In this document: positions 1 to 64,000 of the stretch, piece after piece | How the letters are laid out: the number at the start of each line of letters is the position of its first letter | Position numbering within the stretch: the stretch's first letter is position 1 | IMG/VR virus record: IMGVR_UViG_3300012971_000018 | Location: 47,907-111,906 of that record | DNA from: a virus | Length of the DNA stretch: 64,000 nucleotides | Reading direction: 5' to 3' (one strand) | The notes under the pieces: generated by a model | What the model was told of the DNA's origin: nothing | Databases searched by the model: none | Seen by the model: only the letters and a program-made list of their open reading frames with translations | Made by a program: the position numbers and the translations under genes

Positions 1-1
1 G

Positions 2-499
2 CGCGAGCTTTTCCAAAAGATTAAAGGGGGCCGGAGCGAGAGGAAGGCGTTGGTAAACTGTGCGGGAGCGATCGAGTTCAATTCGATCCCCGACACTACT
101 CTCCAAGACTGGAACCTTATGCTCCAGCATAATCTAACGACGGCGTTCGTTATGACCCGCGAGTTTGCCAAGTTCGGGTTGGGGACGATTGTAAATGTTA
201 GCTCGGTTAACGCGACCCTTTCGAGCGAGCACCGGGTAGGCTATGCGGCGGCGAAGGGCGGCATCGAGGCGTTTACCCGCATTTCGGCAACCCAGCTCGG
301 CCCTAATATCCGGGTTAATTGCGTGGCGCTGGGGCCGATCCAGACCCGACAGGCAAACGGCCTGTCGCGACGGAATGTGCTGGGCCGGATCGGCTTGCCG
401 GTCGAGGCGGCGGACCCGATCGTGTGGCTCTGTGGCGATGGAGCGTCGTACATTACCGGAGCAACGCTGGCAGTGGATGGGGGCTACGGGCTTATTTAG
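2..499 (+). CDS. Short-chain dehydrogenase/reductase (SDR), 5'-truncated
   Basis: VNCAG, IVNVSS, YAAAK (YxxxK), IRVNCV and ITGATLAVDGG motifs; the frame is open back to position 2. Confidence 0.9.
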   Translation, partial: RELFQKIKGGRSERKALVNCAGAIEFNSIPDTTLQDWNLMLQHNLTTAFVMTREFAKFGLGTIVNVSSVNATLSSEHRVGYAAAKGGIEAFTRISATQLGPNIRVNCVALGPIQTRQANGLSRRNVLGRIGLPVEAADPIVWLCGDGASYITGATLAVDGGYGLI

Positions 500-508
500 G
501 AGGGCCGA

Positions 509-865
509 ATGGTGGTGTCTGCTCGGTGGGCAAATCGAGAGGATGCTCAACTAGATGGATACGGTATATTCTGGTGCGATGGGAAATCGCATCGTGCCCA
601 TCGTTGGATTTTTGAGAGGTGTGTTCGTAAGCTTAAGCCTTATGAGCAGGTTCTACATAAATTCGATAACACATGCTGCGTTAATTTAGACTGTTTGTAT
701 GTGGGAACCCACGCGGATAACATGCGGGACCTTCGCGAGCGGGGTAATGCTAAGGGCATTCCAAAGAGTGAGGAATGGAAGCGAAAAGCTCGTGCTGTCC
801 CACAAGAAGTCCGCCGTCGTGCGGCTTTATTGGCTTGGAGACGTCGCCATGCAAAGCGAACTTGA
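509..865 (+). CDS. HNH homing endonuclease (free-standing)
   Basis: GYG..W...HRAHRW...VLHKFDN..CVN..CL..GTHADNMRD pattern; lower GC than neighbours. Confidence 0.75.
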   Translation: MVVSARWANREDAQLDGYGIFWCDGKSHRAHRWIFERCVRKLKPYEQVLHKFDNTCCVNLDCLYVGTHADNMRDLRERGNAKGIPKSEEWKRKARAVPQEVRRRAALLAWRRRHAKRT

Positions 866-2231
866 TTGGATTAACCAGGACACCGCTAAGGAAACGTACA
901 ATTACTACATGCGTACCGACCCGTCTATGCGCGAGATACTCGGCCCTATCGAGGAAGTATACGATGAGCACACAGGTCGGAAAATGCGTAGGCGGTTAGC
1001 AAAAGTGGCGATGATCCGAGGCTCAAAAGACGGTAAGGAAACTATAATCTATCTAGACCCGCTGCCACATGTTAGACTTGACAAGGCCAAGGATTTGCAA
1101 GGTTGGTACAGTGGAAAAACAGACGGTGCTACTCGTGGGCAAAGAGACCGTCCTTGTATGACGGATGCTATCCTTACCCAACCCTATGGGGGCACTTGCG
1201 AGGTCCAATGTGGGTTTTGCTACGTGAATTCTGGGTTTAGAGGATATCGCGGAGCTGGATTGACTACAGTTCCAATGGGATATGGAACGCATGTGCGCGC
1301 GCAGCTTAGTTCTATGAAGGTTGCTACGGCTGGATATTTTACGAGCTTTCACGATCCTTTCAACAGTTTGGAGGAGTACTACCACAACACCCAGCAGGGA
1401 GCCCAGGCATTTGTTGATTATGACCTTCCAATATTCTTCCTATCGCGGCTGTCCTATCCGGAGTGGGCGATAAACCTGCTACGTACTAACCCTTACAGCT
1501 ACGCGCAGAAATCGATCAATACGCCGGACCCCGAGGATTGGAAGAAGCTAAGCCCGGGTGCGCTGCCGCTCGCCGACCACTTCGCGGAGATTGCCAAGCT
1601 GCGCGCGGCCGGCATCTACGTGTCGATCCAGGTTAACCCCGTCGTCCCCGGCATTACGACCCACGAGGAGGTGGAGCAGCTATTCGAGAAGCTCGCCGCG
1701 GCCGGTGCCAACCACGTAATCGTTAAGTTCGTCGAGGCGAGCCACGCCTGGGTCGGCGCGATGGTGGAGCGGATGGCTACCCGGTTCGGCGCCAACCGGG
1801 CGGCGCATTTCCGCGAGCTGTTCGTCGAGAATTCCTGCGGCGGGCAGAAGACCATAGCCGAGGAGTACCGGCGCGAGGGCCATACGCGGTACCGTAAGCG
1901 GGCTACTGAATTGGGGATGACCTATGCGTTGTGCTACGAGTACACGCGCACGCCCGACGGCTGGAAGTCGATGGGACCGGAGTTTCTAACGTCGGAGCAG
2001 TGCCACGGCCACCGGGTGCCGATGCATGTGCGACGAATGGGCAGATTTAGTCCGCTCTCGGTATGTCCTCCATCGGGGTGCCTGTCGTGCGCCGACGAGA
2101 GCGGGAAAGGAAAATGCGGTTCGACCCTGCTCGGAGCGGCGAAGGCACTACGGATATCCGATTTGCGCAAGGATTGGGATGGAGACCCGGAGCATGTTAG
2201 GACCCGCCGAGTTCGGGCGCCAGCTAATTAA
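849..2231 (+). CDS. Radical SAM enzyme in the DNA hypermodification cluster
   Basis: QPYGGTCEVQCGFCY (CxxxCxxC); C-terminal Cys cluster; ATG 849 follows GGAG; directly upstream of the amino acid:DNA transferase. Confidence 0.85.
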   Translation: MQSELDWINQDTAKETYNYYMRTDPSMREILGPIEEVYDEHTGRKMRRRLAKVAMIRGSKDGKETIIYLDPLPHVRLDKAKDLQGWYSGKTDGATRGQRDRPCMTDAILTQPYGGTCEVQCGFCYVNSGFRGYRGAGLTTVPMGYGTHVRAQLSSMKVATAGYFTSFHDPFNSLEEYYHNTQQGAQAFVDYDLPIFFLSRLSYPEWAINLLRTNPYSYAQKSINTPDPEDWKKLSPGALPLADHFAEIAKLRAAGIYVSIQVNPVVPGITTHEEVEQLFEKLAAAGANHVIVKFVEASHAWVGAMVERMATRFGANRAAHFRELFVENSCGGQKTIAEEYRREGHTRYRKRATELGMTYALCYEYTRTPDGWKSMGPEFLTSEQCHGHRVPMHVRRMGRFSPLSVCPPSGCLSCADESGKGKCGSTLLGAAKALRISDLRKDWDGDPEHVRTRRVRAPAN

Positions 2232-2970
2232 GACCGGAGACCTCGATCCGGTCTACATCGCCATTAACGGTGCAAAGCTCCCCCACAAGCAACTGGCCAA
2301 GCTCCTGTTCGCCTATTGGTGTTTCTACCATCTGGGCCTCGCGGCGTGGCTATCCGAGCAGAAACACTATTGGCGATCGATGCGGACCGCGGCGGAGAAC
2401 GTAACCGAGACCCCGTACGGCGGTCCCTGGCCGCGCGGTACGGAGCGTCGCCACTTCCGCGGTTACCTGGCGGTGCGTGCGGTGGACATCCTGTCGAGGA
2501 AGTCCCCCGAGGCGTATGTCGAGGCTCTGTTGAAGATGCGGACCGTGGCGGAGATTATGGGCGCTACCAGCCAATGGCCGCTGTTTGGACCGTGGATCGG
2601 CTACAAGATTGCGGATATGGTCGATCGGTGTCTTGGCTCTCCGGTCGAGTTTACCCCGGACGTCTGCCTGCTCTACAAGGAGCCCCGGGCCGCACTCGAT
2701 CTTATCCCCGGGGCGGTTTCGGCCGAGCAGAAGCTGGTCGATTTGCTGGGCGAGCTGGACGACCAGAAAGCCCCGCCAACGGGCGACCGGGCGCTGGGCT
2801 TCGCCGAGGTCGAGACCGTGCTGTGTAAGTGGAAGTCCTACCGTAGCAAGCATTATTTCATTGGGAAGGACATCTACGAGGTGCGCCACCACTTGGCCCA
2901 TTGGGGTGCGGGCACGATGCTAAAGGCCATGCCGGCGGTGCCGTTCATATTCCGGGGGCGGATGCCATGA
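2179..2970 (+). CDS. Amino acid:DNA transferase (aGPT-Pplase2 family)
   Basis: GDLDPVY, YWCFYH, WPRGTERRHFRG, FGPWIGYKIADM and EVETVLCKWKS..Y..GKDI motifs; start could be 2179 or 2194. Confidence 0.8.
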   Translation: METRSMLGPAEFGRQLIKTGDLDPVYIAINGAKLPHKQLAKLLFAYWCFYHLGLAAWLSEQKHYWRSMRTAAENVTETPYGGPWPRGTERRHFRGYLAVRAVDILSRKSPEAYVEALLKMRTVAEIMGATSQWPLFGPWIGYKIADMVDRCLGSPVEFTPDVCLLYKEPRAALDLIPGAVSAEQKLVDLLGELDDQKAPPTGDRALGFAEVETVLCKWKSYRSKHYFIGKDIYEVRHHLAHWGAGTMLKAMPAVPFIFRGRMP

Positions 2971-3530
2971 TCGTTAATGTGCGCGGCGGGAGCGGAAGTG
3001 GCAAGACCCATGTGGTGCGCGAGCTAATGAATGGCGGCAGGCCGGTCTCGCTCTATGGGGTGCTAGGGATAAAGTATCCCGAAGCCTATCGGGTCTCGCT
3101 CCCAGGCGTAACGCAGCCCCTGCACATTATCGGACCCTACACGACGAACGTCGGGGGATGCGACAGGCTGTCCTACGATAAGATCATTCCTCTGCTGGAG
3201 AAGTACGAGAAGCGGGGCCACGTCCTGTTCGAAGGTCTGCTCGTATCGGACAACTACGGCATTATCGGAGAGTGGCTTACCAAGCGCGGCCACAACGCGC
3301 TTATCGTGTTCCTGGATACTTCGCTGGCAGTATGTCTGGAACGGCTGCGCATCCGTTCGGGCTACGATGCAGACTTGCGGAAGCCGCTAACGACGGTGGC
3401 CATGCGGTACGAGACCATAAAGCGCGCGAAGGCAAAGTTCGAGAAGGAAGCCAAGGTTAGCCTGCTCGAAGTTTCCTCGACAAGCGCGGCGGACCAGATA
3501 CACCAATGGATAATTGACAATGATAGATGA
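2967..3530 (+). CDS. P-loop kinase, probable 5-hmdU DNA kinase component
   Basis: IVNVRGGSGSGKT Walker A, GGCD, VLFEGL; ATGA overlap with the upstream gene; cluster context. Confidence 0.75.
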   Translation: MIVNVRGGSGSGKTHVVRELMNGGRPVSLYGVLGIKYPEAYRVSLPGVTQPLHIIGPYTTNVGGCDRLSYDKIIPLLEKYEKRGHVLFEGLLVSDNYGIIGEWLTKRGHNALIVFLDTSLAVCLERLRIRSGYDADLRKPLTTVAMRYETIKRAKAKFEKEAKVSLLEVSSTSAADQIHQWIIDNDR

Positions 3531-4395
3531 ACAACTGCATTGGTTTACGCACTGGGTATCCGAGCGCGAGAAGGTTCGGATCGCCAAGCTGGGCGGCGCC
3601 CGGCCGCCGTGGACGAACGACCCGATTATCGCCAAGTACCGGTTCTGTAACGTCCGGCGGAAGGACGATCGCGTCTCGCGCTGGTTAATCAAGAATGTCC
3701 TTACCGCGGAAATCTTCCACCGTGTCGGCCCCAAGGCGTTTATGGAGTTTACCGCGTTCTGCCGGTGGAACAATTGGCCGCCGTCGATCGGTGCGGTCTT
3801 AGAGCGCGATCTTTTGCGGCCTAGCATCGATTGGGGTGCCGTCGTGCGGGTCCTGCAAGATCGCAAGCGGCGCGGGGAGAAGGTGTGGACGGGTGCCTAC
3901 GTGGTCTATGCCGATGCCAAGACCGACAAGGCGGAATACGTGGCCAGTGTCGCGCGGGCCGTCGGCGAGATGTGGGACCGGCTACAGACCGATACCCGGA
4001 TTGGATATCGCCAGCGGGTGTGGGAGACGCTAACCGATATCCGTGGCATGGGCTCGTTCATGGCTGGGCAGATCGTCGACGATTGGACGTGGACACCGTT
4101 GCTGTGGCTATCGCGCGATCTCTACGAATGGGCGCCGCAAGGCCCGGGGTCGCTGCGGGGGCTAAACCGGATTATCGGCCACCCGCTTACCCAGAGCATA
4201 ATTATGAACGACTGGATGGCCCATCTTAACGCTTGCCGCAGGCACATAATCGAGACGCTTGGCAAGGACTATCGCAACCTTACGGCGCACGATGTGCAGA
4301 ATTGCCTGTGCGAGTTCGACAAGTACATGCGGGTTAAGAACGGGGAAGGCAAGCCGCGGTCGACGTACCAGCCGGAGACGGGGTATGTGGTATGA
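3520..4395 (+). CDS. aGPT-Pplase1 / 5-hmdU DNA kinase helical-domain protein
   Basis: PWTNDPIIAKYRFCNVRRKDDRVS, GPGSLRGL and DVQNCLCEFDKY motifs. Confidence 0.85.
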   Translation: MIDEQLHWFTHWVSEREKVRIAKLGGARPPWTNDPIIAKYRFCNVRRKDDRVSRWLIKNVLTAEIFHRVGPKAFMEFTAFCRWNNWPPSIGAVLERDLLRPSIDWGAVVRVLQDRKRRGEKVWTGAYVVYADAKTDKAEYVASVARAVGEMWDRLQTDTRIGYRQRVWETLTDIRGMGSFMAGQIVDDWTWTPLLWLSRDLYEWAPQGPGSLRGLNRIIGHPLTQSIIMNDWMAHLNACRRHIIETLGKDYRNLTAHDVQNCLCEFDKYMRVKNGEGKPRSTYQPETGYVV

Positions 4396-4595
4396 GTAAG
4401 AAACCTGTCGGCTACTTCGTCTGGACCCGCCGTAATGGCAGGCTGTCCCCCCGGAAGTATGGCGAGGACTTCCACCGTGCCGGTCGCAAGGATGGCACAG
4501 AATACGACCACGATGCCCCACCGGCTTATCCACTAACCGAAGCCGAGTGGGGTATGTCTTTGGACGAGCTGGCAAGGAGATATCCGCATGGGTAG
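4392..4595 (+). CDS. Small hypothetical protein
   Basis: ATGA-coupled ORF in the operon. Confidence 0.55.
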   Translation: MSKKPVGYFVWTRRNGRLSPRKYGEDFHRAGRKDGTEYDHDAPPAYPLTEAEWGMSLDELARRYPHG

Positions 4596-4982
4596 CCAAG
4601 CAGGACGCAAAGTACAGAGCTGGGTTAGCACCCCGCAGGGCTGTTTTCTTAAGGGGCTCCTGCATGCTCTTGGGAACCGGGGATGGATGGACATGGGGCT
4701 GCGTGGAAGTGCCTATAACGAATACGTCTACAGGCATTACGCTCGCCTCGTGCCTTACCACCAGGATTATTGGGAACGTCCGCGGACCAAAAAGAGCATT
4801 GTGGGTCGCGCTATGACCACGACAAGATCGCACCATGCTTCGAGGGAGAATGCATTCGAAAATGACTATACTGCGCCATACATGGGATTGGTCTTTAATC
4901 TGTTGGAGCGCGACAAGCCCTGGGAACGTGCGGAGCTGGACGCGCGTATCGCGCGTATCGCTGCGATAGCAGCGAGGGCGGC

Positions 4983-5540
4983 ATGACCCCGTTGGAGCGC
5001 GTAATTGCGATCCGGACCGGCGGCGGCACCGAGCGCGCCCACGGCATTCGCCACCATGGCTCCTATTCGGTCGCCAGCCATACATGGGGCGTTCTAACGC
5101 TGGTCTACGTGCTGTGGGGACCCGAGTTCTTTGCCCGGGTCGCCGCCGCGGTAACGTTCCACGACGTTCCCGAGGCTTGGGTCGGCGACATCCCGGCGCC
5201 GACGAAGCGTTACAATATGTCGGTTAAGCTCGCGGTCGACCAGATGGACCAAGCCGTGCTTAAGCGGCTCGATCTGCTTACGCCGTACGTGGGTCTTAGC
5301 TTAGAGGACAAGGCCAGGATTAAGGCCGCGGACATGCTGGAGCTGTATCTGTGGGCGGCGGAGGAAGTCGCGGGGGGCAACAGGCACGCCGCCTGTCTTA
5401 TGCGGGAGCTAATACGCTATTTCGGCGAGCAGAGGATGCCGGACGAGTTCTACCCGATATGGACGGAGCTTGCCACCGGCGGCAGCGTAGAGCACGCGAG
5501 CGACGGCCTTATCTACGAGATAAACAAGAAAGCGGAATAG
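4983..5540 (+). CDS. HD-domain nucleotide hydrolase (YfbR-like)
   Basis: SVASHTW, FHDVPEAWVGDIPAP and IKAADMLE motifs. Confidence 0.85.
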   Translation: MTPLERVIAIRTGGGTERAHGIRHHGSYSVASHTWGVLTLVYVLWGPEFFARVAAAVTFHDVPEAWVGDIPAPTKRYNMSVKLAVDQMDQAVLKRLDLLTPYVGLSLEDKARIKAADMLELYLWAAEEVAGGNRHAACLMRELIRYFGEQRMPDEFYPIWTELATGGSVEHASDGLIYEINKKAE

Positions 5541-7430
5541 ATGATTACACTTATGGTGGGTTCGGTGGACGAGGCGCTCTGTCGGGGCGTCGCGCTCCTG
5601 CGCAAGGTCGGCGTAAAGCAGACGTCCCGGGCCGGCGATGTGTGGGTCGCACCCAGCCCGGTTACGACGATCTTCCACGATCCGGTAAAGCGGGTGCTGT
5701 TTAATGCGCATCGCGATGCCAATCCGTTCTTCCATCTGTTCGAAAGCCTGTGGCTGCTGGCCGGTCGCGACGATGCTACGTGGCTGGACCAGTTTGTCGG
5801 CGACTTCTCTTCGCGCTTCGCCGAGAGCGACGGAGTGCTCCATGGTTCCTACGGCCACCGGTGGCGGGAGGCGCTCGGCCTCGACCAGCTATTTGAGGTC
5901 GTGGAGAAGCTAAAGGCCAACCCCGACGATCGGCAATGCGTCCTCCAGATGTGGGACGCGCGGGACGACTGGCACGCGGATGGAGAGTATTCCGCGCACT
6001 CCGGATGCAACGATTTGCTAGGCAATTGGAAGGATCGGCCGTGTTTGGCGGGGGATACCGTTGTGTGGTCGCCCGAGGGGGACCTTCCTATTGCTGCGTT
6101 GGCGGAAAAGTTTGCGGCTGGTGTAAAACGTTGGCCCGTTTATTCCGTGAACGAGATGTCCAAGAAGTTGGAGATAAGGTGGGCTACAAATTGCTGGAGA
6201 AGCGGACGAAGGCGTACTGTAGTTCTAACTTTTGATGATGGTACGTCAATTCGAGCAACAGCGGACCACGTATTTTACGTATATCCTAAGAGGATTGGTA
6301 GAAATGGGAAGGTAAGCGCCTTGGCGGCAAAACCGTGTCGGGTAGATAAGCTGCGGCCGGGGGATCGGGTATTAGCAACACAGCGGTTTTCCGGCAAGAA
6401 GGGCCACGAGGTAATTAAAAAGTGTTTGGCCGGGAATACGGCCTTTCGCAATATGCAGCAGACGCACAATGCGTATTATCGTCTTGTGTATGGCTCAATT
6501 CCAGAAGATTGTGAGCTTCATCATGTAGACGAAGTTAAGCGTAACAATAAGATCGCCAATTTGGAGCCACTCGATCCAGGAGAACATAGCCGATTGCACA
6601 AAGTTGGGGATCGAAATCCGATGAGAAACATGACGGCTGCGCAGCACCGAGCGCGTGGTCGTAAGCAGTCGGTGTCGCTAAAGGCTGCTTGGGCTAAGCT
6701 TACTCCGATGCAGCGTGTTGCGAGATCGAAGGGTCTCCCCATAACCAACCACAGGATTGTTAGTATCGGTCCGGGACCGATCGAGGATGTATACGATTTT
6801 ACGGTTCCCGGTTTCCACACTGCAATAGTTGGTACTGGTGTGGTAACTCATAATTGCAACACCCATGCCTACCTTCGGGTTCGGGATGGGCTCTTGGACC
6901 TTACGGTGTGCTGCCGGTCGAACGATATTATCTGGGGCGCATACGGTGCCAATGCTGTGCAATTTTCCATGCTGCAAGAGTACCTCGCGGCGCGGATCGG
7001 CGTCGGCGTCGGCATCTATTACCAGATTAGCAACAACTACCACGCTTACGACAATGTTATCGACTGGAGCTTGGGCGAGAAGAACGCGCTAACGGATTGG
7101 GGGTGGTCGTACCGGGACTTCTGTGTCGAGCCGCTTGCGTTGGTTACCAATCCGGAGACGTTCGACCGGGAGCTGTCGTGCTTCTTTAAGCGGCCGGAGA
7201 GTTTTCTTCCGCTCGATCCCGTCCTTGCCCTGCGCACAGGTGGGCGGAACGAGTACGAGAACTTGTTCTTCCCTCGGGTAGCTGTCCCGCTTTACCGCGC
7301 CATTCGGACGTGGAAGGACAAAGCGGTAGAGGACCGGAAGAAATTGGCAATACAGGAGTTGGATAGCGCACCAGCCGAGAACGACTGGAAGCTGGCCGCC
7401 CAGCAGTGGATGCAGAAGAGGATTAAATGA
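5541..7430 (+). CDS. Thymidylate synthase-fold enzyme, probable dUMP hydroxymethylase, intein-containing
   Basis: RDANPFFH, GSYGHR, DQL..V...LK.NPDDRQ; spliced KDRPCNT; RSNDIIWGAYGAN has Asn at the dUMP-specificity position; NNYHAY. Confidence 0.85.
   Translation: MITLMVGSVDEALCRGVALLRKVGVKQTSRAGDVWVAPSPVTTIFHDPVKRVLFNAHRDANPFFHLFESLWLLAGRDDATWLDQFVGDFSSRFAESDGVLHGSYGHRWREALGLDQLFEVVEKLKANPDDRQCVLQMWDARDDWHADGEYSAHSGCNDLLGNWKDRPCLAGDTVVWSPEGDLPIAALAEKFAAGVKRWPVYSVNEMSKKLEIRWATNCWRSGRRRTVVLTFDDGTSIRATADHVFYVYPKRIGRNGKVSALAAKPCRVDKLRPGDRVLATQRFSGKKGHEVIKKCLAGNTAFRNMQQTHNAYYRLVYGSIPEDCELHHVDEVKRNNKIANLEPLDPGEHSRLHKVGDRNPMRNMTAAQHRARGRKQSVSLKAAWAKLTPMQRVARSKGLPITNHRIVSIGPGPIEDVYDFTVPGFHTAIVGTGVVTHNCNTHAYLRVRDGLLDLTVCCRSNDIIWGAYGANAVQFSMLQEYLAARIGVGVGIYYQISNNYHAYDNVIDWSLGEKNALTDWGWSYRDFCVEPLALVTNPETFDRELSCFFKRPESFLPLDPVLALRTGGRNEYENLFFPRVAVPLYRAIRTWKDKAVEDRKKLAIQELDSAPAENDWKLAAQQWMQKRIK
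6042..6854 (+). mobile_element. Intein with in-frame HNH endonuclease in the TS/hydroxymethylase
   Basis: Begins CLAGDT, block B TADH, HHVDEVKRNNKIANL HNH, ends VYDFTV...VTHN followed by Cys. Confidence 0.93.
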
Positions 7431-7861
7431 CAAACTATGTCGCGCAGGTCGGTGGCGACCACTACAAGTCGGCGTACGCGCATTGGGACCTCGCGATCGA
7501 TATTCGTTGGGGCTATCTCGACGGTTCCGCGGCGAAGTACATATCGCGGTGGCGCAAGAAGGGTGGGGTCCAAGACCTGCGCAAGGCGCTAAGCTACATC
7601 GACAAGCTAATTGGGACGTTGGCGACCGAGAAACAGCAGCTTCCGCCGGCTGTTGCAAACACTCTCCAATTGGAACGGTTTTGCGATGCGCATGGCTTCG
7701 TTAAGGGTTCGCTGGAGCGGACTGCAATAATTTATCTGGGGTCGTGGGCGTTTCGCAGCGACCTCGAAGTCGCGCGGGTAGCAGTGGTGGAGCTTATCGC
7801 CGAAAACGAGGTCCCGACGACCGACAGTAACAAGCACGCCAAGCAGGAGGAGCAATGCTAG
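7427..7861 (+). CDS. DUF3310-like protein
   Basis: QVGGDHY, KYISRWRKKGGVQDLRKA..YI motifs. Confidence 0.8.
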   Translation: MTNYVAQVGGDHYKSAYAHWDLAIDIRWGYLDGSAAKYISRWRKKGGVQDLRKALSYIDKLIGTLATEKQQLPPAVANTLQLERFCDAHGFVKGSLERTAIIYLGSWAFRSDLEVARVAVVELIAENEVPTTDSNKHAKQEEQC

Positions 7862-8928
7862 TAAAGCGGGAAGCGTTAAAGGCGTCGCTGGACCGGGTTA
7901 GGCCGGCAATCGCCACCGGGGACAAGGCACACGAGCCGCTAAAGCATGTGTGGTGGGATGCCGGTTATCTCTACGGGTTCAATGGTGGTCTCGGCATCCG
8001 GACGATATGGGAGATGGGACTGCCGCCGGCCGGGGTCCTGGCTACAGTGCGAAACGGTGTGGTCGGGAGCACGGCCGCGGAGGAGCTGGATATCGCGGTC
8101 GAGGGCGACCAGATGACCGTAAAGGTCGGACGGTCGAAGACCAAGCTGGCGACGCTGCCGCCTAGCAGTTTCCCGTGGCCGCCCGAGTACAGCGCCGACA
8201 TTGGCGGTGCGCAGTGCTCGATCGATCTTAACAAGGACGTGGCCATGGCGATCCGGCACGCGGGCGCGATCCGGGCCAAGAACCCGCATCGCGTCGAGCA
8301 CCATGGAGTATCGCTATTCCCGTTCGCAGACTTTATCTCGCTGTACTCGACCGATGCGCAGACCCTCGCCGAGGTTCGGCTAAAGGGAAGGTACTCCAAG
8401 GACCTAACGAAGATGGTGCTGCCCCACGACTTCGTGCGGCAGATTATGACGCTCGACCTGCCGTCCAAGGTCCACTTTATGCCGAGTGCGATTATTGCCG
8501 AGGCGACCGGCGTGCGGGTGTGTGCCAACCTGCTCGACAACAGCGAAGTGTGGGACCTGCCCAAGCTAATGGACGAGTCGATCCCGAGCGAAGACCCAAC
8601 GATAATTCCGAAGGGCTGGGACGAGGCTATCCGGCGGGCGCGGGTGCTTACGAAGGGCGATGACGATCCGTTCCTTACGCTTAGCGTAAGTCCGAAGGCC
8701 AAAGAGCTTATTATCGAAGGCAAGCTCCGGTATGGCTTGTTGGAGGAACGTTTCGCGCTTACCGGCCCCCTAACGGAAGCCAAGGTCGCCGTGGGGCTGG
8801 GCTACCTGGAGACGATCGGGCGCGAGGCCCGGGAGTTCAACATTGTAACCGACACGTCGCTGGTGCTCGTCGGCAAGAATGCCGAGACGTTTGTTATCGG
8901 TTCGCACGAGGCAAAGACCGAGGAGTAG
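7855..8928 (+). CDS. DNA sliding clamp (Pol III beta-like)
   Basis: 357 aa; MLVKREALKASLDRV..AI N-terminus, LYSTD motif; a clamp loader is encoded nearby. Confidence 0.6.
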   Translation: MLVKREALKASLDRVRPAIATGDKAHEPLKHVWWDAGYLYGFNGGLGIRTIWEMGLPPAGVLATVRNGVVGSTAAEELDIAVEGDQMTVKVGRSKTKLATLPPSSFPWPPEYSADIGGAQCSIDLNKDVAMAIRHAGAIRAKNPHRVEHHGVSLFPFADFISLYSTDAQTLAEVRLKGRYSKDLTKMVLPHDFVRQIMTLDLPSKVHFMPSAIIAEATGVRVCANLLDNSEVWDLPKLMDESIPSEDPTIIPKGWDEAIRRARVLTKGDDDPFLTLSVSPKAKELIIEGKLRYGLLEERFALTGPLTEAKVAVGLGYLETIGREAREFNIVTDTSLVLVGKNAETFVIGSHEAKTEE

Positions 8929-9122
8929 GGAAGTGTGGACCATGTGGGTTGCATTAGCCACCGGAATGTTGCTCGGAGTGGTAATCGTTGTCGTCGTCGT
9001 CGCGAGCCTACCAAGGCAGAGTTGAGTAGCTTGGGCGTCGGCGCATAGCGCTGGCGAAATCTGCTCTGGACCGTAGCACCCCAAACACGGTCGTTTGCGG
9101 AACGGAGGACGGATGGAAAGTC

Positions 9123-9229
9123 AGGGGCTCGTAGCAGCCGTTTTCGGCGGAGAGACGCCAAGGCCGTCAAGTTCTCCAAAGCTCCAAACCGAAAGCTGGG
9201 TGTGCCGGTTCGATCCCAGCAGCGCCCCT
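9123..9229 (+). pseudogene. Degenerate tRNA-like sequence (Trp-like)
   Basis: AGGGGC...GCCCCT ends, GGTTCGATCC T-loop and CTCCAAA (twice), but with insertions and mismatched stems. Confidence 0.3.
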
Positions 9230-9464
9230 CTTGCTCCGTTCTGCAATTAAACACCGAGGAGGTCTTTAGATGTTGGTATGGGTCCTGTGGGTTACGCTCG
9301 TTACCGGCGAGCGGGTCGAGGCCGGTATGTACCAGACCGAGGGCTGGTGTTATGCGGGCGCGGCGAGACAGCGCGGCTACTTCCTTAAGCACCAGCCACG
9401 GCCGGTGCGGATGTCCTGCGAGCAGGAAACGGTAACGTGGACGCCTAACAAGGGAAACGGCTAG

Positions 9465-12400
9465 ATGGGGTTGTTGTATGCGGCCCAGGCTACAGTCGAT
9501 GTTAGGGCGCGCCAGGAAGCCGTGCTCTACCAACGGATGGGCTGCAATATGTGCCCGCTTAACGATGTGCAGCCGGGGCGCGCCAATGCGACGGGTTCGG
9601 AGCATCCGCTAATATTATTCATAGGCGAAGCCCCCGGCAAGGAGGAGCAACGGACCGGCGAGCAGTTCGTCGGCGAGTCCGGGCAACTTCTGCGCCCGCG
9701 CATCCCGGAGGAATGGCTGCCGGATATTCGATGGACCAATACTGTTCATTGTCGTCCCTCGTATGGCAACGGCCACAATCGGACCCCCGAGCACGACGAG
9801 ATCGAGTGCTGCCGGCCGCGGTGGGTTGCCGACATCGAACGGACCAAGCCGAAGGCGATCTTTGCTTTCGGTAACGTCCCACTCCTGGCGATTACCAACT
9901 TTACCGGCATAACGCTGTGGCGCGGGAGGCGGCTGCCGGTAAGGATCGGGTCGCACGTCTGCTGGCTCTATCCCATGCTCCATCCGGCCCACATCCTGCG
10001 CCAGCGGCGGGACGAGGATCGTGGCAAGGATGCCAGGTTTGTTGGCTCCGAAGAGGAGCGGATGTTCGAGTTCGATCTCTACAAGGCATTGGACGAGGTC
10101 GACGCCGGACTGCCACGGCCGATCGTCCACGACGAGAAGGAAGCCCGCCGCGGCGTCGAGATTGTAACCGAGGGCGGGCGGGAAGGGCTGCACCGGATCG
10201 AGGCCGCGCTTAGGTGGGCGTCCGCGCAGGACGATATCGGGTTCGACTACGAGACGCTGGGGCTACGGCCGTATGGTGCCAATGCCAAGATACTTACGGT
10301 CGCGGTCGCGACTGCGGACCGTGCGATTGCGTTTCCGATCCACCATCGCGAAGCCCGGTTCTCCGACAAGGAGCGCAAGACAATCGAGGATTTGGTCTGC
10401 AATTTCCTGTGCCAGTCCGGGCGTGTGTGGGTGCATAATCTGTCCTTCGAGATGGAATGGACGGCGGTTAAGTTCGGCCGCGACCTGCTGTACGCTACGC
10501 AGTGGCAGGACACGGCGACGCAGGCTTCCATTATTGACGAGCGGAAAGGCAATACCAAGCCGGGATGCTTTTCCCTCGAATGGCTCGTAATGCAGTACTT
10601 CGGCTTTAACCTTAAGAAGCTGTCCCCGCTAAACAAAGCTAATCTCGACCGCGAGCCGCTGCCAAAGGTGCTCGCCTATAATGCGATGGACGCCAAGTAC
10701 CATCTGCGGCTTGGGCTGGAGCAGCAGGTAGTCATAAAGCAGCAGGGTCTGCAATCGGTCTACGAGCTGTCGTTGCGGCGGGTGCCGGCGGTCGTTACGT
10801 CGCAGGTCCTGGGCGTGCCGGTCGACCAGGACGAGAACGAGCGTCTGCACGCCAAGTACGCCAAGCGGGTCGCCAGCCTGGAGGCCGAAATCCAGCAGGT
10901 GCCGTTAATCCAGGGGTACAACAGCGACAACGCCGAGCCGTTTAACCCCGGCTCGAACCCGCAGTGCGTCGACGTTTTCTATCGGCGGCTAAAGCGCAAG
11001 GAGTGTCTGGTCGTCGACAAGTTCTCCAAGCGGGAGCGGCTGTCCTGCAATGAAGACGTACTAACCAAGATCGAGCACCCGCTGTCGAAGCTAATCGTCC
11101 GCTGGCGCAAGGCGAAGCGGCAGGACTCGACCTACATCCAAGCATTGGCCCCGGGGACCGAGAATTCGGCGCTGTGGCCCGACGGTCTTCTGCATAGTAC
11201 GTTCAACACTTACTGGGTCGAGACCGGCCGGCTAAGCTGCTCGGCCCCTTGGACCGAGGTTAAGACCAGTCGTGGTGTGGTCCAGATCAAGGACGTTATT
11301 GCAGGCGATTTGGTGTGGACCCACAGACAACGCTGGCGTTTAGTTACGCGGGCTTGGAGCAAAGGCTTCGAACAGATGTTCGACGTTGTATTGTCTAATG
11401 GGAAAGTTTTGACTTGCACCAAAAACCACCGTCTGCTATCCAAGGCCAGTGGCTGGATAACGGTTGGAGAGTTGTATGACGTATTCCAAGAGATGGGTCG
11501 AGACGCCGGGGAATATAAAGCGCGTACTGGCGCTTTATCGCAGCAAGGAGTTGGTTCCAACAGAGCAGATAGCCAAGACGTTGGGCACATCGGTACCAAA
11601 CGTCTACGAGGCTATCAAACGGAACATGCCATTGGTCGAGAAGCAGGCTCTATCATCTGTTCGCTATTCGGCATCGAAGCTGGGCACAAAAAATCCGATG
11701 CTGGGGCGAACTGGAGATCGGCATCCGAATTGGAAGGGGGAATGTTTGGATGGTCATGGTGGTTATTTGACCATAAAGGTTGGAAAGCGTCGTATTTTTC
11801 TCCACCACCACTTGCTTATGCAGGCATTGGGTCTACCAGAAGTCCCACGCGGTTGGATGGTACACCATATCGATGGCGACCCGTTGAACAACGACGTGGA
11901 CAATTTGGCTTTGGTGACGGCTCGCGGACACAAAGCTATCCACTACAGACAGTTGGAGACCAAGACGTTGCGATTAAAGAAATCAAAGCTGGCGGAAGCT
12001 TTGAAGTATTTGATCTAACAGTAGAGGAGGACGCCAGCTATGAGACCTGTGGAGTATTTTCGCACAATAGCGAATTTCCAAACCTTCAGAATTTCCCGAA
12101 GCGCGACGGCGAGGCCGTCGAGGTCCGCCGGCAGGTCCAGGCCGCCCCTGGATATAGTATCATATCTCTGGACCTGGGCCAGATCGAAGCCCGTGTCGTC
12201 GCGATGTTTACCAAGGACCCGGTCTATGTAAAGCAATTGTGGGACAAGTTCGACATCCACAAGGATTGGGCCGAGCGGATCGCTTTCGCCTATCCGGATC
12301 GGATCGGCGGGTCGAAGAACCTAAAAGACCCGAAGGTAATGAAGACCTTTCGCAGTGACATAAAGAACCAGTGGACCTTCCCTCTGCTCTACGGTGCATC

Positions 12401-12932
12401 GTGCAAGTCGGTGGCTGGTTCTCTAAGCATTCCCGAGGACAAGCTAACGCCGCTGTACGACCAGTTCTGGAGCGAGTTCTCGACGGTAAAGAAATGGCAG
12501 GAGGACCAGCTAAGGTTCTACCGTCGGCACGGCTATGTGGAATGCCTAACCGGCCGTCGGCGCCACGGTCCGCTGTCCCTTAACAAGGTCTACAACACCC
12601 CGGTCCAGGGCACCGCAGCCGAGATAATCATGGACCGTATGTGTTACATGGTCGAGAGCGGCGATCCCGAGCTGCTGCCCGAGCTGCAAATCCACGACGA
12701 TCTAACCTTCCTGCGGGTGCGGGAGGAACGGGCCGAGGAAGTCGCGGGGAAGATATTGGACATTATGCTGGACCTGCGGCACTTCCCATGGGTGAACGTG
12801 CCGATATCCGTCGAGGTGGCAACCGGCTTTAACTGGATGCCTTGGGACAAGGACAACAACCCGGAAGGGCTAAGGGCGATGCCGGAAAGCTATTTCTCGA
12901 ACGAGTGGCTAAAGGCGAGAGGAATAACATGA
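9465..12932 (+). CDS. Family A DNA polymerase with N-terminal UDG-like domain and 3'-5' exonuclease, intein-containing
   Basis: CNMC..GEAPG..HPAH (UDG family 4-like); FDYET, HNLSFE, YNAMD (exonuclease); TGRLS/SEFPNLQN, DLGQIEAR, K...FPLLYG, NTPVQG, QIHDDL. Confidence 0.95.
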   Translation: MGLLYAAQATVDVRARQEAVLYQRMGCNMCPLNDVQPGRANATGSEHPLILFIGEAPGKEEQRTGEQFVGESGQLLRPRIPEEWLPDIRWTNTVHCRPSYGNGHNRTPEHDEIECCRPRWVADIERTKPKAIFAFGNVPLLAITNFTGITLWRGRRLPVRIGSHVCWLYPMLHPAHILRQRRDEDRGKDARFVGSEEERMFEFDLYKALDEVDAGLPRPIVHDEKEARRGVEIVTEGGREGLHRIEAALRWASAQDDIGFDYETLGLRPYGANAKILTVAVATADRAIAFPIHHREARFSDKERKTIEDLVCNFLCQSGRVWVHNLSFEMEWTAVKFGRDLLYATQWQDTATQASIIDERKGNTKPGCFSLEWLVMQYFGFNLKKLSPLNKANLDREPLPKVLAYNAMDAKYHLRLGLEQQVVIKQQGLQSVYELSLRRVPAVVTSQVLGVPVDQDENERLHAKYAKRVASLEAEIQQVPLIQGYNSDNAEPFNPGSNPQCVDVFYRRLKRKECLVVDKFSKRERLSCNEDVLTKIEHPLSKLIVRWRKAKRQDSTYIQALAPGTENSALWPDGLLHSTFNTYWVETGRLSCSAPWTEVKTSRGVVQIKDVIAGDLVWTHRQRWRLVTRAWSKGFEQMFDVVLSNGKVLTCTKNHRLLSKASGWITVGELYDVFQEMGRDAGEYKARTGALSQQGVGSNRADSQDVGHIGTKRLRGYQTEHAIGREAGSIICSLFGIEAGHKKSDAGANWRSASELEGGMFGWSWWLFDHKGWKASYFSPPPLAYAGIGSTRSPTRLDGTPYRWRPVEQRRGQFGFGDGSRTQSYPLQTVGDQDVAIKEIKAGGSFEVFDLTVEEDASYETCGVFSHNSEFPNLQNFPKRDGEAVEVRRQVQAAPGYSIISLDLGQIEARVVAMFTKDPVYVKQLWDKFDIHKDWAERIAFAYPDRIGGSKNLKDPKVMKTFRSDIKNQWTFPLLYGASCKSVAGSLSIPEDKLTPLYDQFWSEFSTVKKWQEDQLRFYRRHGYVECLTGRRRHGPLSLNKVYNTPVQGTAAEIIMDRMCYMVESGDPELLPELQIHDDLTFLRVREERAEEVAGKILDIMLDLRHFPWVNVPISVEVATGFNWMPWDKDNNPEGLRAMPESYFSNEWLKARGIT
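11238..12068 (+). mobile_element. Intein in DNA polymerase (TGRLS|S site)
   Basis: Begins CSAPWT, block B CTKNH, ends VFDLTVEEDASY...SHN followed by Ser; removal restores TGRLSSEFPNLQN. Confidence 0.93.
11476..12018 (+). CDS. HNH endonuclease nested out of frame inside the polymerase intein
   Basis: KNPMLG..G..HPNWKG, GYL, HHLLM, VHHIDGDPLNNDVDNL..H...H; ATG 11476 preceded by GGAG. Confidence 0.88.
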   Translation: MTYSKRWVETPGNIKRVLALYRSKELVPTEQIAKTLGTSVPNVYEAIKRNMPLVEKQALSSVRYSASKLGTKNPMLGRTGDRHPNWKGECLDGHGGYLTIKVGKRRIFLHHHLLMQALGLPEVPRGWMVHHIDGDPLNNDVDNLALVTARGHKAIHYRQLETKTLRLKKSKLAEALKYLI

Positions 12933-13273
12933 AAGCGAAAAAGAAACTTGTGCATCTCCTTATAACTGTCGATCTAACACCAGAGGTGCGGATGCATTCC
13001 TATGTCATCTGCCCCAAAGAACGCGAGCGGGCAGTAATGGAGGGAGTTATAGACACGATGTTTAAGAAGGCCGAAAAAATGGGTGTTACACCTTGGCCAG
13101 CAATTGTTCTGTGTACCAAGCTAGGTACTGGTGTTGCCATCGTTCGTGGAGTTTTGTCCGAGAAATATCCAGAATCAATTCCGAAATACGACGAGGTAAA
13201 AGACTTTCATTGCACGGTATGGGCCATGGCAGCAAGCCATCCGGCCGACAAAAAACTTATGGAGCTGCACTAG
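12929..13273 (+). CDS. Hypothetical protein
   Basis: ATGA-coupled to the polymerase stop; AT-richer than neighbours. Confidence 0.6.
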   Translation: MKAKKKLVHLLITVDLTPEVRMHSYVICPKERERAVMEGVIDTMFKKAEKMGVTPWPAIVLCTKLGTGVAIVRGVLSEKYPESIPKYDEVKDFHCTVWAMAASHPADKKLMELH

Positions 13274-13275
13274 GT

Positions 13276-13466
13276 ATGGAGCGCTATCGAGACGAGGGAG
13301 ACAGATGCGCCGTATGCAAGTTCTTTGCCTCTACCGGCGGTGCCATGGGCGAGTGCCACAGGCGCTCGCCACGGAGCACGGCAAGTCGCCTGCGGCGGTA
13401 TGGCCTAATGTGTCGGGGGACCATTGGTGCGGAGAGTTCGAGAAGGGGAGCGAGGAGGAGGAATGA
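13276..13466 (+). pseudogene. Frameshifted small Cys-rich protein
   Basis: CAVCKFF...GECHRRSP in one frame continues as WPNVSGDHWCGEF in another; the second frame stops in ATGA overlap with the clamp loader. Confidence 0.55.
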
Positions 13467-14398
13467 GCCTGCTTATAAAGTATCGCCCTAGCTCCTGGGA
13501 CGAAGTTCTCGGCCAGGACCGTGTGCTCGACTCGCTGGAGACGGTCGTTAGCAAGCGGCAGACCCATTCTTTCCTGCTGGTCGGTCCGTCGGGCTGTGGG
13601 AAGACGACGCTGGCCCGGCTTATCGCCAAGAACCTGGGATGTAGTGAGCTAAACCTTATCGAGACCGATCCGGCGACCCACCCGGGGGTCGAGGATATCC
13701 GCGAGGTTATCTCGACGCTTAATACCCGGCCGCCCGGCGGCGGGACGCGGGTCGTTATCGTCGACGAGTGCCAGTTGTATTCGAAGAACGTCTGGACGGC
13801 GTTGCTAAAGATATCCGAGGACCCGCCGTCCTGGGTCTACTGGGTGTTCTGCACGACCGATGCGGGTAAGGTTCCGAGCGCAATGAAGACCCGGGCGGCG
13901 AGCTACGAGCTTCGCCCGGTAGCGCGCGCGGACCTCGAAGACATCGTTGTGTTTATCGCCCGATCCGAGAAGATGGACGTTCGCGCCGACGTTATGGCGC
14001 TGTGCGCAGACGAAGCCGGCGGTTCGCCGCGACAGGCGATCTCCAATCTTGTGGTGTGCGCCGGTGCGAAATCGAGGGCGGAAGCGATCGAGTTGCTAAA
14101 GAACGGTTACGCGGAGGACGAGGCCGGCGCATTCGAGCTGGCGCAGGTGCTCTACAAGACCGGCGGAGCATCGTGGGAGGAGATGCGAAGCGTGCTGGCG
14201 AAGTTGCACGAGGCCGGCGCCAATCCCGAGGGCGTGCGGCAAGTCGTCCGGGCCTACGGCACCAAGATGCTGCTGGGCAATCCCAAAAGTCCGCAGTCGG
14301 TGTGTGCAGTCCTAAATGCCTTTTCTACTCCGTTCAATTCTGCCGACAAGGTAACGCCGGTCTTGCTGGCGTGTGCCAATTTGTGCTTTGGAGATTAG
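13463..14398 (+). CDS. Clamp loader AAA+ (DnaX gamma/tau-like)
   Basis: KYRPSSWDEVLGQD, GPSGCGKTT, IVDEC, ALLKISEDPP, GGSPRQA. Confidence 0.92.
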   Translation: MSLLIKYRPSSWDEVLGQDRVLDSLETVVSKRQTHSFLLVGPSGCGKTTLARLIAKNLGCSELNLIETDPATHPGVEDIREVISTLNTRPPGGGTRVVIVDECQLYSKNVWTALLKISEDPPSWVYWVFCTTDAGKVPSAMKTRAASYELRPVARADLEDIVVFIARSEKMDVRADVMALCADEAGGSPRQAISNLVVCAGAKSRAEAIELLKNGYAEDEAGAFELAQVLYKTGGASWEEMRSVLAKLHEAGANPEGVRQVVRAYGTKMLLGNPKSPQSVCAVLNAFSTPFNSADKVTPVLLACANLCFGD

Positions 14399-14402
14399 GG
14401 TA

Positions 14403-14602
14403 GGTTAGGTGGTGTAGGGCAAGGTGAGGTAGGGTTTGGTTCGGTAGGATGCGGTCTGGTACGGTTAGGTCGGGTCCGGTGCGGTCAGGTAAGGTAAGGC
14501 GCGGTGGGGTTAGGTCCGGTGGGGTAGGGTCGTGTCGGGTTGGGTTCGGTGAGGTCTGGCGAGGTCAGGTTGGGTTGGTTGGGGTATGGTTTGGTAAGGT
14601 AA
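14403..14602 (+). repeat. GGY-NN pentamer tract, 40 units (putative guide ncRNA)
   Basis: ggtta ggtgg tgtag ggcaa ggtga ... ggtaa ggtaa in unbroken 5-nt phase, filling the intergenic gap. Confidence 0.95.
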
Positions 14603-14612
14603 GGGTAATAGC

Positions 14613-15149
14613 ATGGTCGAGCGCAGACGATCCCAACCGGCGGAAACGCCAATCGATCCCCAGCCGCGGATGTCGATCGAGCAGCTACGCGAGAGCATGG
14701 AAATCCGCCAGGAGGGCCAGGCGCTCGACGCCTGCCTGGGCGAGCAGCCCGATCTGTTCTTCCATGCCGCGGACGGTTACCGGCTGGCGGTCGCGGCCCG
14801 CGATGCGCTCGATCTCGATCTCGATTTTCTAAAGGCCGATCTGGCCGAAAGCTTCCGCGACGAAGCCTTGCAGAACGAAGAGAAGATTACCGAGGCGGCG
14901 ATAACCCGCAAGCTGGCGCTTAACGATGTGGTGCAGGACATGGAGCGCGACCTGCTCCGCCTGCGTGGCGAGGTCGACCACTGGGCGGCGATTAAGGACG
15001 GCTATACCCAGCGATCGTTCATGTTGCGCGAGCTGGTTCGGCTAATCACTGCCCGTATGGCTAACCTGCATCTGGAGCGTTCCGTCGCCGGCTCGCAGGA
15101 GGACCTCGTGGAGGCGCGACGGCGGGCGGCGAGAGCGGCAGGCCAATAA
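14613..15149 (+). CDS. UvsY-like recombination mediator (helical)
   Basis: KITEAAI...coiled coil...QRSFMLRELV; located beside SSB and RecA. Confidence 0.55.
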   Translation: MVERRRSQPAETPIDPQPRMSIEQLRESMEIRQEGQALDACLGEQPDLFFHAADGYRLAVAARDALDLDLDFLKADLAESFRDEALQNEEKITEAAITRKLALNDVVQDMERDLLRLRGEVDHWAAIKDGYTQRSFMLRELVRLITARMANLHLERSVAGSQEDLVEARRRAARAAGQ

Positions 15150-15287
15150 TGGAGCTGGTCCTCTACGGCGTTGCCCTGCTGCTGTTTATCGCCGTCGCCT
15201 GCTACGTGGGCGCCCGGGCGATCGGTATAGCTTGGTATCGCACCAAGCTGGAGTACATGCGATCTGTGTTCCGAGAAGGAGACCAAA

Positions 15288-16406
15288 ATGGCAAATAAGC
15301 CGAAGCTAAGATACTATGGTGCCAACCGTACGGTCGAGGACGTAATGCGGACGCAATACGTCCCGTCCGGGAATTACGACGCCATTATCCAGGAGGGCTT
15401 CCCGGTATTCAAGCCGAAGGACGGCGAGAACGTTATCCGGCTTATGCAGGCGAGCTGGCCGGAGGAGGAAATTCCGAAATGGGGCACGGACTGGGCGATC
15501 CTCATTTCGGTCCACAACAATGTCGGCGACCGCGGCACCTTCCTGTGTCTCGATGCCATGTATGGCGAGCCTTGCCCGGTCTGCGAGGCGGCCATGGAGG
15601 AGCCCGACAAGGACATTCGCTTCGAGCTGGAGGCCAACAAGCGCGCGCTGGCGTGGCTTATTAACCGGAAAGACCCGAGCGTCGGACCGCAGGCATGGTC
15701 GATGCCGTTAAAGAAAGTCTGGAAGGTTATTAATGCCCGCTCGCGCGACCGCAAGACCGGTGCGTTGCTGCACATTGACGATCCGGAGGCAGGGTACGAC
15801 GTGGTCTTTACCGGCGAGAATACCGGCAAGAAGACCGCCGACTACCAGGGGATCGAGATCGAGCGCGAGGCCACCATGCTAGGCCCCGACGACGCGACGC
15901 AGCAGAAGTGGATCGACTACATTGTGGAGAACCCGCTGCCGTCGATCCTAAACATCCCGGACCCCGAGTACATTCGTAAGCGCCTGTTCGGGAGGGTAAG
16001 CCGCGCCCGCCCGGCCGACGCTGTGGAGGAGGCGACCGGTGCGATGCCCGCGCGGCGGCGACCGGTAGCCCGGTCCGACGACGGTGTGCCGACCGAGCGG
16101 GACCCTACAGAGCCCGCCGACGCCGCGGCCGATACCCCGGCCACGGATGGCCGCGTACCGCGTCGTACGGCCCGCGCTGTGGCACCGGAGGAGCCTCCAT
16201 TCGAACCCGACCCCTCCGCTGCTGCCGATCCGGGCGAGAGCGACCACGACCCCGAGACCGGAGAGGTAATGGACGGCACCGCGCCGCCGGTCCGTCCGGG
16301 GCGCCGTCCACCCCGGGACCCCGCGCCCGCGCCCGCGGAGACGCCGGCCCCGTCCCGCGCCACGCGGCAAGCCCTCGATCGCGTGCGGCCAAGTGCCCGC
16401 AGGTAG
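15288..16406 (+). CDS. Single-stranded DNA-binding protein (gp32-like) with long acidic/Pro-rich tail
   Basis: FKPKDGENVIR, H...FLCL...GEPCPVCE Zn motif, DDPEAGYD. Confidence 0.7.
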   Translation: MANKPKLRYYGANRTVEDVMRTQYVPSGNYDAIIQEGFPVFKPKDGENVIRLMQASWPEEEIPKWGTDWAILISVHNNVGDRGTFLCLDAMYGEPCPVCEAAMEEPDKDIRFELEANKRALAWLINRKDPSVGPQAWSMPLKKVWKVINARSRDRKTGALLHIDDPEAGYDVVFTGENTGKKTADYQGIEIEREATMLGPDDATQQKWIDYIVENPLPSILNIPDPEYIRKRLFGRVSRARPADAVEEATGAMPARRRPVARSDDGVPTERDPTEPADAAADTPATDGRVPRRTARAVAPEEPPFEPDPSAAADPGESDHDPETGEVMDGTAPPVRPGRRPPRDPAPAPAETPAPSRATRQALDRVRPSARR

Positions 16407-17502
16407 GCGAGTGTTGGTAAGGCGGGTGCTGCCATCGCAGGTTGGAGCCCGCGCGGTAACCCCCGCGCGGGTAGCAACCGACTACTTCCCGGACGAGGAA
16501 CTGGCGCTCGTACCGTCGGGCTGCACGGTGCTCGACTGCGGGGCGACCGGAGGCGGCCAGCGTTCGCTCGAAGGGGCTTGGCCGCTGGGCAGGATAGTCA
16601 ATATTGTCGGCGACAAGAGCGTCGGCAAGACCTTAATTGCGATCGAGGCGTGTGCGAATTTCGCCAGGAAGTACCCGCGCGGCCGTATCCGCTATCGCGA
16701 GGCCGAGGCGGCCTTTGACGTTAACTATGCGGCATCCCTGGGACTGCCGGTAGACCGGGTTAACTTCGGTCCCAAGGGCATTAAGACCTACTGGAGCACG
16801 GTCGAGGACATCTTCGAGGACCTGCGCGCGGCGGTCATTGCGGACCAGAGGAGCAAGGTCCCATCGCTCTATATCGTTGACTCGCTCGACGCGCTGGGCT
16901 CGCGCGACCTTATCGGCCGCGACCTCGACAAAGGCACGTATTTTACCGCCAAAGCCAAGCTTATGTCCGAGATGCTGCAAGAGCTGGCGAGCGAGTTTAA
17001 CGCCGCCAACATGCTGCTTATATTCATATCCCAGATACGCGACAAGATCGGCGTAACGTTCGGTTCGAAGGTGGCCCGCGCGGGCGGCCACGCGCTCGAC
17101 TTCTATGCCTCCCACATCGTGTTCCTGCGGCATGTCGCGTGGCTGGTCGAGACCGTAAAGGGGGTCGAGCGCACGACCGGCGTGCGCATCGGGTTTAATT
17201 TCCAGAAGAACAAGATCGCAGTGCCGGCGCGCAAGGGCGAATTCGTGCTCCGGTTCGGCTACGGGATCGACGATCTGGCGGCGTGCGTTAACTGGATGCA
17301 GTCCGAGGCCAAGGACTGGCTGCCCGAGATCGGCCTAAAGGCGACAGCGACCATGGCCGAAGTGGCTAAGTTCCTTGTTCGACAGGAGATGCTGGAAGAT
17401 GCCGCGTACAAGACGCTTGCCAAGGACGTCCGCAGGATTACCACGGAGGCGTGGGTCGACGTCGAGAACGGCTTTAGGCCGAAGCGGCAGAAGTACGGCT
17501 AG
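16393..17502 (+). CDS. recA: RecA/UvsX-like recombinase
   Basis: GRIVNIVGDKSVGKT, EAEAAFD, IVDSLDAL, FISQIRDKIGVTFG, GGHALDFYAS, KNK; start uncertain. Confidence 0.92.
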   Translation: MPAGRRVLVRRVLPSQVGARAVTPARVATDYFPDEELALVPSGCTVLDCGATGGGQRSLEGAWPLGRIVNIVGDKSVGKTLIAIEACANFARKYPRGRIRYREAEAAFDVNYAASLGLPVDRVNFGPKGIKTYWSTVEDIFEDLRAAVIADQRSKVPSLYIVDSLDALGSRDLIGRDLDKGTYFTAKAKLMSEMLQELASEFNAANMLLIFISQIRDKIGVTFGSKVARAGGHALDFYASHIVFLRHVAWLVETVKGVERTTGVRIGFNFQKNKIAVPARKGEFVLRFGYGIDDLAACVNWMQSEAKDWLPEIGLKATATMAEVAKFLVRQEMLEDAAYKTLAKDVRRITTEAWVDVENGFRPKRQKYG

Positions 17503-17620
17503 CTAGGTCTGGTGTCGCCTTTCCGACCTACCCCCTTGCCTTTGGGGCCAAAATCGCAGTAAGGTCGCCCAAATCGGTCCATGCGAGGCAAAATAGGACC
17601 ATTTTCCGGGACATGCAGCC

Positions 17621-18130
17621 GTGGCATCGGGTTGGGTCGTAGCACGCGCGAAGACGAACCAGGAGCAGAAAGCGGCCGAGCACGTCACAAACCAACTTCC
17701 CCTCTACGGCGGTGGCGAGTTCTACTACCCGAAGGTGCTGGTTAAGGTCCGCCACATGTTCTGCACCAAGCCGCTGTTCGGCGGCTATTTCTTTGTCCGC
17801 ACGGTTTCGGGAGCGTGGCACTTCCTTGGCAATACCTTTGGCGTCCAGGGCGTCGTCCGGTTCGGCGAGAACGTCGCGACGATAGCCGACGAGCAGATAC
17901 GGAATATCCGCGCCCGCGAGGTCGACAGCATTGTCGTCCTGCCACCCCCGCCGGTCCCCGAGCTGCGCTGGAAGCGGGGCACCATGCTGCGGGTAAAGGG
18001 CGGCGTGTTTTCTGGGAATACCGGTATCTACCAGGGCATGGGCACGCGGCAACGCGAACAGTTGCTCATGGACTTTCTAGGTCGCAAGACCGTCATTTTG
18101 CTACAATCGGAGCTGCTGGAAGCTGCGTAG
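17621..18130 (+). CDS. NusG/RfaH-family antitermination factor
   Basis: W.V...K.NQE, PLFGGYFFV, TFGVQGVVRFG (NGN domain); KOW LRVKGGVFSGNTG..LMDFLGR. Confidence 0.88.
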   Translation: MASGWVVARAKTNQEQKAAEHVTNQLPLYGGGEFYYPKVLVKVRHMFCTKPLFGGYFFVRTVSGAWHFLGNTFGVQGVVRFGENVATIADEQIRNIRAREVDSIVVLPPPPVPELRWKRGTMLRVKGGVFSGNTGIYQGMGTRQREQLLMDFLGRKTVILLQSELLEAA

Positions 18131-18280
18131 AACGTGTCGTTGGTGTGCCACGTTGGAGGTCGTATCGTGCAACCCAGAAGAGCCGTACATCGGTCGACAC
18201 AAACGGGGCTCGCCACGAGCGACCGTAACGGCGGTAGCGTATCTGTGGTCGATATTATTCCCTGGTAGGAGGCCACGAAA

Positions 18281-18703
18281 ATGCCCAGACCGCCGCACCC
18301 GCCGCGCCCGCCCCGCAGAGCACCCCCACACCCGGCCTGGATTAGGCGGGTCGATCTGCACACCCTGCTGCAATGGAGCTACAACATGAGCACCGCAACG
18401 CTTACCTGGACCCTGCCCACGACCCGCGTCGACAACACCCCGCTCGCCCCTGGCGACATCGCCCAGGTCGATATCTACGACACCTCGTCGCCTACCCCCG
18501 ATGTCCCGATCTTTTCCTTGGCTGGAGGTGGCACATCGTACACCACGGATGTCCTGGCTGTCGGCGTGCATAATTTCTGGGTCGCCGTCCAGGACACGAC
18601 CGGCCATCGCTCTGCGCCATCCAACATGGCGACCGTTACCGTCCCGGCTGTCCTTGCCAATCCGTCTGCCGTAACCGATCTCGCCGCTACGCTAAACTCG
18701 TAG
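18281..18703 (+). CDS. Fibronectin type III-like small protein
   Basis: ATLTWTLPTTRVDNTPL...F.VAVQDTTG..SAPSN; the true start may be the internal MSTATL. Confidence 0.6.
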   Translation: MPRPPHPPRPPRRAPPHPAWIRRVDLHTLLQWSYNMSTATLTWTLPTTRVDNTPLAPGDIAQVDIYDTSSPTPDVPIFSLAGGGTSYTTDVLAVGVHNFWVAVQDTTGHRSAPSNMATVTVPAVLANPSAVTDLAATLNS

Positions 18704-18950
18704 GTTTTACCGTAGCCATGCTTCGGTAGTCCAACAGACGTGGGTCTGTTGGCTCACAAACGGAGTCGAGAAGCCAACCGGTGTCGGGACCCGTTCCGTT
18801 ACCCGAGCACGAAAAACGACGATCCTGGAAGCCAACTCTGGGCGTGGCGTCGAAAGGGTCTTCGGGGGCTGGCCTCGCCTGGACGTACAGGCTTTGCCCT
18901 ACCATTATAGTCAATTCAAGTGAAGGTCTAAGTAGCGTTTGGGAAATGCG

Positions 18951-19415
18951 ATGCCTGGCGAACATCTGTTTAAGAAGGGCAACAAGCTCGGTGTCGTTGG
19001 TCGTCCCAAGGGCGTACCAAATAGACAAACGCGGCTTATCCGACAGGATATTCTCGACTCCGGCGACGAGCTGGGCTTTCCAAGATGGGACGAGGAAAAC
19101 GAATGCTGGGTCGCCACTGGCGAAGCTGGTGGAGGCCGCAAGGGCTATCTGGTCTGGCTGGGGCTGTACGAGCCTAAAGCCTATGCCACGCTAATGGGCC
19201 GCGTGCTCCCGCTCCAGATTACCGGTGCCGATGGTGGACCGGTGCGCATCTTCGATGCGACGATGCCGTCGGCGGTGGTGGCGAATATGTATGCTGAATC
19301 CCTTAAGGCCGCGCCGCCGCCAATGCTCGACATTACACCCCAGAAGGAAACCAAGAAGCTGCCGATAAAGGCAGCATTGCCGCCAATAGCGCGGAGACAG
19401 CCAACAAGGGGTTAA
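18951..19415 (+). CDS. Probable terminase small subunit
   Basis: FKKGN...GRPKGVPN, YL.WL....PKAY..LMGRVLP, ITGADGGP; just upstream of TerL. Confidence 0.65.
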   Translation: MPGEHLFKKGNKLGVVGRPKGVPNRQTRLIRQDILDSGDELGFPRWDEENECWVATGEAGGGRKGYLVWLGLYEPKAYATLMGRVLPLQITGADGGPVRIFDATMPSAVVANMYAESLKAAPPPMLDITPQKETKKLPIKAALPPIARRQPTRG

Positions 19416-19422
19416 ATGAACT

Positions 19423-19632
19423 ATGTCGATCGAACGTGTGCAAGGCCGGGTAAAGTGGTACGATCCCCGCAAGGGCTTCGGGTTCGCTACGCCGCAGGTG
19501 GATGGGATGGACGTCTTTATCGCTGCCGCCAGCCTGCCGCCGGGCGTTAACAAGCTTAACGAGGACCAGACCATAAGCTACATCGTCGAGACATCGCGTA
19601 AAGGTCCGAGGGCTGCTTGCGTACAGGTCTAG
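19423..19632 (+). CDS. Cold-shock domain protein
   Basis: GRVKWYDPRKGFGF, DVFI, KGPRA. Confidence 0.9.
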   Translation: MSIERVQGRVKWYDPRKGFGFATPQVDGMDVFIAAASLPPGVNKLNEDQTISYIVETSRKGPRAACVQV

Positions 19633-21434
19633 CCGAAGAACGTGCACATTGGCCGCCGGATTACAACGCGCATTTCGCGTGGCGTACCCGCCAGCGGGCT
19701 TGGCTGTGCGAAGACCCCCGCCGGATTGAAAGCGCGTTGGAGTACTACCGCACTAGGCCGGTGGCTTTTATCGAGCATTGGGGCATAACCTTCGATCCGC
19801 GCAATCTGGGTCGCGAGGATCGCGCGGCCTATATGCCGTTCATTATGTTCGAACGCCAGCGGCAGCTAATCGAGTTCCTAACCGAATGTGTCCGGGACCA
19901 GCAATCCGGTCTGGTCGAGAAGGCCCGCGACATGGGTGCGACGTGGACCTGCTGCGCCTTTAGCGTCCACCAGTGGCTGTTCGTTCCCGGGGCGGCGATC
20001 GGCTGGGGCTCGCGGTTGCTCGATCTGGTGGACCGGGTTGGCATTAAGGATAGCATCTTCGAGAAGATTAGGGACTTCATTCGCTGGATGCCCCCCGAGT
20101 TCTGGCCCAAAGGCTTCTGGCCCGAGGAGCACATGCCGTTCCTGCGGATTATTAATCCCGAGAACGGCGCCACGATTGCCGGCGAAGGCGGCGACAACAT
20201 GGGCCGCGGTGGCCGCAAGACGATGTACTTCAAGGATGAAAGTGCACACTACGCCAGGCCCGACCTGGTCGAGGCCGCACTGACGTCCAATACCGCGGTG
20301 CAAATCGACATCTCCTCGGTGCATGGTCTGGGCGGGGCGTTCCAGCGCCGTCGCGAGGCCGGCCAGGAGTGGGAGCCCGGCCGTACCATAGCGCCCGGCA
20401 TTACCCGGGTCTTCGTTATGGACTGGCGCCACAATCCGGCCAAGACGCAGGACTGGTACGACCGCGAAAAGCGCCGATACATTAATGAAGGCAACGCCCA
20501 CATCTGGGCGCAGGAGGTCGACCGCAACTACGCCGCCAGCGTTATCGGCACGATTATCCCGCGGGAGTGGGTGGTTGCTGCGGTCGATGCCCACAAGAAG
20601 CTGGGCTTTGGCGACGATGGCGCGTGGGGCGGGGCGCTCGACGTCGCCGATGGTGGGGCCGATACCAACGCAATCGCCATTCGCAAGGGCAACGTGCTTA
20701 AGCACGTCGAGGAATGGGTCGCCCCCGATGCGGCCGTTACCGCGCGCCGGGCTATTGGATTGTGCCGTCCCCATATGCCCGATCCACCGTTTGTTACGGC
20801 GTTCGAGCTGCAATACGACTGCATCGGCGTGGGCTCGACCGTTAAGGCGGAAGGCAATCGGCTGCATGAAGAAAGGTTGCTGCCGCGGGGCTTCGTGCTC
20901 GCACCGTGGAATGCCGGCGATAGTCCGCTAAATGCCGACAAGCCGATAATCCCCGGCGATCGGCAGTCCCCATTGAACGGCGATTTCTACGCCAATCTAA
21001 AGGCCCAGGGGTGGTGGCAGCTACGCGGGCGTTTCGAGCGGACATGGCGCGCGGTTACCCACAAGGAGCTAACCGAGCTGGCGACGCTTACCGATCGTAC
21101 GCTCGACCAGCAACGCAGGTTCCAGGCGCTCAAGGAGGCATTGTCCGGTGCGCTTGAAGACCCGCTGGGCGATTACACCTACGACGACGAGGACCTAATC
21201 GCGATCGATGCGGAGGCGATCCCGCTGGCCACCCGGCTAAAGCTCGAAAAGGAGTTAAGCCAGCCGACCATCGGCTATAGCTCGAAGCTTAAGCTGTTAG
21301 TCAATAAGCAACCCGACGGCACCAAATCCCCGAATCTGGCGGATAGCGTTATGATGGCCTTCTGGCCGGTACCCACGCGGCGTATGGGTTACATTAGCCC
21401 GCAGGTTCTGGCGCGGGCGGGAACCAGAGGATAA
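19617..21434 (+). CDS. Terminase large subunit
   Basis: VEKARDMGATW, GRGGR..YFKDESAH, ALDVADGGAD, YDCIGVG, KSPNLADS. Confidence 0.93.
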   Translation: MRTGLAEERAHWPPDYNAHFAWRTRQRAWLCEDPRRIESALEYYRTRPVAFIEHWGITFDPRNLGREDRAAYMPFIMFERQRQLIEFLTECVRDQQSGLVEKARDMGATWTCCAFSVHQWLFVPGAAIGWGSRLLDLVDRVGIKDSIFEKIRDFIRWMPPEFWPKGFWPEEHMPFLRIINPENGATIAGEGGDNMGRGGRKTMYFKDESAHYARPDLVEAALTSNTAVQIDISSVHGLGGAFQRRREAGQEWEPGRTIAPGITRVFVMDWRHNPAKTQDWYDREKRRYINEGNAHIWAQEVDRNYAASVIGTIIPREWVVAAVDAHKKLGFGDDGAWGGALDVADGGADTNAIAIRKGNVLKHVEEWVAPDAAVTARRAIGLCRPHMPDPPFVTAFELQYDCIGVGSTVKAEGNRLHEERLLPRGFVLAPWNAGDSPLNADKPIIPGDRQSPLNGDFYANLKAQGWWQLRGRFERTWRAVTHKELTELATLTDRTLDQQRRFQALKEALSGALEDPLGDYTYDDEDLIAIDAEAIPLATRLKLEKELSQPTIGYSSKLKLLVNKQPDGTKSPNLADSVMMAFWPVPTRRMGYISPQVLARAGTRG

Positions 21435-21435
21435 C

Positions 21436-21654
21436 GGTTCGGTGTGGCGAGGTGGGGTGAGGCAGGTCTGGTGAGGTTAGGTGGGATAGGGCGAGGTAAG
21501 GTCTGGTGGGGTGAGGTATGGTCCGGTACGGTGAGGCTGGGTAGGGTACGGTGAGGTTAGGTGGGATAGGGCGAGGTAGGGTTGGGTGCGGTATGGTGAG
21601 GCGAGGTTAGGTCCGGTCAGGTTCGGTGTGGTCCGGTAGGGTAAGGTTTGGTAT
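21436..21654 (+). repeat. GGY-NN pentamer tract, about 44 units (putative guide ncRNA)
   Basis: Starts 1 nt after the TerL stop; one 4-nt slip (ggca); its last unit overlaps the next ATG. Confidence 0.95.
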
Positions 21655-21838
21655 GCCGAATTTAGAGCCAAAGAACCTCCCGGCCGATTGGGTATATGAG
21701 CCAGAGACCAATTGCGTAATTTGCGGGGGATGTGCCTTTCGCTACGGGGCGGAACATCCGGACGGGGACGGGAACTGGACTTGCCCAAACTGTGGTGCCG
21801 GCAATGGTAGCGACCAGAAACGCCTAGAAGGATCGTAA
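21653..21838 (+). CDS. Small zinc-ribbon protein
   Basis: CGGC...CPNC. Confidence 0.6.
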   Translation: MPNLEPKNLPADWVYEPETNCVICGGCAFRYGAEHPDGDGNWTCPNCGAGNGSDQKRLEGS

Positions 21839-22119
21839 TGACGCTGGCCGAATTGCAAGAGCTAATGCCGAAGGGCTCGCTGGTTATTTGCGAGTGCCAC
21901 TATCCGGCCAAGGACGAGTACGGGAACGATTGCCCGCAGCATGGTATGGTCTACACGATCCGGGATTACGTCGAGGAGCCGAGCCTGCCCGACATCCTGG
22001 GTATCTTCCTAAACGAAATCCACAACAAGCCGTTGCCAACTCGACCCGATGGCCGGTTGCTGGAGCGCGCCTTCCTCGCGAGCTTCTTCCGTCCGGTATC
22101 GCGCAAGGACCTAAACTAA
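21838..22119 (+). CDS. Hypothetical protein
   Basis: Translationally coupled ORF (TAATG junctions). Confidence 0.6.
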   Translation: MTLAELQELMPKGSLVICECHYPAKDEYGNDCPQHGMVYTIRDYVEEPSLPDILGIFLNEIHNKPLPTRPDGRLLERAFLASFFRPVSRKDLN

Positions 22120-22412
22120 TGGCTGTTTACGTCGACGACATGCGGGCACCGTACAAGCCAAGCCACGCTCCCGGACGGCGTTACGTTATGTGCCACATGG
22201 TTGCCGATAGCGAAAACGAACTGCACGCGATGGCCGATCGGATCGGCGTAGCCCGTAAGTGGTACCAAGGCGACCACTACGACATCGCGCTGTCGAAACG
22301 TGCCTTGGCCGTCGCTGCCGGTGCCAAGGAGATAACAAGACGCGAACTCGCGCGGATTGTTATGGATCGTCGTCGTGCGGCAGCGGAAGCAATACGGGCC
22401 AAGGGGCAATGA
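22119..22412 (+). CDS. DUF4031-family protein
   Basis: MAVYVDD...MCHMVADSENELHAMADRIG..RKWYQGDHYDI. Confidence 0.85.
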   Translation: MAVYVDDMRAPYKPSHAPGRRYVMCHMVADSENELHAMADRIGVARKWYQGDHYDIALSKRALAVAAGAKEITRRELARIVMDRRRAAAEAIRAKGQ

Positions 22413-23119
22413 CCGATCCGGAGAAAGCGGCCATCGGCGATGGGTGCTGTTAATCCTAATCGGACTTGCCCTGTTCGCCATCTGGATGGGGTATTATGGA
22501 CCATGACCCAAACGCAGTTTAACTACGCTGCCAACTTTGTCTTCGTGTCGATCTTGGCGGCGGCATTGCTGGCTTCGCTCCATTTGGTTGGGACCAACCC
22601 GTGGGTGGGCGGATTTATTGCCGGAGCGTGGTGGATGCATACGTTTAGGTATATGAACAATGAGTAGGCCAGACGAAGAAATCGAGAAAATCGCTCGTGC
22701 TGTGGTCCGCGAGCAGGAGATGGAAGCGCTGCGTACAGCGCGCCGGGAGTGCATTAGCGAAGACCAAGTCGCCGAGCGCATGCGCATCTGGCGCGAGAAA
22801 AAATGAGAACCCGCACGGTTACGCTCTGGCGGGGATTGCAGATGGCGATTATCCATCGCCGCGAAGCTGCCCGGAGGAACCCCCATGCCATTACCCGAGA
22901 GCCCCGTGCCGCGGCGCCGGCAGTGGTTCCACCTAATAACCCCGGAACTGTTAGAGCGCGCTGGCCCGAGCCGCCGCGCCTTACGGGGAAGTGATGTCTA
23001 CGCAGGGCAGCCCGCCGAGCAGCCGCAGACCGGCGTAACGGTCGACAAGTACGACCTGGCCGAGCACCAGGTTGGCCGCAAATGATTGCGACGGTAATCG
23101 GATCACGCACGGGGCGAAA

Positions 23120-24934
23120 ATGATAGAACGGATACGCCCCGGCAAGAAAACGACCCCGCCTAAGAAGGCGGTTAACTGGTCGAATGCCCTGCTTACGTCG
23201 GCCGCGGTGCGCCGCCGGATGCCAAATACCGAGCCGTTTACCGTCCGGCCCGATCTGCATCCGCCCAATGCGCGGCCGAATGGCCATATGGCCATGGACA
23301 CGGCGCCGACGACCGTGGTCTCCACGGCCTGGGCCAATGCGGTTATCTCGACTTCGTTTTCCGAGGGTCTGCAATTCCTGGGCTATCCCTTCCTCGCAGA
23401 GCTGGCGCAACGGCCCGAGTACCGGGTTATCTCGCAGACGATTGCAGAGGAGATGACGCGGAAGTGGGGCAAGTTCGAAGCCAAGGGCGAGGCCGAGCGG
23501 CAGAAGGAAACCCACCTTACGCCCGAGGCCGAGCAGGCCCAGCATCCCGAGGACCCCGAGGCGGCGGTCGAGGCCGAGCAGGAGGAGCGCGAGGAAGAGG
23601 AGGCGTCCGCGGTCTCCGAGGAGAAGCAGGACCGCATCGACGAACTCGAAGAGATGTTCAAAGAACTGCACATTCGCGAGTGCTGCAAGGACCTCGTCGA
23701 GCAGGACGGCTATTTCGGCCGCGCCCATCTCTATCTCGACACTGGCGATACCGACAATCGCGACGAGCTGCGGCAGTCGATCGGATCGGGCAAGGACAGT
23801 TTGTCGAAGGTTAAGGTCTCGCCGCAGAAGCCATTGCAGCGGGTAAAGACCGTCGAGGCGGTGTGGTGCTATCCGACGACGTATGAATCCGTCGATCCGC
23901 TTAAGTCCGACTGGTACGCGCCGACGCAATGGTACGTTATGGGCAAGGAGATACATGCCTCGCGTCTCTTAAAGATTGTCGGCAATCCGGTCCCCGATCT
24001 GCTTAAGCCGGCGTACAGCTTCGGCGGACTGTCGATGTCGCAGATGGCACAGCCCTATGTCGACAACTGGCTGCGGACCCGACAATCTGTGAACGACCTA
24101 ATCCAGGCATTCGTGGTATGGGGGTTAAAGACCAATCTCCAGGAGACGCTTAGTCTCCAGGGCGACCAGTTGTTTGCCCGCCTGGAATTGTTTAATCGCC
24201 TGCGCAACAACCGCGGCGTTATGGCGATCGACAAGGACGCGGAGGAGTTCTTTAACGTTACGGCGCCTCTTAGCGGTCTGGAGAGCCTGCAAGCCCAGAG
24301 CCAGGAGCACATGGCCGCGGTATCCCGCATCCCACTTGTCAAGTTGCTCGGCATACAACCCACGGGTCTTAATGCGTCTTCCGAAGGGGAAATCCGTGTT
24401 TTCTACGACACGATACGTGGCCGGCAAGAGTGGATACTTACGCCTATAGTGACTAGGCTTATGCACTTCTGTATGCTTAGCAAGTGGGGCGAGATCGACC
24501 CCGACATCCAGTTTAATTGGGAGCCGTTGTGGGCGCTCGACGAGAAGCAGCAGGCCGAGGTCGACGAGGTTAATGCGCGCACAGCCCAGATACGGATCGA
24601 TACCGGTGTTATCGACAAGATGGAAGAGCGGCGCCGCGTGGCGAACGACCACCAGACCCCGTACCCGGGCATCGATCCGGATTACGAGCCCGAGCTGGCG
24701 GCCGAGGAGGAGGAGGGGCTTATCCCGAAGGGTGCCGGCGCTGGGCTTCGGGCCATTATGGGGACCGGAGGCGGAGCCGCAGCGCCGGGCCTACAGGAGC
24801 CGGACAACCCGACCCCTAGCGAGGGTAGCGGGGAGCCCGGGGAAGACGCTGTGGAGGCTTCCCTGGCCGATCTGCCGCCTATGCCGGCGGACACCGGAGG
24901 GCGCAAGGTCTTCGTAGCGGCGAGGAGACGGTAA
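23120..24934 (+). CDS. Portal protein (DUF1073 type)
   Basis: FLGYPFLAEL, AEEMTRKW, EIHASRLL, RIPLVKLLGIQPTGLNASSEGEIRVFYD, FNWEPLW. Confidence 0.92.
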   Translation: MIERIRPGKKTTPPKKAVNWSNALLTSAAVRRRMPNTEPFTVRPDLHPPNARPNGHMAMDTAPTTVVSTAWANAVISTSFSEGLQFLGYPFLAELAQRPEYRVISQTIAEEMTRKWGKFEAKGEAERQKETHLTPEAEQAQHPEDPEAAVEAEQEEREEEEASAVSEEKQDRIDELEEMFKELHIRECCKDLVEQDGYFGRAHLYLDTGDTDNRDELRQSIGSGKDSLSKVKVSPQKPLQRVKTVEAVWCYPTTYESVDPLKSDWYAPTQWYVMGKEIHASRLLKIVGNPVPDLLKPAYSFGGLSMSQMAQPYVDNWLRTRQSVNDLIQAFVVWGLKTNLQETLSLQGDQLFARLELFNRLRNNRGVMAIDKDAEEFFNVTAPLSGLESLQAQSQEHMAAVSRIPLVKLLGIQPTGLNASSEGEIRVFYDTIRGRQEWILTPIVTRLMHFCMLSKWGEIDPDIQFNWEPLWALDEKQQAEVDEVNARTAQIRIDTGVIDKMEERRRVANDHQTPYPGIDPDYEPELAAEEEEGLIPKGAGAGLRAIMGTGGGAAAPGLQEPDNPTPSEGSGEPGEDAVEASLADLPPMPADTGGRKVFVAARRR

Positions 24935-24948
24935 AGGGATACGTAATC

Positions 24949-26322
24949 GTGCTAATCCCGGTTAACGACCTGCTCGACCTCCATTGTGGCGACTGCCTCG
25001 ACGTGTTGCCAACATTACAGCCGGACAGCGTGGACGCCTGCATTACCGACCCGCCCTATGGGCTGGAGTTTATGGGCAAGGAATGGGACGCATTTGGCAA
25101 GGAAGCAAACCATCGAAGTTTCGAACGTAGTGGTTTTGGGCTTTCAAGATTTGGGGCATGGACACCAACTGCGTCTATGGACGGTGTAGCCAAGGTTCGG
25201 CGTGGAAATCTTGGTTTTCAAGAATTCTCCAAGAGATGGGCGACAGAAGTTTATCGTGTGCTCCGGCCCGGCGCGCACCTCGCGGCATTCGGCGGAACCC
25301 GAACCTACCATCGCATGGCGTGCGCGATCGAGGATGCCGGCTTCGAGATACGCGATTGCTTAATGTGGTTGTACGGGACGGGATTTCCGAAAAGCCACGA
25401 TATTAGCAAGGCGATCGATGCGGCGGCCGGGGCGCAAAGGGAGATCGTAGGTCAACGCAAGAAGCTCGAAAGCTATGGACCAAACGAGGTTTATGGCGAC
25501 GGCCCGGACCACGGTGGTATTCAATTAATAACCGCTCCCGCAACCGATGCCGTTCGCCAATGGGAAGGCTGGGGCACCGCTCTTAAGCCCGCAGTGGAGC
25601 CGATCGTGCTCGCCCGGAAGCCATTGAGCGAGCCAACCGTAGCAGCAAACGTCCTGCGGTGGGGAACGGGGGCGCTGAATATTGATGAATGCCGCATTGC
25701 AACTAATTGGGCCACCGATCCGACAAGACGTGGATGGCAAGGATGCGATGAGGCGGGAACAAATCAGGTTAATGGATTGGGATTCAAAAATCCGAATAAT
25801 TTAGGCCGCTGGCCCGCCAACGTTGTCCACGACGGCAGCGAGGAAGTGGTAGGGATGTTTCCGAGTACGAAAGGGGGTGTAGCTGTTAGACGTAATGGCG
25901 GGGGCGGCAAGATAGGCGGAAGAGGAATATATGGCGGCGCTGCCGGCGATCCTGATGATGATATCGGTTATGGCGACTCCGGCTCCGCCGCCCGCTTCTT
26001 CTATTCCGCCAAGGCCGATGCAGACGACCGGCTCGACTCGAAGCACCCGACCGTAAAGCCGATCGACCTGTTGCGATGGCTCGTGCGCTTGGTTACCCCG
26101 CCGGGAGGATTGGTAATCGATCCGTTTGCCGGCACCGGCACGACGGCGTCGGCGTGCTTGCGGGAAGGCTGTTGCTGCATCTTAATCGAACGCGAGCAGG
26201 AATACGTGGCGGACATTAAGTACAGGTTTACCGGGTTGGGCAAGCTGCGCCGCGGCACGCCCAACGAGACGGCCATGGACAACCTGCGCGACGTGCGACT
26301 GTCTCGGTATTCACAGACTTAA
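24949..26322 (+). CDS. DNA methyltransferase (N6-A/N4-C, beta class)
   Basis: GDCLDVL, ITDPPY, HPTVKP, DPFAGTGTT. Confidence 0.92.
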   Translation: MLIPVNDLLDLHCGDCLDVLPTLQPDSVDACITDPPYGLEFMGKEWDAFGKEANHRSFERSGFGLSRFGAWTPTASMDGVAKVRRGNLGFQEFSKRWATEVYRVLRPGAHLAAFGGTRTYHRMACAIEDAGFEIRDCLMWLYGTGFPKSHDISKAIDAAAGAQREIVGQRKKLESYGPNEVYGDGPDHGGIQLITAPATDAVRQWEGWGTALKPAVEPIVLARKPLSEPTVAANVLRWGTGALNIDECRIATNWATDPTRRGWQGCDEAGTNQVNGLGFKNPNNLGRWPANVVHDGSEEVVGMFPSTKGGVAVRRNGGGGKIGGRGIYGGAAGDPDDDIGYGDSGSAARFFYSAKADADDRLDSKHPTVKPIDLLRWLVRLVTPPGGLVIDPFAGTGTTASACLREGCCCILIEREQEYVADIKYRFTGLGKLRRGTPNETAMDNLRDVRLSRYSQT

Positions 26323-26416
26323 TTGGGGTGCCGGCGCCCACCACCGGCGATGTCGGAGACTGTCCCCCGCCGTTTAGCACGGCATATGGCACACACAACC
26401 CACATAGCGGAGAAGA

Positions 26417-26450
26417 GGGGGACCGTAGTACGACGGTCCCCCAACTATTT
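26417..26450 (+). terminator. Hairpin / probable intrinsic terminator
   Basis: GGGGGACCGT-AGTACG-ACGGTCCCCC followed by an AT-rich run. Confidence 0.6.
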
Positions 26451-26471
26451 TATAGAACCGGAGGATTTCCC

Positions 26472-27509
26472 ATGGCACAAGGTTTCCCGTTCCGCAGCGA
26501 AGGCTTCGACCGTGTTGGCCAGCTTGTCGGTCATATCGGTGGGCGCCTTGTCGCGCAGGGCCTCGCGCTCGACAGCGGTCTCGGCTTTGTCCAGCTTGGA
26601 AATGAATGGCGCCGGTTCGATACGATCGCCGAAGCGAAGGATTACGCCGCCGAGTTGGCGCAGGACGATCTCCCTGGTTACACCTCGCAGGACGAGGACA
26701 TGCCGGGCTATGCCATGGACCCGCTTACGGCCAAGGGCGAGAAGATAAAGTCTGCCATGGAAGACCAGTACGGCAGCAAGAAGGGCGAGCAGGTCTTCTA
26801 TGCGTCGCGCAATGCCGGCAAGATTAAAGGGGTCGACCACGAAGGTCCGCCGTCGGTGGCCGAGCTTAGCGGCGAAGCTCCCATTCCGTCAAGAGACGCC
26901 GAACGCAACACCGCGACGGGTGCACCTTGGGACTACGGCCCGACGAAGGGTTTTGGCACCCGAGCGGTGCCATCCAATCCGCATCCTGACTCTCCGATGG
27001 GTCGGCGCATGACTTCCAAGGGCGAAGGTCCACAGCTACAGCTTTTTGGCGACCCTAAGCATCCCGTGGAAGGCATGGAGGAGGACGCGGGGTTTAACTC
27101 TTTCGAGATGTGGCGACGGGCCGCCGAAGCCAAGGGCTACGAGGTCTTTGCCATGCCCGAGTTCGGCCGCTCCGGAAGCCCCGAGCCCGGCGAAGGTGCC
27201 TGGCAGGCGTACTCCAACGGCCAGCGCAAGGGCGAATGGGATGGCGGCATGGCCCACGGCAATGTTAGCTTCCCGGGCCGCGGTACGGTCGATGCGGAGG
27301 CGATGTCGGAATTGAAGGAGCCGCCCGAGGAGATGGTGCCCGAGGCCGAGGACATCCCGCTCCCAGAGTATGCCTCGCCCGATCTGGAGAAGGCCGCGGA
27401 AGAGGCCAAGACCATGGCGCAGAACCGCATGCTCGACCGTACGGTCCTTAACAAGATCGCGCAGAAGTACCGGATCGATCCGGGAGTTCTGGAGCGCTAT
27501 CTAACTTGA
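26472..27509 (+). CDS. Multidomain hypothetical head-associated protein
   Basis: GGAGG RBS; contains a PLTAKGEKI..AM..QYG.KKGEQVFYAS.N.GKI module and several LALD/AMD/AQD junction motifs. Confidence 0.65.
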   Translation: MAQGFPFRSEGFDRVGQLVGHIGGRLVAQGLALDSGLGFVQLGNEWRRFDTIAEAKDYAAELAQDDLPGYTSQDEDMPGYAMDPLTAKGEKIKSAMEDQYGSKKGEQVFYASRNAGKIKGVDHEGPPSVAELSGEAPIPSRDAERNTATGAPWDYGPTKGFGTRAVPSNPHPDSPMGRRMTSKGEGPQLQLFGDPKHPVEGMEEDAGFNSFEMWRRAAEAKGYEVFAMPEFGRSGSPEPGEGAWQAYSNGQRKGEWDGGMAHGNVSFPGRGTVDAEAMSELKEPPEEMVPEAEDIPLPEYASPDLEKAAEEAKTMAQNRMLDRTVLNKIAQKYRIDPGVLERYLT

Positions 27510-27919
27510 GGCGGCCATGGCTACCTCCACCGACGCCTTTATGCAGACCTATATCGACTTGACGCAGTCGGAGAATTACAACGCTGGCGTCCAGTCGTGC
27601 ATCGAGGCGTATATTCGTAACGGGCGCGTTGTCGTCGCGTACGCCGATGCGGCCAATCGTTTTAGCGCGTTCCCCTCTTCCACCGGGTTTACCGATTGGA
27701 AGAATGGCTATAATCACGTAGCAGGACTTATAAGCGGATGACGATGACGATCCAGGGTTGGGTGGTGCTGGCTGTTCTTAGTGGCATACCGCTCGGCAGC
27801 GAGCGGTTCGACAGTCGGGAAGCCTGCGTGGCGGCGCTCGCCAAGCTGCCACCCGATGCATATTATTGCAGTCCGAAGTTTGGATTGCGGGGCGATTTCG
27901 ATCCGGAAAAGATTAAGTA

Positions 27920-28891
27920 ATGCAGACGGAATTGAATGCACTGTTCGACAGCAACTACGCGCTTAACCGCAAGCTAAAGACGGCCAGAGCGGCCGTGCTC
28001 GCCAAGGATGCCCAGCTAAATGCGCTCGCCAGCGAGAACGCACGGCTAAAGACGCGGCTTGCGCTCGATGCCCGCAAGAAGCCGAAGCTGTTGCGTCCCG
28101 TCCATGCGTCCGCGGGACTGGAGGCCGAGTACCGCCGCCGGCTCGACGCGCTAATCTGCAAGATGTGCGAGTCGGTTAATTACTGGATACGCTCCAACTA
28201 CCGGGCCAACGAGCCGCGGCTTAGCGAGCTAAAGGACACGGACGTCGAGCTTGCGCTCGATGTGGTCCCGGCTAATGAACTAAGGCGCGTGGTGCGCCGG
28301 CTGGCACGGCGCTGGCAGAAGAATTTCGCCATTGCCGCCAATCGCCTTGCACGCTGGTTCGCACAATCCAATCGCAATCGTTCGGTCGAGCAGCTCCACC
28401 GCATCCTGCGCGAGGGCGGATGGAGCGTTAACGTCCCGCTAACGCAGGCGCAGCGCGATATCCTGGCGGCCACTGTCCACGAGAATGTCTCGCTTATCCG
28501 CTCGATCCCGAGCCGTTACTTTACCGAGATCGAAGGCATGGTTATGCGATCGGTCCAGACCGGCCGCGATCTCGGCCAGCTAACGAAGGACCTGCAACGG
28601 CAATACGGTGTTACGCGCAAGCGGGCGACGCTTATCGCGCGCGACCAGAACAACAAGGCGACGGGTGCCTTCCATCGCACCCACCAGTTGGAGCTGGGCA
28701 TAACCGAGGCCATTTGGGTCCACTCCCATGCCGGCAAGACTTGGCGCCGGACCCACATTGCGAACGACGGCAAGAAGTACGATGTCCGCCGCGGGTGGTT
28801 CGATCCGGACCCCAAGGTGCGCAAATACATCCAGCCCGGCGAGCTTATAAACTGCCGCTGCTTTAGCCGTTCAATTATCCCGGGGTTCTAG
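27920..28891 (+). CDS. Head morphogenesis protein (SPP1 gp7 / Mu F-like)
   Basis: RATLIARDQNNKA, W.HS, R.TH...DGK.Y, PGELINCRC. Confidence 0.92.
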   Translation: MQTELNALFDSNYALNRKLKTARAAVLAKDAQLNALASENARLKTRLALDARKKPKLLRPVHASAGLEAEYRRRLDALICKMCESVNYWIRSNYRANEPRLSELKDTDVELALDVVPANELRRVVRRLARRWQKNFAIAANRLARWFAQSNRNRSVEQLHRILREGGWSVNVPLTQAQRDILAATVHENVSLIRSIPSRYFTEIEGMVMRSVQTGRDLGQLTKDLQRQYGVTRKRATLIARDQNNKATGAFHRTHQLELGITEAIWVHSHAGKTWRRTHIANDGKKYDVRRGWFDPDPKVRKYIQPGELINCRCFSRSIIPGF

Positions 28892-29022
28892 GTGCACGCG
28901 GTCCCCTACCTCGCAGTCGCCATAGCCGAATACGCCCCTTGGGGGCAGATAGTCGTTTTCTACATTCTTAGCGGCTTCGCCGTCGGCGCTGTTATCGGAA
29001 TAATCCAGATACTAAGCGGGCG

Positions 29023-29187
29023 TTAGTGCAGGACGCCGATCCGGCTAAGGCCACCAAATATCTCGGCGGCGATCCACAGCGCGACGCCCAATGGCAGCAT
29101 CTGCCACGAGCCGACCGTCGGTATGCGCACTGCGATGCAGGTTATAACGAAGGCGAACGCCAGCAGAACCAGTCCCAGGTTGGCCAT
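29023..29187 (-). CDS. Small two-TM membrane protein, the only clear minus-strand gene
   Basis: MANLGLVLLAFAFVITCIA...LGVALWIAAEIFG with a GAGGAG RBS on the minus strand. Confidence 0.6.
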   Translation of the reverse strand: MANLGLVLLAFAFVITCIAVRIPTVGSWQMLPLGVALWIAAEIFGGLSRIGVLH

Positions 29188-29347
29188 GGTGTCTCTCCTC
29201 CAAAGCCGCGGCCATAAAACGCCCGGCCCCAAATAAAGTTCCCCCTGCGATAACGTCGAGAACCGCCCTCCAACCCCGTTCTCGATGTTTGGCCGTCCGG
29301 GCAACGCTTCCCTCCCCGGACGGCCTTCCTAATGGGGAGTTTTTCCA

Positions 29348-29605
29348 ATGCAGAAACTCTGGACGTCCGAAGAGGACAAAATCCTCTTAGAGCAGCGCCG
29401 CGTCCACGGCCCTGCCTGGCGGGTGTACTACGACCCGATGATGACCGGGCAGCGGCGTTCGATCGACGCCTGCGAGCGGCGCCTTAACTTTCTGCGCCGC
29501 CGGCACCGCCCGGTGCGCCCTACGCCCGACGGCGAACCCTTGCGGGTGGGCGACGACCGCCTGCTCCAGCTCCTGCGCCAGCACCACGTCCTTGTAGAAA
29601 GGTAA
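29348..29605 (+). CDS. Small Myb/HTH-like protein
   Basis: WTSEEDKIL...RSIDACERR. Confidence 0.5.
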   Translation: MQKLWTSEEDKILLEQRRVHGPAWRVYYDPMMTGQRRSIDACERRLNFLRRRHRPVRPTPDGEPLRVGDDRLLQLLRQHHVLVER

Positions 29606-29611
29606 GAGACT

Positions 29612-29989
29612 ATGATCTTTTCGAAACGGTCCCACGAAGGCTGTCTTATGATCGACCATCGGGCCTCGCCGGGCATTCCCCGCGCGAAGGCGATCGAGAT
29701 GGGGATGGACCCCGCTCTGGTCGGCGAGGGCAAGCTGTTCGAAACGGTTACGCTAGGGTGTAACCATTGTGGTGGTTGCTGGGTTAAGAACCCCGATCGC
29801 CAACGCGATCGGCACCACTGCGTAAAATGCGATCGGTATCTGTGTGACTGGTGTCACGCGGAAACCACGAAACCAGACTACGTACATCGGTCGTTCCAGG
29901 AACTTGTCGATATAGTGCGCAGCGGCAAGTTCATTATTGCTGGTGGTTACGCGCACGCTCCACTCCTCATCCCTTCTAATGGAGGATAG
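29612..29989 (+). CDS. Zn-binding hypothetical protein
   Basis: CNHC, CVKC and CDWC motifs. Confidence 0.65.
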   Translation: MIFSKRSHEGCLMIDHRASPGIPRAKAIEMGMDPALVGEGKLFETVTLGCNHCGGCWVKNPDRQRDRHHCVKCDRYLCDWCHAETTKPDYVHRSFQELVDIVRSGKFIIAGGYAHAPLLIPSNGG

Positions 29990-29992
29990 CAA

Positions 29993-30508
29993 ATGTCCAA
30001 GCGTGTATACGCCACTGGCGGGCAGACGTTCACTGCTGCGGCGACCGGTGGTGCGATTGCGAACAACACCTACATGGCGTTGTTCGGTGCGGCTTCGACC
30101 CAGCTAATCGACGTGCTCGAAGTCCTCGTATCCGGAATGGCGACCGCCTCGACGGTGGCGGCGATGCGGCTTGGTCGAGCTTCGACCATCCACTCGTCCG
30201 CGACTGCGCTGGCCTCGCCTTCTTCGGACGGCTTCGAATTCCCCAATGCGTCGGCGCTGTCGTCGTCGGTGGTGTCGTTCAACTCCGCCGTTACCGGCCC
30301 GACCCCGTCGGCGACCGTTACCGATGCGGGATTGAATCTGGGACTGAATCTTTTCGGTGGCATCCTGCGCTGGAACGCTGCGCCAACCCAGCAATGGCAA
30401 GTCATCGGCAACACCGCCCCTGGCGGCGAGAGCGTTCTGTGGAACTCCTCGACCCATGGCGGTTCGTCGGGCCTCGCCAACGCCCACCTGCTCTACGAGC
30501 CGTATTAG
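29993..30508 (+). CDS. Hypothetical virion-like protein (Ala/Ser/Thr/Gly-rich)
   Basis: GGAGG RBS; beta-rich composition. Confidence 0.6.
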   Translation: MSKRVYATGGQTFTAAATGGAIANNTYMALFGAASTQLIDVLEVLVSGMATASTVAAMRLGRASTIHSSATALASPSSDGFEFPNASALSSSVVSFNSAVTGPTPSATVTDAGLNLGLNLFGGILRWNAAPTQQWQVIGNTAPGGESVLWNSSTHGGSSGLANAHLLYEPY

Positions 30509-30519
30509 GACCGGTGGAC

Positions 30520-30551
30520 TAACTGTCGGGGGAGCAGTCCTCCGACAGTTA
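30520..30551 (+). terminator. Stem-loop
   Basis: TAACTGTCGGGGGA-GCAG-TCCTCCGACAGTTA inverted repeat (one G-U pair). Confidence 0.55.
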
Positions 30552-30570
30552 ACGTTTAGGGAAGCGTACC

Positions 30571-31455
30571 ATGCGACTAACCATGGTTATTGCGACGCGG
30601 GGGCGCCCTGCGCTGCTCGCCGAGACCGTGCGCCATACCGTACTCAACATGTCCAGGTCCTCGTCGGCGATGCTAATCTGTATCGACGACGACGACGGAC
30701 CGACGCTCGACAGTATTAGGTTATTGCCAAAGGACGATCGCATAGTCGTATCGGTTAAGCCGCGCGAGGACAGCCGCGGCGAGAAATACGACCGGGCGCT
30801 AACGGAAGCGCCGGCCGATGTCTACCTGCCGGCGGTCGATTGTGCGCCGATCCTAACACCGGCCTTCGACCAGATTATTATCAATGCCGCTCGCATCTTC
30901 CCGGATGGGATCGGGTGCGTCTATACCCCGATGGCGAACCAGTTCTTCCCCGGGCTCCAGGCGATAACGGCGCGCATGGTGCAGCACCTGGGGCATATCT
31001 ACAGCCACGACTATCCGTTCTGGTTCGTCGACCACGAGCTGGACGATATCGCGCGCATGGTCGGGCGCTACTGCGTCTGCCCTAATATTCATGTTGCCAG
31101 TGCTGGGCTGCGCCCGGCCAAGACGATCCGGATGCGCGACCTTGCATTCTGGGCGAGCTACTTCGATACTGCGACGCTCGCGCGCCGCACCGCGGCCAGC
31201 CAAATCCTTAATGCCCCCGACTTCGAGGAGACGGAGTGGCGCAAGGTAGTTATGGCGAATTGGTTCCATGTTGTCGAAGCCCGCACCCATGGCATAATCG
31301 CGAACCTGCACCAGAACGCCAAAGCGATCGAAGCCGAGCGCGGCGAGAGCGGCCCTCCGGACGAAGGCTATCTCCGCATTAAGGCGCTGGCCGAGACGAA
31401 GATGGAGGGGATGCTGGCCGTCCAGAAGGTCGTCCGGGGTATGGATGGTGCATGA
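30571..31455 (+). CDS. GT2/GT-A-like glycosyltransferase
   Basis: MVIATRGRP, ICIDDDD, YPFWFVDHEL. Confidence 0.65.
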   Translation: MRLTMVIATRGRPALLAETVRHTVLNMSRSSSAMLICIDDDDGPTLDSIRLLPKDDRIVVSVKPREDSRGEKYDRALTEAPADVYLPAVDCAPILTPAFDQIIINAARIFPDGIGCVYTPMANQFFPGLQAITARMVQHLGHIYSHDYPFWFVDHELDDIARMVGRYCVCPNIHVASAGLRPAKTIRMRDLAFWASYFDTATLARRTAASQILNAPDFEETEWRKVVMANWFHVVEARTHGIIANLHQNAKAIEAERGESGPPDEGYLRIKALAETKMEGMLAVQKVVRGMDGA

Positions 31456-32126
31456 AGGTAATGTTCGCTACGCCGTGCTATGGGTCGCAGGTAGGAATGA
31501 ACTACCTGGCATCGATGTTTAGCCTGGCGCTCGACGCCCAACTCGAAGGTCTCGACTGCGTGCTCTATACGCATAGCGAGAGCCTAATAACGCGTGCCCG
31601 CAACCGGATGCTGGCGACGTTCCTGGAGCGCAAGGATTGCACCCATCTGTTCTGGATCGACGCCGACGTCTCGTTCCGCCCGCGCAATGTGTTTAAGCTG
31701 TTGGCATACAATCTCGACGTCGTTGCCGCCGTTCCGCCGCTAAAGGCGCCGGGCGATACCCAGTACCCGGTAAAGCTGGTCGGCCCGCGGGTCGGCGATC
31801 TGGTCGAGGCTATCGAAGCCCCGACGGGCTTTATGGCGATAAAGCGCGACGTGTTCGATAAGATGGCCGAAGCGTATCCCGGGCTTGGTAGTTGGGTCGA
31901 GGAGCCGGACGGCAGCAAGCGTGGGATTTGGCGCTTCTTCGATACGATGGTCGAGCCGGACCCAAAGTCCCCGCACTTTTCCCGCTACCTTTCCGAGGAC
32001 TATGCATTCTGTCGGCGCTGGCGCGATGCTGGGGGCAAGATATATGTTGACGTCGAATGTCGGTTGGGGCATCTAGGCCAGCGTATGTACGAAGGCGAGT
32101 TGGGGGATAGCCTGCGTGGCGACTAA
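31452..32126 (+). CDS. GT-A fold glycosyltransferase-like protein
   Basis: ATPCYG, ESLITRARN, FWIDAD (DxD), TGFM, LSEDYAFCRRW, LGHLG. Confidence 0.8.
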   Translation: MKVMFATPCYGSQVGMNYLASMFSLALDAQLEGLDCVLYTHSESLITRARNRMLATFLERKDCTHLFWIDADVSFRPRNVFKLLAYNLDVVAAVPPLKAPGDTQYPVKLVGPRVGDLVEAIEAPTGFMAIKRDVFDKMAEAYPGLGSWVEEPDGSKRGIWRFFDTMVEPDPKSPHFSRYLSEDYAFCRRWRDAGGKIYVDVECRLGHLGQRMYEGELGDSLRGD

Positions 32127-32799
32127 CATCCCATCCGTTGCCGAGCGCGCCAAGCTGTTCCGGATTTGGGAAGCCTACGACCAGTCGCTCCCGCCGTTTG
32201 CTCCGACCAAGAAGATGGTCGTCGGTTATCTGCGCCTTCCGTCGGATGCCGCCGCTATCGTCGAGCGCGCGCCGGAAGTCCGGTTTGTGTCGGGCCTAAC
32301 CCTGCCTGGATGGGTAACGGTGGAATTTAATGCGGACGAGGAAAGGGTATTCAACGATACCAGCACCTTCCGCATAATTAACGGACCGCTCGAAGACCTG
32401 CTAACCGAATGCGTGCGGCAACTGCGCGATCCGGTTACGGCCTATCTGGAGAGCTGCTGGCGTATATTGAACGTCCGGGTGTGGACGACCCCGCCGCATT
32501 CGACGATTTCGCAGATGTACAGTTGGCACATGGACGGAATGCCGGACCAGATATTTAAGATTATGGTCTACTTTACGCCGATGGACGCGGCCCACGGTGG
32601 CCTGGAGACGCTTAAGGGTCCGCTGCTCGGCCCGGCCGGGACGTGGGTGCTGTTCTGGAATTCCAAGATCGACCACCGAGGCAAGGCCGGCGCCAGCCGT
32701 ATCCGGGCTTCGGCCGAGATTACCCTGTGCCGATCTGTGCGGTACGATCTCGTGCTGCACCAGCCCGGAATTAATGCCCACTGGCCCGAGAGACCATGA
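32116..32799 (+). CDS. 2OG-Fe(II) dioxygenase-like protein
   Basis: WHMD (HxD), FKIMVY, GG, distal HRG and R. Confidence 0.65.
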   Translation: MATNIPSVAERAKLFRIWEAYDQSLPPFAPTKKMVVGYLRLPSDAAAIVERAPEVRFVSGLTLPGWVTVEFNADEERVFNDTSTFRIINGPLEDLLTECVRQLRDPVTAYLESCWRILNVRVWTTPPHSTISQMYSWHMDGMPDQIFKIMVYFTPMDAAHGGLETLKGPLLGPAGTWVLFWNSKIDHRGKAGASRIRASAEITLCRSVRYDLVLHQPGINAHWPERP

Positions 32800-33560
32800 T
32801 CCATTCGCTAAACATAGGCGGCGGCCCGGGATTTAGAGCCGACGGCTGGCTTAACCTCGACGAGATGCAGAATGTCGCAGGCGAGGGTTTTATATTCGAC
32901 GCTACTTGCATCGTACCGCTCGCCGACAAATCGGTGCGGTTGGTCTACAGCTCCCATACGCTGGAGCATCTAGACGATCCCACGGTTGCACGCTTGCTGG
33001 AGGAGAGCCACCGTGTCCTTGCACCGGATGGCACATTGGTCATAAAGATACCCGACTTCGACGCACTGCTGGCGGCGTATCGCAATGATGACTTCGCCTA
33101 TTTGGACCTGCCGCTGTGGAACATGCCCGCGGTGGTTAACACGCTGGCCAATCGTGGCATGGTCGACTCGATCGCGACGCGGACGGCGTGGCTGTTCTGT
33201 GGCTGGTGGAACCGGGAATTCGGCCATCTGTTCGGCAATTACAGTCCGTACCGGCCCGGGGCCTACAATGGGCCACCCGTGCTAACCCAGGACAGGCTAA
33301 AGGGCATTCTCGCAATGTATTCGCCACACGACATCGCCGCGCGATTGCGGGAGCATGTCGTGGCCAAAGAGAAGCACTATACGTTTAACCACCAGAATGC
33401 CTGGAGCCGCAAGGAGTTTATAACGTTGTTGCAGGACCACGACTTTATCTGGACCTGCGACGACAAGGACTGGGTAATCGCGAGCCAGAGCGCCATCCCC
33501 GGGATCGAGGAAATGCGTAACATAAGCTACTACGTACAAGCGAGGAAAGGTCATGGGTGA
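32796..33560 (+). CDS. SAM-dependent methyltransferase
   Basis: LNIGGG, GWLNLD, VYSSHTLEHL, RVLAPDG.L.IKIPD. Confidence 0.8.
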   Translation: MIHSLNIGGGPGFRADGWLNLDEMQNVAGEGFIFDATCIVPLADKSVRLVYSSHTLEHLDDPTVARLLEESHRVLAPDGTLVIKIPDFDALLAAYRNDDFAYLDLPLWNMPAVVNTLANRGMVDSIATRTAWLFCGWWNREFGHLFGNYSPYRPGAYNGPPVLTQDRLKGILAMYSPHDIAARLREHVVAKEKHYTFNHQNAWSRKEFITLLQDHDFIWTCDDKDWVIASQSAIPGIEEMRNISYYVQARKGHG

Positions 33561-34692
33561 GTTAATAGGACTGGTTGGTAAGCCGCCGTCGCTGCGGAAC
33601 GTCTACGGCAATGCCGAGGTAATTGAGTTCCTGGAGAAATGGCTAAAGGCCGCGAAGCTCGGCAACATTAACTACGTTGCGCTAACTGCGACCTTGCCCC
33701 CCGATATTGCAATTAACGACTTTGCCGGCTCGATCGAGGGCGAGGAGAACGTCCTCGAAGCCATTATCGAGGGTCTGGTCCCGTTAATCCGGGAGTCACT
33801 TGCCAAGAAGGAACCGCCCCCGCAGGACGACGAGCTAAATGCCAGCTATCTAAGCTATCCGGTAACCAAGCTCTCGGTCGGCTTCGACTTTATCTTTAGC
33901 CTCGTTGCGCAGAAGATGGTCTGCAAGCGGGAAGGCATTGCCGGTCCGGTACGGATCGGCTTCTGGGCCGGCAAGTCCGGCACGATGGGGGTCGAGGGCG
34001 GTTACCGCAAGGGAATGTTCGACAACGTGGTTAAGCCGCTGCTGCCGATGTTCGGTGTGCTGGAGGACGAGCGCGCGATCTACGGCCACCGCTTCCACAA
34101 GTACGACTTCCGGCTGCGGGAGATCGTCGAGGCGTCGCTGGCCGGCGAGAAGGTGCCGACCTATATCCCGTCCGCGGCAGCTATGAACGCCGTTAACGAG
34201 ACCGTCGGGCCGGAAGACCCGATCGTCATAACGCTGCGCGAGAGCGATGCTTGGTCCCACCGCAATACGAACAACGATGCCTGGATTGCGTTTGCCAAAG
34301 ACCGCGAGCGCGAGGGCTACCCGGTCGTCTTCGTGCGCGATACCGCGAAGTACTCCGAGCCATTGGCCAACATGGCGACCTACCCCGCGGCTTCGCTGTC
34401 GCTGCCGATCCGCGCTGCACTCTACGAGCGCGCCCGGGTTAACTTCTTCGTCGGCAACGGTCCTTGCGATCTCGCCCTGTTTGGCTCGCGTCCCTGGATA
34501 CGCATCCAGCGCTACGACAAGGGGAGCCAGCACGAGGTCGAGAACGAGCGGTGGTGGAAGGCGATCGGGCTGGAGCCGGGGACCCAGATGCCCTGGTGCT
34601 CGGACGAGCAGAGGATTATCCTTGGCACCGACGACTACCGGACGATCTCGCAGGCTTGGGAAGAGCTAACCCGGCCGCGCATTCTCTCTTAG
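33553..34692 (+). CDS. Hypothetical protein, possible glycosyltransferase-like C-terminus
   Basis: ITLRE...HRN, RAALYE.A..NFFVGNGP; operon context. Confidence 0.5.
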   Translation: MGELIGLVGKPPSLRNVYGNAEVIEFLEKWLKAAKLGNINYVALTATLPPDIAINDFAGSIEGEENVLEAIIEGLVPLIRESLAKKEPPPQDDELNASYLSYPVTKLSVGFDFIFSLVAQKMVCKREGIAGPVRIGFWAGKSGTMGVEGGYRKGMFDNVVKPLLPMFGVLEDERAIYGHRFHKYDFRLREIVEASLAGEKVPTYIPSAAAMNAVNETVGPEDPIVITLRESDAWSHRNTNNDAWIAFAKDREREGYPVVFVRDTAKYSEPLANMATYPAASLSLPIRAALYERARVNFFVGNGPCDLALFGSRPWIRIQRYDKGSQHEVENERWWKAIGLEPGTQMPWCSDEQRIILGTDDYRTISQAWEELTRPRILS

Positions 34693-34718
34693 AGAGGCTG
34701 GAGCAGGGAGGCAATGCC

Positions 34719-35033
34719 ATGGCGGCCACATTTTCCCAACTGGGCGAGATCGCCGGCCATCCAGATTTTATACGGCGTGTTAACGTCGCTATGAACAATG
34801 CTGCGCTCAATGTCTACAACGAGTCGAGTACCACACCTGGGCACCAGGCACGCGCGTCGTTTGCGACTAAGGTCGTCAATGGCCAGTATAATCTGGAAGC
34901 CGCAGTTTATGGCATTTTAACCGGAACCGCGATTATTAACGAGGCCAATCCAGCCATTCCTGGGGACGGCATCGCGGACGCCGACATATCGACCGAAGTC
35001 GCGGCAGCCTGGAACGTGTTCGCGGGAGCATAA
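34719..35033 (+). CDS. Hypothetical virion protein
   Basis: GGAGG RBS; coupled to downstream structural-like genes. Confidence 0.55.
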   Translation: MAATFSQLGEIAGHPDFIRRVNVAMNNAALNVYNESSTTPGHQARASFATKVVNGQYNLEAAVYGILTGTAIINEANPAIPGDGIADADISTEVAAAWNVFAGA

Positions 35034-35036
35034 GCC

Positions 35037-35486
35037 GTGGCAAATATCGGCAAATGGAATGCACCTAGTGCTACCCTTACGGTGCTCTCGACCGGGCTTA
35101 ATTCGCTCGCCAACAATACCATGTCGGCGGCTTCCTCGAACATTGCAAACCAGACCAATCTCGACATCTATGTGGACATCGAAATTGCTCTTGCCTCGTT
35201 GTCGCCGACCTCCGGTGCATATGTGGCGCTTTACATTCTAGAGGCGGTAGATGGTTCCAACTTTCCGGCACAGTCCGACGCCGATCTCCGACTAACCGGC
35301 ACGCAGTTGTTGTGTGTTGTGCCAATAGGCACAACTGCCAGCACGGCGCAGCGGGTTGCCGTGCGCAACGTCGTAATCCCGCCCGGCCTGTTCCAGATTA
35401 AGCTCGATAACCAGACTGGCGTGTCGCTTAACGCCAGCACCAATACAGTTAAGTTTAACGCCTACAACGTAAACCTCAATGGCTAG
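35037..35486 (+). CDS. Hypothetical virion protein
   Basis: LNSLANN...VDGSNF...NQTGVSL beta-rich pattern. Confidence 0.6.
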   Translation: MANIGKWNAPSATLTVLSTGLNSLANNTMSAASSNIANQTNLDIYVDIEIALASLSPTSGAYVALYILEAVDGSNFPAQSDADLRLTGTQLLCVVPIGTTASTAQRVAVRNVVIPPGLFQIKLDNQTGVSLNASTNTVKFNAYNVNLNG

Positions 35487-36246
35487 AAATTTCAACGGCA
35501 CGAGCGACGTTATCGATATCGGCACGCCAGCTCCGCTGAACATCTCTGCCAACTCCCAGATCGCTGTTTCGGTGTGGATGAATCCGACAGCCCAGCCTTC
35601 GTCGGGCTCCGATGCTGACATTTCTGGCAAGGGGTTTGATGGGACCACCACATCCTATGAAATGAAAATTTCGGGTTCTGGGGCAGGAAACCTTATTTTC
35701 TTCGGTTCATTTTCTGGTGGCGGTCACGGCGCAGGCAGTGGTGGTCTCGCTACAACAAATGGGGTTTGGACCCATCTCTACGGTGATTACGATGGCGCCA
35801 CTTGGCATCTGTATGTCAATGGCATCTTGCAAGGCAGTTCGACCGACGCCATCGGCCCGCAGAACAATACGATGCGCAGCAGTATCGGCGCGCTGTGGCT
35901 GAACGGCTCGTTTGGCAACTGGTTCAATGGTCGTGTTGCACATCGCTGCGAGTGGAACCAGGCGCTGACCGCACCGGAAGTCAAGCAACTCGCGCTCGGG
36001 CGTTCGCCGTTGACGATCCGCCCAGGTCGTATACTCGGCTACTGGCCGCTGTCCATGGGATATGGACAGCCGGCGATCGACCGCGGTCCGTTCAATCTTG
36101 GTAGTGGTACCATTACTGGAACCAAGCTCGCGCCTGATCCGCCGCTCACTACAATTAGTCAGATTAACTTGCTCGATTTGGAAGCACCATTTCCATTTGT
36201 TATGGTAGCGCCACCGGCGCTTTTGATGGCCCAAATCGTGCTCTAA
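35479..36246 (+). CDS. LamG/concanavalin A-like lectin domain protein
   Basis: FNGTSD, SVWMNP, WTHL...YDG....LYVNG, FNGRV, WNQALT..EV..L, GYWPL. Confidence 0.85.
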   Translation: MARNFNGTSDVIDIGTPAPLNISANSQIAVSVWMNPTAQPSSGSDADISGKGFDGTTTSYEMKISGSGAGNLIFFGSFSGGGHGAGSGGLATTNGVWTHLYGDYDGATWHLYVNGILQGSSTDAIGPQNNTMRSSIGALWLNGSFGNWFNGRVAHRCEWNQALTAPEVKQLALGRSPLTIRPGRILGYWPLSMGYGQPAIDRGPFNLGSGTITGTKLAPDPPLTTISQINLLDLEAPFPFVMVAPPALLMAQIVL

Positions 36247-36247
36247 C

Positions 36248-39200
36248 GTGGCCAACATATTTAGAGGTCCACTTTATGTAAAAACCTGGTGGCCGGAGCT
36301 ACAACCACCAGACAATAGCCTGCGCACATGGACGGCTAATTATACATTGGCGCTGTTCGCGCCTCCTCCCCCGGTCGTCAGTCCGCAAACTGTCCGCGCC
36401 CCGCTGTACATAAAGGTTCGCTGGCCGGAGTACGAAGATAATCTGCGGTCTTGGACGTGGAAGTACATTCCGGAACTTATTGGCAGGGATAGGCTGCCGA
36501 CCGGCAAGCAAGTCTACGATCTCCCGCCGGTCGCCAAGTACACGCGACAAGTTGATCTAAATACCTGGACTTGGAAATACAACAATCTTCTAATTGGCAG
36601 GGATAGGCTGCCGACCGGAAAGCAGTCTTATGAGCTGCCGCCGGTCGCCAAGTACACGCGACAAGTTGATCTAAATACCTGGACTTGGACATACAACAAT
36701 CTTCTAATTGGCAGGGATAGGCTCCCGACCGGAAAGCAGTACACCGACCGTCCGCCGCCGGTTTATTGGTACCAGACCTGGACCCTAAACCTGCTGCAAG
36801 GCACGTTGTCGATTACGCCGGTCTTCCCGTTTGTACAAACCGATTGGCCACTACCCCGTGCTCCACAACAAGCTGCGCCGTCCTGGACTTGGTCCTACAA
36901 CTTAAATCTGGTTGGTAAAGACCAGCTTCCGGTTGGCGACCAGTTCTTCGACACTGCGAAAGGTCCAATACAGCCCGATCGCGGCTTTACGTTTACATTC
37001 CCGCGCGAGCTTATCGGGCAAGACCAGCTTCCACCCGGCGAGAACGTCTTCGATCCGCCGCCACCGCCACCGCCGATACCCACACTAAGGACGTGGGTCT
37101 ATTCGGCGCTTCTGCTCCTTACGGCGGTCGGCCTGCCCCCGGGACAGCAAAGCACCGATCGGCCGCAGATTGCGCCGCCATGGCGTCCGGAAACGGTCCA
37201 GCAGAACGTTCTCCAGAGCGTTCTCGCTCCGCTGCCCCCCGGCAAGCAGAGTGTCGATCTCCCGCCACGCGACCCACGCGAGGTGCGGACCTGGACGTGG
37301 TCCTATCCGCTGGAGCTAATCGGGCAAGACCAGCTTCCGGTTGGGGAAAATGTATTCGATCTAACGCCGACAGGGCCTCCAAAGGAGTGGCCGAGATATT
37401 GGAGTTGGAGCTATAACTTAAATCTAGTCGGCCAGGACCGGTTCCCGGCCGGTAAGGCGGTCTACGACCGCCCGCCGATCGGTCCAGTCCCGATCCCGCA
37501 GAGCTGGACGTGGTCCTATTCGCTGGAGCTAATAGGGCAGGACAAATTCCCGCCCGGCGAAAATCTATTTGACCTTACAGCGTCGCCGCTACGTCCGGGG
37601 TTAACGTGGACCGCTAGCCTTAACGTAGCTGCGCAGCCTGCGATCCCGCCCGGCGAGAACGTCTTCGACCAAACCCCGGTCGGCCCCGTCCCGATCCCGC
37701 AATCGTGGGCGCAGTCCTATCTTTTAACCCTTATTGGGCAGGACCGGCTACCGGTTGGCGAGAATGTCTTCGAGCTTCCCCCGCGGGACCCGCGCGAAGT
37801 CCGCTCGTGGACTTGGTCGTTTAATCTAAATCTTATCGGTAGGGACAGGCTTACCGCGGGCGCCCAGGTCTACGATCGGCCGCCGGTCGGACCCGTCCCG
37901 ATCCCGCAAAGCTGGACGTGGTCATATAACCTAAACTTAGTCGGCAAAGACCAGCTACCACCCGGCGAGAATGCTTTCGACCTATGGCCGGCCGGACCGC
38001 GACAGCCGGCGATTACGTGGACCTCCTTCGTTGCCGAAGGCGTCGAGGTCCAGCCGATCGGCAAGGCATCTTATGACCTTGCTCCGCGCGGCTATCCGCC
38101 CCAGGTCCCATCGTGGGCTTGGTGGTATTCGCTAGAGCTAACCGGGCAAGACAAGCTTCCGGTCGGCAAGGCGATCTACGACCTAACGCCGAAGGGTCCA
38201 CAGCCGCTACTCCAGGTCTGGACCGTAAGCGTTAATCTGGCCGAGACGATCGGCGCCCAAATCCCGCCCGGCGGGATAATCTACGACCTCGCTCGCGGAC
38301 CGCCTCCACTCGTTCCGTCCTGGGCGTGGTGGTACGCGCTGGAGCTAATCGGCCAGGACCAGCTTCCGGCCGGCAAGGCGGTCTACGATCTCCCGCCGCG
38401 CGCCGAAGACCCCTTCCCACGCTCGCTGCGATCGTGGACGTGGTCGTACCTGTTAGAGCTAATTGGACAAGACGTCCTGCCCCCGGGTGAGAACGTCTTC
38501 GATCTAACGCCGAAAGGCCCGGCGCCGCTTCTACAGGTCTGGACGCAGAGCCTTTACGTCGTAGCGGTAACGCCGCCGCCACTCCCGCCCGGCGCAAATG
38601 TCTACGACCTCGCCCGTGGCCCGGCCCCGCTAGTCCCATCGTGGACTTGGTCTTATTCATTAGAGCTAATCGGAAAGGACCAGCTACCCGCCGGCAAGGC
38701 GATCTACGACCTAGCGCGCGGCTATCCGCCCCAGGTCCCATCGTGGACTTGGTCCTATTCGTTGGTTCTCGTTGGCAAAGACCAGCTACCCACAGGTAAG
38801 CAGGTCTACGATCTCGCGCCGCGAGGCTACCCGCCACAAGTTCCGTCGTGGACGTGGTGGTACCCGCTAGAGCTAATCGGCAAGGACCGGCTACCCGCGG
38901 GTATGCAGGTCTACGACCTCGCTCCGGTCGGACCGTTCCAGCCTGCTCGTGGCTATGCCGCGTTCTTCCCGCGCGTCCTTATCGGACAGGACCAGCTTCC
39001 ACCCGGCGAAGACGTCTTCGATCTCGCCCGTGGACCACCTCCACTCGTTCCGTCGTGGACGTGGTTTAGTACCCAGGCCGCGGCTGTCGTCGCTCCGGTC
39101 GGCGTTGCGGTAACAGACCTCCCGCGGGCACCGCAGCAGCCGGCGCTCGGGCAGACCTCGTCGTTCCCGCTCGAATTGGTCGGGCAAGACCAGCTACCGG

Positions 39201-40735
39201 TTGGCAAGAACGTCTTTGATCTTACTCCGGCAGGTCCACGACAGCCGGCACCGTCTTGGACCCAGAGCTTCCCGCTGGAGACGTTCCAGCAGCTTCCCCC
39301 CGGCGTCCAATCGACCGATCTCGCCCGCGGCCCGATCCAACCAGACCGGGGCTTTACCGCTTTCTTCCCACGGGTCCTTAGTGGCCAGGACCAGCGCGCG
39401 ACGGGTACCCAGGTCTACGACCGCGCCCCGGTCGGACCGTTCCAGCCCGATCGCAGCTTTACATTCACATTCCCGCGCGTCCTTATCGGGCAAGACAAGC
39501 TACCGCCCGGTGCGCAATCGACCGATCTCGCCCGCGGCCCGATCCAACCGGACCGAGGATTTACCGCTTCCTTCCCGCGCGTCCTTATCGGGCAGGACCA
39601 GCTTCCGCCCGGCCAGGACGTCTTCGATCTCGCGCCTGCGGGACCCCGCCAGCCGACGACGATCTTTGCGGCGGCGCCAAGCCTCGCGCTAACGTCGGCG
39701 GTTCTCGCCCCGCCCGGTGCGGCGATCTACGATCTGGCGAAAGGCCCACCCCCGCAAGTTCCGTCGTGGACGTGGTGGTACCCGCTAGAGCTAATCGGCA
39801 AGGACCAGTTCCCGCCCGGCAAGGTCCTGTACGACCGCACGCCGATCGGTCCGCAGCCGCTTCTGCAAGTCTGGACGTACTACACTCCGCTTACGATCGC
39901 TCCGGTTATCCGTCCGTTCGTCCAGACGGACTGGCCGCCACCGCCCAGCGGCCCGATCCAGCCCAATCGTGGCTTTGCGTTCACATTCCCTCGCGAGCTT
40001 ATCGGTCAGGATAGGTTCCCGCCCGGCAAGCAGGTTTGGGACCCGGGCGTTGGCATTCCGTTAACCTCGTGGCCGCGGTTCTACAGCTTCTCGTTCCCGC
40101 TGGAGCTTATCGGCCGGGACAGGCTGCCGCCCGGCCGGCAGACGACAGAGCTAACCGGCCGGTATCCGTTCCCGACGGCGACGTTCTGGACCTGGAGCTT
40201 TAACCTTAATCTCCGCGGTCGCGACCAGCTCCTCGTCGGCGTCCAGCTTTACGATCTAACGCCACGCGACCCGCGCGGATTTGGGCTTACCTGGACGCAG
40301 CGTTTCGGGCTAAAGACCCTCCAAGGCCCGACGCCGTTTGCGCAATACGATTGGCCGTTAACACCCGCCGCGTTCCAGTTCAATCGTGGGTCTGCCTTTA
40401 CATTCCCACGCGAGCTAATTGGCAAGGACAAATTCCCGCCCGGCGTCCAGACCACCGACAGAACGCCGCGCGGCCCGCAGCCGCTGCTCCAGACTTGGTA
40501 CTACACCGAGCCGATCCCGAACTACCCGATAATCGGCCGGATAAAGCATATCTGCATGACGATAGCGGCGCAGACGACGACGACCGTCGTTGTTAAGGCG
40601 CTGCCGCCGAGTGTTACAGTAGCGGCACAGACGACGGCGACCGTCGTTATTAAGTCGCTGCCGCCGAGCGTTAGCGTGGCTCCGACGATTAATGTGGGAG
40701 TAACCATCGATGCCCCGGACGACAAATGCTCCTAA
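36248..40735 (+). CDS. 1495-aa Pro/Trp-rich tandem-repeat protein
   Basis: Many copies of WTWSY.LELIG.D.LP.G..VYDL...P; near-exact 114-bp DNA repeats at 36481, 36595 and 36709. Confidence 0.85.
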   Translation: MANIFRGPLYVKTWWPELQPPDNSLRTWTANYTLALFAPPPPVVSPQTVRAPLYIKVRWPEYEDNLRSWTWKYIPELIGRDRLPTGKQVYDLPPVAKYTRQVDLNTWTWKYNNLLIGRDRLPTGKQSYELPPVAKYTRQVDLNTWTWTYNNLLIGRDRLPTGKQYTDRPPPVYWYQTWTLNLLQGTLSITPVFPFVQTDWPLPRAPQQAAPSWTWSYNLNLVGKDQLPVGDQFFDTAKGPIQPDRGFTFTFPRELIGQDQLPPGENVFDPPPPPPPIPTLRTWVYSALLLLTAVGLPPGQQSTDRPQIAPPWRPETVQQNVLQSVLAPLPPGKQSVDLPPRDPREVRTWTWSYPLELIGQDQLPVGENVFDLTPTGPPKEWPRYWSWSYNLNLVGQDRFPAGKAVYDRPPIGPVPIPQSWTWSYSLELIGQDKFPPGENLFDLTASPLRPGLTWTASLNVAAQPAIPPGENVFDQTPVGPVPIPQSWAQSYLLTLIGQDRLPVGENVFELPPRDPREVRSWTWSFNLNLIGRDRLTAGAQVYDRPPVGPVPIPQSWTWSYNLNLVGKDQLPPGENAFDLWPAGPRQPAITWTSFVAEGVEVQPIGKASYDLAPRGYPPQVPSWAWWYSLELTGQDKLPVGKAIYDLTPKGPQPLLQVWTVSVNLAETIGAQIPPGGIIYDLARGPPPLVPSWAWWYALELIGQDQLPAGKAVYDLPPRAEDPFPRSLRSWTWSYLLELIGQDVLPPGENVFDLTPKGPAPLLQVWTQSLYVVAVTPPPLPPGANVYDLARGPAPLVPSWTWSYSLELIGKDQLPAGKAIYDLARGYPPQVPSWTWSYSLVLVGKDQLPTGKQVYDLAPRGYPPQVPSWTWWYPLELIGKDRLPAGMQVYDLAPVGPFQPARGYAAFFPRVLIGQDQLPPGEDVFDLARGPPPLVPSWTWFSTQAAAVVAPVGVAVTDLPRAPQQPALGQTSSFPLELVGQDQLPVGKNVFDLTPAGPRQPAPSWTQSFPLETFQQLPPGVQSTDLARGPIQPDRGFTAFFPRVLSGQDQRATGTQVYDRAPVGPFQPDRSFTFTFPRVLIGQDKLPPGAQSTDLARGPIQPDRGFTASFPRVLIGQDQLPPGQDVFDLAPAGPRQPTTIFAAAPSLALTSAVLAPPGAAIYDLAKGPPPQVPSWTWWYPLELIGKDQFPPGKVLYDRTPIGPQPLLQVWTYYTPLTIAPVIRPFVQTDWPPPPSGPIQPNRGFAFTFPRELIGQDRFPPGKQVWDPGVGIPLTSWPRFYSFSFPLELIGRDRLPPGRQTTELTGRYPFPTATFWTWSFNLNLRGRDQLLVGVQLYDLTPRDPRGFGLTWTQRFGLKTLQGPTPFAQYDWPLTPAAFQFNRGSAFTFPRELIGKDKFPPGVQTTDRTPRGPQPLLQTWYYTEPIPNYPIIGRIKHICMTIAAQTTTTVVVKALPPSVTVAAQTTATVVIKSLPPSVSVAPTINVGVTIDAPDDKCS

Positions 40736-41076
40736 GCGGCGTTAACTCCCAAATCCGCGGCAATTCGATTGGCTTTACCGTGACGTTCACGGATGCCAAC
40801 AACTTGCCGGTTTCGCCAGTAAGCGTAAACCTAACGCTGGCGTATATGAACTACGCGGCGCCAAACCCTCCTCCGGCGACGTGTGGAACCACCATTCCGG
40901 AGATCGTGCGGCAGACCCTGCCAATGACGCTTACGGGTCCGGGGACGTTTTTCGTCGCGTGGGACAGTTCCGTTGCCGGTCCAGGCAAGGTATCGTGGGT
41001 CGTGCAGTCGCAAGGCCCCGAGGCGGCGTGGGAAGGGTTCTTCCTGCTCGAAGCAAATCTGGCGAATGTAGCATGA
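40726..41076 (+). CDS. Small Ig-like virion protein
   Basis: GNSIGFTVTFTDAN..PV.P..V.L pattern. Confidence 0.55.
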   Translation: MLLSGVNSQIRGNSIGFTVTFTDANNLPVSPVSVNLTLAYMNYAAPNPPPATCGTTIPEIVRQTLPMTLTGPGTFFVAWDSSVAGPGKVSWVVQSQGPEAAWEGFFLLEANLANVA

Positions 41077-42161
41077 ACGGCATTTTCGTATGCGTCCCGG
41101 TCTGGGGCGAGAACCACGTAAACCGGCTGCTCGACGTCGCGATCCCATGCTTGTTGGCGGAAGGTAATCTGCCGACGCTCGCCCGCATCTACCGGGTCGC
41201 GATGGTTATCTACACCAACGAGTACGACGCCGAGGTGCTGCGGGCTTCGAGCAGAATGAAGGCGCTCGAAGCGGTTATCGACGTGGTCTACGAGACCTAC
41301 GGGCACAATCCCGCCGAGATGGTCCAGATACTCCACCCGGGTTTCGGACACGGTGGGACCGTAATGAAGATATGCCATAACTACGGCATCGTCCGGGCCT
41401 GGAAGGCCGGCTTCGGGCTATGCCCGATCGTGGCGGACGAGTTCTTCTCGAATGCCTGGGGCGAGACGATCCTGTACTGCCTTAAGACCGGCCGGCGCGC
41501 CGTTATGGAGGTCGGCTACGCGCTTCCCAACACATTCCTGGAAGTCCTCGACCGGCACCGCAAGGGCGATGTTATCTCGATCTCGCCACGGGATGCCTCT
41601 CGCGAGATGATTAAGCTTATTAATCCGCCTTCGATCGCCGAGCACGACGATCGCCAATGGCGGTTGCTCTGGGGGGCGCTCTCGGGCCACGGCTTCCTAA
41701 TGCGCCCGCACCACATCCCGGTCGACTTTATCTGGCCGACGAAGGGACCGGTGTGGTGCAATCGGAGCCAGGACAATGACTTTGCACACCAGGCGCTCGA
41801 TACGCCCAACGATGTTCTGCTAATTACCTCCTCGCTCCAGTCCGTTAACGGTGGCATCGAGGGCATGGGCAACTCCGCACCCCCAAAGCCGACATCGTGG
41901 GACGCTGCGCGGGCCGCTTGCGTTAACGCCGAGCTACAGGCGGTTTGGCTTAAGCACGCCTGCAACGATTGGCACAAGCAATGGATGTCGACGAATTTCT
42001 GGTGCGAGGATGGCGAGCTGGGCACGGACGAGCGCAAGTATATTGAAGACCATGCCGCCGCGGTTGTCGCCGAATGTTTCGTGCAATACGATAATCTAAT
42101 GGCTGGCCGTGGACGTGCCGAGATGCATGCGGCCGATCGCGAGATTAGCACTTGGTGGTGA
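41073..42161 (+). CDS. Hypothetical glycosyltransferase-like protein
   Basis: VPVWGENH...AIPCLLAEGNLP.L, IYT, ADEFFS. Confidence 0.5.
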   Translation: MNGIFVCVPVWGENHVNRLLDVAIPCLLAEGNLPTLARIYRVAMVIYTNEYDAEVLRASSRMKALEAVIDVVYETYGHNPAEMVQILHPGFGHGGTVMKICHNYGIVRAWKAGFGLCPIVADEFFSNAWGETILYCLKTGRRAVMEVGYALPNTFLEVLDRHRKGDVISISPRDASREMIKLINPPSIAEHDDRQWRLLWGALSGHGFLMRPHHIPVDFIWPTKGPVWCNRSQDNDFAHQALDTPNDVLLITSSLQSVNGGIEGMGNSAPPKPTSWDAARAACVNAELQAVWLKHACNDWHKQWMSTNFWCEDGELGTDERKYIEDHAAAVVAECFVQYDNLMAGRGRAEMHAADREISTWW

Positions 42162-42167
42162 ACACAC

Positions 42168-45100
42168 ATGGCGCTGCCTAGCTTTTCCAGCAACAAGGGC
42201 TGCTATGTAAATGGTAGGTGGCAGAGCGAGTGCGACCGGCAGGCTCGTGAATGGCTGCAAAAGCAAGGAGCTAAACAGCGCGAGGCATCGGTTACCAAGA
42301 ACGTAACTCTTGCTAATGGCAAGGTGCTGCCTAACAGAACGCTAAAGGACACGGTGTGGGACCTCCCGAGTGGCCAGACGGTTAAGCTTGAGTCCCATCC
42401 CGGAAGTTTTGGTAACCTAGCGGCTCCGAGAAGTGCCAGCACCCGCATTGTGGAAGCACCGCGCCATTTTTGGCGTGGAGGGGGCGACGAGATGGCTCCT
42501 AAAGAGGAAGCAGAGGACCTTGGCATCGGGGAGCTTTCCTCCACCGATATGGCGAAGTTTTCTGCGCTTCCGCGTGCGAAGAAGGCGCAGGTCGCCGAGC
42601 TTATGACCCAAGCGCGCAAGTGGAAGGACCGCGGCCAGGAGGCTCGCGCCAACACCTACATTCGCCAAGCCGAGGCGATCCTGGGACAGGACGGCTGGGC
42701 GCAGGATATCCCGTACCAGGTAACCCAGGGCAAAGAGGCCAAGGCCGCCGGCAAGTCCGAGGCCGACAATCCCTATCCGAAAGGCTCCAACCCTGCGCGC
42801 TTCTGGCGCGACGGCTTCCGCGATACCTGGGAAGCCCCCTATTCGCCCGGTGCCATGCCGGGCGGACGGGACGAAGAGCGCCCCGACGAGCTAAGGCACG
42901 CCGCGGGCGTAATGTTCATAGACCCCGAAGGCCAAGTCCTTCTTATGCGCCGGGCGGGCAATAGCGACCATAGCGGCGAATGGTCCTGGCCCGCGGGCGG
43001 GATGGAGGAGGGCGAAGGCCCCGAGGAGACTGCGTACCGCGAGGCCGGCGAAGAGACTGGATACCTCCCCGAGAATTTGAGCTTTATCCACCAGGAGACC
43101 TCGCCCGATAACGTCGACTTCGTTACGTTTGGCTCGCAGGTCGATGCCCCGTTTAGGCCCGAGCTAAACGACGAGCACGACGAGCACGGCTGGTTTCCGC
43201 TCGACCAGCTTCCCGAGAATGTGCACCCGGGCGTGCGTTCGCTGTTCGATGGGGATGCCGATCCCATGGCCGAATGGCAGAAGAAGAACCAGCCATGGAA
43301 GCTGCGCGAGCAGGAGCACGAGCTTCCGCCCGGGGGCGATCCCGAGGCGGAGGAGCGCGTTAACGAATACGCGCGCGCCGGCACGCCGAGGAAGGCGAAC
43401 GACGCGCCTACTATGAGCAAGGAAGAGGCCGGCTACATCGACGCGGCTCCCGGTCCGAGGTTCTGCCAGGATTGCACGATGTTCCGGGAGGGCGGCGCTT
43501 GCACGCTGGTCGAGGGCGATATCGCACCGAAGGGTTGTTGCGACCACTTCGAGGCCAAAGGGGCGAACGACGAAGAGCCGGAGATTATCGTCGACGACGA
43601 CTATGCGGATATTGAGGTCGACTCGGACCACGATGGCCCTTGGATGTCTTGCATGTCCAAGGACGGGACGAAGATGTACGTTAATTCCAATCTCCCCGAC
43701 GAGGTCGATATCCTTGGCACCAAGGTCGACCCGGTTAACGTTCTGCTCCGGCACGAAGCCCCCGAGTGGCAGGACCTGCGGGAGCGGATCGAGGAGTTTA
43801 AGCTGGAGCACGGCCGCGAGCCGAAGACGTCCGAGCGCGAGCAGATTTATCTAAAGGCACACAACGCCGCCGGAACGCCGAACGAGCGCGCCTACTGCAA
43901 AGAGCAGGGCATTGATTGGGATGCCTGGTCGGCTTGGTGCCGCGGCCAGGAGTCGAAAATCGAGAATATGGAGCCGAAGAACATGCCGGCCGACGCCGAT
44001 GTCTGGCCGGTCCGGCACTACCATGGCGACCTCGAAGTAACGATGGACAGCTACGTTACGGTCGATATGGAGGAGGAGGACTTGGAGGAGGCCGAGGACT
44101 TGCCGCTCGGCCAGCACCAACAGGAGACCGACTTCCTTAGAAAGTACCGCGCTGGAAAGCGCGGGGTCGAGGGACTTAGCATTCTTGGCCGCAGGCCCCC
44201 GCCGCCACCCGAAAGATTGCACCATACGCAGAAGCACATAGAACATAGTGGCCATCTTGAGCGAAAGGGGGCGTACCGGTTCGATCCGCTGTTTGCCGGC
44301 GATGCTGGCGAGGACACATTTATTACGGTTATGGGCGGCGACTTGTCGATGGTCGATGCCACGACCGGGCGTGCGCTGGGTACGCTCTCGCGCGTTGGCG
44401 TATGGAAGTACGATCCGTCCAGTGGACAACATCGGGTGGTCGAGGTCTCCAACGATCTCGGCGCAATGCAGCACAAGTATGGAGTACCGGACCAGAACGT
44501 ACACCACCAGGGATCGGACGAGGCGATCGATGAATTCCGCGAGGAAGAGCACAAGCGCGACCAGGGTGGGAAGTTTAGCTCTACAGGTGGCGGTGGCGGT
44601 GGCGCAGTGGCTGGCGGCCCACCCAAGCAAAACAAGGCGGGATTTAAGCGTGCTGCCGGGTATGGAGCGCCAACCCAAAAGCCCGCGGCCCCATCGCCCG
44701 CGAAGGCCGAACAAAAGGCACCCGAGGTAGCGGCGCCCAAGAAGATTTCCGAGAAGGTTAAGGCGGCCCCCAAGCAGGTTGCGCAGAAAGCCGCCACCGC
44801 GATTAAGCAGAAGAAGGAGAAGGTTAAAACCTTATTGAATAGCAAAGAGGCGCGCAAGGAATTGCGCAGCCATTTAACACATGAATCGCTGCACCATGTG
44901 GGCAAGATCGCCGAGGGCATGGCCTACAAGGCGGCGGTTGTCCCCGCTGTCCATCTGGCCATGGAGCACATCCTTCCGCACCTGGGGCTGCATGGCTCGG
45001 GGGCGATGTTTACGGCGGTTGGGGTGGGTGCCTACGCCGTCCACCATCTTATGGACAAGCTGCACATCGACAGCCACGGCGCCACGAAGCTTCTAGTCGC

Positions 45101-46985
45101 TGGCGCGAAAGGACTGGTTAAGGCGATCCAAGGTCTCCGCGAAGTTTCCGGCGAAGCCCATTCCCAGGCGCGGGCCAAGGTGCCGTACTCGCACGACGCG
45201 GCGGACGATTACGCCGACATTCTCCAGTCCTTGCAGGAGCTAATTAAGCTGCTCGAAGACGATCCCGACGAGGTTATTAACGCCGAGCCGGCCGATCTCG
45301 ACGAGGAGGAGGAACCCGGGGAGGATAGCCTGGGGCATGACTCGGCGCTCGCAATGGACCGCATCCCGGACCGCCACAAGTCGCTCTTCCTTGCGCGACG
45401 GGTCGGTATCCAATTTGCTTTCGACGATAACGAGAGCCAGCGTTCGCTCGACAAGGACGGCCGGCTCCACGTCGCGATATCGCCGATTAGCAAGGCCAAC
45501 ATCTGCCCCTATATCGGCCACGAGATACCGGGCTACCAAGAGCTGGGGCTGGAGGCCGACAAGGTCTACAAGCTGCTGCGCGATCCGCGCGAGCTGGCCA
45601 AGGCGGTTCCGACCTTTAACGGAATTCAAATCCTGCAAAAGCACATCCCGGTAAACTCCGAGGACCACCAGCCCTACGACGTTATCGGCGCGACCGGGAC
45701 CGACGCCAACTTCGCGCACCCGTACCTAACGAACTCGCTGCACATCTGGCCGCAGTTTGCCATTAACGATATCGACAAGAAGGTAAAGCACCAGCTTAGT
45801 TCCGCCTATCGGTATACGCCGGACATGACCCCTGGGACGTACGAGGGCGAGCCGTACGATGGCGTTATGCGGGACATCGTCGGCAACCACGTCGCACTGG
45901 TCGAGGAAGGCCGGGCCGGCGACGACGTTGCGGTTAGCGATGCGCTGCCCGACGAGCTGCGCATGCTGGAGTTCGATGTTAACGCCTACGAATACGGTCG
46001 TGGGCTGCGGATGGCGCTCGACGAGGCGACGTTCCGCGAGGAAGACCATAAGCGGGACCAGGGTGGCAAGTTCTCCTCGACCGGTGCCGGCGGTGGGGCG
46101 GCGGCGAAGACCGAGGCCAAGACCGAAACCAAGACCGCGGAGAAGCCGGCCGAGAAGGCCGGGGGCGAGGCGCCCACAGCCCAGAAGTCGAATGGCGCCG
46201 CCAAGGAAGCAAGTACCGAGCCCGAGACCAGGGGCGAGCAGCTTCGTAAGAAATACAAGACCGAGGCGAACACGCCTAAATCCGCTGGCAAGGCGGGAAC
46301 GCACCCCGGCAAGGGCTATTCGAAGAACGCCAAGATCGACGACTACGGCACCATCCAGACCGACAATGTCGACGATGCGGCGCGTGCCTTGTGGGAGAAC
46401 AAGAAAGTCGAGCTTACCCAGGTAAAGCAGGTTAGCACGCTAATCGACAAGCTCGGCAAGATCGCAGCCCAATGGGAGAAGCACACCGGTTCGAAGAAGA
46501 AGTTCAATTTGTGCAACGTTAGCGTTAAGGGCACCAACCTGTTCTGCGCCGAGAGCCAGGGCATCCCGCGCGTTCGCATGCCGCAGTTTAAGGACAATGC
46601 CCACGCGCTGGCGTTCGTCGACTATCTAAAAGCCAAGGGCATAAAGACTGACGCCGGCACCGAGGTCGCCGCCAATCTTAAGGCAACGCAGGACGAGCTG
46701 GGCGCCACCAACGTTGCCGGGATTATGAAGGTCCTGCGCTCCGGCAACGATCCCACCGATCTGGCGGGACGGCCGCTTGTTATCTCGCGCGACGGCTATG
46801 TCGTAGACGGCCACCACACCTGGGCCGCGAAGCTCGGGATCGATGTGGCAGATGGCAAAACGGTCGATGGCAAGAAGATGAACGTAGAGCGTATTAATCT
46901 GCCGATTATTGAAATCCTGTACGAGGCCAACAAGTTTACCGGCAAGTCCGGCCGCAAGGCGATGGACAGGAGGCGGTACCTATGA
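42168..46985 (+). CDS. 1605-aa multidomain protein: NUDIX + HiPIP-like + DUF2213 prohead protease + ParB-like
   Basis: [22 protein letters not shown] (Nudix box); CQDC.MF...C.LV.G.I...GCC; [39 protein letters not shown] (DUF2213); [12 protein letters not shown]. Confidence 0.88.
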
Positions 46986-48040
46986 GGGTCGATCCGATTG
47001 CATATGGGCTTGGCCTCGCGCTTGCGATGGACCGGAAGGTTTGCAACATCTTCGGGGAATGTGTCGAGCAGAGCGAGGAGGCGGGCCGCAAAGAGGTCCA
47101 GCAGGCCAGGAAGGGGGAAAAGCAGCGGGAGAAGGAAGCCACGAAATATTTGAAGGGCAGGGACGCTCTCGCCCCCGAGCAGCAAAAGCCATTGGTAACG
47201 TGGAAGGTCGGCGACCCCGAGGATACCGAGCGCGTCGCGCGCGAAGTCGGAGTGCCCCCCGAGAAGCTCCACGAGATGGCGCGCAACTTCCACAACTACA
47301 AGGCCCACGATGCCGAGGAGACCGTCGTGCCCGCAGGCGGTGCCAATGCCGAGACCCATGGCGCCGCCCATGCGACCGAGCGTGCCGAGATCGCCGGCAA
47401 GACCGGCATTACCGGCGGTCCGCCGACGCGCCATCCGACCGACGGCGGCGGTGCGGGTCTTACGGCGACGGGGCACATGAAAGTCCCGGACAACATCGAT
47501 TGGCCGAGCAAGGATGCGGAGCCGGACCCACACGAAGAAGAGAAAGCCGGGATCGCCGCCGAGTGGCGGCGAAACAAGCGGGCCGCGGCGGATCGCGAGA
47601 GCGAGCTGTTGCGCGAGCCGGGTGAGGACCAGCGTCGGGAGCTAACGCACAACGAGTTGGCCGAGCTGTACAATCTTTACCATCTCGCTCGCACGGCGTT
47701 GGCGGGGGAAAGCCCATCCCAGTACGATCGTAAGCTCTGGGCCACCAAGGAGTTTGCAAAACTCCACCCGGATATCCCTTCCAAATGGATATATCTCGGG
47801 TTCGAACAATCCGGGCCGGGCAGGGACAGCATTGCTGGGGACGCCAAAGCGTTTCCTTCCTGGAAGGAGGCGCATACGGCTGCGGTCCAGTTAGCACGGC
47901 AATTGGGACGCGAAGTTGGTATCGAGCGGACCAAGGAATATGGCAAAGAGGTTTATTTGGTGCACCATCTGCCAAATCCTGGTAATCGCTACGGGTTCGA
48001 ATTAAGGGTCGAGGTGGTAAAGCCAACCGACCCCCTTTGA
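46982..48040 (+). CDS. Hypothetical multidomain head-associated protein
   Basis: ATGA-coupled; N-terminal LALAMD motif. Confidence 0.6.
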
Positions 48041-48154
48041 GAATTAGCAAATAGCTACTGCCACAAGGCAGAGCAATCTATCCGTTCCAGTTGGAAGCCT
48101 AACGTCAAGCCGCCGCTATCTATGGTCGTCGGCTAGTTCCACCATCATGGAGGT

Positions 48155-49114
48155 ATGCACATGGCGTCAAAGCACGTCGTGCTGACTCGGAAGGCGGCCA
48201 TGACCCTTGGCGCGCTTCACGGCTTCATCAAGCCGAAGTTGGCACAGGACGCAAAGCTCCCCAATCTGGTTCCCATTTTGGCGAAGCTTACGTCCAAGAA
48301 CTTTACGCAGCAGAAGCCCATCCTGCTTAAGGGTGTTACCGCTGCGCTCGACGGCAAGCTCGCCCAGGACGCTTCCGCGGAGGGCCTCGCGGCGCTCCTC
48401 GACGCGCTCGAAAGCGAGAAAGCCATGGACGATCCGCTCCCGCTGCAAACCGAGCCGAACGCCGGCATGCCCGCGGGACTGGAGGACAAGTCCATGGACG
48501 ACGACGGTCCCGACGCTTCTTCCCACGAGGCCATCAAAGCGTTTTTGCAGGACAAGTTGTCCCCCGAGGACATGGCCTCGATCGAGCAAATCCTTTCTGG
48601 CGAGGTAGGCGATGCCGAGCCCGAGGATGTTCCCGAGGCATCGCCAGGAAGCAAGAAGGCTTCCGAGGAAGGAGAGGACGAAGACATGGACGAGAAGGAC
48701 AAGAAGACTGCGAAGGATCGCCGCGGTGGTGCGAAGGACGAGCCGCCGCCCTTTAAGGGCAAGCCCGAGGTTGGCGGCGGGATGTCGCAGGACAGCGTAA
48801 ACGCAGCGATCCGCAAGGCAGTGGAGGCCGAGCGCGCGAGCGCGAAAGCCATCCGCGAGGCCGAGCGGTTCGTGCAGCCGTGGGTCGGCCAGATCGCCAT
48901 CGCGTGCGATACCGCCGAGGAGGTGTATGCCTCTGCGCTAAAGGCGTGCGGGATGACGGACCTTAAGGGGCTGCATCCGTCCGGCTACAAGGCGCTCCTG
49001 GAGCGGCTGCCGGTTCCCGGCTCGCAGAAGCCGGCCGCGCAGGCCATGGACAGCGCTTCGGTTTCCGACTTCGCGAAGCGGTTCCCCGAGGCCGCCCGCA
49101 TCAAAGTTTACTAG
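48155..49114 (+). CDS. Probable capsid scaffold protein
   Basis: KLAQDA twice, acidic linker, REAER.V.PWVG...AMDS...F..RFP; lies before the decoration and capsid genes. Confidence 0.7.
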   Translation: MHMASKHVVLTRKAAMTLGALHGFIKPKLAQDAKLPNLVPILAKLTSKNFTQQKPILLKGVTAALDGKLAQDASAEGLAALLDALESEKAMDDPLPLQTEPNAGMPAGLEDKSMDDDGPDASSHEAIKAFLQDKLSPEDMASIEQILSGEVGDAEPEDVPEASPGSKKASEEGEDEDMDEKDKKTAKDRRGGAKDEPPPFKGKPEVGGGMSQDSVNAAIRKAVEAERASAKAIREAERFVQPWVGQIAIACDTAEEVYASALKACGMTDLKGLHPSGYKALLERLPVPGSQKPAAQAMDSASVSDFAKRFPEAARIKVY

Positions 49115-49168
49115 GCCCCTCGCCTAGTCCGCCTTTCCAACCCATTCCAGACACGGAGGATTGCCCAC

Positions 49169-50290
49169 ATGAAGGGTAATATCCACAACTTCCTCATGCT
49201 TACCGGCGCCATTATCGACCACGAGGATGCCGATCGGTTGCGCTGGTGCTACGTCGGGGGCTTCCAGTCCCAGGTTAACGTCCAGCCCACTCCCGGCATC
49301 GAAGGCGACTTCGCCGGCTACGGGCCGCGGCGCATGGTCCTGGCAGGCCCCGGTGGCCTTACCGCGGGTCCGGCGGGATGCACCGTCGGGCGCTTCGCGT
49401 GGTGGGGCGGTGCCACCGATCCGGACGGTACGCCGTCCGATATCCAGTCGTCGTTCTGGGGCCAGCAGTTCCTGGGCGCGGCCACCCCGAACCAGCCCGT
49501 GGGCTTTATCCATCGCGAGCAGCAGGCGCTTATTACCACGTTCCTGGCCGATGCTTCGATGGTTATCCCGCCGGGTCTCGGGGTTACCGCAATGAACGAA
49601 GGGGACTTCTGGGTCCTTAACCGCGGCGTCGTTACGGCTATTCCGGGAATGAAAGCCTATGCCCGGTTTACCGACGGTGCCGTCCAGTTCAACAACCCCG
49701 GCACCCCGATTACGGCCGCCTCGATCTCGCAGGCGACCATTACCCCGGCGCTGGCGACGTTTACCGGCTCGATCGCCGGCAACATCCTAACCGTAACGGC
49801 GCTTACGTCCGGCACGTTAACGCCGGGCATGACGCTATCCGGCTCGGGTGGCTCGGCGACGATCGCGACCAACACGACCATTACCTCCCAGGTCTCCGGC
49901 TCGGCGGGTGCGGTCGGCGTCTACACGGTTAACATCGCCGGCCAGACCGTTCCCGGCTCGACCGGTACCGGACCGATTACGATCAATGGATCGGTAGGTC
50001 TCCTAAACGTCACTGGTCTTGCGTCCGGAACGTTGGGTGTCGGGCAGATACTCTCCGGAACGGGCGGTGGCGGTGTCGCCGCCAACACGACGATTACCGC
50101 GTCCAACACCAACAACCCCGGTCTCGGTCTTACCGGCGCGGGTGGAACGGGTACCTACTACGTTAACCCGTCGAGCACTGTTACGGCTGCGTCGATGTCG
50201 GCGCAGGGCAACATCGAGACCAAGTGGTTCGCGGCATCCACTGGAGCTGTGGGCGAGCCTGTCAAGATGACCTCGCAGCCCTACGGCTAG
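49169..50290 (+). CDS. Capsid decoration/cement-like structural protein with Gly/Thr-rich insert
   Basis: GFQSQVN.QP.PGIEGDFA, VGRFAW, GFIHREQQALIT, GDFW, ETKW. Confidence 0.75.
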   Translation: MKGNIHNFLMLTGAIIDHEDADRLRWCYVGGFQSQVNVQPTPGIEGDFAGYGPRRMVLAGPGGLTAGPAGCTVGRFAWWGGATDPDGTPSDIQSSFWGQQFLGAATPNQPVGFIHREQQALITTFLADASMVIPPGLGVTAMNEGDFWVLNRGVVTAIPGMKAYARFTDGAVQFNNPGTPITAASISQATITPALATFTGSIAGNILTVTALTSGTLTPGMTLSGSGGSATIATNTTITSQVSGSAGAVGVYTVNIAGQTVPGSTGTGPITINGSVGLLNVTGLASGTLGVGQILSGTGGGGVAANTTITASNTNNPGLGLTGAGGTGTYYVNPSSTVTAASMSAQGNIETKWFAASTGAVGEPVKMTSQPYG

Positions 50291-50362
50291 CCCGGCAAGC
50301 TAACCGTTCCCAATCCCCCAATAGGGTGCCGTTGGAGAACGGCACCCAACAAGGAGAGAGAA

Positions 50363-51460
50363 ATGAATCTGCAAGAGTCAATTGCCCAGTGGCGTGCCGA
50401 CCGGCCGCACCTGGAGGCCCGTGGCCTTAGCTTCGTTCCCGGAGCCGAGGTTGTCCGTTACATGCCGGACGAGTGGAAGCTTAATGCGGCCCTGGCGATG
50501 GATGCCATTCCGTTGCTGACGACCGATCCGAACGCCGGCATCCCCGTTATGCTTACGACCTCGATCGATCCCGAGGTCGTCCGCATCTTGTTCACTCCGA
50601 ACAAGGCCGCCATTATCTTCGGCGAGCGCAGGTCCGGGACTTGGCTCGACCAGACCCGCATCTTCCCGGTCGTCGAGCACGCTGGCGAGGTCTCCACCTA
50701 CGGCGACTACTCCGGCAACGGCGAGGCCCAGGTTAACACCGACTTCCCCAATCGCCAGGCATACCTGTTCCAGACCATTAAGGAGTACGGCGAGCTGGAG
50801 CTGGAGCGCATGGGCCTCGCGAAGCTTAACTGGGTCTCGGAGAAGGACCAGGCGGCGGCGCTTGTTATGAACAAGTACCTAAACCTGACCTACTTCTTCG
50901 GGGTCTCGGGGTTGCAGAACTACGGGCTGCTAAACGACCCCAACCTTAACGCCTCCATTACCCCCGCGACCAAGGCGTATGGCGGGACGAAGTGGATCGT
51001 GTCGGGCGTCGTGCAGGCCACCGCCAACGAGATATTTACCGACATCCAGTCCCTGTACCTTAAGCTGGTGCAGCAGACCAACGGTCTCGTGGCGGCCGAC
51101 TCGGCCCTGGTGCTCGCGATGTCTCCGCAGTCGGAGGTCGCGCTAACCACGACCAACACCTTCAACGTCAACGTGCACGACCTGCTTAAGAAGAACTTCC
51201 CGAAGTTGAAGGTCGAGACTGCGATCCAGTACGGTGCGATTAGCGCCTCCAACCCGCAGGGCATCGCGGCGGGCGAGTTCGCACAGCTTATCGCTGCCGA
51301 CATCGAGGGGCAGTCCACCGGCTGGTGCGCATTTAACGAGAAGATGCGCGCGCACCCGATTATTCGGGACCTCTCGTCGTTCCGCCAGAAGGTTACCGGC
51401 GGGACGTGGGGCACGATTATCCGCCAGCCGTTCGCGATCTCCAGCATTCTCGGTCTGTAG
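50363..51460 (+). CDS. Major capsid protein (DUF2184 type)
   Basis: NAGIP..LTT.IDP, GE..TYGDY, YGELELE, GLQNYGLLNDPNL, F.EKMRAH, GGTWG.II..P. Confidence 0.92.
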   Translation: MNLQESIAQWRADRPHLEARGLSFVPGAEVVRYMPDEWKLNAALAMDAIPLLTTDPNAGIPVMLTTSIDPEVVRILFTPNKAAIIFGERRSGTWLDQTRIFPVVEHAGEVSTYGDYSGNGEAQVNTDFPNRQAYLFQTIKEYGELELERMGLAKLNWVSEKDQAAALVMNKYLNLTYFFGVSGLQNYGLLNDPNLNASITPATKAYGGTKWIVSGVVQATANEIFTDIQSLYLKLVQQTNGLVAADSALVLAMSPQSEVALTTTNTFNVNVHDLLKKNFPKLKVETAIQYGAISASNPQGIAAGEFAQLIAADIEGQSTGWCAFNEKMRAHPIIRDLSSFRQKVTGGTWGTIIRQPFAISSILGL

Positions 51461-51474
51461 ACGCCCACTGCGCA

Positions 51475-51500
51475 AAAGGGTAGGGTCCGCCCTACCCTTT
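51475..51500 (+). terminator. Intrinsic terminator after the capsid gene
   Basis: AAAGGGTAGGG-TCCG-CCCTACCCTTT. Confidence 0.75.
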
Positions 51501-51521
51501 CGTGTCTTTGGAGGAGTAACC

Positions 51522-51983
51522 ATGGTCGAGCGTCTTAGTTCCGTGCGCCAGAACGTCTCCACGGTCTGCGTTGGCTGTAACCTGCCGAATGGCCTGGAGC
51601 TGCAATTGTTTGCCGAGCAGTCCGGAAGCGAGATGACCCCCCAAGGGCCGCGGGCTGTTAAAGTCTTCCGCAAGCACGGCGATCCGATTACGCTTAAGGG
51701 CGTGGCCTATCCCTTTGGCAAGATGCCCGAGCACCAGATAATCTCCGGCTACGCCGTAACGATGGTCCCGAAGGAATTCTGGGACAAGTGGTGCGCGCAG
51801 TTCCACGACCACGACGCGCTTAAGAACAAGTCGTTAATCGCCGCGGCCGACTTAAGCGATCTCCAGGCCAAGGTGCGCGAAGCCCGGCAGGCGAAGGTCC
51901 GCTCCGGTATGGAGGCTATCGACCCGAAGAACCCGCCGCCGGTCGGCGGCAGGGTAACGCCGGCAACGACGGGCAATGCTTAG
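51522..51983 (+). CDS. Conserved head-module protein
   Basis: V.VGCNLPNGL.L, GYAVT.VPKEFW..W, SGMEAIDP; GGAGG RBS. Confidence 0.7.
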   Translation: MVERLSSVRQNVSTVCVGCNLPNGLELQLFAEQSGSEMTPQGPRAVKVFRKHGDPITLKGVAYPFGKMPEHQIISGYAVTMVPKEFWDKWCAQFHDHDALKNKSLIAAADLSDLQAKVREARQAKVRSGMEAIDPKNPPPVGGRVTPATTGNA

Positions 51984-51986
51984 TAC

Positions 51987-52381
51987 GGTGTGGTTCGGTT
52001 TGGTCGGGTAAGGTCCGGTGTGGCGAGGTGTGGTCAGGTCGGGTGCGGTACGGCTAGGTGTGGTAAGGTAAGGTCTGGTTGGGTATGGTCAGGTCGGGTC
52101 CGGTGGGGTCGGTTCAGGTAAGGTGGGATGCGGTATGGTTCGGTTTGGTAAGGTAGGGTGCGGCATGGTTCGGTCCGGTCGGGTTAGGTACGGTCCGGTA
52201 GTGTGAGGTGGGGTGTGGCATGGTTCGGTAGTGTTGGGTATGGTTCGGTTTTGTTAGGTTGGGCATGGTTGGGTCTGGTTAGGCGTGGTTCGGTTTGGTC
52301 CGGTTTGGTCGGGTCGGGTAAGGTCTGGTTAGGTGTGGTACGCCGTGGTACGGTGCGGTCCGGTGGGGTAGGGTATGGTGT
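51987..52381 (+). repeat. GGY-NN pentamer tract, 79 units (putative guide ncRNA)
   Basis: Longest tract; 5-nt phase unbroken over 395 nt. Confidence 0.95.
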
Positions 52382-52464
52382 TTAATCTCGGTAGGGATAT
52401 CCTAATCGGGTTTGCAATCGGAGGGGCGGTCGGCATCTTCCAGCTTCTAATGTTCGGAGTTTAG
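52375..52464 (+). CDS. 29-aa hydrophobic peptide
   Basis: MVFNLGRDILIGFAIGGAVGIFQLLMFGV fills the gap between the tract and the DUF4054 gene. Confidence 0.45.
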   Translation: MVFNLGRDILIGFAIGGAVGIFQLLMFGV

Positions 52465-52466
52465 CC

Positions 52467-52937
52467 ATGGGTGTAATCGCATCGTTTAGCTACGACACCT
52501 TTATCGCGCTATTCCCCCAATTCAACTATCTTAGCGGAGCCCAGGTCCAGTTCTACTGGAACATGGCGACGGGCTTCCACCGCAACGATGGTGGTGGTCC
52601 GGTTACCAACGTGTGCATGCAGGAGGAAATGCTCCAGCTTGTTACGGCGCACGTTATCCAGCTTTTCGCTCCCAAGCGCGATGGCCAGGGTCCGTCCGAG
52701 CTGGTCGGTCGGATTAACAACGCGAGCCAGGGTTCGGTCTCGGTCGGCTCCGAGATGCCGGGCGCTACGGCGTCGTCGGCATGGTGGCAGCAGACGCAGT
52801 ACGGCGCCGCCTACTGGGAGCTTAGCAAGCCGTTCCGCACGATGCGCTACATCCCCGGTCCGCCGCGGCCGACGGCGCCTTGGCCGATCGCCGGCACGAC
52901 GTTTATCGGCGACGGACCGTGGGGATGGGGACGCTAG
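52467..52937 (+). CDS. Head-tail adaptor (DUF4054)
   Basis: F.ALFPQF, L.LVTAH, VGRI..ASQGSVSV, WWQQTQYGAAYW. Confidence 0.88.
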   Translation: MGVIASFSYDTFIALFPQFNYLSGAQVQFYWNMATGFHRNDGGGPVTNVCMQEEMLQLVTAHVIQLFAPKRDGQGPSELVGRINNASQGSVSVGSEMPGATASSAWWQQTQYGAAYWELSKPFRTMRYIPGPPRPTAPWPIAGTTFIGDGPWGWGR

Positions 52938-52946
52938 GAGGACACC

Positions 52947-53249
52947 ATGGACTACGATGCAGAGTGGATTAAGGTTCGCCAACGGCTGTCCGCTTTGGAA
53001 GCCACGTTGGGCGCGTTGGGCGCGTCCGTCCCGGCGATGGCTCTCCGGGACGAGGCTCCGGCCCCGGCTTCGGGAGACCCAGCGCCAAGCACTTTGGTGG
53101 CGGCGTACGACCGGCTCGACTACCTTACCGGACAGGTTGGGGACCTAAAAAGCCAGATCGACCGGCTGGAGGGGCGCGTTGCCGCCCTAGCGGCGCCCGC
53201 CCAGACGCCTTCCCCGGTTCCCGGGGACCCTACGGCCCCGGTAGCCTAG
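52947..53249 (+). CDS. Coiled-coil hypothetical protein
   Basis: AGGAGG RBS; heptad pattern. Confidence 0.6.
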   Translation: MDYDAEWIKVRQRLSALEATLGALGASVPAMALRDEAPAPASGDPAPSTLVAAYDRLDYLTGQVGDLKSQIDRLEGRVAALAAPAQTPSPVPGDPTAPVA

Positions 53250-53271
53250 AAAACGCGCCTACGGGCCTCCT

Positions 53272-53721
53272 ATGGCGACGGTGTCGGGAGGTAGGCGGTT
53301 AGAGCAGGCCCTTCTCGACATCGCCTACCGGCTCGGGAGCAATCCGCAGACCCTTAAGGTCGGGTTCCTGCAAGGCGCGACCTACCCGGACGGGACCCCG
53401 GTCGCGCTTATCGCTGCCATCCACAACTACGGCGCCCCGCGGGCCAACATCCCGCCGCGGCCGTTCTTCTCGAATATGATTAGAGAGAACGCCCACAAGT
53501 GGCCGGATGCGGTCTCGAAGAACCTTAAAGCCACCAATTACAGTGTCGACCGGACCCTCCACCGGCTGGGCGAAGGAATTAAGGGCCAGCTCCAGCAGGC
53601 CATCCGCGATTTCGCCGAGGTCCCGCTTAAGCCGGCGACGATCCGGCGCAAGGGCTTCGACAAGCAGCTAATCGATACCGGGCACATGCTGCGGTCGGTG
53701 GCCTACAAGGTGGAGGACTAA
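53272..53721 (+). CDS. Neck / tail-completion protein
   Basis: LKVGF...ATYPDG, IPPRPF, TIRRKGFDKQLIDTG.M..SV. Confidence 0.85.
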   Translation: MATVSGGRRLEQALLDIAYRLGSNPQTLKVGFLQGATYPDGTPVALIAAIHNYGAPRANIPPRPFFSNMIRENAHKWPDAVSKNLKATNYSVDRTLHRLGEGIKGQLQQAIRDFAEVPLKPATIRRKGFDKQLIDTGHMLRSVAYKVED

Positions 53722-54641
53722 TGCGCTTCCTCGTTAATATGTGCAACCATTCCTCGTTGGGCCAGACCTCCTTGGAGGACGTTATTGGCATCTTTGGCCA
53801 CCAGCTTCGCGCGCTCGGCCACCAGATCGTCTGGGACCCGAAAAATCTAAGCTTCCTAAATACCATGAAAATGGAAGGGATGAACATAATCGTCGAGGGG
53901 TTTACCCGGCCGGTAATCGATCTAATAGCGAATGCCTACTCGCAGGGTGCCCGGTTTATAATAATAGCTACGGAAGAGCCGACCCCGCAGGGCTTTAACC
54001 ACGGGACCCAGTTGGAGATGGTCCGCCGGCAGGAGATGTTCCCGCAGGCCGCCAAGTTCTGCGAAGGGATTATCTGTCTCGTCCCCGGCAAGCACGTAAC
54101 CGATTGGTACGGACAGTGGGCGCCGACGGCCTGGACCGAGCTGGGGTGGGCGCCGACGCTGGTGCGTTATACCAACCATGTCCCAACCCACGACTTCGGC
54201 TTCTACGGCTCGCTCTCGACCCGCCGCCACAAGATCGTAAAGCGGCTCGCGAAACGGTCCGGATCGGTAAAGGGCGTGCGGCTTATCGCCGACTTCCCGT
54301 CGCAGATCGAGCGCGACAATGCAATGCGCGACGCCAAGGTTATCGTCCAGATACGCAAGTTCGACCAGATGGGCTTGGTCTCCTCCTCGCGCTGCAATAC
54401 GGCGCTGTGCCTGGGGCGGCCGGTGGTCGCGGAGCCACATGACTTATCGAAACCGTGGGACGAGATCGTACGGTTTACCGATACGATCGAGCAGTTCTAC
54501 GATACCTGCCTGTTCGTTCGGTCGTTGTGGAGGGATATCCATCGCCAGCAGATGGAGGCGTTCCGGACCAAGCTGTCGCCCGAGAACTGCGTAGGACGGG
54601 CGTTTCGCGAGATCGGGTTGTTCAAATCGGAGGCGGCGTAA
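53721..54641 (+). CDS. Hypothetical protein, possible GT-B-like
   Basis: DFGFYGS...RR, AKVIV.IR, G.PVVAE. Confidence 0.5.
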   Translation: MRFLVNMCNHSSLGQTSLEDVIGIFGHQLRALGHQIVWDPKNLSFLNTMKMEGMNIIVEGFTRPVIDLIANAYSQGARFIIIATEEPTPQGFNHGTQLEMVRRQEMFPQAAKFCEGIICLVPGKHVTDWYGQWAPTAWTELGWAPTLVRYTNHVPTHDFGFYGSLSTRRHKIVKRLAKRSGSVKGVRLIADFPSQIERDNAMRDAKVIVQIRKFDQMGLVSSSRCNTALCLGRPVVAEPHDLSKPWDEIVRFTDTIEQFYDTCLFVRSLWRDIHRQQMEAFRTKLSPENCVGRAFREIGLFKSEAA

Positions 54642-55174
54642 TGGACGGCAAAACTGGTGGGGACGGTAGCTATGTGGGTTTGGCCCTGGGCGATACCGTT
54701 AGTTTTACAGGCGGAGCCGGTGGGACCTCCACGAACATCGTGGTCCCGGCCCCGGCCCAGCGCAAGTACCTTCCGACGCTCGCCGATCTCGTGGATCGGT
54801 TGACGATCGTCCAGCTAAAGGCGATCTTCCTGCCGGAGCACACCGAGGAATACGTCCAGGAGCGTGCCGATATCGAGCACGACATCGACCTAATTATCGA
54901 GGAGAAGGACATCCGGTTTACGGCCGCGGATGTGCATGCCATATGCATGATTATGCTTACCAACCGGTTTATCTGGGAAAACGAGTCCAAGGCCCGGGCC
55001 GGCGGCGACGAGCAGGACAAGCTGCTTAAGACCACCCATTCAATAAACGGCGTCCGCAACACCGCGAAGAACGCGCTGTCGCGGGCCGACAGTGGCCGTC
55101 GGGACTACAAAATTGACTCGCTGGCGGCCGACCTTCCTTCTGAATTCGGAAATTGGAGGGTGTTCGGGGTATAG
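54641..55174 (+). CDS. Helical hypothetical protein
   Basis: LADLVDRLTIVQLK...N..IWE.E...R pattern, seen in sugar-modification loci. Confidence 0.55.
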   Translation: MDGKTGGDGSYVGLALGDTVSFTGGAGGTSTNIVVPAPAQRKYLPTLADLVDRLTIVQLKAIFLPEHTEEYVQERADIEHDIDLIIEEKDIRFTAADVHAICMIMLTNRFIWENESKARAGGDEQDKLLKTTHSINGVRNTAKNALSRADSGRRDYKIDSLAADLPSEFGNWRVFGV

Positions 55175-55186
55175 CTTGGTTGTTGC

Positions 55187-55725
55187 GGTCCGGTCCGGTG
55201 GGGTGTGGTGGGGTCTGGTCCGGTTTGGTAAGGTGGCGTGGGGTGGGGTAGGGTTCGGTTCGGTATGGTTTGGTGAGGTGCGGTAAGGTAGGGCTTTATT
55301 TGTAGATTTTCTGCGGTGGGGTATGGTTCGGTCTGGTGAGGCGAGGTGCGGTAAGGTCGGGTGATGTGCGGTGGGGTATGGTCGGGTGGGGTCTGGTCCG
55401 GTATGGTAGGGCTTTATTTGTAGATTTTCTGCGGTCGGGTTAGGTGAGGTACGGTATGGTGCGGTCCGGTAAGGTTGGGTGTGGTCGGGTATGGTCGGGT
55501 GCCGTTCGGTGAGGTGTGGTGGAGTCGGGTTAGGTTGGGTCCGGTAAGGTGCGGTCTGGTAGGGCTTTATTTGTAGATTTTCTGCGGTGCGGTCTGGTAC
55601 GGCGAGGTAAGGCGAGGTAGGGTGCGGTCAGGTGACGTCGGGTGCGGTTCGGTCAGGTGCGGTAAGGTTTGGTCAGGTGCGGTATGGTGCGGTGCGGTGT
55701 TGTGAGGTAAGGTGTGGTAAGGTCC
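55187..55725 (+). ncRNA. Array of four GGY-NN units (21, 19, 26 and 28 pentamers) separated by an identical linker; putative guide-RNA array
   Basis: GGTAGGGC-TTTATTTGTAGATTTTCTGC occurs exactly three times (linkers 55295-55314, 55413-55432, 55566-55585). Confidence 0.85.
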
Positions 55726-55741
55726 TTAAAGGAGACGTAAC

Positions 55742-56071
55742 GTGGTAACTGTCTACGTACATATTGTTGGTACCACACCATTGCTGCACCGCCGGTTCGA
55801 CGATTTCTTCCCATCCAATTGGATTATCGGTGCGATCCGCGAGGCCGCCTCGAACCACAAGCTCCGCGGCTCGCGCAAATTGGCGAAGCTCTTGGTTCCG
55901 GTTGCGGTCCATGTTCCCACCGAGAACATCCAGCTCCTTACCGGTGATGGCAAATCGCACATTAAGGACTGTAATGTCGAGGTACTTATAGCGTATCGGC
56001 AGGGCCGACGGATTGTATTTTGGTCCGGTGTGTTAAGGGGTGGTCCGGCATGGTCGGGTTGGGTCGGGTAA
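55742..56071 (+). pseudogene. Internally deleted, truncated paralog of the RAMP-like gene
   Basis: Same AAGGAGACGTAACGTG start; FPS.WI.G.IREA.SNHKLRGSRK and L.GDGKS.IKD shared with 56151-56726; lacks about 34 aa and the whole C-terminal half. Confidence 0.8.
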
Positions 56072-56095
56072 GTTTGTTCAGGTTGGGTATGGCTC
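56022..56095 (+). repeat. Short degenerate GGY-NN tract
   Basis: About 14 units with several motif substitutions and one slip. Confidence 0.7.
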
Positions 56096-56150
56096 TTAAG
56101 TCAGTGTAAAGCAACGTAAGCAACGTAAACGCAAACTAAGGAGACGTAAC

Positions 56151-56726
56151 GTGCTAACTATCGACATCCAGCTTCTTGGTACCACTGCAATGCTGCACCA
56201 CAAGTTCGAGGCGGAGGCGGAGAACCCGAAGGCGACGAGGAACGTCGTCGTCGACCACGGCACCCCCCGCGAGCAGGCCGAGAAGGTCGTCTACCGCGAC
56301 GACAATGGTCTGTTCTACTTCCCGTCCAGTTGGATTACCGGTTCGATCCGGGAGGCCGGCTCGAACCACAAGCTCCGCGGCTCGCGCAAGTCCACCAAGT
56401 TCGTGGTCCCGGCGGCGATCCGCGTCGTCTCGCCGGACATCCCGCTCCTTAACGGCGACGGCAAGTCGCGCATTAAGGACTACGAGGTCGACAGCCGCCC
56501 GGTTACGATCCCGGCGACCAAGGGCCGGATTATGCGGCACCGCCCCCGGTTCGATTGCTGGTCGGCGAAGTTCCCCTTGGTTATTAACGACGACCTGCTG
56601 CCGGAGGAGTTCGTCCAGCAGTTGCTTACCGAGGCCGGCCAGTCGCAGGGCATCGGCGATTTCCGCCCCAACACCCGCGGCCCCTTCGGCTGCTTCCGGG
56701 TCGTTTCCTGGGCCAAGGCGAAGTAA
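56151..56726 (+). CDS. Standalone RAMP/Cas7-like RNA-binding protein (putative effector of the GGY-NN RNAs)
   Basis: N-terminal strand I.I.LLGTT.MLHH, YFPSSWITGSIREA helix, R.RPRF..W, C-terminal Gly-rich loop AG...GIGDFRP..GPFGCFRV; AAGGAG RBS; tracts on both sides. Confidence 0.75.
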   Translation: MLTIDIQLLGTTAMLHHKFEAEAENPKATRNVVVDHGTPREQAEKVVYRDDNGLFYFPSSWITGSIREAGSNHKLRGSRKSTKFVVPAAIRVVSPDIPLLNGDGKSRIKDYEVDSRPVTIPATKGRIMRHRPRFDCWSAKFPLVINDDLLPEEFVQQLLTEAGQSQGIGDFRPNTRGPFGCFRVVSWAKAK

Positions 56727-56759
56727 CGCGGCGGGCCTGTGCATTTAATAGGCCAGCAG

Positions 56760-56800
56760 AGGGCGGGGACTGTGTCCCCGCCTTCCCTCCATTCTGTTTT
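56760..56800 (+). terminator. GC-rich hairpin between the RAMP-like gene and the next tract
   Basis: GGCGGGGAC-TGT-GTCCCCGCC followed by a pyrimidine/T run. Confidence 0.55.
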
Positions 56801-56801
56801 T

Positions 56802-57036
56802 GGTCCGGTGTGGTCGGGTCCGGTGCGGTTGGGTTGGGTACGGTCTGGTTCGGTATGGTCAGGTCCGGTTGGGTACGGTATGGTTTGGTAAGGTTTGGTG
56901 CGGTAAGGTTCGGTTGGGTGCGGTCTGGTAGGGTCGGGTCCGGTATGGTCCGGTTCGGTGGGGTCCGGTTCGGTGGGGTAGGGTTCGGTGGGGTCCGGTT
57001 CGGTGGGGTAGGGTTTGGTTTGGTGAGGTTTGGCCG
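56802..57036 (+). repeat. GGY-NN pentamer tract, 47 units
   Basis: In-phase pentamers with an internal tandem duplication near the 3' end. Confidence 0.95.
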
Positions 57037-57131
57037 TGGCTTCCGGTATTTGGCGACAGATAATTGTCTTTGTGGTTATCCAATCGGTTCCGATCGCGCT
57101 CGCGTTGGTGCTAATCGGAATGTTGCGGTAG
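57036..57131 (+). CDS. 31-aa hydrophobic peptide between two tracts
   Basis: GTG..TAG, MASGIWRQIIVFVVIQSVPIALALVLIGMLR. Confidence 0.45.
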   Translation: MASGIWRQIIVFVVIQSVPIALALVLIGMLR

Positions 57132-57231
57132 GGTCGGGTAAGGTGCGGTCGGGTCAGGTTTGGTCTGGTGCGGCGAGGTGGGGTATGCCGAGGTCCGGTA
57201 TGGCGAGGTTAGGTCGGGTAAGGTAGGGTTT
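57127..57231 (+). repeat. GGY-NN pentamer tract, 21 units
   Basis: Ends ggtaa ggtag ggttt immediately before ATG 57232. Confidence 0.95.
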
Positions 57232-57792
57232 ATGGCTGATAAAACTCCGTACTTCCTCGCACTGTGCGAGGCGATGCGTCTGTTAAGCATGGACCCACGT
57301 ACGTTCTTCGTCGGCCAGGGCGTCGGATGCGCGGGCACGTTTATGACCGACACGCTGCGCGACGTCCCGAAAGAGAAGCTTCTCGAATTCCCGGTGGCCG
57401 AGGACTTGCAGCTCGGGTTTTGTACCGGGCTGTCGCTTAAGGGCTTCGTCCCGGTTAGCATCTTCCCGCGCTGGAACTTCCTCGTCTGCGCGGCGAACCA
57501 GTTGGTAAACCATCTCGACAAGCTGCCGTTGTTCTCGGACTACCATCCGAAGGTTATAATCCGGACCGCGGCGCCGTCGTCGGTACCGATCGACCCCGGT
57601 CCCCAGCACATGGGGAACTACTCGGTGGCGTTCCGGTCGATGCTGGAGACGGTCGACATCGTCGACCTGTACATGGCCGAGAGTATCGTCCCGGCCTATG
57701 CCGCGGCGCTCGCGTCCCGACGCTCGACGATCCTGGTGGAAAGCATGGCGGCCTATGGGTGGTCTACCCCGCCGTCGGGGGTTTCGCGATGA
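57232..57792 (+). CDS. TPP-dependent enzyme, E1-beta/transketolase pyrimidine-binding subunit
   Basis: FVGQGV, EFPVAEDLQLG..TGL, NQLVNHLDK, GPQH. Confidence 0.85.
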   Translation: MADKTPYFLALCEAMRLLSMDPRTFFVGQGVGCAGTFMTDTLRDVPKEKLLEFPVAEDLQLGFCTGLSLKGFVPVSIFPRWNFLVCAANQLVNHLDKLPLFSDYHPKVIIRTAAPSSVPIDPGPQHMGNYSVAFRSMLETVDIVDLYMAESIVPAYAAALASRRSTILVESMAAYGWSTPPSGVSR

Positions 57793-58433
57793 CCTCCGCG
57801 AGTAAGGACTATACCGCGGAACGGCTGCTGCGGTTCGAGCAGCAAATCGCCGACGAGTTCGAGACCGGAGCGATCCGGGCGCCTATCCATCTCGGCGGTG
57901 GGAACGAGGCGCAGCTTATCGACTACTTTAACACCAGCGTACAGGACTGGGACTGGGTACTCTGCTCGTGGCGGTCGCACTACCACTGCCTGCTTAAGGG
58001 CGTTCCGCCGGACGTGCTGCGCGCGGCTATTCGTGCCGGACGGTCGGTCTCCCTGTGCTTCCCGGACCAGCGGATACTGTCGTCTGGCATTGTCGGCGGG
58101 ACCGCTCCGATTGCGCTCGGGCTGGCATGGCCTGGGAACTACACAGCGCCTACGCCTACACCGATCCGGGTGCACTGCTTTATAGGGGACATGACCGAGA
58201 AGGCGGGCATCGTGCGCGAGGCGATGGAGTACGGTGCGCGCCACGGTCTTAGCATCGTCTGGATCGTCGAGGACAACGGGCTATCGGTCTGCACACCGAC
58301 GGATGTGTCGTGGGGACTTGGGAAAACGCCTGTTAACAGGCTGTCGTACAAGTACGAGCTTTCGCGGCCCCATGCCGGAACCGGCCGGTGGGTCGATTTT
58401 AGCAGAGGAAGCGCGAGCAAAACGGGGTTTTGA
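57789..58433 (+). CDS. TPP-dependent enzyme, E1-alpha subunit
   Basis: PIHLGGGNE, SWRSHYH.L.KG, SGIVGG, FIGD...EDNGLS TPP motif. Confidence 0.85.
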   Translation: MTSASKDYTAERLLRFEQQIADEFETGAIRAPIHLGGGNEAQLIDYFNTSVQDWDWVLCSWRSHYHCLLKGVPPDVLRAAIRAGRSVSLCFPDQRILSSGIVGGTAPIALGLAWPGNYTAPTPTPIRVHCFIGDMTEKAGIVREAMEYGARHGLSIVWIVEDNGLSVCTPTDVSWGLGKTPVNRLSYKYELSRPHAGTGRWVDFSRGSASKTGF

Positions 58434-58435
58434 AC

Positions 58436-58790
58436 GGTTCGGTGCGGTGTGGTACGGTAGGGTATGGTGCGGTTGGGTACGGTGCGGTAGGCTGCGGTAA
58501 GGTAAGGCTTTGTTTGTACCGTTTTAAGTTTTGGTCGGTTTTGGTCGGGTTCGGTAGGGTATGGTAAGGTCGGGTAAGGTCCGGTTAGGTCTGGTCAGGT
58601 GGGGTGGGGTTTGGTCCGGCGAGGTGAGGTGCGGTAAGGTAAGGCTTTAGTTTGTTTGCGTACGGTAAGGTGCGGTTTGGTTAGGTCTGGTAGGGTTGGG
58701 TAAGGTATGGTTTGGTTGTGTGTGGTTCGGTTCGGTAAGGTAGGGTGTGGTTCGGTCCGGTTAGGTAAGGCTTTAGTTGTTGCGTTCTCC
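58436..58790 (+). ncRNA. Array of three GGY-NN units (14, 22 and 21 pentamers) ending in related GGTAAGGCTTT linkers
   Basis: ggtaa-ggc-tttgtttgtac (ggc at 58506), ggtaa-ggc-tttagtttgtttgcg (58643), ggtaa-ggc-tttagttgttgcg (58769). Confidence 0.85.
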
Positions 58791-58933
58791 ATTCCCGGTT
58801 TCGCGTTTTGGAGATTTATCTGCCCTTAACGGCGGCTAAGGGTGCGCGTCCGAGCCCGATCCTGCCTGCTAAGGGTTTTACACAGACACGGACGGTCGCA
58901 GCCGGGGCCACAGCGCCCCGGCAGCTTCGTTAA

Positions 58934-59013
58934 GGTTGGGCGAGGTAAGGTGGGGTGGGGTAGTGTGTGGTCAGGTGTTGTTGGGTAGGGTACGGTTCGG
59001 TTTGGTAAGGTAG
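58934..59013 (+). repeat. GGY-NN pentamer tract, 16 units
   Basis: In-phase pentamers preceded by a GCCGGGGC...GCCCCGGC hairpin. Confidence 0.9.
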
Positions 59014-59048
59014 GTACGATCGTGCATCCACCATAAGGGAGATGCCAA

Positions 59049-59357
59049 ATGAATCCGGGGCTTACCGAAGAAGGTGCGAAGGCCGCAGTCGGCATTATCG
59101 ACGCCTTAAAGACGCAGCCGGCCACATTGGCTATGATCGTGGTATCGTTTGGCTTGCTCGGGTATACGTTCTACGAGGGCCACACATTCAACGCGCAGCG
59201 CGGAGAGATGTTCGGAAAGTTTCTTGAGCAGCAGAAAGAGATGCAGGTGCTCCTGTCGAAATGCGTGGTCCCCGGGCAGACGTTCCGACGGCCGACACTT
59301 CTACCCAAGCCGGCCATCGAGCGTATTCCAGAGCCTAAGCCAGAGACTAAGCCATGA
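59049..59357 (+). CDS. Single-TM membrane protein
   Basis: IIDALKTQP..LAMIVVSFGLLGYTFY hydrophobic segment. Confidence 0.65.
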   Translation: MNPGLTEEGAKAAVGIIDALKTQPATLAMIVVSFGLLGYTFYEGHTFNAQRGEMFGKFLEQQKEMQVLLSKCVVPGQTFRRPTLLPKPAIERIPEPKPETKP

Positions 59358-59578
59358 TTGTGTTGCACAAGGGCACGTTCGAGTATCTTAACCCGACCGA
59401 GATGCAGAAGACCAGGATGTCGGTCATGCGAGTCAACTTCCGGAACATGGCCGATGCCATTGCCGACAACGTTCCACCCGGCGCCGATCGCGATTATGCC
59501 CTGCGCCTGCTGCGCTCGGCGGCCAGTTGGGTTAACATTGCAATTACCCGGAAGGACGACGGAACTCCACGGGAATAG
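59354..59578 (+). CDS. Small helical-hairpin protein, Acb2/Tad1-like
   Basis: FEY.NPT..Q...M...R..F...A..I...VP.G.DR..AL..L..A..W.N.AI. Confidence 0.5.
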   Translation: MIVLHKGTFEYLNPTEMQKTRMSVMRVNFRNMADAIADNVPPGADRDYALRLLRSAASWVNIAITRKDDGTPRE

Positions 59579-59585
59579 TTAGGTG

Positions 59586-59745
59586 TGTGGGGTGGGGTTA
59601 GGTATGGTCAGGTCGGGTATGGTTGGGTTCGGTAAGGTAAGGTAGGGTTGGGTTTGGTTAGGTTAGGTCAGGTAGGGTTCGGTGCGGTTGGTTTTGGTGC
59701 GGTTTGGTCTGGTGGGGTCCGGTTCGGTTAGGTCAGGTAAGGTGT
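59586..59745 (+). repeat. GGY-NN pentamer tract, about 32 units
   Basis: In-phase pentamers filling the gap before the ColD-like gene. Confidence 0.95.
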
Positions 59746-60916
59746 GGGGGCTGCTGTGTCAAAGTCGTGGTGGTATCCGACGGCGTTTAGCTTATGGGGC
59801 GACGAGGAATACGAGGCAATCGGTCGGGTCGTACAGACGGATCGCTTTACGATGGGCGAAGAGGTCGCGGCTTTCGAGCGCGAGTTCGCCGACTACCACG
59901 GCATGAAACATGGGATTATGGTTAACTCTGGCTCTTCGGCCAATTTAATCATGGTCGCGGCACTGTTCGCTCTCGGCCGGTTACAGCGTGGCGACAAGGT
60001 GCTGGTCCCGGCGCTGGCTTGGTCGACGACCTACGCTCCCCTTATCCAGCATGGGCTCGATCTGGAGCTGGTCGACTGCGACGGGACGTGGTGCGCGTTC
60101 GACCCCGAGCCGCTCGACCACGAAGACATAAAGCTTATCGTCTCGGTCCCCATTCTCGGTGCGCCCCAGGTCTACGCCAATACGCAGCGGATGGTCGCGG
60201 ATACGTGGTGTATCCCGATGGTCGAGGACAACTGCGAGGCGCTTGGAGCTTCCGTCCATGGCCACCCGTGCGGGACGCGCGGGTTGATGAACTCCTTTAG
60301 CTTCTTCTACTCGCACCAGCTTAGCGCAATCGAAGGCGGGATGGTCCTAACCGACGACGACGACTGCGCCCGGATGTGTCGTATCCTGCGGGCGCACGGC
60401 TGGACCCGGGATGTCGAGGCCCCGAAGTCGTTCGACGAGGAATACAACTTTACGCACTTCGGATACAACGTCCGGCCGGTCGAGATGCACGCCGCGATAG
60501 CCCGCTGCCAGCTTAGGAAGCTAAAGGACTTCGTCGATGCCCGGCGCGCCAACCTTAAGTTCTTCCACTCCCGGCGAGACTACTATGGCCTCCCCATTAA
60601 GCTCCAGCAGGTTAAGGGTCTCTACACCTCCCCGTTCGCCCTTCCATTCATGGTGGAGACGTCCGAGCTACGGAACAAGGTGGTGGTGGCGCTCCGCGCC
60701 GCCGATATCGACTGTCGCCTGCCGACTGGCGGCTGTTTCCAGATGCATCCGTACGGTGCTCCTTGGCGCGACCAAGCGACGCCCAATGCGCGTCGGGTCC
60801 ACGAGACCGGACTATTCCTAGGCAATGCGCCGTTCGCAATCGAGGACAAGATCGACCGCGCCTGCCAGATTATCCAAGCAGCGTTAACCGGAACACGTAG
60901 GGAAAGTGTATCGTGA
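59744..60916 (+). CDS. DegT/DnrJ-family PLP enzyme, ColD-like NDP-4-keto-6-deoxyhexose 3-dehydratase
   Basis: FTMG..V..FE..FA, MVNSGSSANL, EDNCE, SFFYSHQ..AIEGGM (His at the usual Schiff-base Lys), GYNVRP; start 59744 or 59756. Confidence 0.85.
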   Translation: MGAAVSKSWWYPTAFSLWGDEEYEAIGRVVQTDRFTMGEEVAAFEREFADYHGMKHGIMVNSGSSANLIMVAALFALGRLQRGDKVLVPALAWSTTYAPLIQHGLDLELVDCDGTWCAFDPEPLDHEDIKLIVSVPILGAPQVYANTQRMVADTWCIPMVEDNCEALGASVHGHPCGTRGLMNSFSFFYSHQLSAIEGGMVLTDDDDCARMCRILRAHGWTRDVEAPKSFDEEYNFTHFGYNVRPVEMHAAIARCQLRKLKDFVDARRANLKFFHSRRDYYGLPIKLQQVKGLYTSPFALPFMVETSELRNKVVVALRAADIDCRLPTGGCFQMHPYGAPWRDQATPNARRVHETGLFLGNAPFAIEDKIDRACQIIQAALTGTRRESVS

Positions 60917-61851
60917 AAATCCTTGTAACAGGTGGCGCCGGATATCTGGGATCGGTTCTGGTCGAAGAGCTGTTGCGAACGGATCGGCTGTCGATCGACA
61001 AGGTTGTCGTGCTCGACAACTTCATGTACGGGCAGACCTCGCTCTCCCATCTGTGCTGGGACGACGTTCTGGAGATCGTCCGCGGCGACGCCCGACGGAT
61101 TACCAGGGACTTTGTCTCGGAGTTCGATGTCGTAATCCCGCTCGCGGCGATCGTCGGTGCACCGGCTTGCGATGCCAATATTACCGCGGCAATCTCGACC
61201 AATGCGGACGCTATCGAAGCGCTCGTCTGTAACATGAACCTCGACCAGCGGCTAATAATCCCGATCTCCAATTCCGGCTATGGGGTCGGGGAGAAGGGAG
61301 TGCTGCTAACGGAAAAGGCCCCGCTTAATCCGGTCTCGCTCTATGGCAAGAACAAGGTCTTCGCCGAGACAGCAGCGATGGAGCATGGCAACACGATTAG
61401 CCTCCGACTTGCCACCGTGTTTGGCATGTCGCCGCGGATGCGCATGGACCTGCTCGTTAACGATTTCGTCTGGCGTGCGGTCCACGATAAGGCGGTGGTG
61501 CTGTTCGAGGCAGACTTCCGGCGCAACTACATCCACATCCGCGACGTCGCCCGCACCGTAATCCACTCCCTATTCTATTGGCAGGAGATGAAGAACAATA
61601 TCTACAACGTCGGCCTGTCGTCCGCCAATCTATCGAAGCGGCAGCTTTGCCAGGAGATAAAGAAGCAGGTCGAGGGCTTTGTCTTTGTGGAGGCGGAGGT
61701 CGGCGAGGACCCGGACAAGCGGGACTACGTCGTCTCCAATGCGAAGCTGGAAGCGACCGGATGGTCCCCAAGATGGAGCCTTTCCGCCGGCATCGCGGAG
61801 CTTGTTAAGGGCTACCGAATGTTTCGGAAGGTCCAGTACGGCAACATCTAG
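60913..61851 (+). CDS. NAD-dependent epimerase/dehydratase
   Basis: ILVTGGAGYLG, LAAIVG, YGKNK, RLATVFG, RNYIHIRD. Confidence 0.92.
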   Translation: MKILVTGGAGYLGSVLVEELLRTDRLSIDKVVVLDNFMYGQTSLSHLCWDDVLEIVRGDARRITRDFVSEFDVVIPLAAIVGAPACDANITAAISTNADAIEALVCNMNLDQRLIIPISNSGYGVGEKGVLLTEKAPLNPVSLYGKNKVFAETAAMEHGNTISLRLATVFGMSPRMRMDLLVNDFVWRAVHDKAVVLFEADFRRNYIHIRDVARTVIHSLFYWQEMKNNIYNVGLSSANLSKRQLCQEIKKQVEGFVFVEAEVGEDPDKRDYVVSNAKLEATGWSPRWSLSAGIAELVKGYRMFRKVQYGNI

Positions 61852-61860
61852 GAGAAAATT

Positions 61861-62091
61861 ATGGTGCTTCCACTCCACCTCGACGCCGACACGCTTCCGA
61901 TCATTTTGGCCAGGATCGGTACGCCGCTTAAGGGCGATGCCCAGCTTAACATGCTGGCCGACATGGGGGCGCGTCCGATGGACATTCTGTCCAATGCCGT
62001 CGTTAGCGCGGCAGCGACGGGCGGTGGATTGTCGGCGAGCGACGCTACCGCTATTACCAACGAATTGACCAAGCGCAGGCACGGCAAGTAA
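61861..62091 (+). CDS. Hypothetical protein
   Basis: AGGAG RBS; ends NELTKRRHGK. Confidence 0.65.
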   Translation: MVLPLHLDADTLPIILARIGTPLKGDAQLNMLADMGARPMDILSNAVVSAAATGGGLSASDATAITNELTKRRHGK

Positions 62092-62105
62092 AAGGTATAA
62101 TTTAA

Positions 62106-62300
62106 GGCGAGGTCTGGTACGGTCGGGTCGGGTAAGGTCAGGTGGGGTAAGGTAGGGTAGGGTGCGGTAAGGTGGTGTCCGGTGGGGTAGGGTCGGGTAA
62201 GGTGGGGTTTGGTAAGGTTAGGTGTGGTCTGGTGGGGTCGGGTCCGGTGCGGTGATGTAGGGTTCGGTTGGGTAGGGTGAGGTTAGGTCGGGTGAGGTAT
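62106..62300 (+). repeat. GGY-NN pentamer tract, 39 units
   Basis: In-phase pentamers; the last unit overlaps ATG 62299. Confidence 0.95.
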
Positions 62301-64000
62301 GGACCTTCTAATTATCAATCCAGGTGCCGTCCATGGGATTTACGGTCCGCTCGGGGATACGCTGGTCGCGGTCGAGCCCCCGCTGTGGTGCCGGTTAATC
62401 GCCGGCTATGTCCGTGCCCGGGGCTGCGACGTTCGTATCCACGACATGGAGGCCCACCGTACGTCGCCGGCCGCGGTCGCCCGGCTAGTCCAGCTTTCCA
62501 GCCCGACGCTCGTCTGCGTCGCGGTCTACGGCCACCAGCCTTCCGCCTCGACCCAGCAGATGGTCGGGGCCGGCGCGGTCTGCAAGGCGATTAAGAAGCT
62601 GCTTCCGAGCCAGCCGATCGTTATGGTTGGCGGCCATCCGTCGGCGCTTCCGGAGTACACGCTCCAGACCGAGGCGGTCGACTACGTTTGCGCGGGCGAG
62701 GGTCCGGCAACCGTTCTGGGGCTGCTCGATACCGATAACAACGAAGCAATCCCCGGATTGGTCTGGCGCCGCGGGACTACGATCGTAAAGAACCCGCCCG
62801 CGCCGCTAATCGAGGACCTGGGAGAACTGCATGGCGAGGCTTGGGACCTCCTGCCGATGCACCTCTATCGTCCGCACAATTGGCAGTGCTTTGGCGATAT
62901 GGCTCGTCGGGACCAGCCTTACGCTTCGATCTACACCTCCCTTAGCTGTCCCTATCGGTGTCTCGAAGGCAACGTAAAGGTCAATACGATCTATGGAAAT
63001 ATTCCGATCAAGACGCTGGCCGAATGTTTTGGCGATGCGGGCGTTCCCATTTACACTTACGATCCGGCGAGCGGCCGGGCATTTATCGCCGATGGCGTTA
63101 AGATTAGGAAGTACGGTAACAAGGAACAGCTCGTCCGTGTGCATTTCGACGATGGTAGCCACATCGACTGTACCCCCGACCATCGGTTCTTGCAATTTAA
63201 GTGGAGCAACGGTAGGTCGAACAGTTCCGAATGGGAGTGCGAGGCGCAACATCTCGCCCCCGGATCGCACGTACGCGCACTGCGGACGGAGCAACATCTG
63301 CTAGGTCGTTACTATATATCTTGGTCTCGTATGGGCAGAGCCTTTCGCTCCAGAATGGTTGCCGAGTATCTGTTGGGTCGAAGACTTAGACGGACAGAGC
63401 CGGTACACCACTTAGACCACGATATATCGAACGACCATCCGAGCAATCTACAGATTTGCGGATCGGCAAAGGAGCATTTTAGGCTCCATCCTGAAATATC
63501 TGCACGGATGCGTTCCGATAATCCAACCAAGAATGGCATGTCGGCCAAGTGGCGCGAGAGTATAGTGCGGGCCAATCGTGGCAAAGTACGGTCGCCCGAG
63601 GCGCGTATGCGTTATCGGTTATCCAAATTAGGCAAGAAAAATCCCAATTATCGACACGGTCGTCGAACCGGCGGGTCGTCCCGTCTAGAGGTCAACCATC
63701 GTGTAGCGTACGTCGAGCCGCTGGCCGAGCGCGGGGATGTCTATTGTTTGACTGTGCCGGAAACTGGTTGGTTCTATGCCAATAATGTTCTCGTTAAGAA
63801 TTGCAACTTCTGCTGCATCGCTGCGCCCTTCCTGGGAAGCAATCGGTATCGAATGCGAAGCCCGGTTGCGGTTGTGGACGAGATTGTCCGGCTCTATTGG
63901 CAGCACAAGGTCCGGACGTTCAAGATCGTGGACGAGATGTTTGTCCTTAACGAGAAGCACTACACCGCGATCTGCAACGGTCTAATCGCCTCCGGGATTG
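62299..64000 (+). CDS. Cobalamin-binding radical SAM enzyme, intein-containing, 3'-truncated (absent from the ORF track)
   Basis: Manual translation MDLLIINPG..EPPLW..IAGY, GGHPSALPE, GEG, TSLSCPYR[intein]CNFCC, RSP..VVDEI, KIVDEMF. Confidence 0.88.
   Translation, partial: MDLLIINPGAVHGIYGPLGDTLVAVEPPLWCRLIAGYVRARGCDVRIHDMEAHRTSPAAVARLVQLSSPTLVCVAVYGHQPSASTQQMVGAGAVCKAIKKLLPSQPIVMVGGHPSALPEYTLQTEAVDYVCAGEGPATVLGLLDTDNNEAIPGLVWRRGTTIVKNPPAPLIEDLGELHGEAWDLLPMHLYRPHNWQCFGDMARRDQPYASIYTSLSCPYRCLEGNVKVNTIYGNIPIKTLAECFGDAGVPIYTYDPASGRAFIADGVKIRKYGNKEQLVRVHFDDGSHIDCTPDHRFLQFKWSNGRSNSSEWECEAQHLAPGSHVRALRTEQHLLGRYYISWSRMGRAFRSRMVAEYLLGRRLRRTEPVHHLDHDISNDHPSNLQICGSAKEHFRLHPEISARMRSDNPTKNGMSAKWRESIVRANRGKVRSPEARMRYRLSKLGKKNPNYRHGRRTGGSSRLEVNHRVAYVEPLAERGDVYCLTVPETGWFYANNVLVKNCNFCCIAAPFLGSNRYRMRSPVAVVDEIVRLYWQHKVRTFKIVDEMFVLNEKHYTAICNGLIASGI
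62959..63801 (+). mobile_element. Intein with HNH endonuclease splitting the radical SAM CxxxCxxC motif
   Basis: Begins CLEGNV, block B CTPDH, VHHLDHDISNDHPSNL, ends DVYCLTV...FYANNVLVKN followed by Cys. Confidence 0.9.

Follow-up and report, generated by a model that had tools for sequence, protein, structure and literature searches.

A phage VIPR system with guide-like pentamer tracts beside vipr and at distant operon junctions

The whole stretch of phage DNA analyzed here (the window, 64,000 nt) most probably represents a VIPR system in which tracts of GGY-NN pentamers embedded in operons would be transcribed, coated by Vipr, trimmed by RNases and used as guides in addition to those of the arrays beside the vipr gene. 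This kind of system is already in print: VIPR, the Viral Interference Programmable Repeat, was first described in 2026 as a CRISPR-like phage weapon (bioRxiv 10.64898/2026.04.26.720920). In the systems of phage SUSP1 and P. fulva the vrRNA scaffold consists of GGY/NN pentamers bound by one Vipr protomer per GGY repeat in a helical filament, which presents the NN pairs so that double-stranded DNA is read with a skip of one base after each pair (NNxNNx) and which, once bound, silences the transcription of competing mobile elements (bioRxiv 10.64898/2026.04.26.720920, 10.64898/2026.04.26.720927). The vrRNAs of the published systems are produced as Vipr-bound RNAs of about 100 nt after processing, those of type II comprise 9-16 units and an invariant 3' tail, and a vap gene beside vipr is described as typical, not universal, in a survey limited to 20-kb windows around vipr (10.64898/2026.04.26.720920). 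The features of the present system are listed in Table 1.

Table 1. Vipr genes, pentamer tracts and associated elements in the window.
Feature	Positions	Strand	Units	Description and setting
T1	14399..14612	+	40	Between clamp-loader gene 13424-14398 and gene 14613-15149; begins at base after TAG 14398, ends 10 nt short of ATG 14613
T2	21436..21654	+	44	Between large terminase gene 19617-21434 and 61-aa zinc-ribbon ORF; begins 1 nt past TAA 21434, extends into ATG 21653
T3	51987..52381	+	79	One register, tail-less; downstream of gene 51234-51983; begins 3 nt past TAG 51983, extends into ATG 52375, start of only a 25-codon ORF
Array A	55187..55725	+	22, 20, 27, 28	Four vrRNA-like blocks; tails at 55291-55314, 55409-55432, 55562-55585; begins 12 nt past TAG 55174, ends 16 nt short of GTG 55742
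vipr'	55742..56071	+		Truncated and internally deleted vipr duplicate, without thumb arginine and G-loop
T5	56022..56095	+		Short degenerate tract at vipr' 3' end
vipr	56151..56726	+		191-aa Vipr RAMP protein; only intact copy in genome
Hairpin	56761..56782	+		G+C-rich hairpin, then T-rich run, directly after vipr stop codon; read from sequence
T6	56802..57036	+	47	No tail, every GGY intact
T7	57127..57231	+	21	Ends GGTAAGGTAGGGTTT directly before ATG 57232, TPP-enzyme E1 beta-like gene
Array B	58436..58773	+	15, 23, 22	Three blocks; begins 2 nt past TGA 58433
T9	58934..59013	+	16	35 nt upstream of ATG 59049
T10	59582..59745	+	31	Between TAG 59578 and GTG 59744, DegT-type aminotransferase; extends into GTG 59744
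T11	62104..62300	+	39-40	Between TAA 62091 and ATG 62299, B12-binding enzyme gene with intein; begins 12 nt past TAA 62091, extends into ATG 62299

Judged by its sequence, the 191-aa product of vipr is a Vipr protein with conserved GGY-binding residues. Its family profile (A1) matched PDB 36pp_D, 'SUSP1 Vipr protein', with an E value of 1.2e-43 (1e-5 for the single sequence), and the protein also matched phrog_4652 (E 6e-17). The AF2 model (pLDDT 90.8) had Csm3/Cas7 as its best folds (E 4e-8), the best Foldseek matches being Csm3 chains with E values from 4e-8 to 1e-5. Residues H17, R131, D170, F171 and R172 align with H17, R138, D177, W178 and R179 of SUSP1, the aromatic F171 replacing W178; in SUSP1 these residues hold G1, G2 and Y3, and the substitutions D177A and R138A abolish silencing (bioRxiv 10.64898/2026.04.26.720920, 10.64898/2026.04.26.720927). 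The partial copy vipr' is 38% identical to vipr in BLASTP (E 5e-27), with a gap of ~34 residues and similarity lost after residue ~112, and the two genes have a Shine-Dalgarno and start context in common (AAGGAGACGTAACGTG). They were the sole matches in an HMM search of the whole genome (111.9 kb), in which no further RAMP came up. A comparison with 15 related VIPR loci gave homologues for no other ORF in the 50-64 kb region, and no vap accessory gene was recognizable; the ORFs flanking vipr gave no Pfam match, and PHROG matches among them were confined to enzyme genes. PADLOC returned for the locus a marginal Csm5 match alone (E 0.005), and neither CRISPR-type repeats nor a cas gene set were found. 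The sequence-only reading had assigned the tracts, together with a RAMP-like gene, to an RNA-guided system, an assignment supported by the identity of that gene as vipr and of the pentamers as the published vrRNA scaffold.

A register-aware parse of the window resolved ~486 GGY-NN units in 11-12 tracts, all on the + strand. The tract regions contain 489 GGY triplets, and for 411 of them the next GGY starts exactly 5 nt further on; at position 3 of the pentamer T makes up 94% and C the remaining 6%, a pyrimidine throughout, while both N positions are near-uniform in composition across all tract regions. The GGY is retained in about 92-94% of units in distal and proximal tracts alike, and a single register is kept across whole tracts (79 units at 51987-52381, 47 at 56802-57036 and 40 at 14403-14602), whereas the NN strings are non-repeating, essentially unique and essentially not shared between tracts. 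Six-unit windows of in-phase GGY numbered 255 on the + strand and 0 on the - strand, with a mean of 0.0 in 200 shuffles, and the 47.9 kb of the 111.9-kb genome that precede the window are free of tracts, as is the - strand. T1 and T2 are covered without differences by contigs that another assembler produced from the likely source run. Among sequencing runs, the sequence was present in one DNA run, of a soil metagenome, and in no RNA run. This pattern of scaffold, register and variable NN matches the published vrRNA signature, and its presence in every tract, conserved where the scaffold is concerned and free in the NN, argues for selection on the scaffold. The initial description of the DNA, with some 480 pentamers at roughly ten sites, wedged between stop and start codons, therefore agrees with the parse, the wedged position holding for nearly every tract; the tracts are all sense-strand, as described, because every long gene in the window lies on the + strand. 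Their assignment to replication and packaging operons is likewise correct, since T1 and T2 are flanked by the clamp-loader and large terminase genes, but the gene ahead of T3 is not a head gene, its function being unknown. The distance from the RAMP-like gene, given as up to about 40 kb, amounts to 41.5 kb for T1 and 34.5 kb for T2.

Arrays A and B, which lie on both sides of vipr on the same strand, have the published block-plus-tail design. The blocks of array A are separated by three identical U-rich tails, GGGCTTTATTTGTAGATTTTCTGC, and every block closes with GGT-xx-GGT-AG-GGC ahead of the tail; the last block has no tail and extends into the region around the vipr' start. In array B, GGTAAGGTAAGGC closes each block, and a U-rich tail comes next (GGCTTTGTTTG, GGCTTTAGTTTG and GGCTTTAGTTG, respectively). 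A tail is hence present on 3/3 blocks of array B and 3/4 blocks of array A, with block sizes of 15-28 units, and absent from T1, T2, T3, T6, T7, T9, T10 and T11, which comprise 16-79 units each. The same design, with other tail sequences, was found in close relatives (loci L009, L111 and L044), and the blocks of the closest relatives are also long (12-42 units). The hairpin and T-rich run that follow vipr are likely to be a terminator or a processing boundary, as read from the sequence; a simple terminator scan did not include this hairpin among its listed candidates, and a scan with promoter and terminator consensus sequences gave matches at shuffle level. An Rfam search over 51.5-62.5 kb at E values up to 1 yielded no hammerhead or other RNA family. 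Inside T1 stands one GGTAAGGTAAGGC, at 14488, similar to the 3' ends of blocks that carry a tail, and T2 contains one register slip of 1 nt.

The link between tracts and vipr extends to other viruses. A blind scan of viral contigs, in which nine in-phase GGT units were required, gave 119 loci, 49 of which have a gene for a Vipr homologue beside the tract, compared with 0/80 control loci, and this co-occurrence holds across contigs of 31-60% G+C. Dispersal of the tracts is real and recurrent. In a complete 188-kb phage, tracts occupy seven sites over 100 kb and most begin a few nt after a same-strand stop codon; the dispersed arrangement was not seen in eight other VIPR-positive records. The comparison of syntenic junctions, proposed earlier as a check, separates presence from absence at T1, where the relatives' loci L125 and L126 have identical junction sequences with a 4-nt ATGA overlap and no tract. 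The comparison rests on this clamp-loader junction, the best terminase relatives in IMG/VR being only 45-55% identical and without both tracts and Vipr; no tract was found in 80 terminase relatives. In a megablast search with 14 kb, none of the INPHARED phages matched. Together, the T1 junction, the tract-free terminase relatives and the scattered tracts of the 188-kb phage lend indirect support to the proposal that tracts can spread to new sites. Since the relatives have an ATGA overlap where a 214-nt tract stands here, the T1 junction offers a natural case for the study of tract origin.

Of the known systems, type II VIPR (Escherichia phage SUSP1 and a Pseudomonas fulva prophage; PDB 36pp) is similar to the present one in its single small RAMP with the same GGY-contacting residues and in its phage-encoded GGY/NN scaffold with hypervariable NN and, for most blocks of arrays A and B, in tail-capped blocks flanking vipr. 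In contrast to type II, protein identity is only about 25%, no vap is recognizable, blocks have 15-28 rather than 9-16 units in a total of ~486, the tail is short and U-rich with no sign of a pseudoknot, and eight tracts are tail-less, three of them 4-42 kb away in replication, packaging and other operons. Continuous, tail-less pentamers with vrRNA abutting vrRNA are also a feature of staggered arrays, as described in the legends of figures S18-S20 of the first preprint; as presented there, those arrays are at the VIPR locus, whereas the present tracts are wedged between essential genes (10.64898/2026.04.26.720920). The hammerhead-interspersed arrays of the same preprint differ from the present ones, which contain no hammerhead or other Rfam family (10.64898/2026.04.26.720920). 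Tracts away from a vipr gene are known as solo vrRNAs, but those occur in phages and satellites without vipr, whereas this phage owns one (bioRxiv 10.64898/2026.10.15.759431). Similarly, the backbone proteins of class 1 CRISPR-Cas (Csm3/Cmr4/Cas7) share the fold with RRM core, thumb and G-loop and polymerize along a guide RNA; in contrast to that class, there is no repeat-spacer array, no second RAMP in the genome and no Pfam or PHROG match to Cas proteins in the ten ORFs beside vipr, the period is 5 nt instead of 6 nt, and the guide information is split into dinucleotides. In the 2026 VIPR preprints, whose survey covers 20-kb windows, no counterpart was found to so large a repertoire (~486 units), to continuous tail-free tracts of up to 79 units or to tracts 35-42 kb from vipr in replication and packaging operons; a literature search with the repeat motif string itself gave nothing relevant.

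According to the explanation that we favor, the operon-embedded tracts would be transcribed within polycistronic mRNAs, coated by Vipr and trimmed by cellular RNases, and could thereby provide extra guides, perhaps 25-40 in all, which may be aimed at competing phages, prophages or satellites of the soil host. The sequence-only reading adds that guides might be carved from such mRNAs at different stages of infection. Since blocks of 15-28 units and tail-less tracts of 16-79 units stand against 9-16 units with a conserved tail in the characterized type II systems, processing and loading of tail-less tracts is an extrapolation. Counting against this explanation are the lack of a target match for any tract, the lack of a recognizable vap gene and a depletion of TA that is weaker than predicted for pure in-frame targeting of coding sequence (5.4% TA pairs compared with ~3%). 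This genome and the 188-kb phage indicate that the guide store of a VIPR phage can be far larger than reported and that much of it can be located outside the locus, tail-less and between essential genes. If Vipr does load onto the tracts, guides can be made without a tail or a promoter of their own, vrRNA counts confined to the locus underestimate the repertoire, and expression of the phage's own genes may be subject to feedback from the system.

Alternatively, the operon-embedded tracts might mainly be cis-acting Vipr-binding sites, coating or cleavage of which controls translation or stability of the flanking cistrons, with a guide role that is secondary or absent; regulation of downstream translation by coating was also proposed in the sequence-only reading. 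Tracts that end on or within ~10 nt of the next start codon, last units (GGTAAGGTARGG, GGTGAGGT) that are the only Shine-Dalgarno-like sequence there, the replacement by T1 of the translationally coupled ATGA overlap of the relatives, and the missing tail that marks the vrRNAs beside vipr would all be in line with such regulation, which is compatible with guide function. A binding site, however, needs the GGY only, so that 40-79 units with non-repeating NN are left unexplained, and the same class of sequence is a proven guide in SUSP1; as the main role, cis-regulation appears unlikely. An analogy for this regulatory alternative, and for it only, is TRAP, the trp RNA-binding attenuation protein, a multimer that reads trinucleotide repeats with 2-nt spacers in an mRNA leader. 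TRAP can occlude a ribosome-binding site and is purely regulatory, with 11 repeats on a closed ring; its fold is unrelated to that of Vipr, which forms an open filament. It is also conceivable, but in our view improbable, that tracts colonized operon junctions in large VIPR phages as tail-less guides cut from mRNA that at the same time make translation of the downstream gene dependent on Vipr; in that case, coating of the terminal Shine-Dalgarno-like units would tie downstream translation to the amount of Vipr.

The distal tracts might instead be decoys that soak up a rival's Vipr, or non-functional passengers of slippage or duplication that are tolerated between genes. The internal duplications in T2 (80 nt, 16 units) and T6 (a tandem of 6 units, 30 nt) and the AT-TC units recurring within T3 show local duplication as a way of tract growth, satellites are reported to redirect the helper's VIPR by solo vrRNAs (bioRxiv 10.64898/2026.10.15.759431), and the target searches were without any find. 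Nevertheless, GGY conservation and register are equally good in distal and proximal tracts, while under neutral decay GGY would be lost at the same rate as NN and indels would appear, and a phage that owns Vipr would load its own protein on such decoys, which makes both possibilities very unlikely. An action of the tracts as DNA, through R-loops, two-tetrad G-quadruplexes, recombination hot spots or Chi-like protection and unrelated to the RAMP, could build on the G-rich strand being the non-template strand in all tracts, with GG every 5 nt, but is extremely improbable in view of the close association between tracts and vipr in contigs that range over 31-60% G+C, the strict pyrimidine at position 3, which fits the Y pocket of Vipr, and the 5-nt period, which the solved protein-RNA structure explains.

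As expected for guides aimed elsewhere, 12-unit and 10-unit guide windows matched the phage's own whole genome only at the level of shuffled guides. None of the tracts yielded a target in that genome, in ~2 Mb of fetched viral loci or in seven collection scans with the NNx pattern. The best match among the fetched loci (25/30, in L187) was within chance for the number of tests, and a 16/20 match between a T3 window and vipr was rejected as a self-target because it does not extend. Three scans of viral contigs gave 0, 0 and 1 match, the single match not extending, and two scans of genome contigs gave 0 and 0. Of two scans of metagenome contigs, one gave 0 and the other 7 matches, which fell in a motif like that of group II intron maturases and in one other gene and were rejected as targets, extension being at chance. 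Decoding of all tracts into degenerate peptides, in either sense, gave no recognizable motif.

Across 77 junctions from all loci there was no general enrichment of tract starts that spell the end of the upstream gene, and two outliers with 14/20 letters were discarded as low-complexity or A/T-rich. At T11, the ten NN pairs at the tract start agree with the final ten codons of the 76-aa gene upstream in 16/20 letters, with one synonymous and two conservative differences, a likeness that might, though improbably, mean that guides can be written from the neighboring gene or aimed at sibling versions of it.

The plus strand of the window, which forms the last 64 kb of the 111,906-bp virus record, carries long runs of GGT (less often GGC) every five bases with two variable bases in between, as direct reading of the tracts showed. 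A phase-aware scan detected 12 tract regions on this strand and none on the minus strand, and by the same scan the initial 47.9 kb of the record is free of tracts. Within the tract regions, 411 of 489 GGY triplets have another GGY at a distance of exactly 5 nt (T in 388 and C in 23 cases at position 3), and both N positions are near-uniform in composition. Six in-phase GGY occurred 255 times on the plus strand, never on the minus strand and on average 0.0 times in 200 shuffles. With 486 units obtained by a register-aware parse, the roughly 480 dispersed plus-strand GGY-NN pentamers described in the sequence-only reading are thus real. In addition, two of the distal tracts, T1 and T2, were recovered with zero differences in contigs from a different assembler in the one public run containing this DNA, a soil metagenome.

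Features of the window associated with the pentamer tracts (unit numbers of T1, T3, T6 and T11 from the register-aware parse)
Feature	Position	Strand	Description
T1	14403-14602	+	single-register tract, 40 units
T2, internal part	21465-21654		tandem duplication of 16 units
T3	51987-52381	+	single-register tract, 79 units
T3, second half	52132-52300		AT-TC unit pair recurring every 4-11 units
Short ORF	52375-52452		25 codons, hydrophobic peptide
Array A	55187-55725	+	blocks of 22, 20, 27 and 28 units with three identical 24-nt U-rich tails between
vipr'	55742-56071		truncated vipr duplicate
vipr	56151-56726	+	191 aa
T6	56802-57036	+	single-register tract, 47 units
T6, internal part	56952-57011		tandem duplication of 6 units
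E1-like gene pair	57232-58433		beta-like and alpha-like halves, phrog_34187
Array B	58436-58773	+	three blocks (15, 23 and 22 units), all with GGTAAGGTAAGGC and then a U-rich tail at the end
T11 match	62059-62153		end of 76-aa gene and first T11 units
T11	62106-62300	+	single-register tract, 39 units
B12-binding-domain enzyme gene	62299-63999		split by intein

The tracts had been linked to a RAMP-like gene, and this link holds. The 191-aa product of this gene, of which the whole genome contains one intact copy only, has no Pfam family and matches phrog_4652. A protein-blind scan of IMG/VR for nine in-phase GGT units yielded 119 loci on contigs of 25-69% G+C; tblastn placed a homologue of the 191-aa protein directly beside the tract in about 40 of them, and an HMM detected one in 49 of the 119 (38 of the 56 loci with diverse NN letters) as compared to 0 of 80 control loci. 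An alignment of 29 tract-locus proteins (A1) matched a single solved structure, PDB 36pp, the 'SUSP1 Vipr protein' (E 1.2e-43; E 1e-5 for the window protein alone), and the folds closest to the AF2 model (pLDDT 90.8) were those of type III Csm3 backbone subunits. VIPR systems consist of the RAMP protein Vipr and of vrRNAs, in which 9-16 GGY/NN repeats are followed by an invariant 3' tail; the NN pairs recognise double-stranded DNA, skipping one base per pair, and thereby silence rival phages, prophages and satellites (10.64898/2026.04.26.720920). One Vipr protomer binds each repeat, and the SUSP1 residues holding G1, G2 and Y3 are H17, R138, D177, W178 and R179 (10.64898/2026.04.26.720927), with which H17, R131, D170, F171 and R172 of the window protein align. 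This alignment and the 36pp match place the system in the VIPR class, which preprints of 2026 had already described, with the pentamers as its vrRNA scaffold. A vap gene could not be recognised, since no vipr neighbour is common to related VIPR loci. Just upstream lies vipr', which shares the ribosome-binding and start context of vipr, has lost about 34 internal residues, and has neither the thumb arginine nor the G-loop; its 3' end merges into a short degenerate pentamer tract.

Arrays A and B look canonical in design. The closest relatives, L009, L111 and L044 (53-55% identity), show the same block-plus-tail design but with different tails, and their blocks are likewise long (12-42 units). 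The tracts T1, T2, T3, T6, T7, T9, T10 and T11 are without a tail. The GGTAAGGTARGG motif, which forms the 3' end of tailed blocks, also occurs inside some of them, e.g. at 14488, and these internal copies may be candidate vrRNA ends, as in published 'staggered' arrays. Rfam searches revealed no ribozyme around the locus. A 58% G+C viral contig, L040, contains 18 back-to-back blocks of 9-15 units (3243-4394), each ending GGCAG then TT, which looks like the published 'staggered' tail-less type.

The architecture is the variant worth recording: the units number about 486, the tail-less tracts reach 79 units, and some tracts sit well away from the locus, in replication and packaging operons. As the sequence-only reading had proposed, nearly every tract is wedged between genes, starting 0-12 nt past a stop codon and ending at the next start or a few nt short of it, and the replication and packaging operons named there were confirmed: T1 separates the clamp-loader gene from the following replication-module gene, and T2 the large terminase gene from a 61-aa zinc-ribbon ORF. 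Between 55.2 and 62.3 kb almost every intergenic gap holds a tract. T3 ends on the ATG of the short hydrophobic ORF, with the next long ORF running from 52467. The published survey covered 20-kb windows centred on vipr (10.64898/2026.04.26.720920); we found nothing relevant on dispersed or distal tracts in the text of that preprint, nor on intergenic or operon-embedded tracts in that of 10.64898/2026.10.15.759431, which reports solo vrRNAs in satellites and vipr-less phages.

GGY conformity is equally high in T1-T3 (90-95%) and near vipr (94-100%), and the distal tracts keep register, apart from one 1-nt slip in T2, while their NN letters are maximally diverse. Since GGY would be lost as quickly as NN under neutral decay, the scaffold is, judging by this pattern, under selection in all tracts. 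Different tracts share no NN strings beyond chance, and the only clear NN repeats are the internal tandem duplications in T2 (80 nt) and T6 (30 nt); tract growth apparently proceeds through local duplications whose NN letters then diverge. When nine other VIPR-bearing virus records were scanned end to end, all tracts lay within about 2 kb in eight. In the ninth, the complete 188-kb phage IMGVR_UViG_3300014204_000113 (about 34% G+C), they occupy seven sites over 100 kb, most beginning a few nt past a same-strand stop codon. The dispersed architecture therefore recurs in a second large phage. This phage has two Vipr paralogues (L208, G001:C1:75000-90000, at 8124-8654 and 12108-12662; its other loci are L207 and L209-L211), and the tract after the second (12681-12748) has mostly GGC units in place of GGT, a hint that each paralogue may have its own scaffold; the other tracts of this phage lie scattered in intergenic gaps. 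In the loci of two relatives (L125 and L126, identical in sequence across the junction), the clamp-loader gene overlaps the next gene by ATGA, where the window instead has the 214-nt T1, which supplies the sole Shine-Dalgarno-like sequence there; none of the 80 best terminase relatives has a tract after the terminase gene. These comparisons of syntenic junctions indirectly support insertion of tracts into conserved gene junctions, and with it the earlier suggestion that tracts can spread to new sites.

The distal tracts are most likely guides, and might possibly control translation of downstream genes. Under the published 1-nt-skip rule, shuffled guides matched the genome of the phage itself as well as the actual guides did. 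Some 2 Mb of viral loci gave a borderline match only, and seven collection scans (viral, metagenome and genome; windows of 9-12 units) gave nothing, or chance-level matches that fail to extend. This blank says little, since one published guide has a footprint of only 18 bp (10.64898/2026.10.15.759431). The 76-aa gene immediately upstream of T11 ends in ten codons for N E L T K R R H G K, and the NN pairs of the ten initial T11 units reproduce the first and second positions of these codons at 16 of 20 letters, the two stretches aligning end to end without any shift, as compared to a maximum of 14 in 300 shuffles; of the three codons that differ, one is a synonymous Leu codon and the other two exchange K and R conservatively. 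The start of T11 could serve as a guide directed at the copy of this gene in a sibling phage, sparing the phage's own, or the match could be due to chance. No other tract of the window spells the end of its upstream gene, 77 junctions elsewhere show no general trend, and perfect T11 matches in metagenome contigs fall in unrelated genes only.

The genes between the tracts from 55.2 to 62.3 kb encode TPP-enzyme E1-like halves, a DegT aminotransferase, an epimerase and a B12-binding enzyme. The adjacent thiamine-diphosphate E1-like halves are flanked by pentamer tracts on both sides and followed by the DegT and epimerase genes, together probably a sugar or base-modification cassette. The intein in the B12-binding-domain enzyme gene contains an HNH endonuclease domain (Pfam Intein_splicing; PHROG HNH matches).

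Follow-up and report, generated by a model that had tools for sequence, protein, structure and literature searches.

The two preprints of 2026 that first described VIPR, a CRISPR-related silencing system of phages (bioRxiv 10.64898/2026.04.26.720920 and 10.64898/2026.04.26.720927), have so far dealt with two type II systems, those of SUSP1 and P. fulva. The system they describe is built around Vipr, a small phage-encoded RAMP protein that polymerises on guide RNAs (vrRNAs) composed of GGY/NN repeats. One Vipr protomer occupies each repeat, with the GGY sequestered and the NN exposed, and the NN pairs read double-stranded DNA with every third base skipped, in what is called the 1-nt-skip code. 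The resulting complex silences rival phages and satellites. In SUSP1 the repeat tracts, each with an invariant 3' tail, give discrete RNAs of ~100 nt that are loaded with Vipr and guide DNA binding.

The same two preprints (10.64898/2026.04.26.720920 and 10.64898/2026.04.26.720927) indicate that several vrRNAs may stand together in one array, that the units have 9-16 repeats, and that an accessory gene, vap, is typically but not universally found beside vipr. The published systems do not target themselves, and the criterion for a natural target is a match of at least 80% of the NN positions. Other array layouts are also depicted there, including staggered or overlapping arrays, arrays interspersed with hammerheads, and loci with a single vrRNA (figs S18-S20), and a tree divides the systems into types I-VII.

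Here we describe a locus from an uncultured phage, IMG/VR record IMGVR_UViG_3300012971_000018, which is 111,906 bp in length, has 123-bp terminal repeats and is scored complete; no DNA similarity to GenBank phages was found. The window we analysed is the 64,000-nt stretch from 47,907 to 111,906 of that record, and all coordinates below are those of the window. The segment at 55187-55725 is very likely an array of four guide RNAs (vrRNAs) belonging to a phage VIPR system, working by the mechanism set out further below. This assignment is made because of the anatomy of the array, the homology of a neighbouring protein to Vipr, the family-wide linkage of vipr with such arrays, and the rapid turnover of units among close relatives.

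The anatomy was first noticed in a sequence-only reading of the window, which had described an identical 20-nt linker occurring three times, always after GGT-AG-GGC, and separating units of 21, 19, 26 and 28 pentamers whose NN strings all differ. Both observations hold: the linker copies lie at 55295, 55413 and 55566, and a phase-aware scan recovers the four units with their different NN strings (Table 1). The 20-mer, TTTATTTGTAGATTTTCTGC, has these three exact copies, all on the + strand, and no further copy in the 64-kb window even when up to 3 mismatches are allowed. The number of copies expected is 0, and none of 100 dinucleotide-preserving shuffles contained a match. Directly 5' of every copy stands GGTAGGGC, so that behind units 1-3 there is an invariant 3' extension of the kind known from VIPR, formed by GGTAGGGC and the exact 20-mer. 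Since GGC and the linker together measure 23 nt, the 5-nt register is moved by +3 at each linker. Each tract includes one or two degenerate pentamers that begin CGT, TGT or AGT instead of GGT, and GGC occurs in a few others. The linker-to-linker lengths are 128, 118 and 153 nt, and unit 4 runs for 140 nt up to AAGGAG, the ribosome-binding site of the following ORF. The predicted linker-to-linker RNAs of 118-153 nt agree with the earlier expectation of unit RNAs of about 100-160 nt.

Table 1. Features of the segmented array, of vipr and of the other GGY-NN arrays (window coordinates).
Feature	Position	Strand	Basis
vrRNA unit 1, 21 GGY-NN pentamers, terminus GGTAAGGTAG	55187..55291	+	direct reading, phase-aware scan
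Invariant tail/linker 1, GGC + exact 20-mer (55295-55314), weak 5-7 bp hairpin GUAGA-UUU-UCUGC	55292..55314	+	
vrRNA unit 2, 19 pentamers	55315..55409	+	phase-aware scan
Invariant tail/linker 2, 20-mer 55413-55432	55410..55432	+	
vrRNA unit 3, 26 pentamers	55433..55562	+	phase-aware scan
Invariant tail/linker 3, 20-mer 55566-55585	55563..55585	+	
vrRNA unit 4, 28 pentamers, no linker behind it	55586..55725	+	
Truncated vipr paralogue, 109 aa, internal deletion	55742..56071	+	
vipr, 191-aa RAMP/Cas7-like protein, predicted repeat binder (one protomer per pentamer by homology)	56151..56726	+	
Array, 41 pentamers, between clamp-loader-like gene and ATG 14613, internal GGTAAGGTAAGGC terminal-type motif at unit 18-20	14403..14607	+	
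Array, 38 pentamers, directly behind large terminase gene	21465..21654	+	
Longest array, 79 pentamers, linker-less, head-gene module	51987..52381	+	
Array downstream of vipr, 46 pentamers, uninterrupted	56802..57031	+	
Array, 21 pentamers, terminus directly at ATG 57232	57127..57231	+	
Second segmented array, three units (14, 22, 21 pentamers), each with GGTAAGGC-TTT end, diverged linkers	58436..58768	+	
Array, 16 pentamers	58934..59013	+	
Array, 31 pentamers, terminus at GTG start 59744	59591..59745	+	
Array, 39 pentamers, terminus at ATG 62299	62106..62300	+	

The linker itself is a simple element. Its hairpin of 5-7 bp is marginal, with a folding energy of -2.1 kcal/mol by itself, and with the flanks included the z-scores are -0.5 to -1.9, no clear gain over shuffles. 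Folding against shuffles revealed no stable conserved fold in the linker or tail resembling the SUSP1 pseudoknot; unlike the pseudoknotted tail of SUSP1, the constant element here is 20 nt long, U-rich and weakly folded. Searches for the exact linker gave 0 matches in the JGI metagenomes and 5 in IMG/VR, all of them chance occurrences in the coding DNA of array-less phages of 30-35% GC.

A U-rich element with a small hairpin could also be read as transcriptional punctuation, with the hairpin and U-run as terminator and the following RNA started from a promoter inside or behind the linker; in the available text of the two preprints (10.64898/2026.04.26.720920 and 10.64898/2026.04.26.720927) the way in which the ends of SUSP1 vrRNAs arise is not stated. 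However, the U-run lies mostly 5' of the hairpin and not 3' of it, neither a sigma-70-like promoter nor an intrinsic-terminator-like site occurs in 55187-55725 (the consensus may not be that of the host), and the units of some relatives are spaced by 2 nt, which leaves no space for a promoter. A scan of 54900-57400 for promoters and terminators gave matches outside the array at chance level. We consider punctuation of this sort unlikely. Because the array has no promoter- or terminator-like site, the processing of a longer transcript is favoured over unit-by-unit transcription, with the reservation that the host may use a different type of promoter.

The segmented array is one of many. The whole record has 16 GGY-NN tracts on the + strand and 0 on the - strand, which are distributed over 11 intergenic sites, all within the window, and this differs from SUSP1, whose arrays flank vipr. 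The sites span 48 kb among clamp-loader, terminase, head and sugar-pathway genes; the longest array, for example, sits between the major head gene (50363-51460) and a virion structural gene at 52467. Frequently an array begins a few bases past a stop codon and finishes at the next start. The GGY-NN repeats are near vipr and on its strand, as in the published VIPR systems, with the segmented array ending 426 nt upstream of vipr and the next arrays beginning 76 nt downstream of it. As a positive control, the pentamer scan was applied to 50 kb of SUSP1, where it flagged only the published VIPR locus, in the two long intergenic gaps around vipr.

Over all arrays there are 472 pentamers, of which 420 have GGT, 22 have GGC and 30 are degenerate, and all 16 NN dinucleotides are present at 3-10% each. 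The degenerate pentamers mostly retain xGT, the first G being the least constrained base, and GGCGA is a recurring pentamer, since NN is GA after GGC in 13 of 22 cases (all arrays, 14403-62300). Arrays in the window mostly end in AA-AA or AA-AG, which in the segmented arrays is followed by GGC-TTT. The tracts without linkers reach lengths of 39-79 pentamers; by analogy with the published layouts, those of 79, 46, 41 and 39 pentamers may belong to the contiguous kind of VIPR array.

This composition bears on what the tracts are not. A coding repeat is ruled out, since with a period of 5 every frame meets stop codons. Slippage can produce short-period tandem repeats, and the tracts could in principle be a non-functional microsatellite of that origin or an artefact of assembly, but whole-unit copying by slippage homogenises, whereas here the GGY is fixed and the 16 NN are nearly even. 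The strand-specificity of the repeat, the three exact 20-nt linkers and the association with vipr, seen at 77 of the 81 independent metagenomic loci, also speak against it, and we give this explanation close to no credence. The sequence-only reading had favoured a guide array over a slippage microsatellite, and that preference is supported by the Vipr homology and by the family-wide association of vipr with GGY-NN repeats on the same strand. Two further candidates were dropped: a TRAP-like attenuation site, in view of the Vipr homology, and a G-quadruplex DNA element, which is unsupported and leaves the link to vipr unexplained.

Several genes in this part of the genome deserve a brief description. 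From 57160 to 64000 the arrays are interleaved with genes of a sugar- or cofactor-type pathway, which include split halves of a TPP enzyme (transketolase pyrimidine-binding and E1 domains), a DegT-family aminotransferase and an NAD epimerase/dehydratase. A B12-binding enzyme in the same region is interrupted by an intein with HNH-like matches. Between two of the arrays, a 74-aa ORF (59354-59578) weakly resembles the Acb2/Tad1 hairpin domain (PF24729, E 8e-4, under the curated cut-off), and by this match it may be an anti-CBASS or anti-Thoeris sponge.

The neighbouring protein that the earlier reading had called RAMP-like turns out to belong to the Vipr family proper. The 191-aa protein (P0001) has no Pfam match, but it and the SUSP1 Vipr gene both fall into phrog_4652. 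When an alignment of 30 homologues was compared with SUSP1 Vipr by hhalign, the two matched over the full length with a probability of 97.8% (E 8e-13), and the sole match of the family profile among PDB sequences was the SUSP1 Vipr protein (36pp, E 1.1e-10). The AlphaFold model of the protein (pLDDT 86) finds its top PDB folds among the Csm3/Cas7 subunits of type III complexes (E 5e-8, TM 0.56-0.61). The residue numbers given in the preprint land exactly on H17, R138, D177, W178 and R179 of the SUSP1 phrog_4652 ORF, and in the alignment these GGY contacts correspond to H17, R131, D170, F171 and R172 here. The aromatic position is F in this phage, W in SUSP1 and Y in P. fulva; the other four, H17, R131, D170 and R172, vary little or not at all across the 30 homologues. 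By these sequence and profile comparisons, the 191-aa gene is a Vipr homologue.

The locus is thus like the type II VIPR of SUSP1, which consists of Vipr, vrRNAs and Vap1, in having a phage-encoded RAMP protein of ~190 aa with the GGY-contact residues kept, in having GGY-NN tandem pentamers beside vipr on the same strand, with variable units and an invariant end, and in that no self-target was found under the 1-nt-skip rule. There are clear differences as well. The identity of the two Vipr proteins is only ~27% in the profile alignment. The segmented units have 19-28 repeats here and 9-16 in SUSP1. A homologue of vap1, which in SUSP1 is phrog_5926, was not found here; no flanking ORF matched a DNA-binding or nuclease vap by Pfam, PHROG or PADLOC, and none of the genes flanking vipr has a homologue beside vipr in the 81 related loci.

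A further difference from SUSP1 is the presence of a truncated copy of vipr just upstream of the intact gene. This paralogue matches vipr in its ribosome-binding site and start region, lacks residues ~20-56 (about 100 nt) and the C-terminal G-loop, and continues into a degenerate GGY-NN remnant (56022-56090). From its sequence, the truncated paralogue with its decayed tract resembles what is left of a tandem duplication that took in both array and gene.

It is worth considering how far the likeness to CRISPR goes, because the earlier reading had called the segmentation CRISPR-like. In logic and in protein ancestry the description stands. The best structural match of the Vipr model is the class 1 CRISPR-Cas backbone (Csm3/Cas7; type III-A, PDB 9ash and 6ifn); as in class 1 systems, a helical protein filament would form on the guide RNA, here by homology; and constant and variable segments alternate in an array that is probably processed into unit guides. 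In membership the description fails. Cas1 (PF01867) is absent from the complete 111.9-kb genome, with control genomes positive, and there is no Cas6, no Cas10 or Cas5 partner and no direct repeat of 25-40 nt. A CRISPR array has direct repeats of ~23-50 nt and unique contiguous spacers of similar size; here the sole long exact repeat is the 20-mer in its three copies, and the stretches of 95-130 nt between the 20-mers are themselves 5-nt periodic. The guides of the two systems also differ in kind: the class 1 CRISPR-Cas period is 6 nt with one base flipped, whereas that of VIPR is 5 nt with three bases sequestered, and a CRISPR spacer is contiguous whereas VIPR uses a gapped guide code.

Comparison with relatives places the array in a large family. 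In a metagenomic protein collection, 1069 relatives of the 191-aa protein were found at E <= 1e-3, and a set of 81 related IMG/VR loci (1.03 Mb) was used for comparison, with arrays counted at 8 or more repeats. Arrays lie on the vipr strand in 78 of the 81 loci and within 1.5 kb of vipr in 77, and 265 arrays were counted in the 1.03 Mb of related loci versus 2 in 1.95 Mb of unrelated viral DNA. This Vipr clade often has long units. The nearest relatives that have been binned to genomes come from MAGs of Chthoniobacterales (60-62% identity), Opitutaceae, Phycisphaerae, Hyphomicrobium and Ardenticatenales; judged by sequence, these are hints to the host range of the clade and to nothing beyond it.

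Many relatives have variable units that are split by an invariant linker of their own lineage at the inter-unit position, which in the other VIPR layouts described in the preprints (10.64898/2026.04.26.720920 and 10.64898/2026.04.26.720927) is likewise where vrRNAs are delimited. The linker is a U-rich 22-mer in L060, whose Vipr is 65% identical to that of this phage, and a 22-nt hairpin with a U-run in L029, where the units have 31, 25, 24, 13 and 21 repeats. It is AT-rich and 14 nt long in L022, a structured element of 26-55 nt in L056, L012 and L069, and a bare 2-nt offset in L039-L061. The last repeats before a unit boundary in relatives usually read GGYAAGGYA[A/G]. Conserved structured inter-unit elements of ~50-63 nt, with GC hairpins and a CCAGTGC-TTTT motif, were also seen at L012:10630-11125 and L014:5366-5935. 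The structured linkers of L012 and L014 have no Rfam match, and as far as their sequences go these might be processing elements or ribozymes of a type new to Rfam. Unlike the hammerhead-interspersed VIPR arrays, neither the arrays of the window nor the structured linkers of relatives contain an Rfam ribozyme; the window's arrays gave no match to any Rfam RNA family.

The contents of the arrays change rapidly. In the neighbouring L039-L061 clade the vipr DNA is 96-98.6% identical, yet the members have only 0-3 of their 3-5 units in common, and so the gain and loss of units among related phages that was looked for after the earlier reading was indeed seen. The units of this clade differ by whole-repeat gains and losses, and the common last unit is conserved. 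Whole-record scans found a single array locus in most relatives. The exceptions include the 188-kb record of L084 (G008), with at least 9 array sites from 68.9 to 167.6 kb, of which one is on the other strand, and the record of L005 (G001), with arrays at four sites.

The dispersal of the arrays in this phage raises the possibility of a role mainly in cis, as Vipr-binding sites in polycistronic late mRNAs that would stabilise the message or tune the translation of the next gene. The arrays do occupy 11 intergenic gaps on the coding strand, and several end at or near the next start codon, often through a Shine-Dalgarno-like GGTAAGGT or GGTGAGGT. But the units inside the segmented arrays (55187-55725 and 58436-58768) have no gene 3' of them and still carry the same terminal motif, a plain binding site has no need of hypervariable NN, and in most relatives arrays occur only beside vipr. 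We regard a mainly cis role as quite improbable. More improbable still is that the arrays serve as decoys to absorb Vipr from competing phages. The very large repeat load, about 470 pentamers, would suit a decoy, but the phage's own vipr is intact with all the GGY-contact residues present, and the array is segmented with constant ends as bona fide guides are.

If the units are guides, they should have targets, and these were sought by the published 1-nt-skip rule with exact gapped seeds, each search using a single seed of 7-10 repeat units. Under this rule no self-target was found: the maximum in the phage's own genome was 10 of 14 units, compared with 7-9 in shuffles. One candidate, in which the 62106 tract would specify the final codons of the upstream gene (62059-62150), was rejected as chance, with 6 of 10 units matching and shuffles reaching that level in 45% of cases; counting a non-unit AA raises the match to 7 of 10, and such a likeness to the adjoining sequence was seen in no other array. 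No targets were found in the 1.08 Mb of related loci or in the total of 2.6 Mb of fetched DNA.

In IMG/VR, the seed of unit 1 gave 24 matches with a best extension of 10/21, that of unit 2 gave 37 with a best extension of 11/19, and that of unit 3 (repeat units 1-9, exact) gave 0. The exact seeds of unit 4 gave at least 119 matches (units 1-7) and 32 (units 8-15), and the extension never exceeded 12/28. A second unit 3 seed (repeat units 9-18) had 2 matches in the JGI metagenomes, neither extending past the seed, and a unit 4 seed (repeat units 8-17) had 0 in GTDB genome contigs. A 16-unit pattern with up to 3 mismatches had 0 matches in 401 genomes from the order that contains the nearest MAG relatives, the one to which a Chthoniobacteraceae MAG belongs. 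Because the searches used single seeds, these negatives are no evidence that targets do not exist. The NN composition best fits codon positions 1-2, sense or antisense, in 11 of the 16 arrays, which weakly suggests targets in coding regions.

The array as a VIPR guide array would work in the following way. It would be transcribed on the + strand, presumably along with its neighbours. Vipr would polymerise along each tract with one protomer per pentamer, holding the GGY and exposing the NN, by analogy with the published complexes. The exposed NN would read double-stranded DNA with every third base skipped, so that each unit would specify and repress a site of 57-84 bp, one that probably lies within the coding DNA of a competing phage or mobile element. 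The invariant element, GGTAGGGC with the 20-nt U-rich linker, would form the constant end of each guide, and we infer that the linker could serve as a 3' tail, a 5' handle or both. Since the register breaks by +3 at the linker, we propose that a filament cannot cross from one unit to the next, which would leave the linker as a short, protein-free and weakly folded stretch where the precursor may be cut or trimmed. The outcome would be four RNAs of about 118-155 nt.

A minor possibility is that VIPR guides, both here and in some large relatives (among them the one with the 188-kb record, L084), have moved out of the vipr locus into the spacers between late genes and have a dual role there, as guides and as cis-regulatory elements. 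They would then fill nearly all the non-coding space of the coding strand, in many cases providing the following gene with its ribosome-binding site, and late polycistronic mRNAs would yield them as by-products. By coating or excising the tracts between cistrons, Vipr might also cut, stabilise or translationally tune these mRNAs. Such guides would be two to three times the length of those studied so far.

The kind of system is already known, that of VIPR. What this uncultured 112-kb phage adds is a distant Vipr clade whose metagenomic relatives number more than 1000, the nearest genome-binned ones being in MAGs of Verrucomicrobiota and Planctomycetota. Its distinctive traits are guides of 19-28 repeats, a simple unstructured linker, and a guide load that is among the largest seen and is spread through the late operons. 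The phage offers a natural test case for how the ends of vrRNAs are made, for the maximum length of a Vipr filament, for the need for a vap gene, and for the cis action of arrays embedded in mRNA.

Follow-up and report, generated by a model that had tools for sequence, protein, structure and literature searches.

A Vipr homologue and a four-unit GGY-NN array in an uncultured soil phage: a probable VIPR system

A candidate VIPR array and its Vipr homologue

VIPR (Viral Interference Programmable Repeat) is a CRISPR-like DNA silencer described in three 2026 bioRxiv preprints (10.64898/2026.04.26.720920, 10.64898/2026.04.26.720927 and 10.64898/2026.10.15.759431), which distinguish seven types. It is reported to combine a small RAMP protein, Vipr, with vrRNAs in which a GGY triplet alternates with two variable bases (NN) and which carry a 3' tail, and to obey a '1-nt skip rule' whereby the NN pairs with double-stranded DNA and one base, mostly the codon wobble position, is skipped per unit (10.64898/2026.04.26.720920). 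The skip rule is described as countering synonymous escape by rival mobile elements (10.64898/2026.04.26.720920; 10.64898/2026.10.15.759431), and the same series reports filament and triplex structures (10.64898/2026.04.26.720927) and a contest between phages and satellites that involves VIPR (10.64898/2026.10.15.759431). Published guides span 9–16 NN units with a target threshold of 0.8 NN identity, and the systems show no self-targeting (10.64898/2026.04.26.720920). The type II exemplar, that of Escherichia phage SUSP1, comprises Vipr, vrRNA and Vap1.

Here we examined a window of 64,000 nucleotides, to which all coordinates refer. It forms the right-hand end of a phage genome of 111,906 bp and 60% G+C, and contains replication, packaging and head genes of phage type. 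The original prediction had singled out 55315-55725, where NN strings read like coding sequence with every third base left blank, and this span proved to be units 2–4 of a four-unit array that begins at 55187 (Table 1). We consider it very probable that the four units at 55187-55725 are guides of a phage VIPR system, since the protein encoded just downstream is homologous to Vipr, has kept the residues that contact GGY, and is predicted to adopt the Csm3/Cas7 fold.

Table 1. Positions of the array, the vipr genes and the other GGY-NN tracts in the window
Feature	Position	Strand	Remarks
Dispersed tract, 41 pentamers	14398..14602	+	
Dispersed tracts, 6 + 38 pentamers	21436..21654	+	register shift at 21465
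Dispersed tract, 79 pentamers	51987..52381	+	without spacers
Putative vrRNA unit 1	55187..55291	+	21 GGY-NN pentamers
23-nt spacer/tail copy 1	55292..55314	+	same sequence in all three copies
Putative vrRNA unit 2	55315..55409	+	19 GGY-NN pentamers
23-nt spacer/tail copy 2	55410..55432	+	
Putative vrRNA unit 3	55433..55562	+	26 GGY-NN pentamers; 2 TA and 2 TG among its NN
23-nt spacer/tail copy 3	55563..55585	+	
Putative vrRNA unit 4	55586..55725	+	28 GGY-NN pentamers, final NN = CC
Truncated vipr paralogue	55742..56071	+	109 codons; aligns to Vipr residues 1-137
10-unit pentamer tract	56022-56071	+	at 3' end of truncated vipr paralogue
vipr	56151..56726	+	191-aa Cas7-like RAMP, SUSP1 Vipr homologue
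Tract, 46 pentamers	56802..57031	+	immediately 3' of vipr
Tract, 21 pentamers	57127..57231	+	ends 3 nt before ATG 57235
Second spaced array, tracts of 14, 20 and 21 pentamers	58436..58768	+	tail starting GGCTTT after each tract
Dispersed tract, 16 pentamers	58934..59013	+	
Dispersed tract, 31 pentamers	59591..59745	+	
Dispersed tract, 39 pentamers	62106..62300	+	overlaps ATG at 62299

Using tblastn with the 191-aa protein we found matches in 124 phage records, SUSP1 included, and the SUSP1 match is an annotated 195-aa ORF with GGY-NN tracts on its flanks. Pairwise BLASTP against this ORF gave an E-value of 1e-10 and 37% identity, confined to the C-terminal 60 residues. In SUSP1 Vipr the GGY-contacting residues are reported to be H17, R138, D177, W178 and R179 (10.64898/2026.04.26.720927), and their counterparts here are H17, R131, D170, F171 and R172, the first by reading both N-termini and the other four from the BLASTP alignment. 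Over 32 homologues R131, D170 and R172 are invariant, H17 is kept in at least 90%, and the G-loop (GIGDFRP...GPFG) is retained throughout. Furthermore, an AlphaFold (AF2) model of the protein (mean pLDDT 87.9) returned Csm3/Cas7 chains as the best Foldseek matches in the PDB (E 7e-8 to 1e-5, top probability 1.00, TM 0.55–0.62), among them 9ash_F (E 7e-8) and 6ifn_E (E 1.3e-6), the latter being the chain reported as the query used by the discoverers of VIPR (10.64898/2026.04.26.720920). With 1071 homologues at E <= 1e-3 the protein belongs to a large family, which has no Pfam or NCBIfam name; the 191-aa protein itself falls into one PHROG of unknown function and gave a weak PADLOC match to Csm5 (E 0.0054).

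VIPR is characterised by a stand-alone small RAMP with an RRM core, a glycine-rich loop and a thumb, and by tandem runs of four or more GGY-NN (YNNGG) pentamers adjoining vipr. The locus combines a stand-alone small RAMP with Vipr homology and conserved contact residues, runs of 21, 19, 26 and 28 pentamers upstream of vipr and of 46 downstream, all on its own strand, and a lack of self-targets. In this it resembles the SUSP1 type II system, which likewise is phage-borne, encodes a RAMP of similar size (195 aa, against 191 aa here) with the G-loop and the thumb arginine, has its tracts next to the gene on the same strand, followed by a constant stretch (here after units 1–3), and does not target itself. 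Unlike the published systems, the units here are longer (19–28 NN, and up to 79 NN in spacer-free tracts), and unlike SUSP1 there is no recognised vap gene, the 17 tracts of the genome are dispersed over 48 kb, and the place of the pseudoknot tail is taken by a 23-nt spacer in which no more than a weak 5-bp hairpin can form, while sequence similarity to SUSP1 Vipr is limited to the C-terminal stretch given above. The departures from the type II exemplar are thus longer units, some tracts without spacers, the 48-kb spread, a short and little-structured tail and no recognised vap.

An invariable 3' tail is only partly in evidence, as identical 23-nt sequences follow units 1–3 whereas unit 4 has none and leads into the ribosome-binding site of the ORF that follows. 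The possible 5-bp hairpin lies at the 3' end of the spacer and is no better than in shuffled sequences (z -0.3 to -0.6). Scanning 54300-57300 for promoters and terminators gave nothing beyond shuffles, Rfam at gathering thresholds had no matches in the whole window, no tRNA or tmRNA gene was found in the window, and the phage collection had no blastn match to 54000-60000. Among public sequencing runs, one of DNA and none of RNA was listed as containing the sequence.

By analogy with the published type II system, the array would be transcribed and then cut into vrRNAs, with one Vipr protomer per pentamer hiding the GGY and presenting the two variable bases. The resulting filament would bind double-stranded DNA, reading NN-x-NN-x... 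with the third base skipped, and would silence transcription there; the genes targeted probably belong to a phage, satellite or prophage that competes with this one. That the skip rule extends to this Vipr clade is expected from homology. The original prediction, in proposing guides that skip the wobble base to defeat synonymous escape, had the right kind of mechanism, already published for VIPR; no target was found in the phage's own genome, in 81 related loci or among 225 listed seed matches, and its portal idea found no support. It had re-derived the published VIPR code from raw sequence alone. What the locus adds is one uncultured 112-kb soil phage to the carriers of VIPR, and test material for the limit of guide length, the processing of spacer-free tracts and the 1-nt skip rule outside type II; knowledge of the VIPR mechanism is unchanged by it, and the reading is right in kind and already published.

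Comparison with Class 1 CRISPR systems shows where the likeness ends. The Cas7/Csm3 filament on crRNA has the same fold as that predicted for Vipr, one protomer per short RNA step and periodic unpaired bases, but the VIPR step is of 5 nt with three bases hidden whereas that of Cas7/Csm3 is of 6 nt with one flipped base, and the VIPR guide is a built-in repeat scaffold rather than an acquired spacer. No other cas gene was recognised here and no CRISPR repeat is present. Three identical 23-nt elements alternating with variable stretches beside a Cas7-like gene could nevertheless be taken for a CRISPR-like array, with the 23-nt element as repeat and the 95-140-nt tracts as spacers derived from invaders. 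Most tracts have no such 23-nt repeat, however, and the supposed spacers keep to a strict period of 5 with a constant GGY and so are not copies of foreign DNA. Moreover, searches with NCBIfam and PADLOC found no other Cas-like protein among the four searched (53721-54641, 54455-55174, 55742-56071, 56151-56726), and neither Pfam (15 window proteins) nor PHROGs (37) named a Cas family. We give this explanation next to no credence; a CRISPR-Cas array was rejected on the pentamer periodicity, the sole Cas match being the weak Csm5 hit of the RAMP itself.

Relatives, neighbours and a truncated second vipr

We compared the locus with 81 related viral loci, in 77 of which vipr shares its strand with a GGY-NN tract that mostly adjoins the gene directly. 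Twelve of 13 neighbouring genes tested here have no match in these loci and the remaining one (g57759) matches a single locus (L056). As none of the 13 is common to more than one of the 81 loci, the vipr gene and its tract move as a unit between phage backgrounds. From the same comparison of the 13 neighbours, and from a 212-aa family that adjoins vipr in 21 loci and is missing here, no vap accessory gene was recognised; since published VIPR systems vary in vap content, this does not exclude membership.

Between the four-unit array and the intact vipr sits a truncated paralogue, which is 38% identical to Vipr over residues 1-137 with a 34-residue internal gap, and in which the C-terminal half, the thumb arginine and the G-loop are missing. 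This second, truncated vipr suggests that the upstream array came in with another VIPR cassette. Spacers between tracts differ widely among the relatives (L010, L023, L034, L041, L060, L068 and others), being of 2 nt, of 14–15 nt, of 21–24 nt that include a small hairpin and a run of U, or of 43–60 nt, and array architecture is variable within one protein clade.

GGY-NN tracts across the phage genome

The genome holds 17 GGY-NN tracts with 476 units in total, all of them on the + strand, intergenic and inside the window, from 14398 to 62300; the minus strand has none. The constant triplet is GGT in 423 units and GGC in 24. Several tracts end at or near the next start codon (14602 with ATG 14613, 57231 with ATG 57235, 62300 with ATG 62299), and would thus form the entire 5' leader of those genes.

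One tentative interpretation is that the phage represents a long-guide VIPR clade, with guides much longer than the published 9–16 units, at 19–28 NN per spaced unit and as many as 79 NN where spacers are absent. Tracts set in intergenic leaders at nine or more places of the late and metabolic region might then be co-transcribed with the phage's own genes, possibly regulate them too, and make up, with their 476 units, a genome-wide guide repertoire instead of one compact locus. We regard this as unlikely; if true, guides of 19–28 NN would mean DNA footprints of 57–84 bp.

The position of the tracts also bears on whether they are guides at all, as G-rich sequences that are without exception intergenic and on the coding strand, several of them running up to a start codon, might act in cis as leaders, as ribosome standby or Shine-Dalgarno-like sites, or as G-quadruplex elements. 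We think this extremely unlikely, given that repeats of this type accompany vipr homologues in 77 of the 81 loci, whose phage backgrounds are otherwise unrelated, that the published guide code calls for just such variable NN between constant GGY triplets, and that the folding energy of one whole unit is not better than that of shuffles (z +0.72). A TRAP-like periodic RNA-binding site, a G-quadruplex and a Shine-Dalgarno-like leader had all been candidates and were dropped upon the Vipr homology.

Tracts away from vipr are known from solo or orphan vrRNAs, which are described in SUSP1-family phages and F5 satellites and which likewise lie far from vipr or occur without it (10.64898/2026.10.15.759431). 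Unlike those carriers, this phage has an intact vipr, and its dispersed tracts are long and sit between genes of structural and metabolic operons. According to the same preprint, the solo vrRNAs of satellites and of phages without vipr serve as decoys or 'guns for hire' (10.64898/2026.10.15.759431); in such a role the tracts would load onto a rival's Vipr or redirect it to harmless sites, and would not arm the phage's own Vipr against coding genes. This would suit the distance of most of the 17 tracts from vipr and the outcome of the searches, in which no coding target turned up, but the vipr gene right beside the array is intact and has kept its contact residues, and no guide matched the vipr genes or tracts of the 81 relatives. 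We therefore hold it to be very unlikely here, and keep to the reading of the array as guides for the phage's own Vipr.

Several features of the tracts and their surroundings were observed in passing. In the tract at 21465-21654 a six-unit block reappears 16 units further on, and near the end of that at 56802-57031 a TC-GG-CC-TC-GG-AG block stands in three copies; these internal duplications could be duplicated guides or mark unit boundaries. The triplet GGC is found in 14 of 33 units with NN = GA (as at 55340-55344, 55601-55605 and 55611-55615) compared with 10 of the 414 others (Fisher p 9e-12), and in those units avoids the word TGA, which GGTGA would contain. GGTCA (16 units) is never altered to GGCCA in this phage, and the relatives' tracts show no such coupling, with GGC in 59% of units before GA and in 55% overall. 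A Pfam search of the genes between tracts (57235-58433, 59354-59578, 59744-61851 and 62299-63999) pointed to split genes for an E1-like thiamine enzyme (weak matches), a small ORF with a sub-threshold match to the Acb2/Tad1 hairpin domain (E 8e-4), a DegT-type aminotransferase, an NAD epimerase and a B12-binding protein with an intein.

Guide text and the search for targets

At the level of letters the NN strings of the original prediction are exact. Splitting 55315-55409 into pentamers returns all 19 NN of unit 2, and for unit 4 (55586-55725) the 27 NN that had been given are correct and are followed by a 28th, CC; the decoded peptides of both units follow from the standard code. The absence of TA and TG holds for units 2 and 4, and also for unit 1, but fails for unit 3 within the same span (Table 1). 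Over all 17 tracts the NN come close to a uniform composition, with 24 TA and 25 TG among 476 NN where uniformity would give 29.75 each. Heterogeneity among tracts is weakly significant, at p = 0.026 in a permutation test that counts the NN falling in tracts without TA or TG.

We scored the NN against the codon position 1-2 frequencies of the phage's own genes, relative to a uniform model. Units 2 and 4 gain 4.2 and 6.9 bits, respectively, whereas the 476 NN together lose 32 bits. Phases that skip the wobble base outscore four other models of phase and strand by 47–83 bits. A test with 5-NN words over ~1.1 Mb of clade DNA showed no wobble preference overall, the wobble-phase fraction being 0.349 for the real tracts, 0.343 +/- 0.028 for random NN and 0.375 for NN shuffled in order; unit 2 alone did show such a preference, at 0.577, and unit 4 stood at 0.220. 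The coding-like appearance of the NN text is thus an exact observation that these statistics support only weakly.

The parallel between unit 4 and the phage's own portal segment at 24533 was confirmed at 7 of 20 NN, in frame, as counted originally, but 46 of 223,692 phage genome positions match the same 20 NN at seven or more, which is the level of chance and does not favour portal genes as targets. Gapped searches for long matches, in the phage's own genome and in the 81 related loci, likewise gave none above shuffled guides for the reported units. In the own genome (111,906 bp) at skip 1, the best score of every tract lay within those of its shuffled guides, and over skips of 0–3 only the trivial self match at skip 3 stood out; the tract at 62106 scored 12, below its shuffle mean of 13.4. 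For units 1–4, neither the own genome nor the 81 loci showed a guide lying beside a target-like neighbouring gene. At the protein level, decoded guides compared with the six-frame translation of the own genome gave nothing clearly over 12 shuffles, the marginal excesses over the shuffle maxima being those of unit 1 in either orientation (62 and 60 vs 58), of unit 2 antisense (52 vs 47) and of the tract at 58664 sense (55 vs 54). That of unit 1 presumably reflects low complexity. Across the 81 related loci (~1 Mb) no unit of 55315-55725 rose above its shuffles, and only the tract at 56802 beat its four shuffled guides (20 vs a maximum of 16), with a match off the wobble phase of the longest ORF.

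We also used a seed-and-extend search, with six 8-NN seeds against viral_contigs, one 10-NN seed against metagenome_contigs, and one 10-NN and one 9-NN seed against genome_contigs. None of the 225 listed seed matches extends, the best reaching 12/28 NN for unit 4, 11/19 for unit 2 and 12/26 for unit 3. Best full-length identities for units 1–4 were 0.56–0.71, below the 0.8 of the preprints, in a 2.5-Mb set that is biased by the seed matches included in it. The absence of a target is weak evidence, as exact seeds miss targets with mismatches in the seed, unit 3 was represented by two seeds only, and the prophages of the host are unknown.

The first 8 NN of unit 2 occur in at least 113 viral stretches, all of which, among those listed, encode G-[IM]-S-L-[DE]-[DE]-A-[KN], and the five other 8-NN seeds each match at least 10–32 stretches; no motif like that of unit 2 was found in the phage's own PolA. 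A reading frame was called where the longest open frame had at least 120 codons and exceeded the next by at least 30. On this basis the skipped base fell on the wobble position in 103 of the 129 frame-callable cases among the 225 listed seed matches, a count that is drawn from matches which are not targets, includes many near-identical contigs and has no shuffled-seed control, and the excess of wobble phase is a hint.

Finally, we turned the comparison round and used the 146 unique tracts of the relatives as guides. Against the ~1 Mb of related loci their score distributions were the same at skips of 0, 1 and 2, the sole exception being one score of 22 at skip 1. Against the present genome the top score was 18, from one tract of locus L043 (10576-10690), which pairs with 34297-34331 in the gene at 33553-34692 (9 of 12 NN in full, 21 of 24 bases) and skips the wobble position of a 388-codon frame; as the top score among 146 tracts this may be chance. 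In a second relative, L032, the guide at 9897-9971 matches 9567-9608 of its own locus, within an ORF ~330 bp upstream, at 10 of 14 NN and in wobble phase.

Follow-up and report, generated by a model that had tools for sequence, protein, structure and literature searches.

The tract, its neighbours and the vipr gene

The window analysed here is a stretch of 64,000 nucleotides at the end of a virus record of 111,906 bp (IMG/VR record IMGVR_UViG_3300012971_000018) whose structural and replication genes resemble phage genes. Towards its end, a tract of pentamers is wedged between the stop codon of a 76-aa ORF (TAA, 62089-91) and the ATG of a gene for a B12-binding enzyme (Table 1). Fifteen such tracts with a total of 468 units are present, all on the + strand and all in intergenic gaps. 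The form NN-GGY is found in 441 of the 468 units (413 with GGT and 28 with GGC), and all 16 NN dinucleotides are in use. Every frame of tract 62104-62298 has stop codons, which rules out a coding repeat, and a TRAP-like RNA-binding leader, with triplets separated by 2-nt spacers, was a first idea that was dropped given the VIPR preprints and the Vipr homology described below. A scan around the tract predicts no sigma-70-type promoter and no intrinsic terminator. A perfect TATAAT lies at 62096-62101, 2 nt ahead of the tract, and TTGACC lies at 62065-62070, a spacing of 25 bp that is too long; in the absence of a properly spaced -35 element and of any call by the scan, an own promoter for the tract was rejected. 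The tract is probably co-transcribed with the aminotransferase-epimerase operon. The downstream gene contains an intein (Pfam Intein_splicing, residues 267-501) with an HNH-like stretch inside.

Table 1. Features of the window discussed in the text (position 1 is the first letter of the window)
Feature	Coordinates	Strand	Description
Truncated vipr paralogue, 109 aa	55742-56071	+	SNHKLRGSRK region in common with the full gene
vipr gene, RAMP-like protein, 191 aa	56151-56726	+	Homology to SUSP1 Vipr
76-aa gene	61861-62091	+	ORF with AGGAG 7 nt upstream; no Pfam family; contains the matched site at its 3' end
Matched site, last ten sense codons (N E L T K R R H G K)	62059-62088	+	Read with the 1-nt skip, 16/20 nt identical to NN 1-10, in frame
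VIPR vrRNA tract	62104-62298	+	39 NN-GGY pentamers (36 GGT, 1 GGC, 2 TGT); without tail or linker; abuts ATG at 62299
Candidate guide segment, NN 1-10	62104-62153	+	Decodes to [NK][DE]LTRR[NK][HQ]G[NK]
AA-GGC-GA-GGT	62104-62113	+	Copy of a punctuation motif recurrent in the arrays of this phage; GA follows 13 of 28 GGC units
Units AG, AG, GC	62154-62168	+	By comparison of tract texts, like the units on either side of the 20-nt linkers in the 55185 array (AG ending a guide, GC starting one)
Downstream gene, B12-binding (radical-SAM-type) enzyme with intein	62299-63999	+	Pfam B12-binding 6e-17, Intein_splicing 8e-11; open at the window end

[quoted passage not shown] According to these preprints, Vipr is a minimal RAMP protein that polymerises on a guide RNA (vrRNA) of GGY/NN repeats in such a way that GGY is hidden and the NN pairs are presented. 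Each NN pair reads two bases of double-stranded DNA and passes over a third, which in natural targets is the codon wobble base (bioRxiv 10.64898/2026.04.26.720920). Transcription is silenced from either strand and without a PAM, silencing is abolished when NN pairing is perturbed, and the R-loop of SUSP1 extends from the 3' end of the vrRNA towards its 5' end (VIPR preprints).

The phage studied here encodes a Vipr protein. Against the PDB, the 191-aa protein gives 36pp_D, 'SUSP1 Vipr protein', at E 1e-5 in a single-sequence phmmer search, and a profile of the protein with 28 homologues (29 sequences) gives the same entry at E 2.8e-10 over its full length (residues 1-183); more than 1000 Vipr homologues were found. 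The truncated paralogue lies just upstream of the full vipr gene, between two arrays. A Vipr protein and tandem GGY pentamers with hypervariable NN are thus encoded in the same phage genome, and tract 62104-62298 is a VIPR guide-RNA array, one of about 15 in this phage and of a known kind. It is like published VIPR in its GGY/NN pentamers, in the homology of its Vipr to that of SUSP1 (PDB 36pp) and in being phage-encoded. The 1-nt-skip code at the wobble position is seen in a natural pair of related phages (G001 and G002, below); for this tract its only candidate instance is the in-frame match to the neighbouring gene. Its 39 units and its lack of a 3' tail and pseudoknot are unlike type II VIPR, which has 9-16 units and a conserved 3' tail or handle; other arrays of this phage have GGC-TTT... 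linkers. The missing tail does not exclude membership, because other VIPR types include tail-less 'staggered' arrays according to the preprint. The tract also differs from published VIPR in lying between a stop and a start codon in a biosynthetic operon, 5 kb from vipr, and in that its only detectable match, 10 units long and 80% identical, is to the carrier's own adjacent gene.

The match to the end of the 76-aa gene

The first ten units from 62104 are AA-GGC, GA-GGT, CT-GGT, AC-GGT, CG-GGT, CG-GGT, AA-GGT, CA-GGT, GG-GGT and AA-GGT, and codon positions 1-2 of the matched site, 16 nt upstream of the tract, are AA GA TT AC AA CG AG CA GG AA. Re-extraction by script reproduces what a previous inspection of the letters (the sequence-only reading) had described, namely agreement at seven of the ten dinucleotides, in frame and on the same strand, with one synonymous leucine change (TTG versus CT) and two lysine/arginine swaps (Lys AAG versus CG for Arg; Arg AGG versus AA for Lys/Asn). 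That reading had also taken the match as support for a rule in which NN corresponds to codon positions 1-2 and the wobble base is skipped; the rule is correct, but it is a rediscovery of the published VIPR code, which does not need the match as support. On both strands of the 111,906-bp genome, the matched site is the sole match of at least 15/20 to the 10-NN string. The match is limited to units 1-10: identity along the whole 39-unit diagonal is only 33/78. The VIPR authors recognise natural targets by an NN identity of 80% or more along the entire guide; the tract as a whole falls short of this value, and 16/20 is seen over units 1-10 only. The start of the downstream gene has no match to NN 11-39.

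The score of 16/20 by itself is ordinary, and only the position of the match is unusual. Among all 15 tracts, 30 self loci match some 10-NN window at 16/20 or better, compared with 27.8 +/- 7.2 in shuffles. In shuffles of the NN strings, which the sequence-only reading had put forward as the null distribution, the number of self matches is as high as observed, and adjacency to the own tract is uncommon. With any window allowed, a match of at least 16/20 lies within 100 nt of its own tract in 10 of 400 shuffles (2.5%) and within 300 nt in 27 of 400 (6.8%). If only the first 10 NN of each tract are considered, the family-wise probability falls to ~0.0015 at 100 nt and ~0.006 at 300 nt, but the tests that give such small P values use features picked after seeing the data, for example the restriction to tract starts. 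The maximal-segment score within 500 nt is not significant, being reached in 68% of shuffles, and none of the remaining 14 tracts of the phage has a comparable neighbour match. On statistics alone, the significance of the match is borderline.

These figures bear directly on the possibility of coincidence, in which the guides of the array target unsampled elements and the 16/20 match is one of about 30 chance matches that happens to land beside the tract. The shuffle-level count of self matches, the modest any-window adjacency probability, the unremarkable segment score and the end of the match at unit 10 of 39 are all what coincidence predicts. It accounts less well for a site that is the unique top match in the genome, that is in frame and pairs with the very first unit of the tract, and whose three mismatched NN are all synonymous or conservative (P=0.019 against random replacements with an equal number of base changes). 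The evidence from other phages given below also speaks against it, and we regard coincidence as less likely than not.

The beginning of the tract has a further peculiarity. A GA unit after GGC, as in units 1-2, is expected in 7% of cases, and the observed frequency over all tracts (window positions 14401-62298; Table 1) has a binomial p = 2e-8. The 28 GGC units are preceded by AA or AG in 12 cases and followed by TTT... linkers in 6. The motif A[AG]-GGC-GA-GGT may mark vrRNA boundaries in tail-less tracts; GGC units as regular guide boundaries were rejected, their spacing being irregular. The related loci L071, L090 and L101, whose arrays are GGC-type, have GGTAC and a shift of register by 2 nt as their counterpart of this mark. 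The punctuation motif explains NN 1-2 (AA, GA), and the match without these two units is 12/16, which is not significant; this is another point in favour of coincidence.

If units 1-10 are a guide, its other end should also be considered. The units AG, AG and GC that follow may be a guide boundary, a weak hint drawn from their likeness to the units around linkers elsewhere in the phage. The want of a certain boundary mark after unit 10 speaks against a guide at this position. Because the SUSP1 R-loop starts at the 3' end, pairing confined to the 5' part of one long vrRNA would be unproductive, and the match would be workable only if units 1 to ~10 exist as a vrRNA of their own.

Homologues of the 76-aa gene and the search for targets

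An exhaustive phmmer search of 1.84 billion representatives finds 17 remote homologues of ~80 aa, and the C-terminus of the family is semi-conserved (xELTxRKxxK). The 76-aa ORF is a real gene. No homologues were found in the INPHARED phage collection (protein and DNA), in a single-protein scan of IMG/VR or in GTDB genomes, and a word-index protein search returned only the protein itself; an alignment-based scan of IMG/VR gave three loci with homologue DNA (L009, L010 and L011). The closest of these, L009, ends in NELTRRKATKA. At the three differing codons it has Leu (CTG), Arg and Lys, which are the residues decoded from the guide, and of the 4 nucleotides that separate the guide from the own allele, 3 are the guide's base in L009. 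The presence of all three differences in the closest homologue speaks against coincidence. On the sequences compared, the decoded peptide is plausible as an intermediate member of the 76-aa family, although no such allele is on record.

A member of this family is also found near a second VIPR locus. In a complete 109-kb phage (G003, IMGVR_UViG_3300050821_006672), a distant Vipr (28% identity) is followed by a short vrRNA with a GGTC-TTTGCGT tail (G003:C1:67068-67660), 2.4 kb upstream of the G003 homologue of the 76-aa gene. A gene of the 76-aa family therefore lies near VIPR loci in two lineages.

The sequence-only reading had looked to homologues and to databases for an allele with a better gapped match, and neither has provided one. 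The match to NN 1-10 is 16/20 for the own allele, 15/20 for L009, 12/20 for L010 and 10/20 for L011, so that no allele on record beats that of the carrier. The gapped pattern of NN 1-10 has no matches in IMG/VR, 7 in JGI metagenomes and 10 in GTDB genomes. None of these extends past unit 11, and all are in unrelated sequences: group II intron reverse-transcriptase-like copies and a single alphaproteobacterial sequence. Given the size of these databases, chance could account for such matches. Both the failure to find a better-matching allele (IMG/VR pattern search; L009-L011) and the occurrence of perfect 10-NN matches in unrelated sequences add to the case for coincidence. The patterns of NN 11-20, 21-30 and 30-39 each have no matches in IMG/VR, and the guides of this phage have no significant targets in the phage records G001-G004. 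However, failure to find a target says little, because no close relative of this phage is present in any collection searched and the whole 1.4-Mb set of Vipr loci yields only one cross-locus target of at least 21/24.

The alphaproteobacterial sequence (L007:11283-11311, also L008 and L114; Alphaproteobacteria MAG CAUZWH010000451.1) is of marine origin and matches NN 1-10 at 20/20, a short way upstream of a 177-aa ORF. Agreement ends with unit 10 and is probably due to chance; the site would be a perfect target if the guide were only 10 units long.

Guides beside partly matching genes in other phages

The arrangement of a guide next to a partly matching gene of its carrier recurs in four other phage records. 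L009 belongs to the record G001 (IMGVR_UViG_3300050821_001302), which has a single solo vrRNA of 17 units (G001:C1:4521-4687), 37 nt from the start codon of a divergent gene for a 445-aa acidic, scaffold-like protein. This vrRNA matches codons 1-17 of the adjacent gene, counted from the ATG, at 25/34 (74%), and matches the start of the homologous gene in G002 (G002:C1:71619-71669), a complete 111 kb relative that is Vipr-less, at 29/34 (85%), in frame. Of the seven NN at which the guide and the own allele disagree, five have the guide's dinucleotide in G002. The G001/G002 pair is the situation that had been proposed for the present tract, a guide that fits a relative's allele better than the carrier's own, and the 1-nt-skip rule holds for this natural pair, the wobble base being the one passed over.

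In G004 (C1:6750-6989), a vrRNA lies upstream of vipr, and its opening 12 NN agree in frame with the adjacent divergent portal-like gene at 19/24; no self match in 64 kb scores higher. The Vipr of G004 shares 44% identity with that of this phage across the segment that aligns best. A survey of 80 IMG/VR loci with closer Vipr homologues covered 154 guides or blocks of at least 12 NN, and only two of these, in L062 (9564-9964) and L069 (9556-9969), have a self match of at least 0.78, compared with 0.03 expected. Each is a 22/28 match in frame to a neighbouring gene ~300 nt from the tract, which in L062 is a co-directional upstream gene (227-aa ORF) and in L069 a divergent 300-aa gene whose C-terminal sequence is peptidoglycan-binding-like by eye. 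The best self matches of G004, L062 and L069 (79%) fall just below the 80% self-hit cutoff of the preprints.

All five matches, including that of tract 62104-62298, are on the sense strand and in frame, with self identities of 74-80%. When the five cases are pooled, 8 of the 23 mismatched NN are synonymous by way of six-fold codons (Leu in five, Arg in two, Ser in one), compared with 2.0 expected (P=3.5e-4), and synonymous and conservative mismatches together make up 15 of 23 (P = 5.5e-4). Such a pattern marks homologous coding sequence that has diverged, as opposed to chance resemblance. That the arrangement recurs with strong statistics in G001, G004, L062 and L069 is a further argument against coincidence at the present tract.

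The same five cases can be used to consider whether the match acts in cis. A Vipr-vrRNA complex bound weakly at the end of the upstream gene would damp read-through into its own array and the downstream operon, so that adjacency would be required by function. VIPR silences from either strand and needs no PAM, the site is immediately upstream of a tract for which the scan found neither promoter nor terminator, the five self matches cluster just under the published target threshold, and the L062 site is likewise in a co-directional upstream gene. Such autoregulation is nevertheless improbable: in three of the cases the site is within a divergent gene and not upstream of the array, the better fit of the G001 guide to the allele of a relative points to non-self targeting, and a guide with 3-7 mismatches may not bind, since perturbed NN pairing abolishes silencing (VIPR preprint).

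The reading that we favour, with modest confidence, is that the first ~10 units of tract 62104-62298 are a guide segment for relatives' allele of the 76-aa gene and that the carrier's own copy is partly mismatched. The Vipr encoded at 56151-56726 is predicted to load the guides of this phage; by the published mechanism, applied to this tract, its protomers would occupy the GGY triplets and leave the NN pairs exposed. The 5'-most ~10 units would form a separate guide or guide segment, whose NN string would represent the C-terminal coding sequence of the 76-aa family allele in competing relatives, and a better-matching allele should then exist in nature. Three codon differences in the own copy (TTG versus CTN, Lys versus Arg, Arg versus Lys) would lower the self match to 80%, and these three mismatches may be enough for escape. 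The guide and the partly immune own allele may adjoin either through selection for linkage, because a recombinant with the guide but without the matching allele would target itself, or because guides arise locally. The proposal that the guide is aimed at a relative's allele while the own allele escapes is therefore plausible, with indirect support from the conservative differences, the L009 residues and the four other records, but it is not demonstrated for this tract.

A guide aimed at the homologous element of competing relatives, with the own copy matching less so that autoimmunity is avoided, would be like the SUSP1-family solo vrRNAs, which target the vipr genes or vrRNAs of relatives with self scores below non-self scores (bioRxiv 10.64898/2026.10.15.759431). 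The targets in that study are vipr genes or vrRNA junctions, unlike the candidate target here, which is the gene of an unrelated small protein. The situation also resembles self-targeting or near-self CRISPR spacers, in that the guide resembles the own genome and mismatches give tolerance, although there are no repeat-spacer units and no PAM. Escape would differ from the point-mutation escape known for CRISPR: because the VIPR code ignores every third base, a change at the wobble position leaves the match to the guide intact, and escape is open only to amino-acid changes or Leu/Arg/Ser codon-family switches. The differences between the own allele and the guide are of these kinds, amino-acid changes and a Leu codon-family switch.

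What may be new is the placing of a guide beside the carrier's own 74-80% matching copy of the target gene, here and in four other phage records, with differences enriched in six-fold-codon switches. A guide adjoining the carrier's own allele of a protein gene, together with six-fold-codon recoding, is not described in the available passages of the VIPR preprint. The published pipelines, which report zero self hits, would have missed self matches of 74-80% because they use a self-hit cutoff of at least 80%. As a generalisation, which we put forward tentatively, VIPR guides might often be kept beside, or be born from, the carrier's own copy of the target gene, giving cis-linked pairs of a guide and a partly immune allele in which the own allele differs mainly by Leu/Arg/Ser codon-family switches and conservative substitutions, these being the sole changes that are visible to such a code and yet leave the protein unharmed. 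Adjacency and six-fold recoding would be a new element only if a wider survey confirms them. If real, the finding bears on how VIPR avoids self-targeting and on the origin of new guides, and suggests that related phages are in conflict over the 76-aa gene family; if cis-linked pairs are general, they would offer a first way into the origin of new vrRNA guides and the avoidance of self-silencing by carriers.

A candidate inter-phage target was noted among the IMG/VR loci. The guide at L081:486-575 (18 units) matches a site in another phage, L058:9845-9898, at 28/36, ~500 nt downstream of the vipr gene there, while its match to its own locus is only 0.56; by sequence comparison, this site is a candidate target of the L081 guide.
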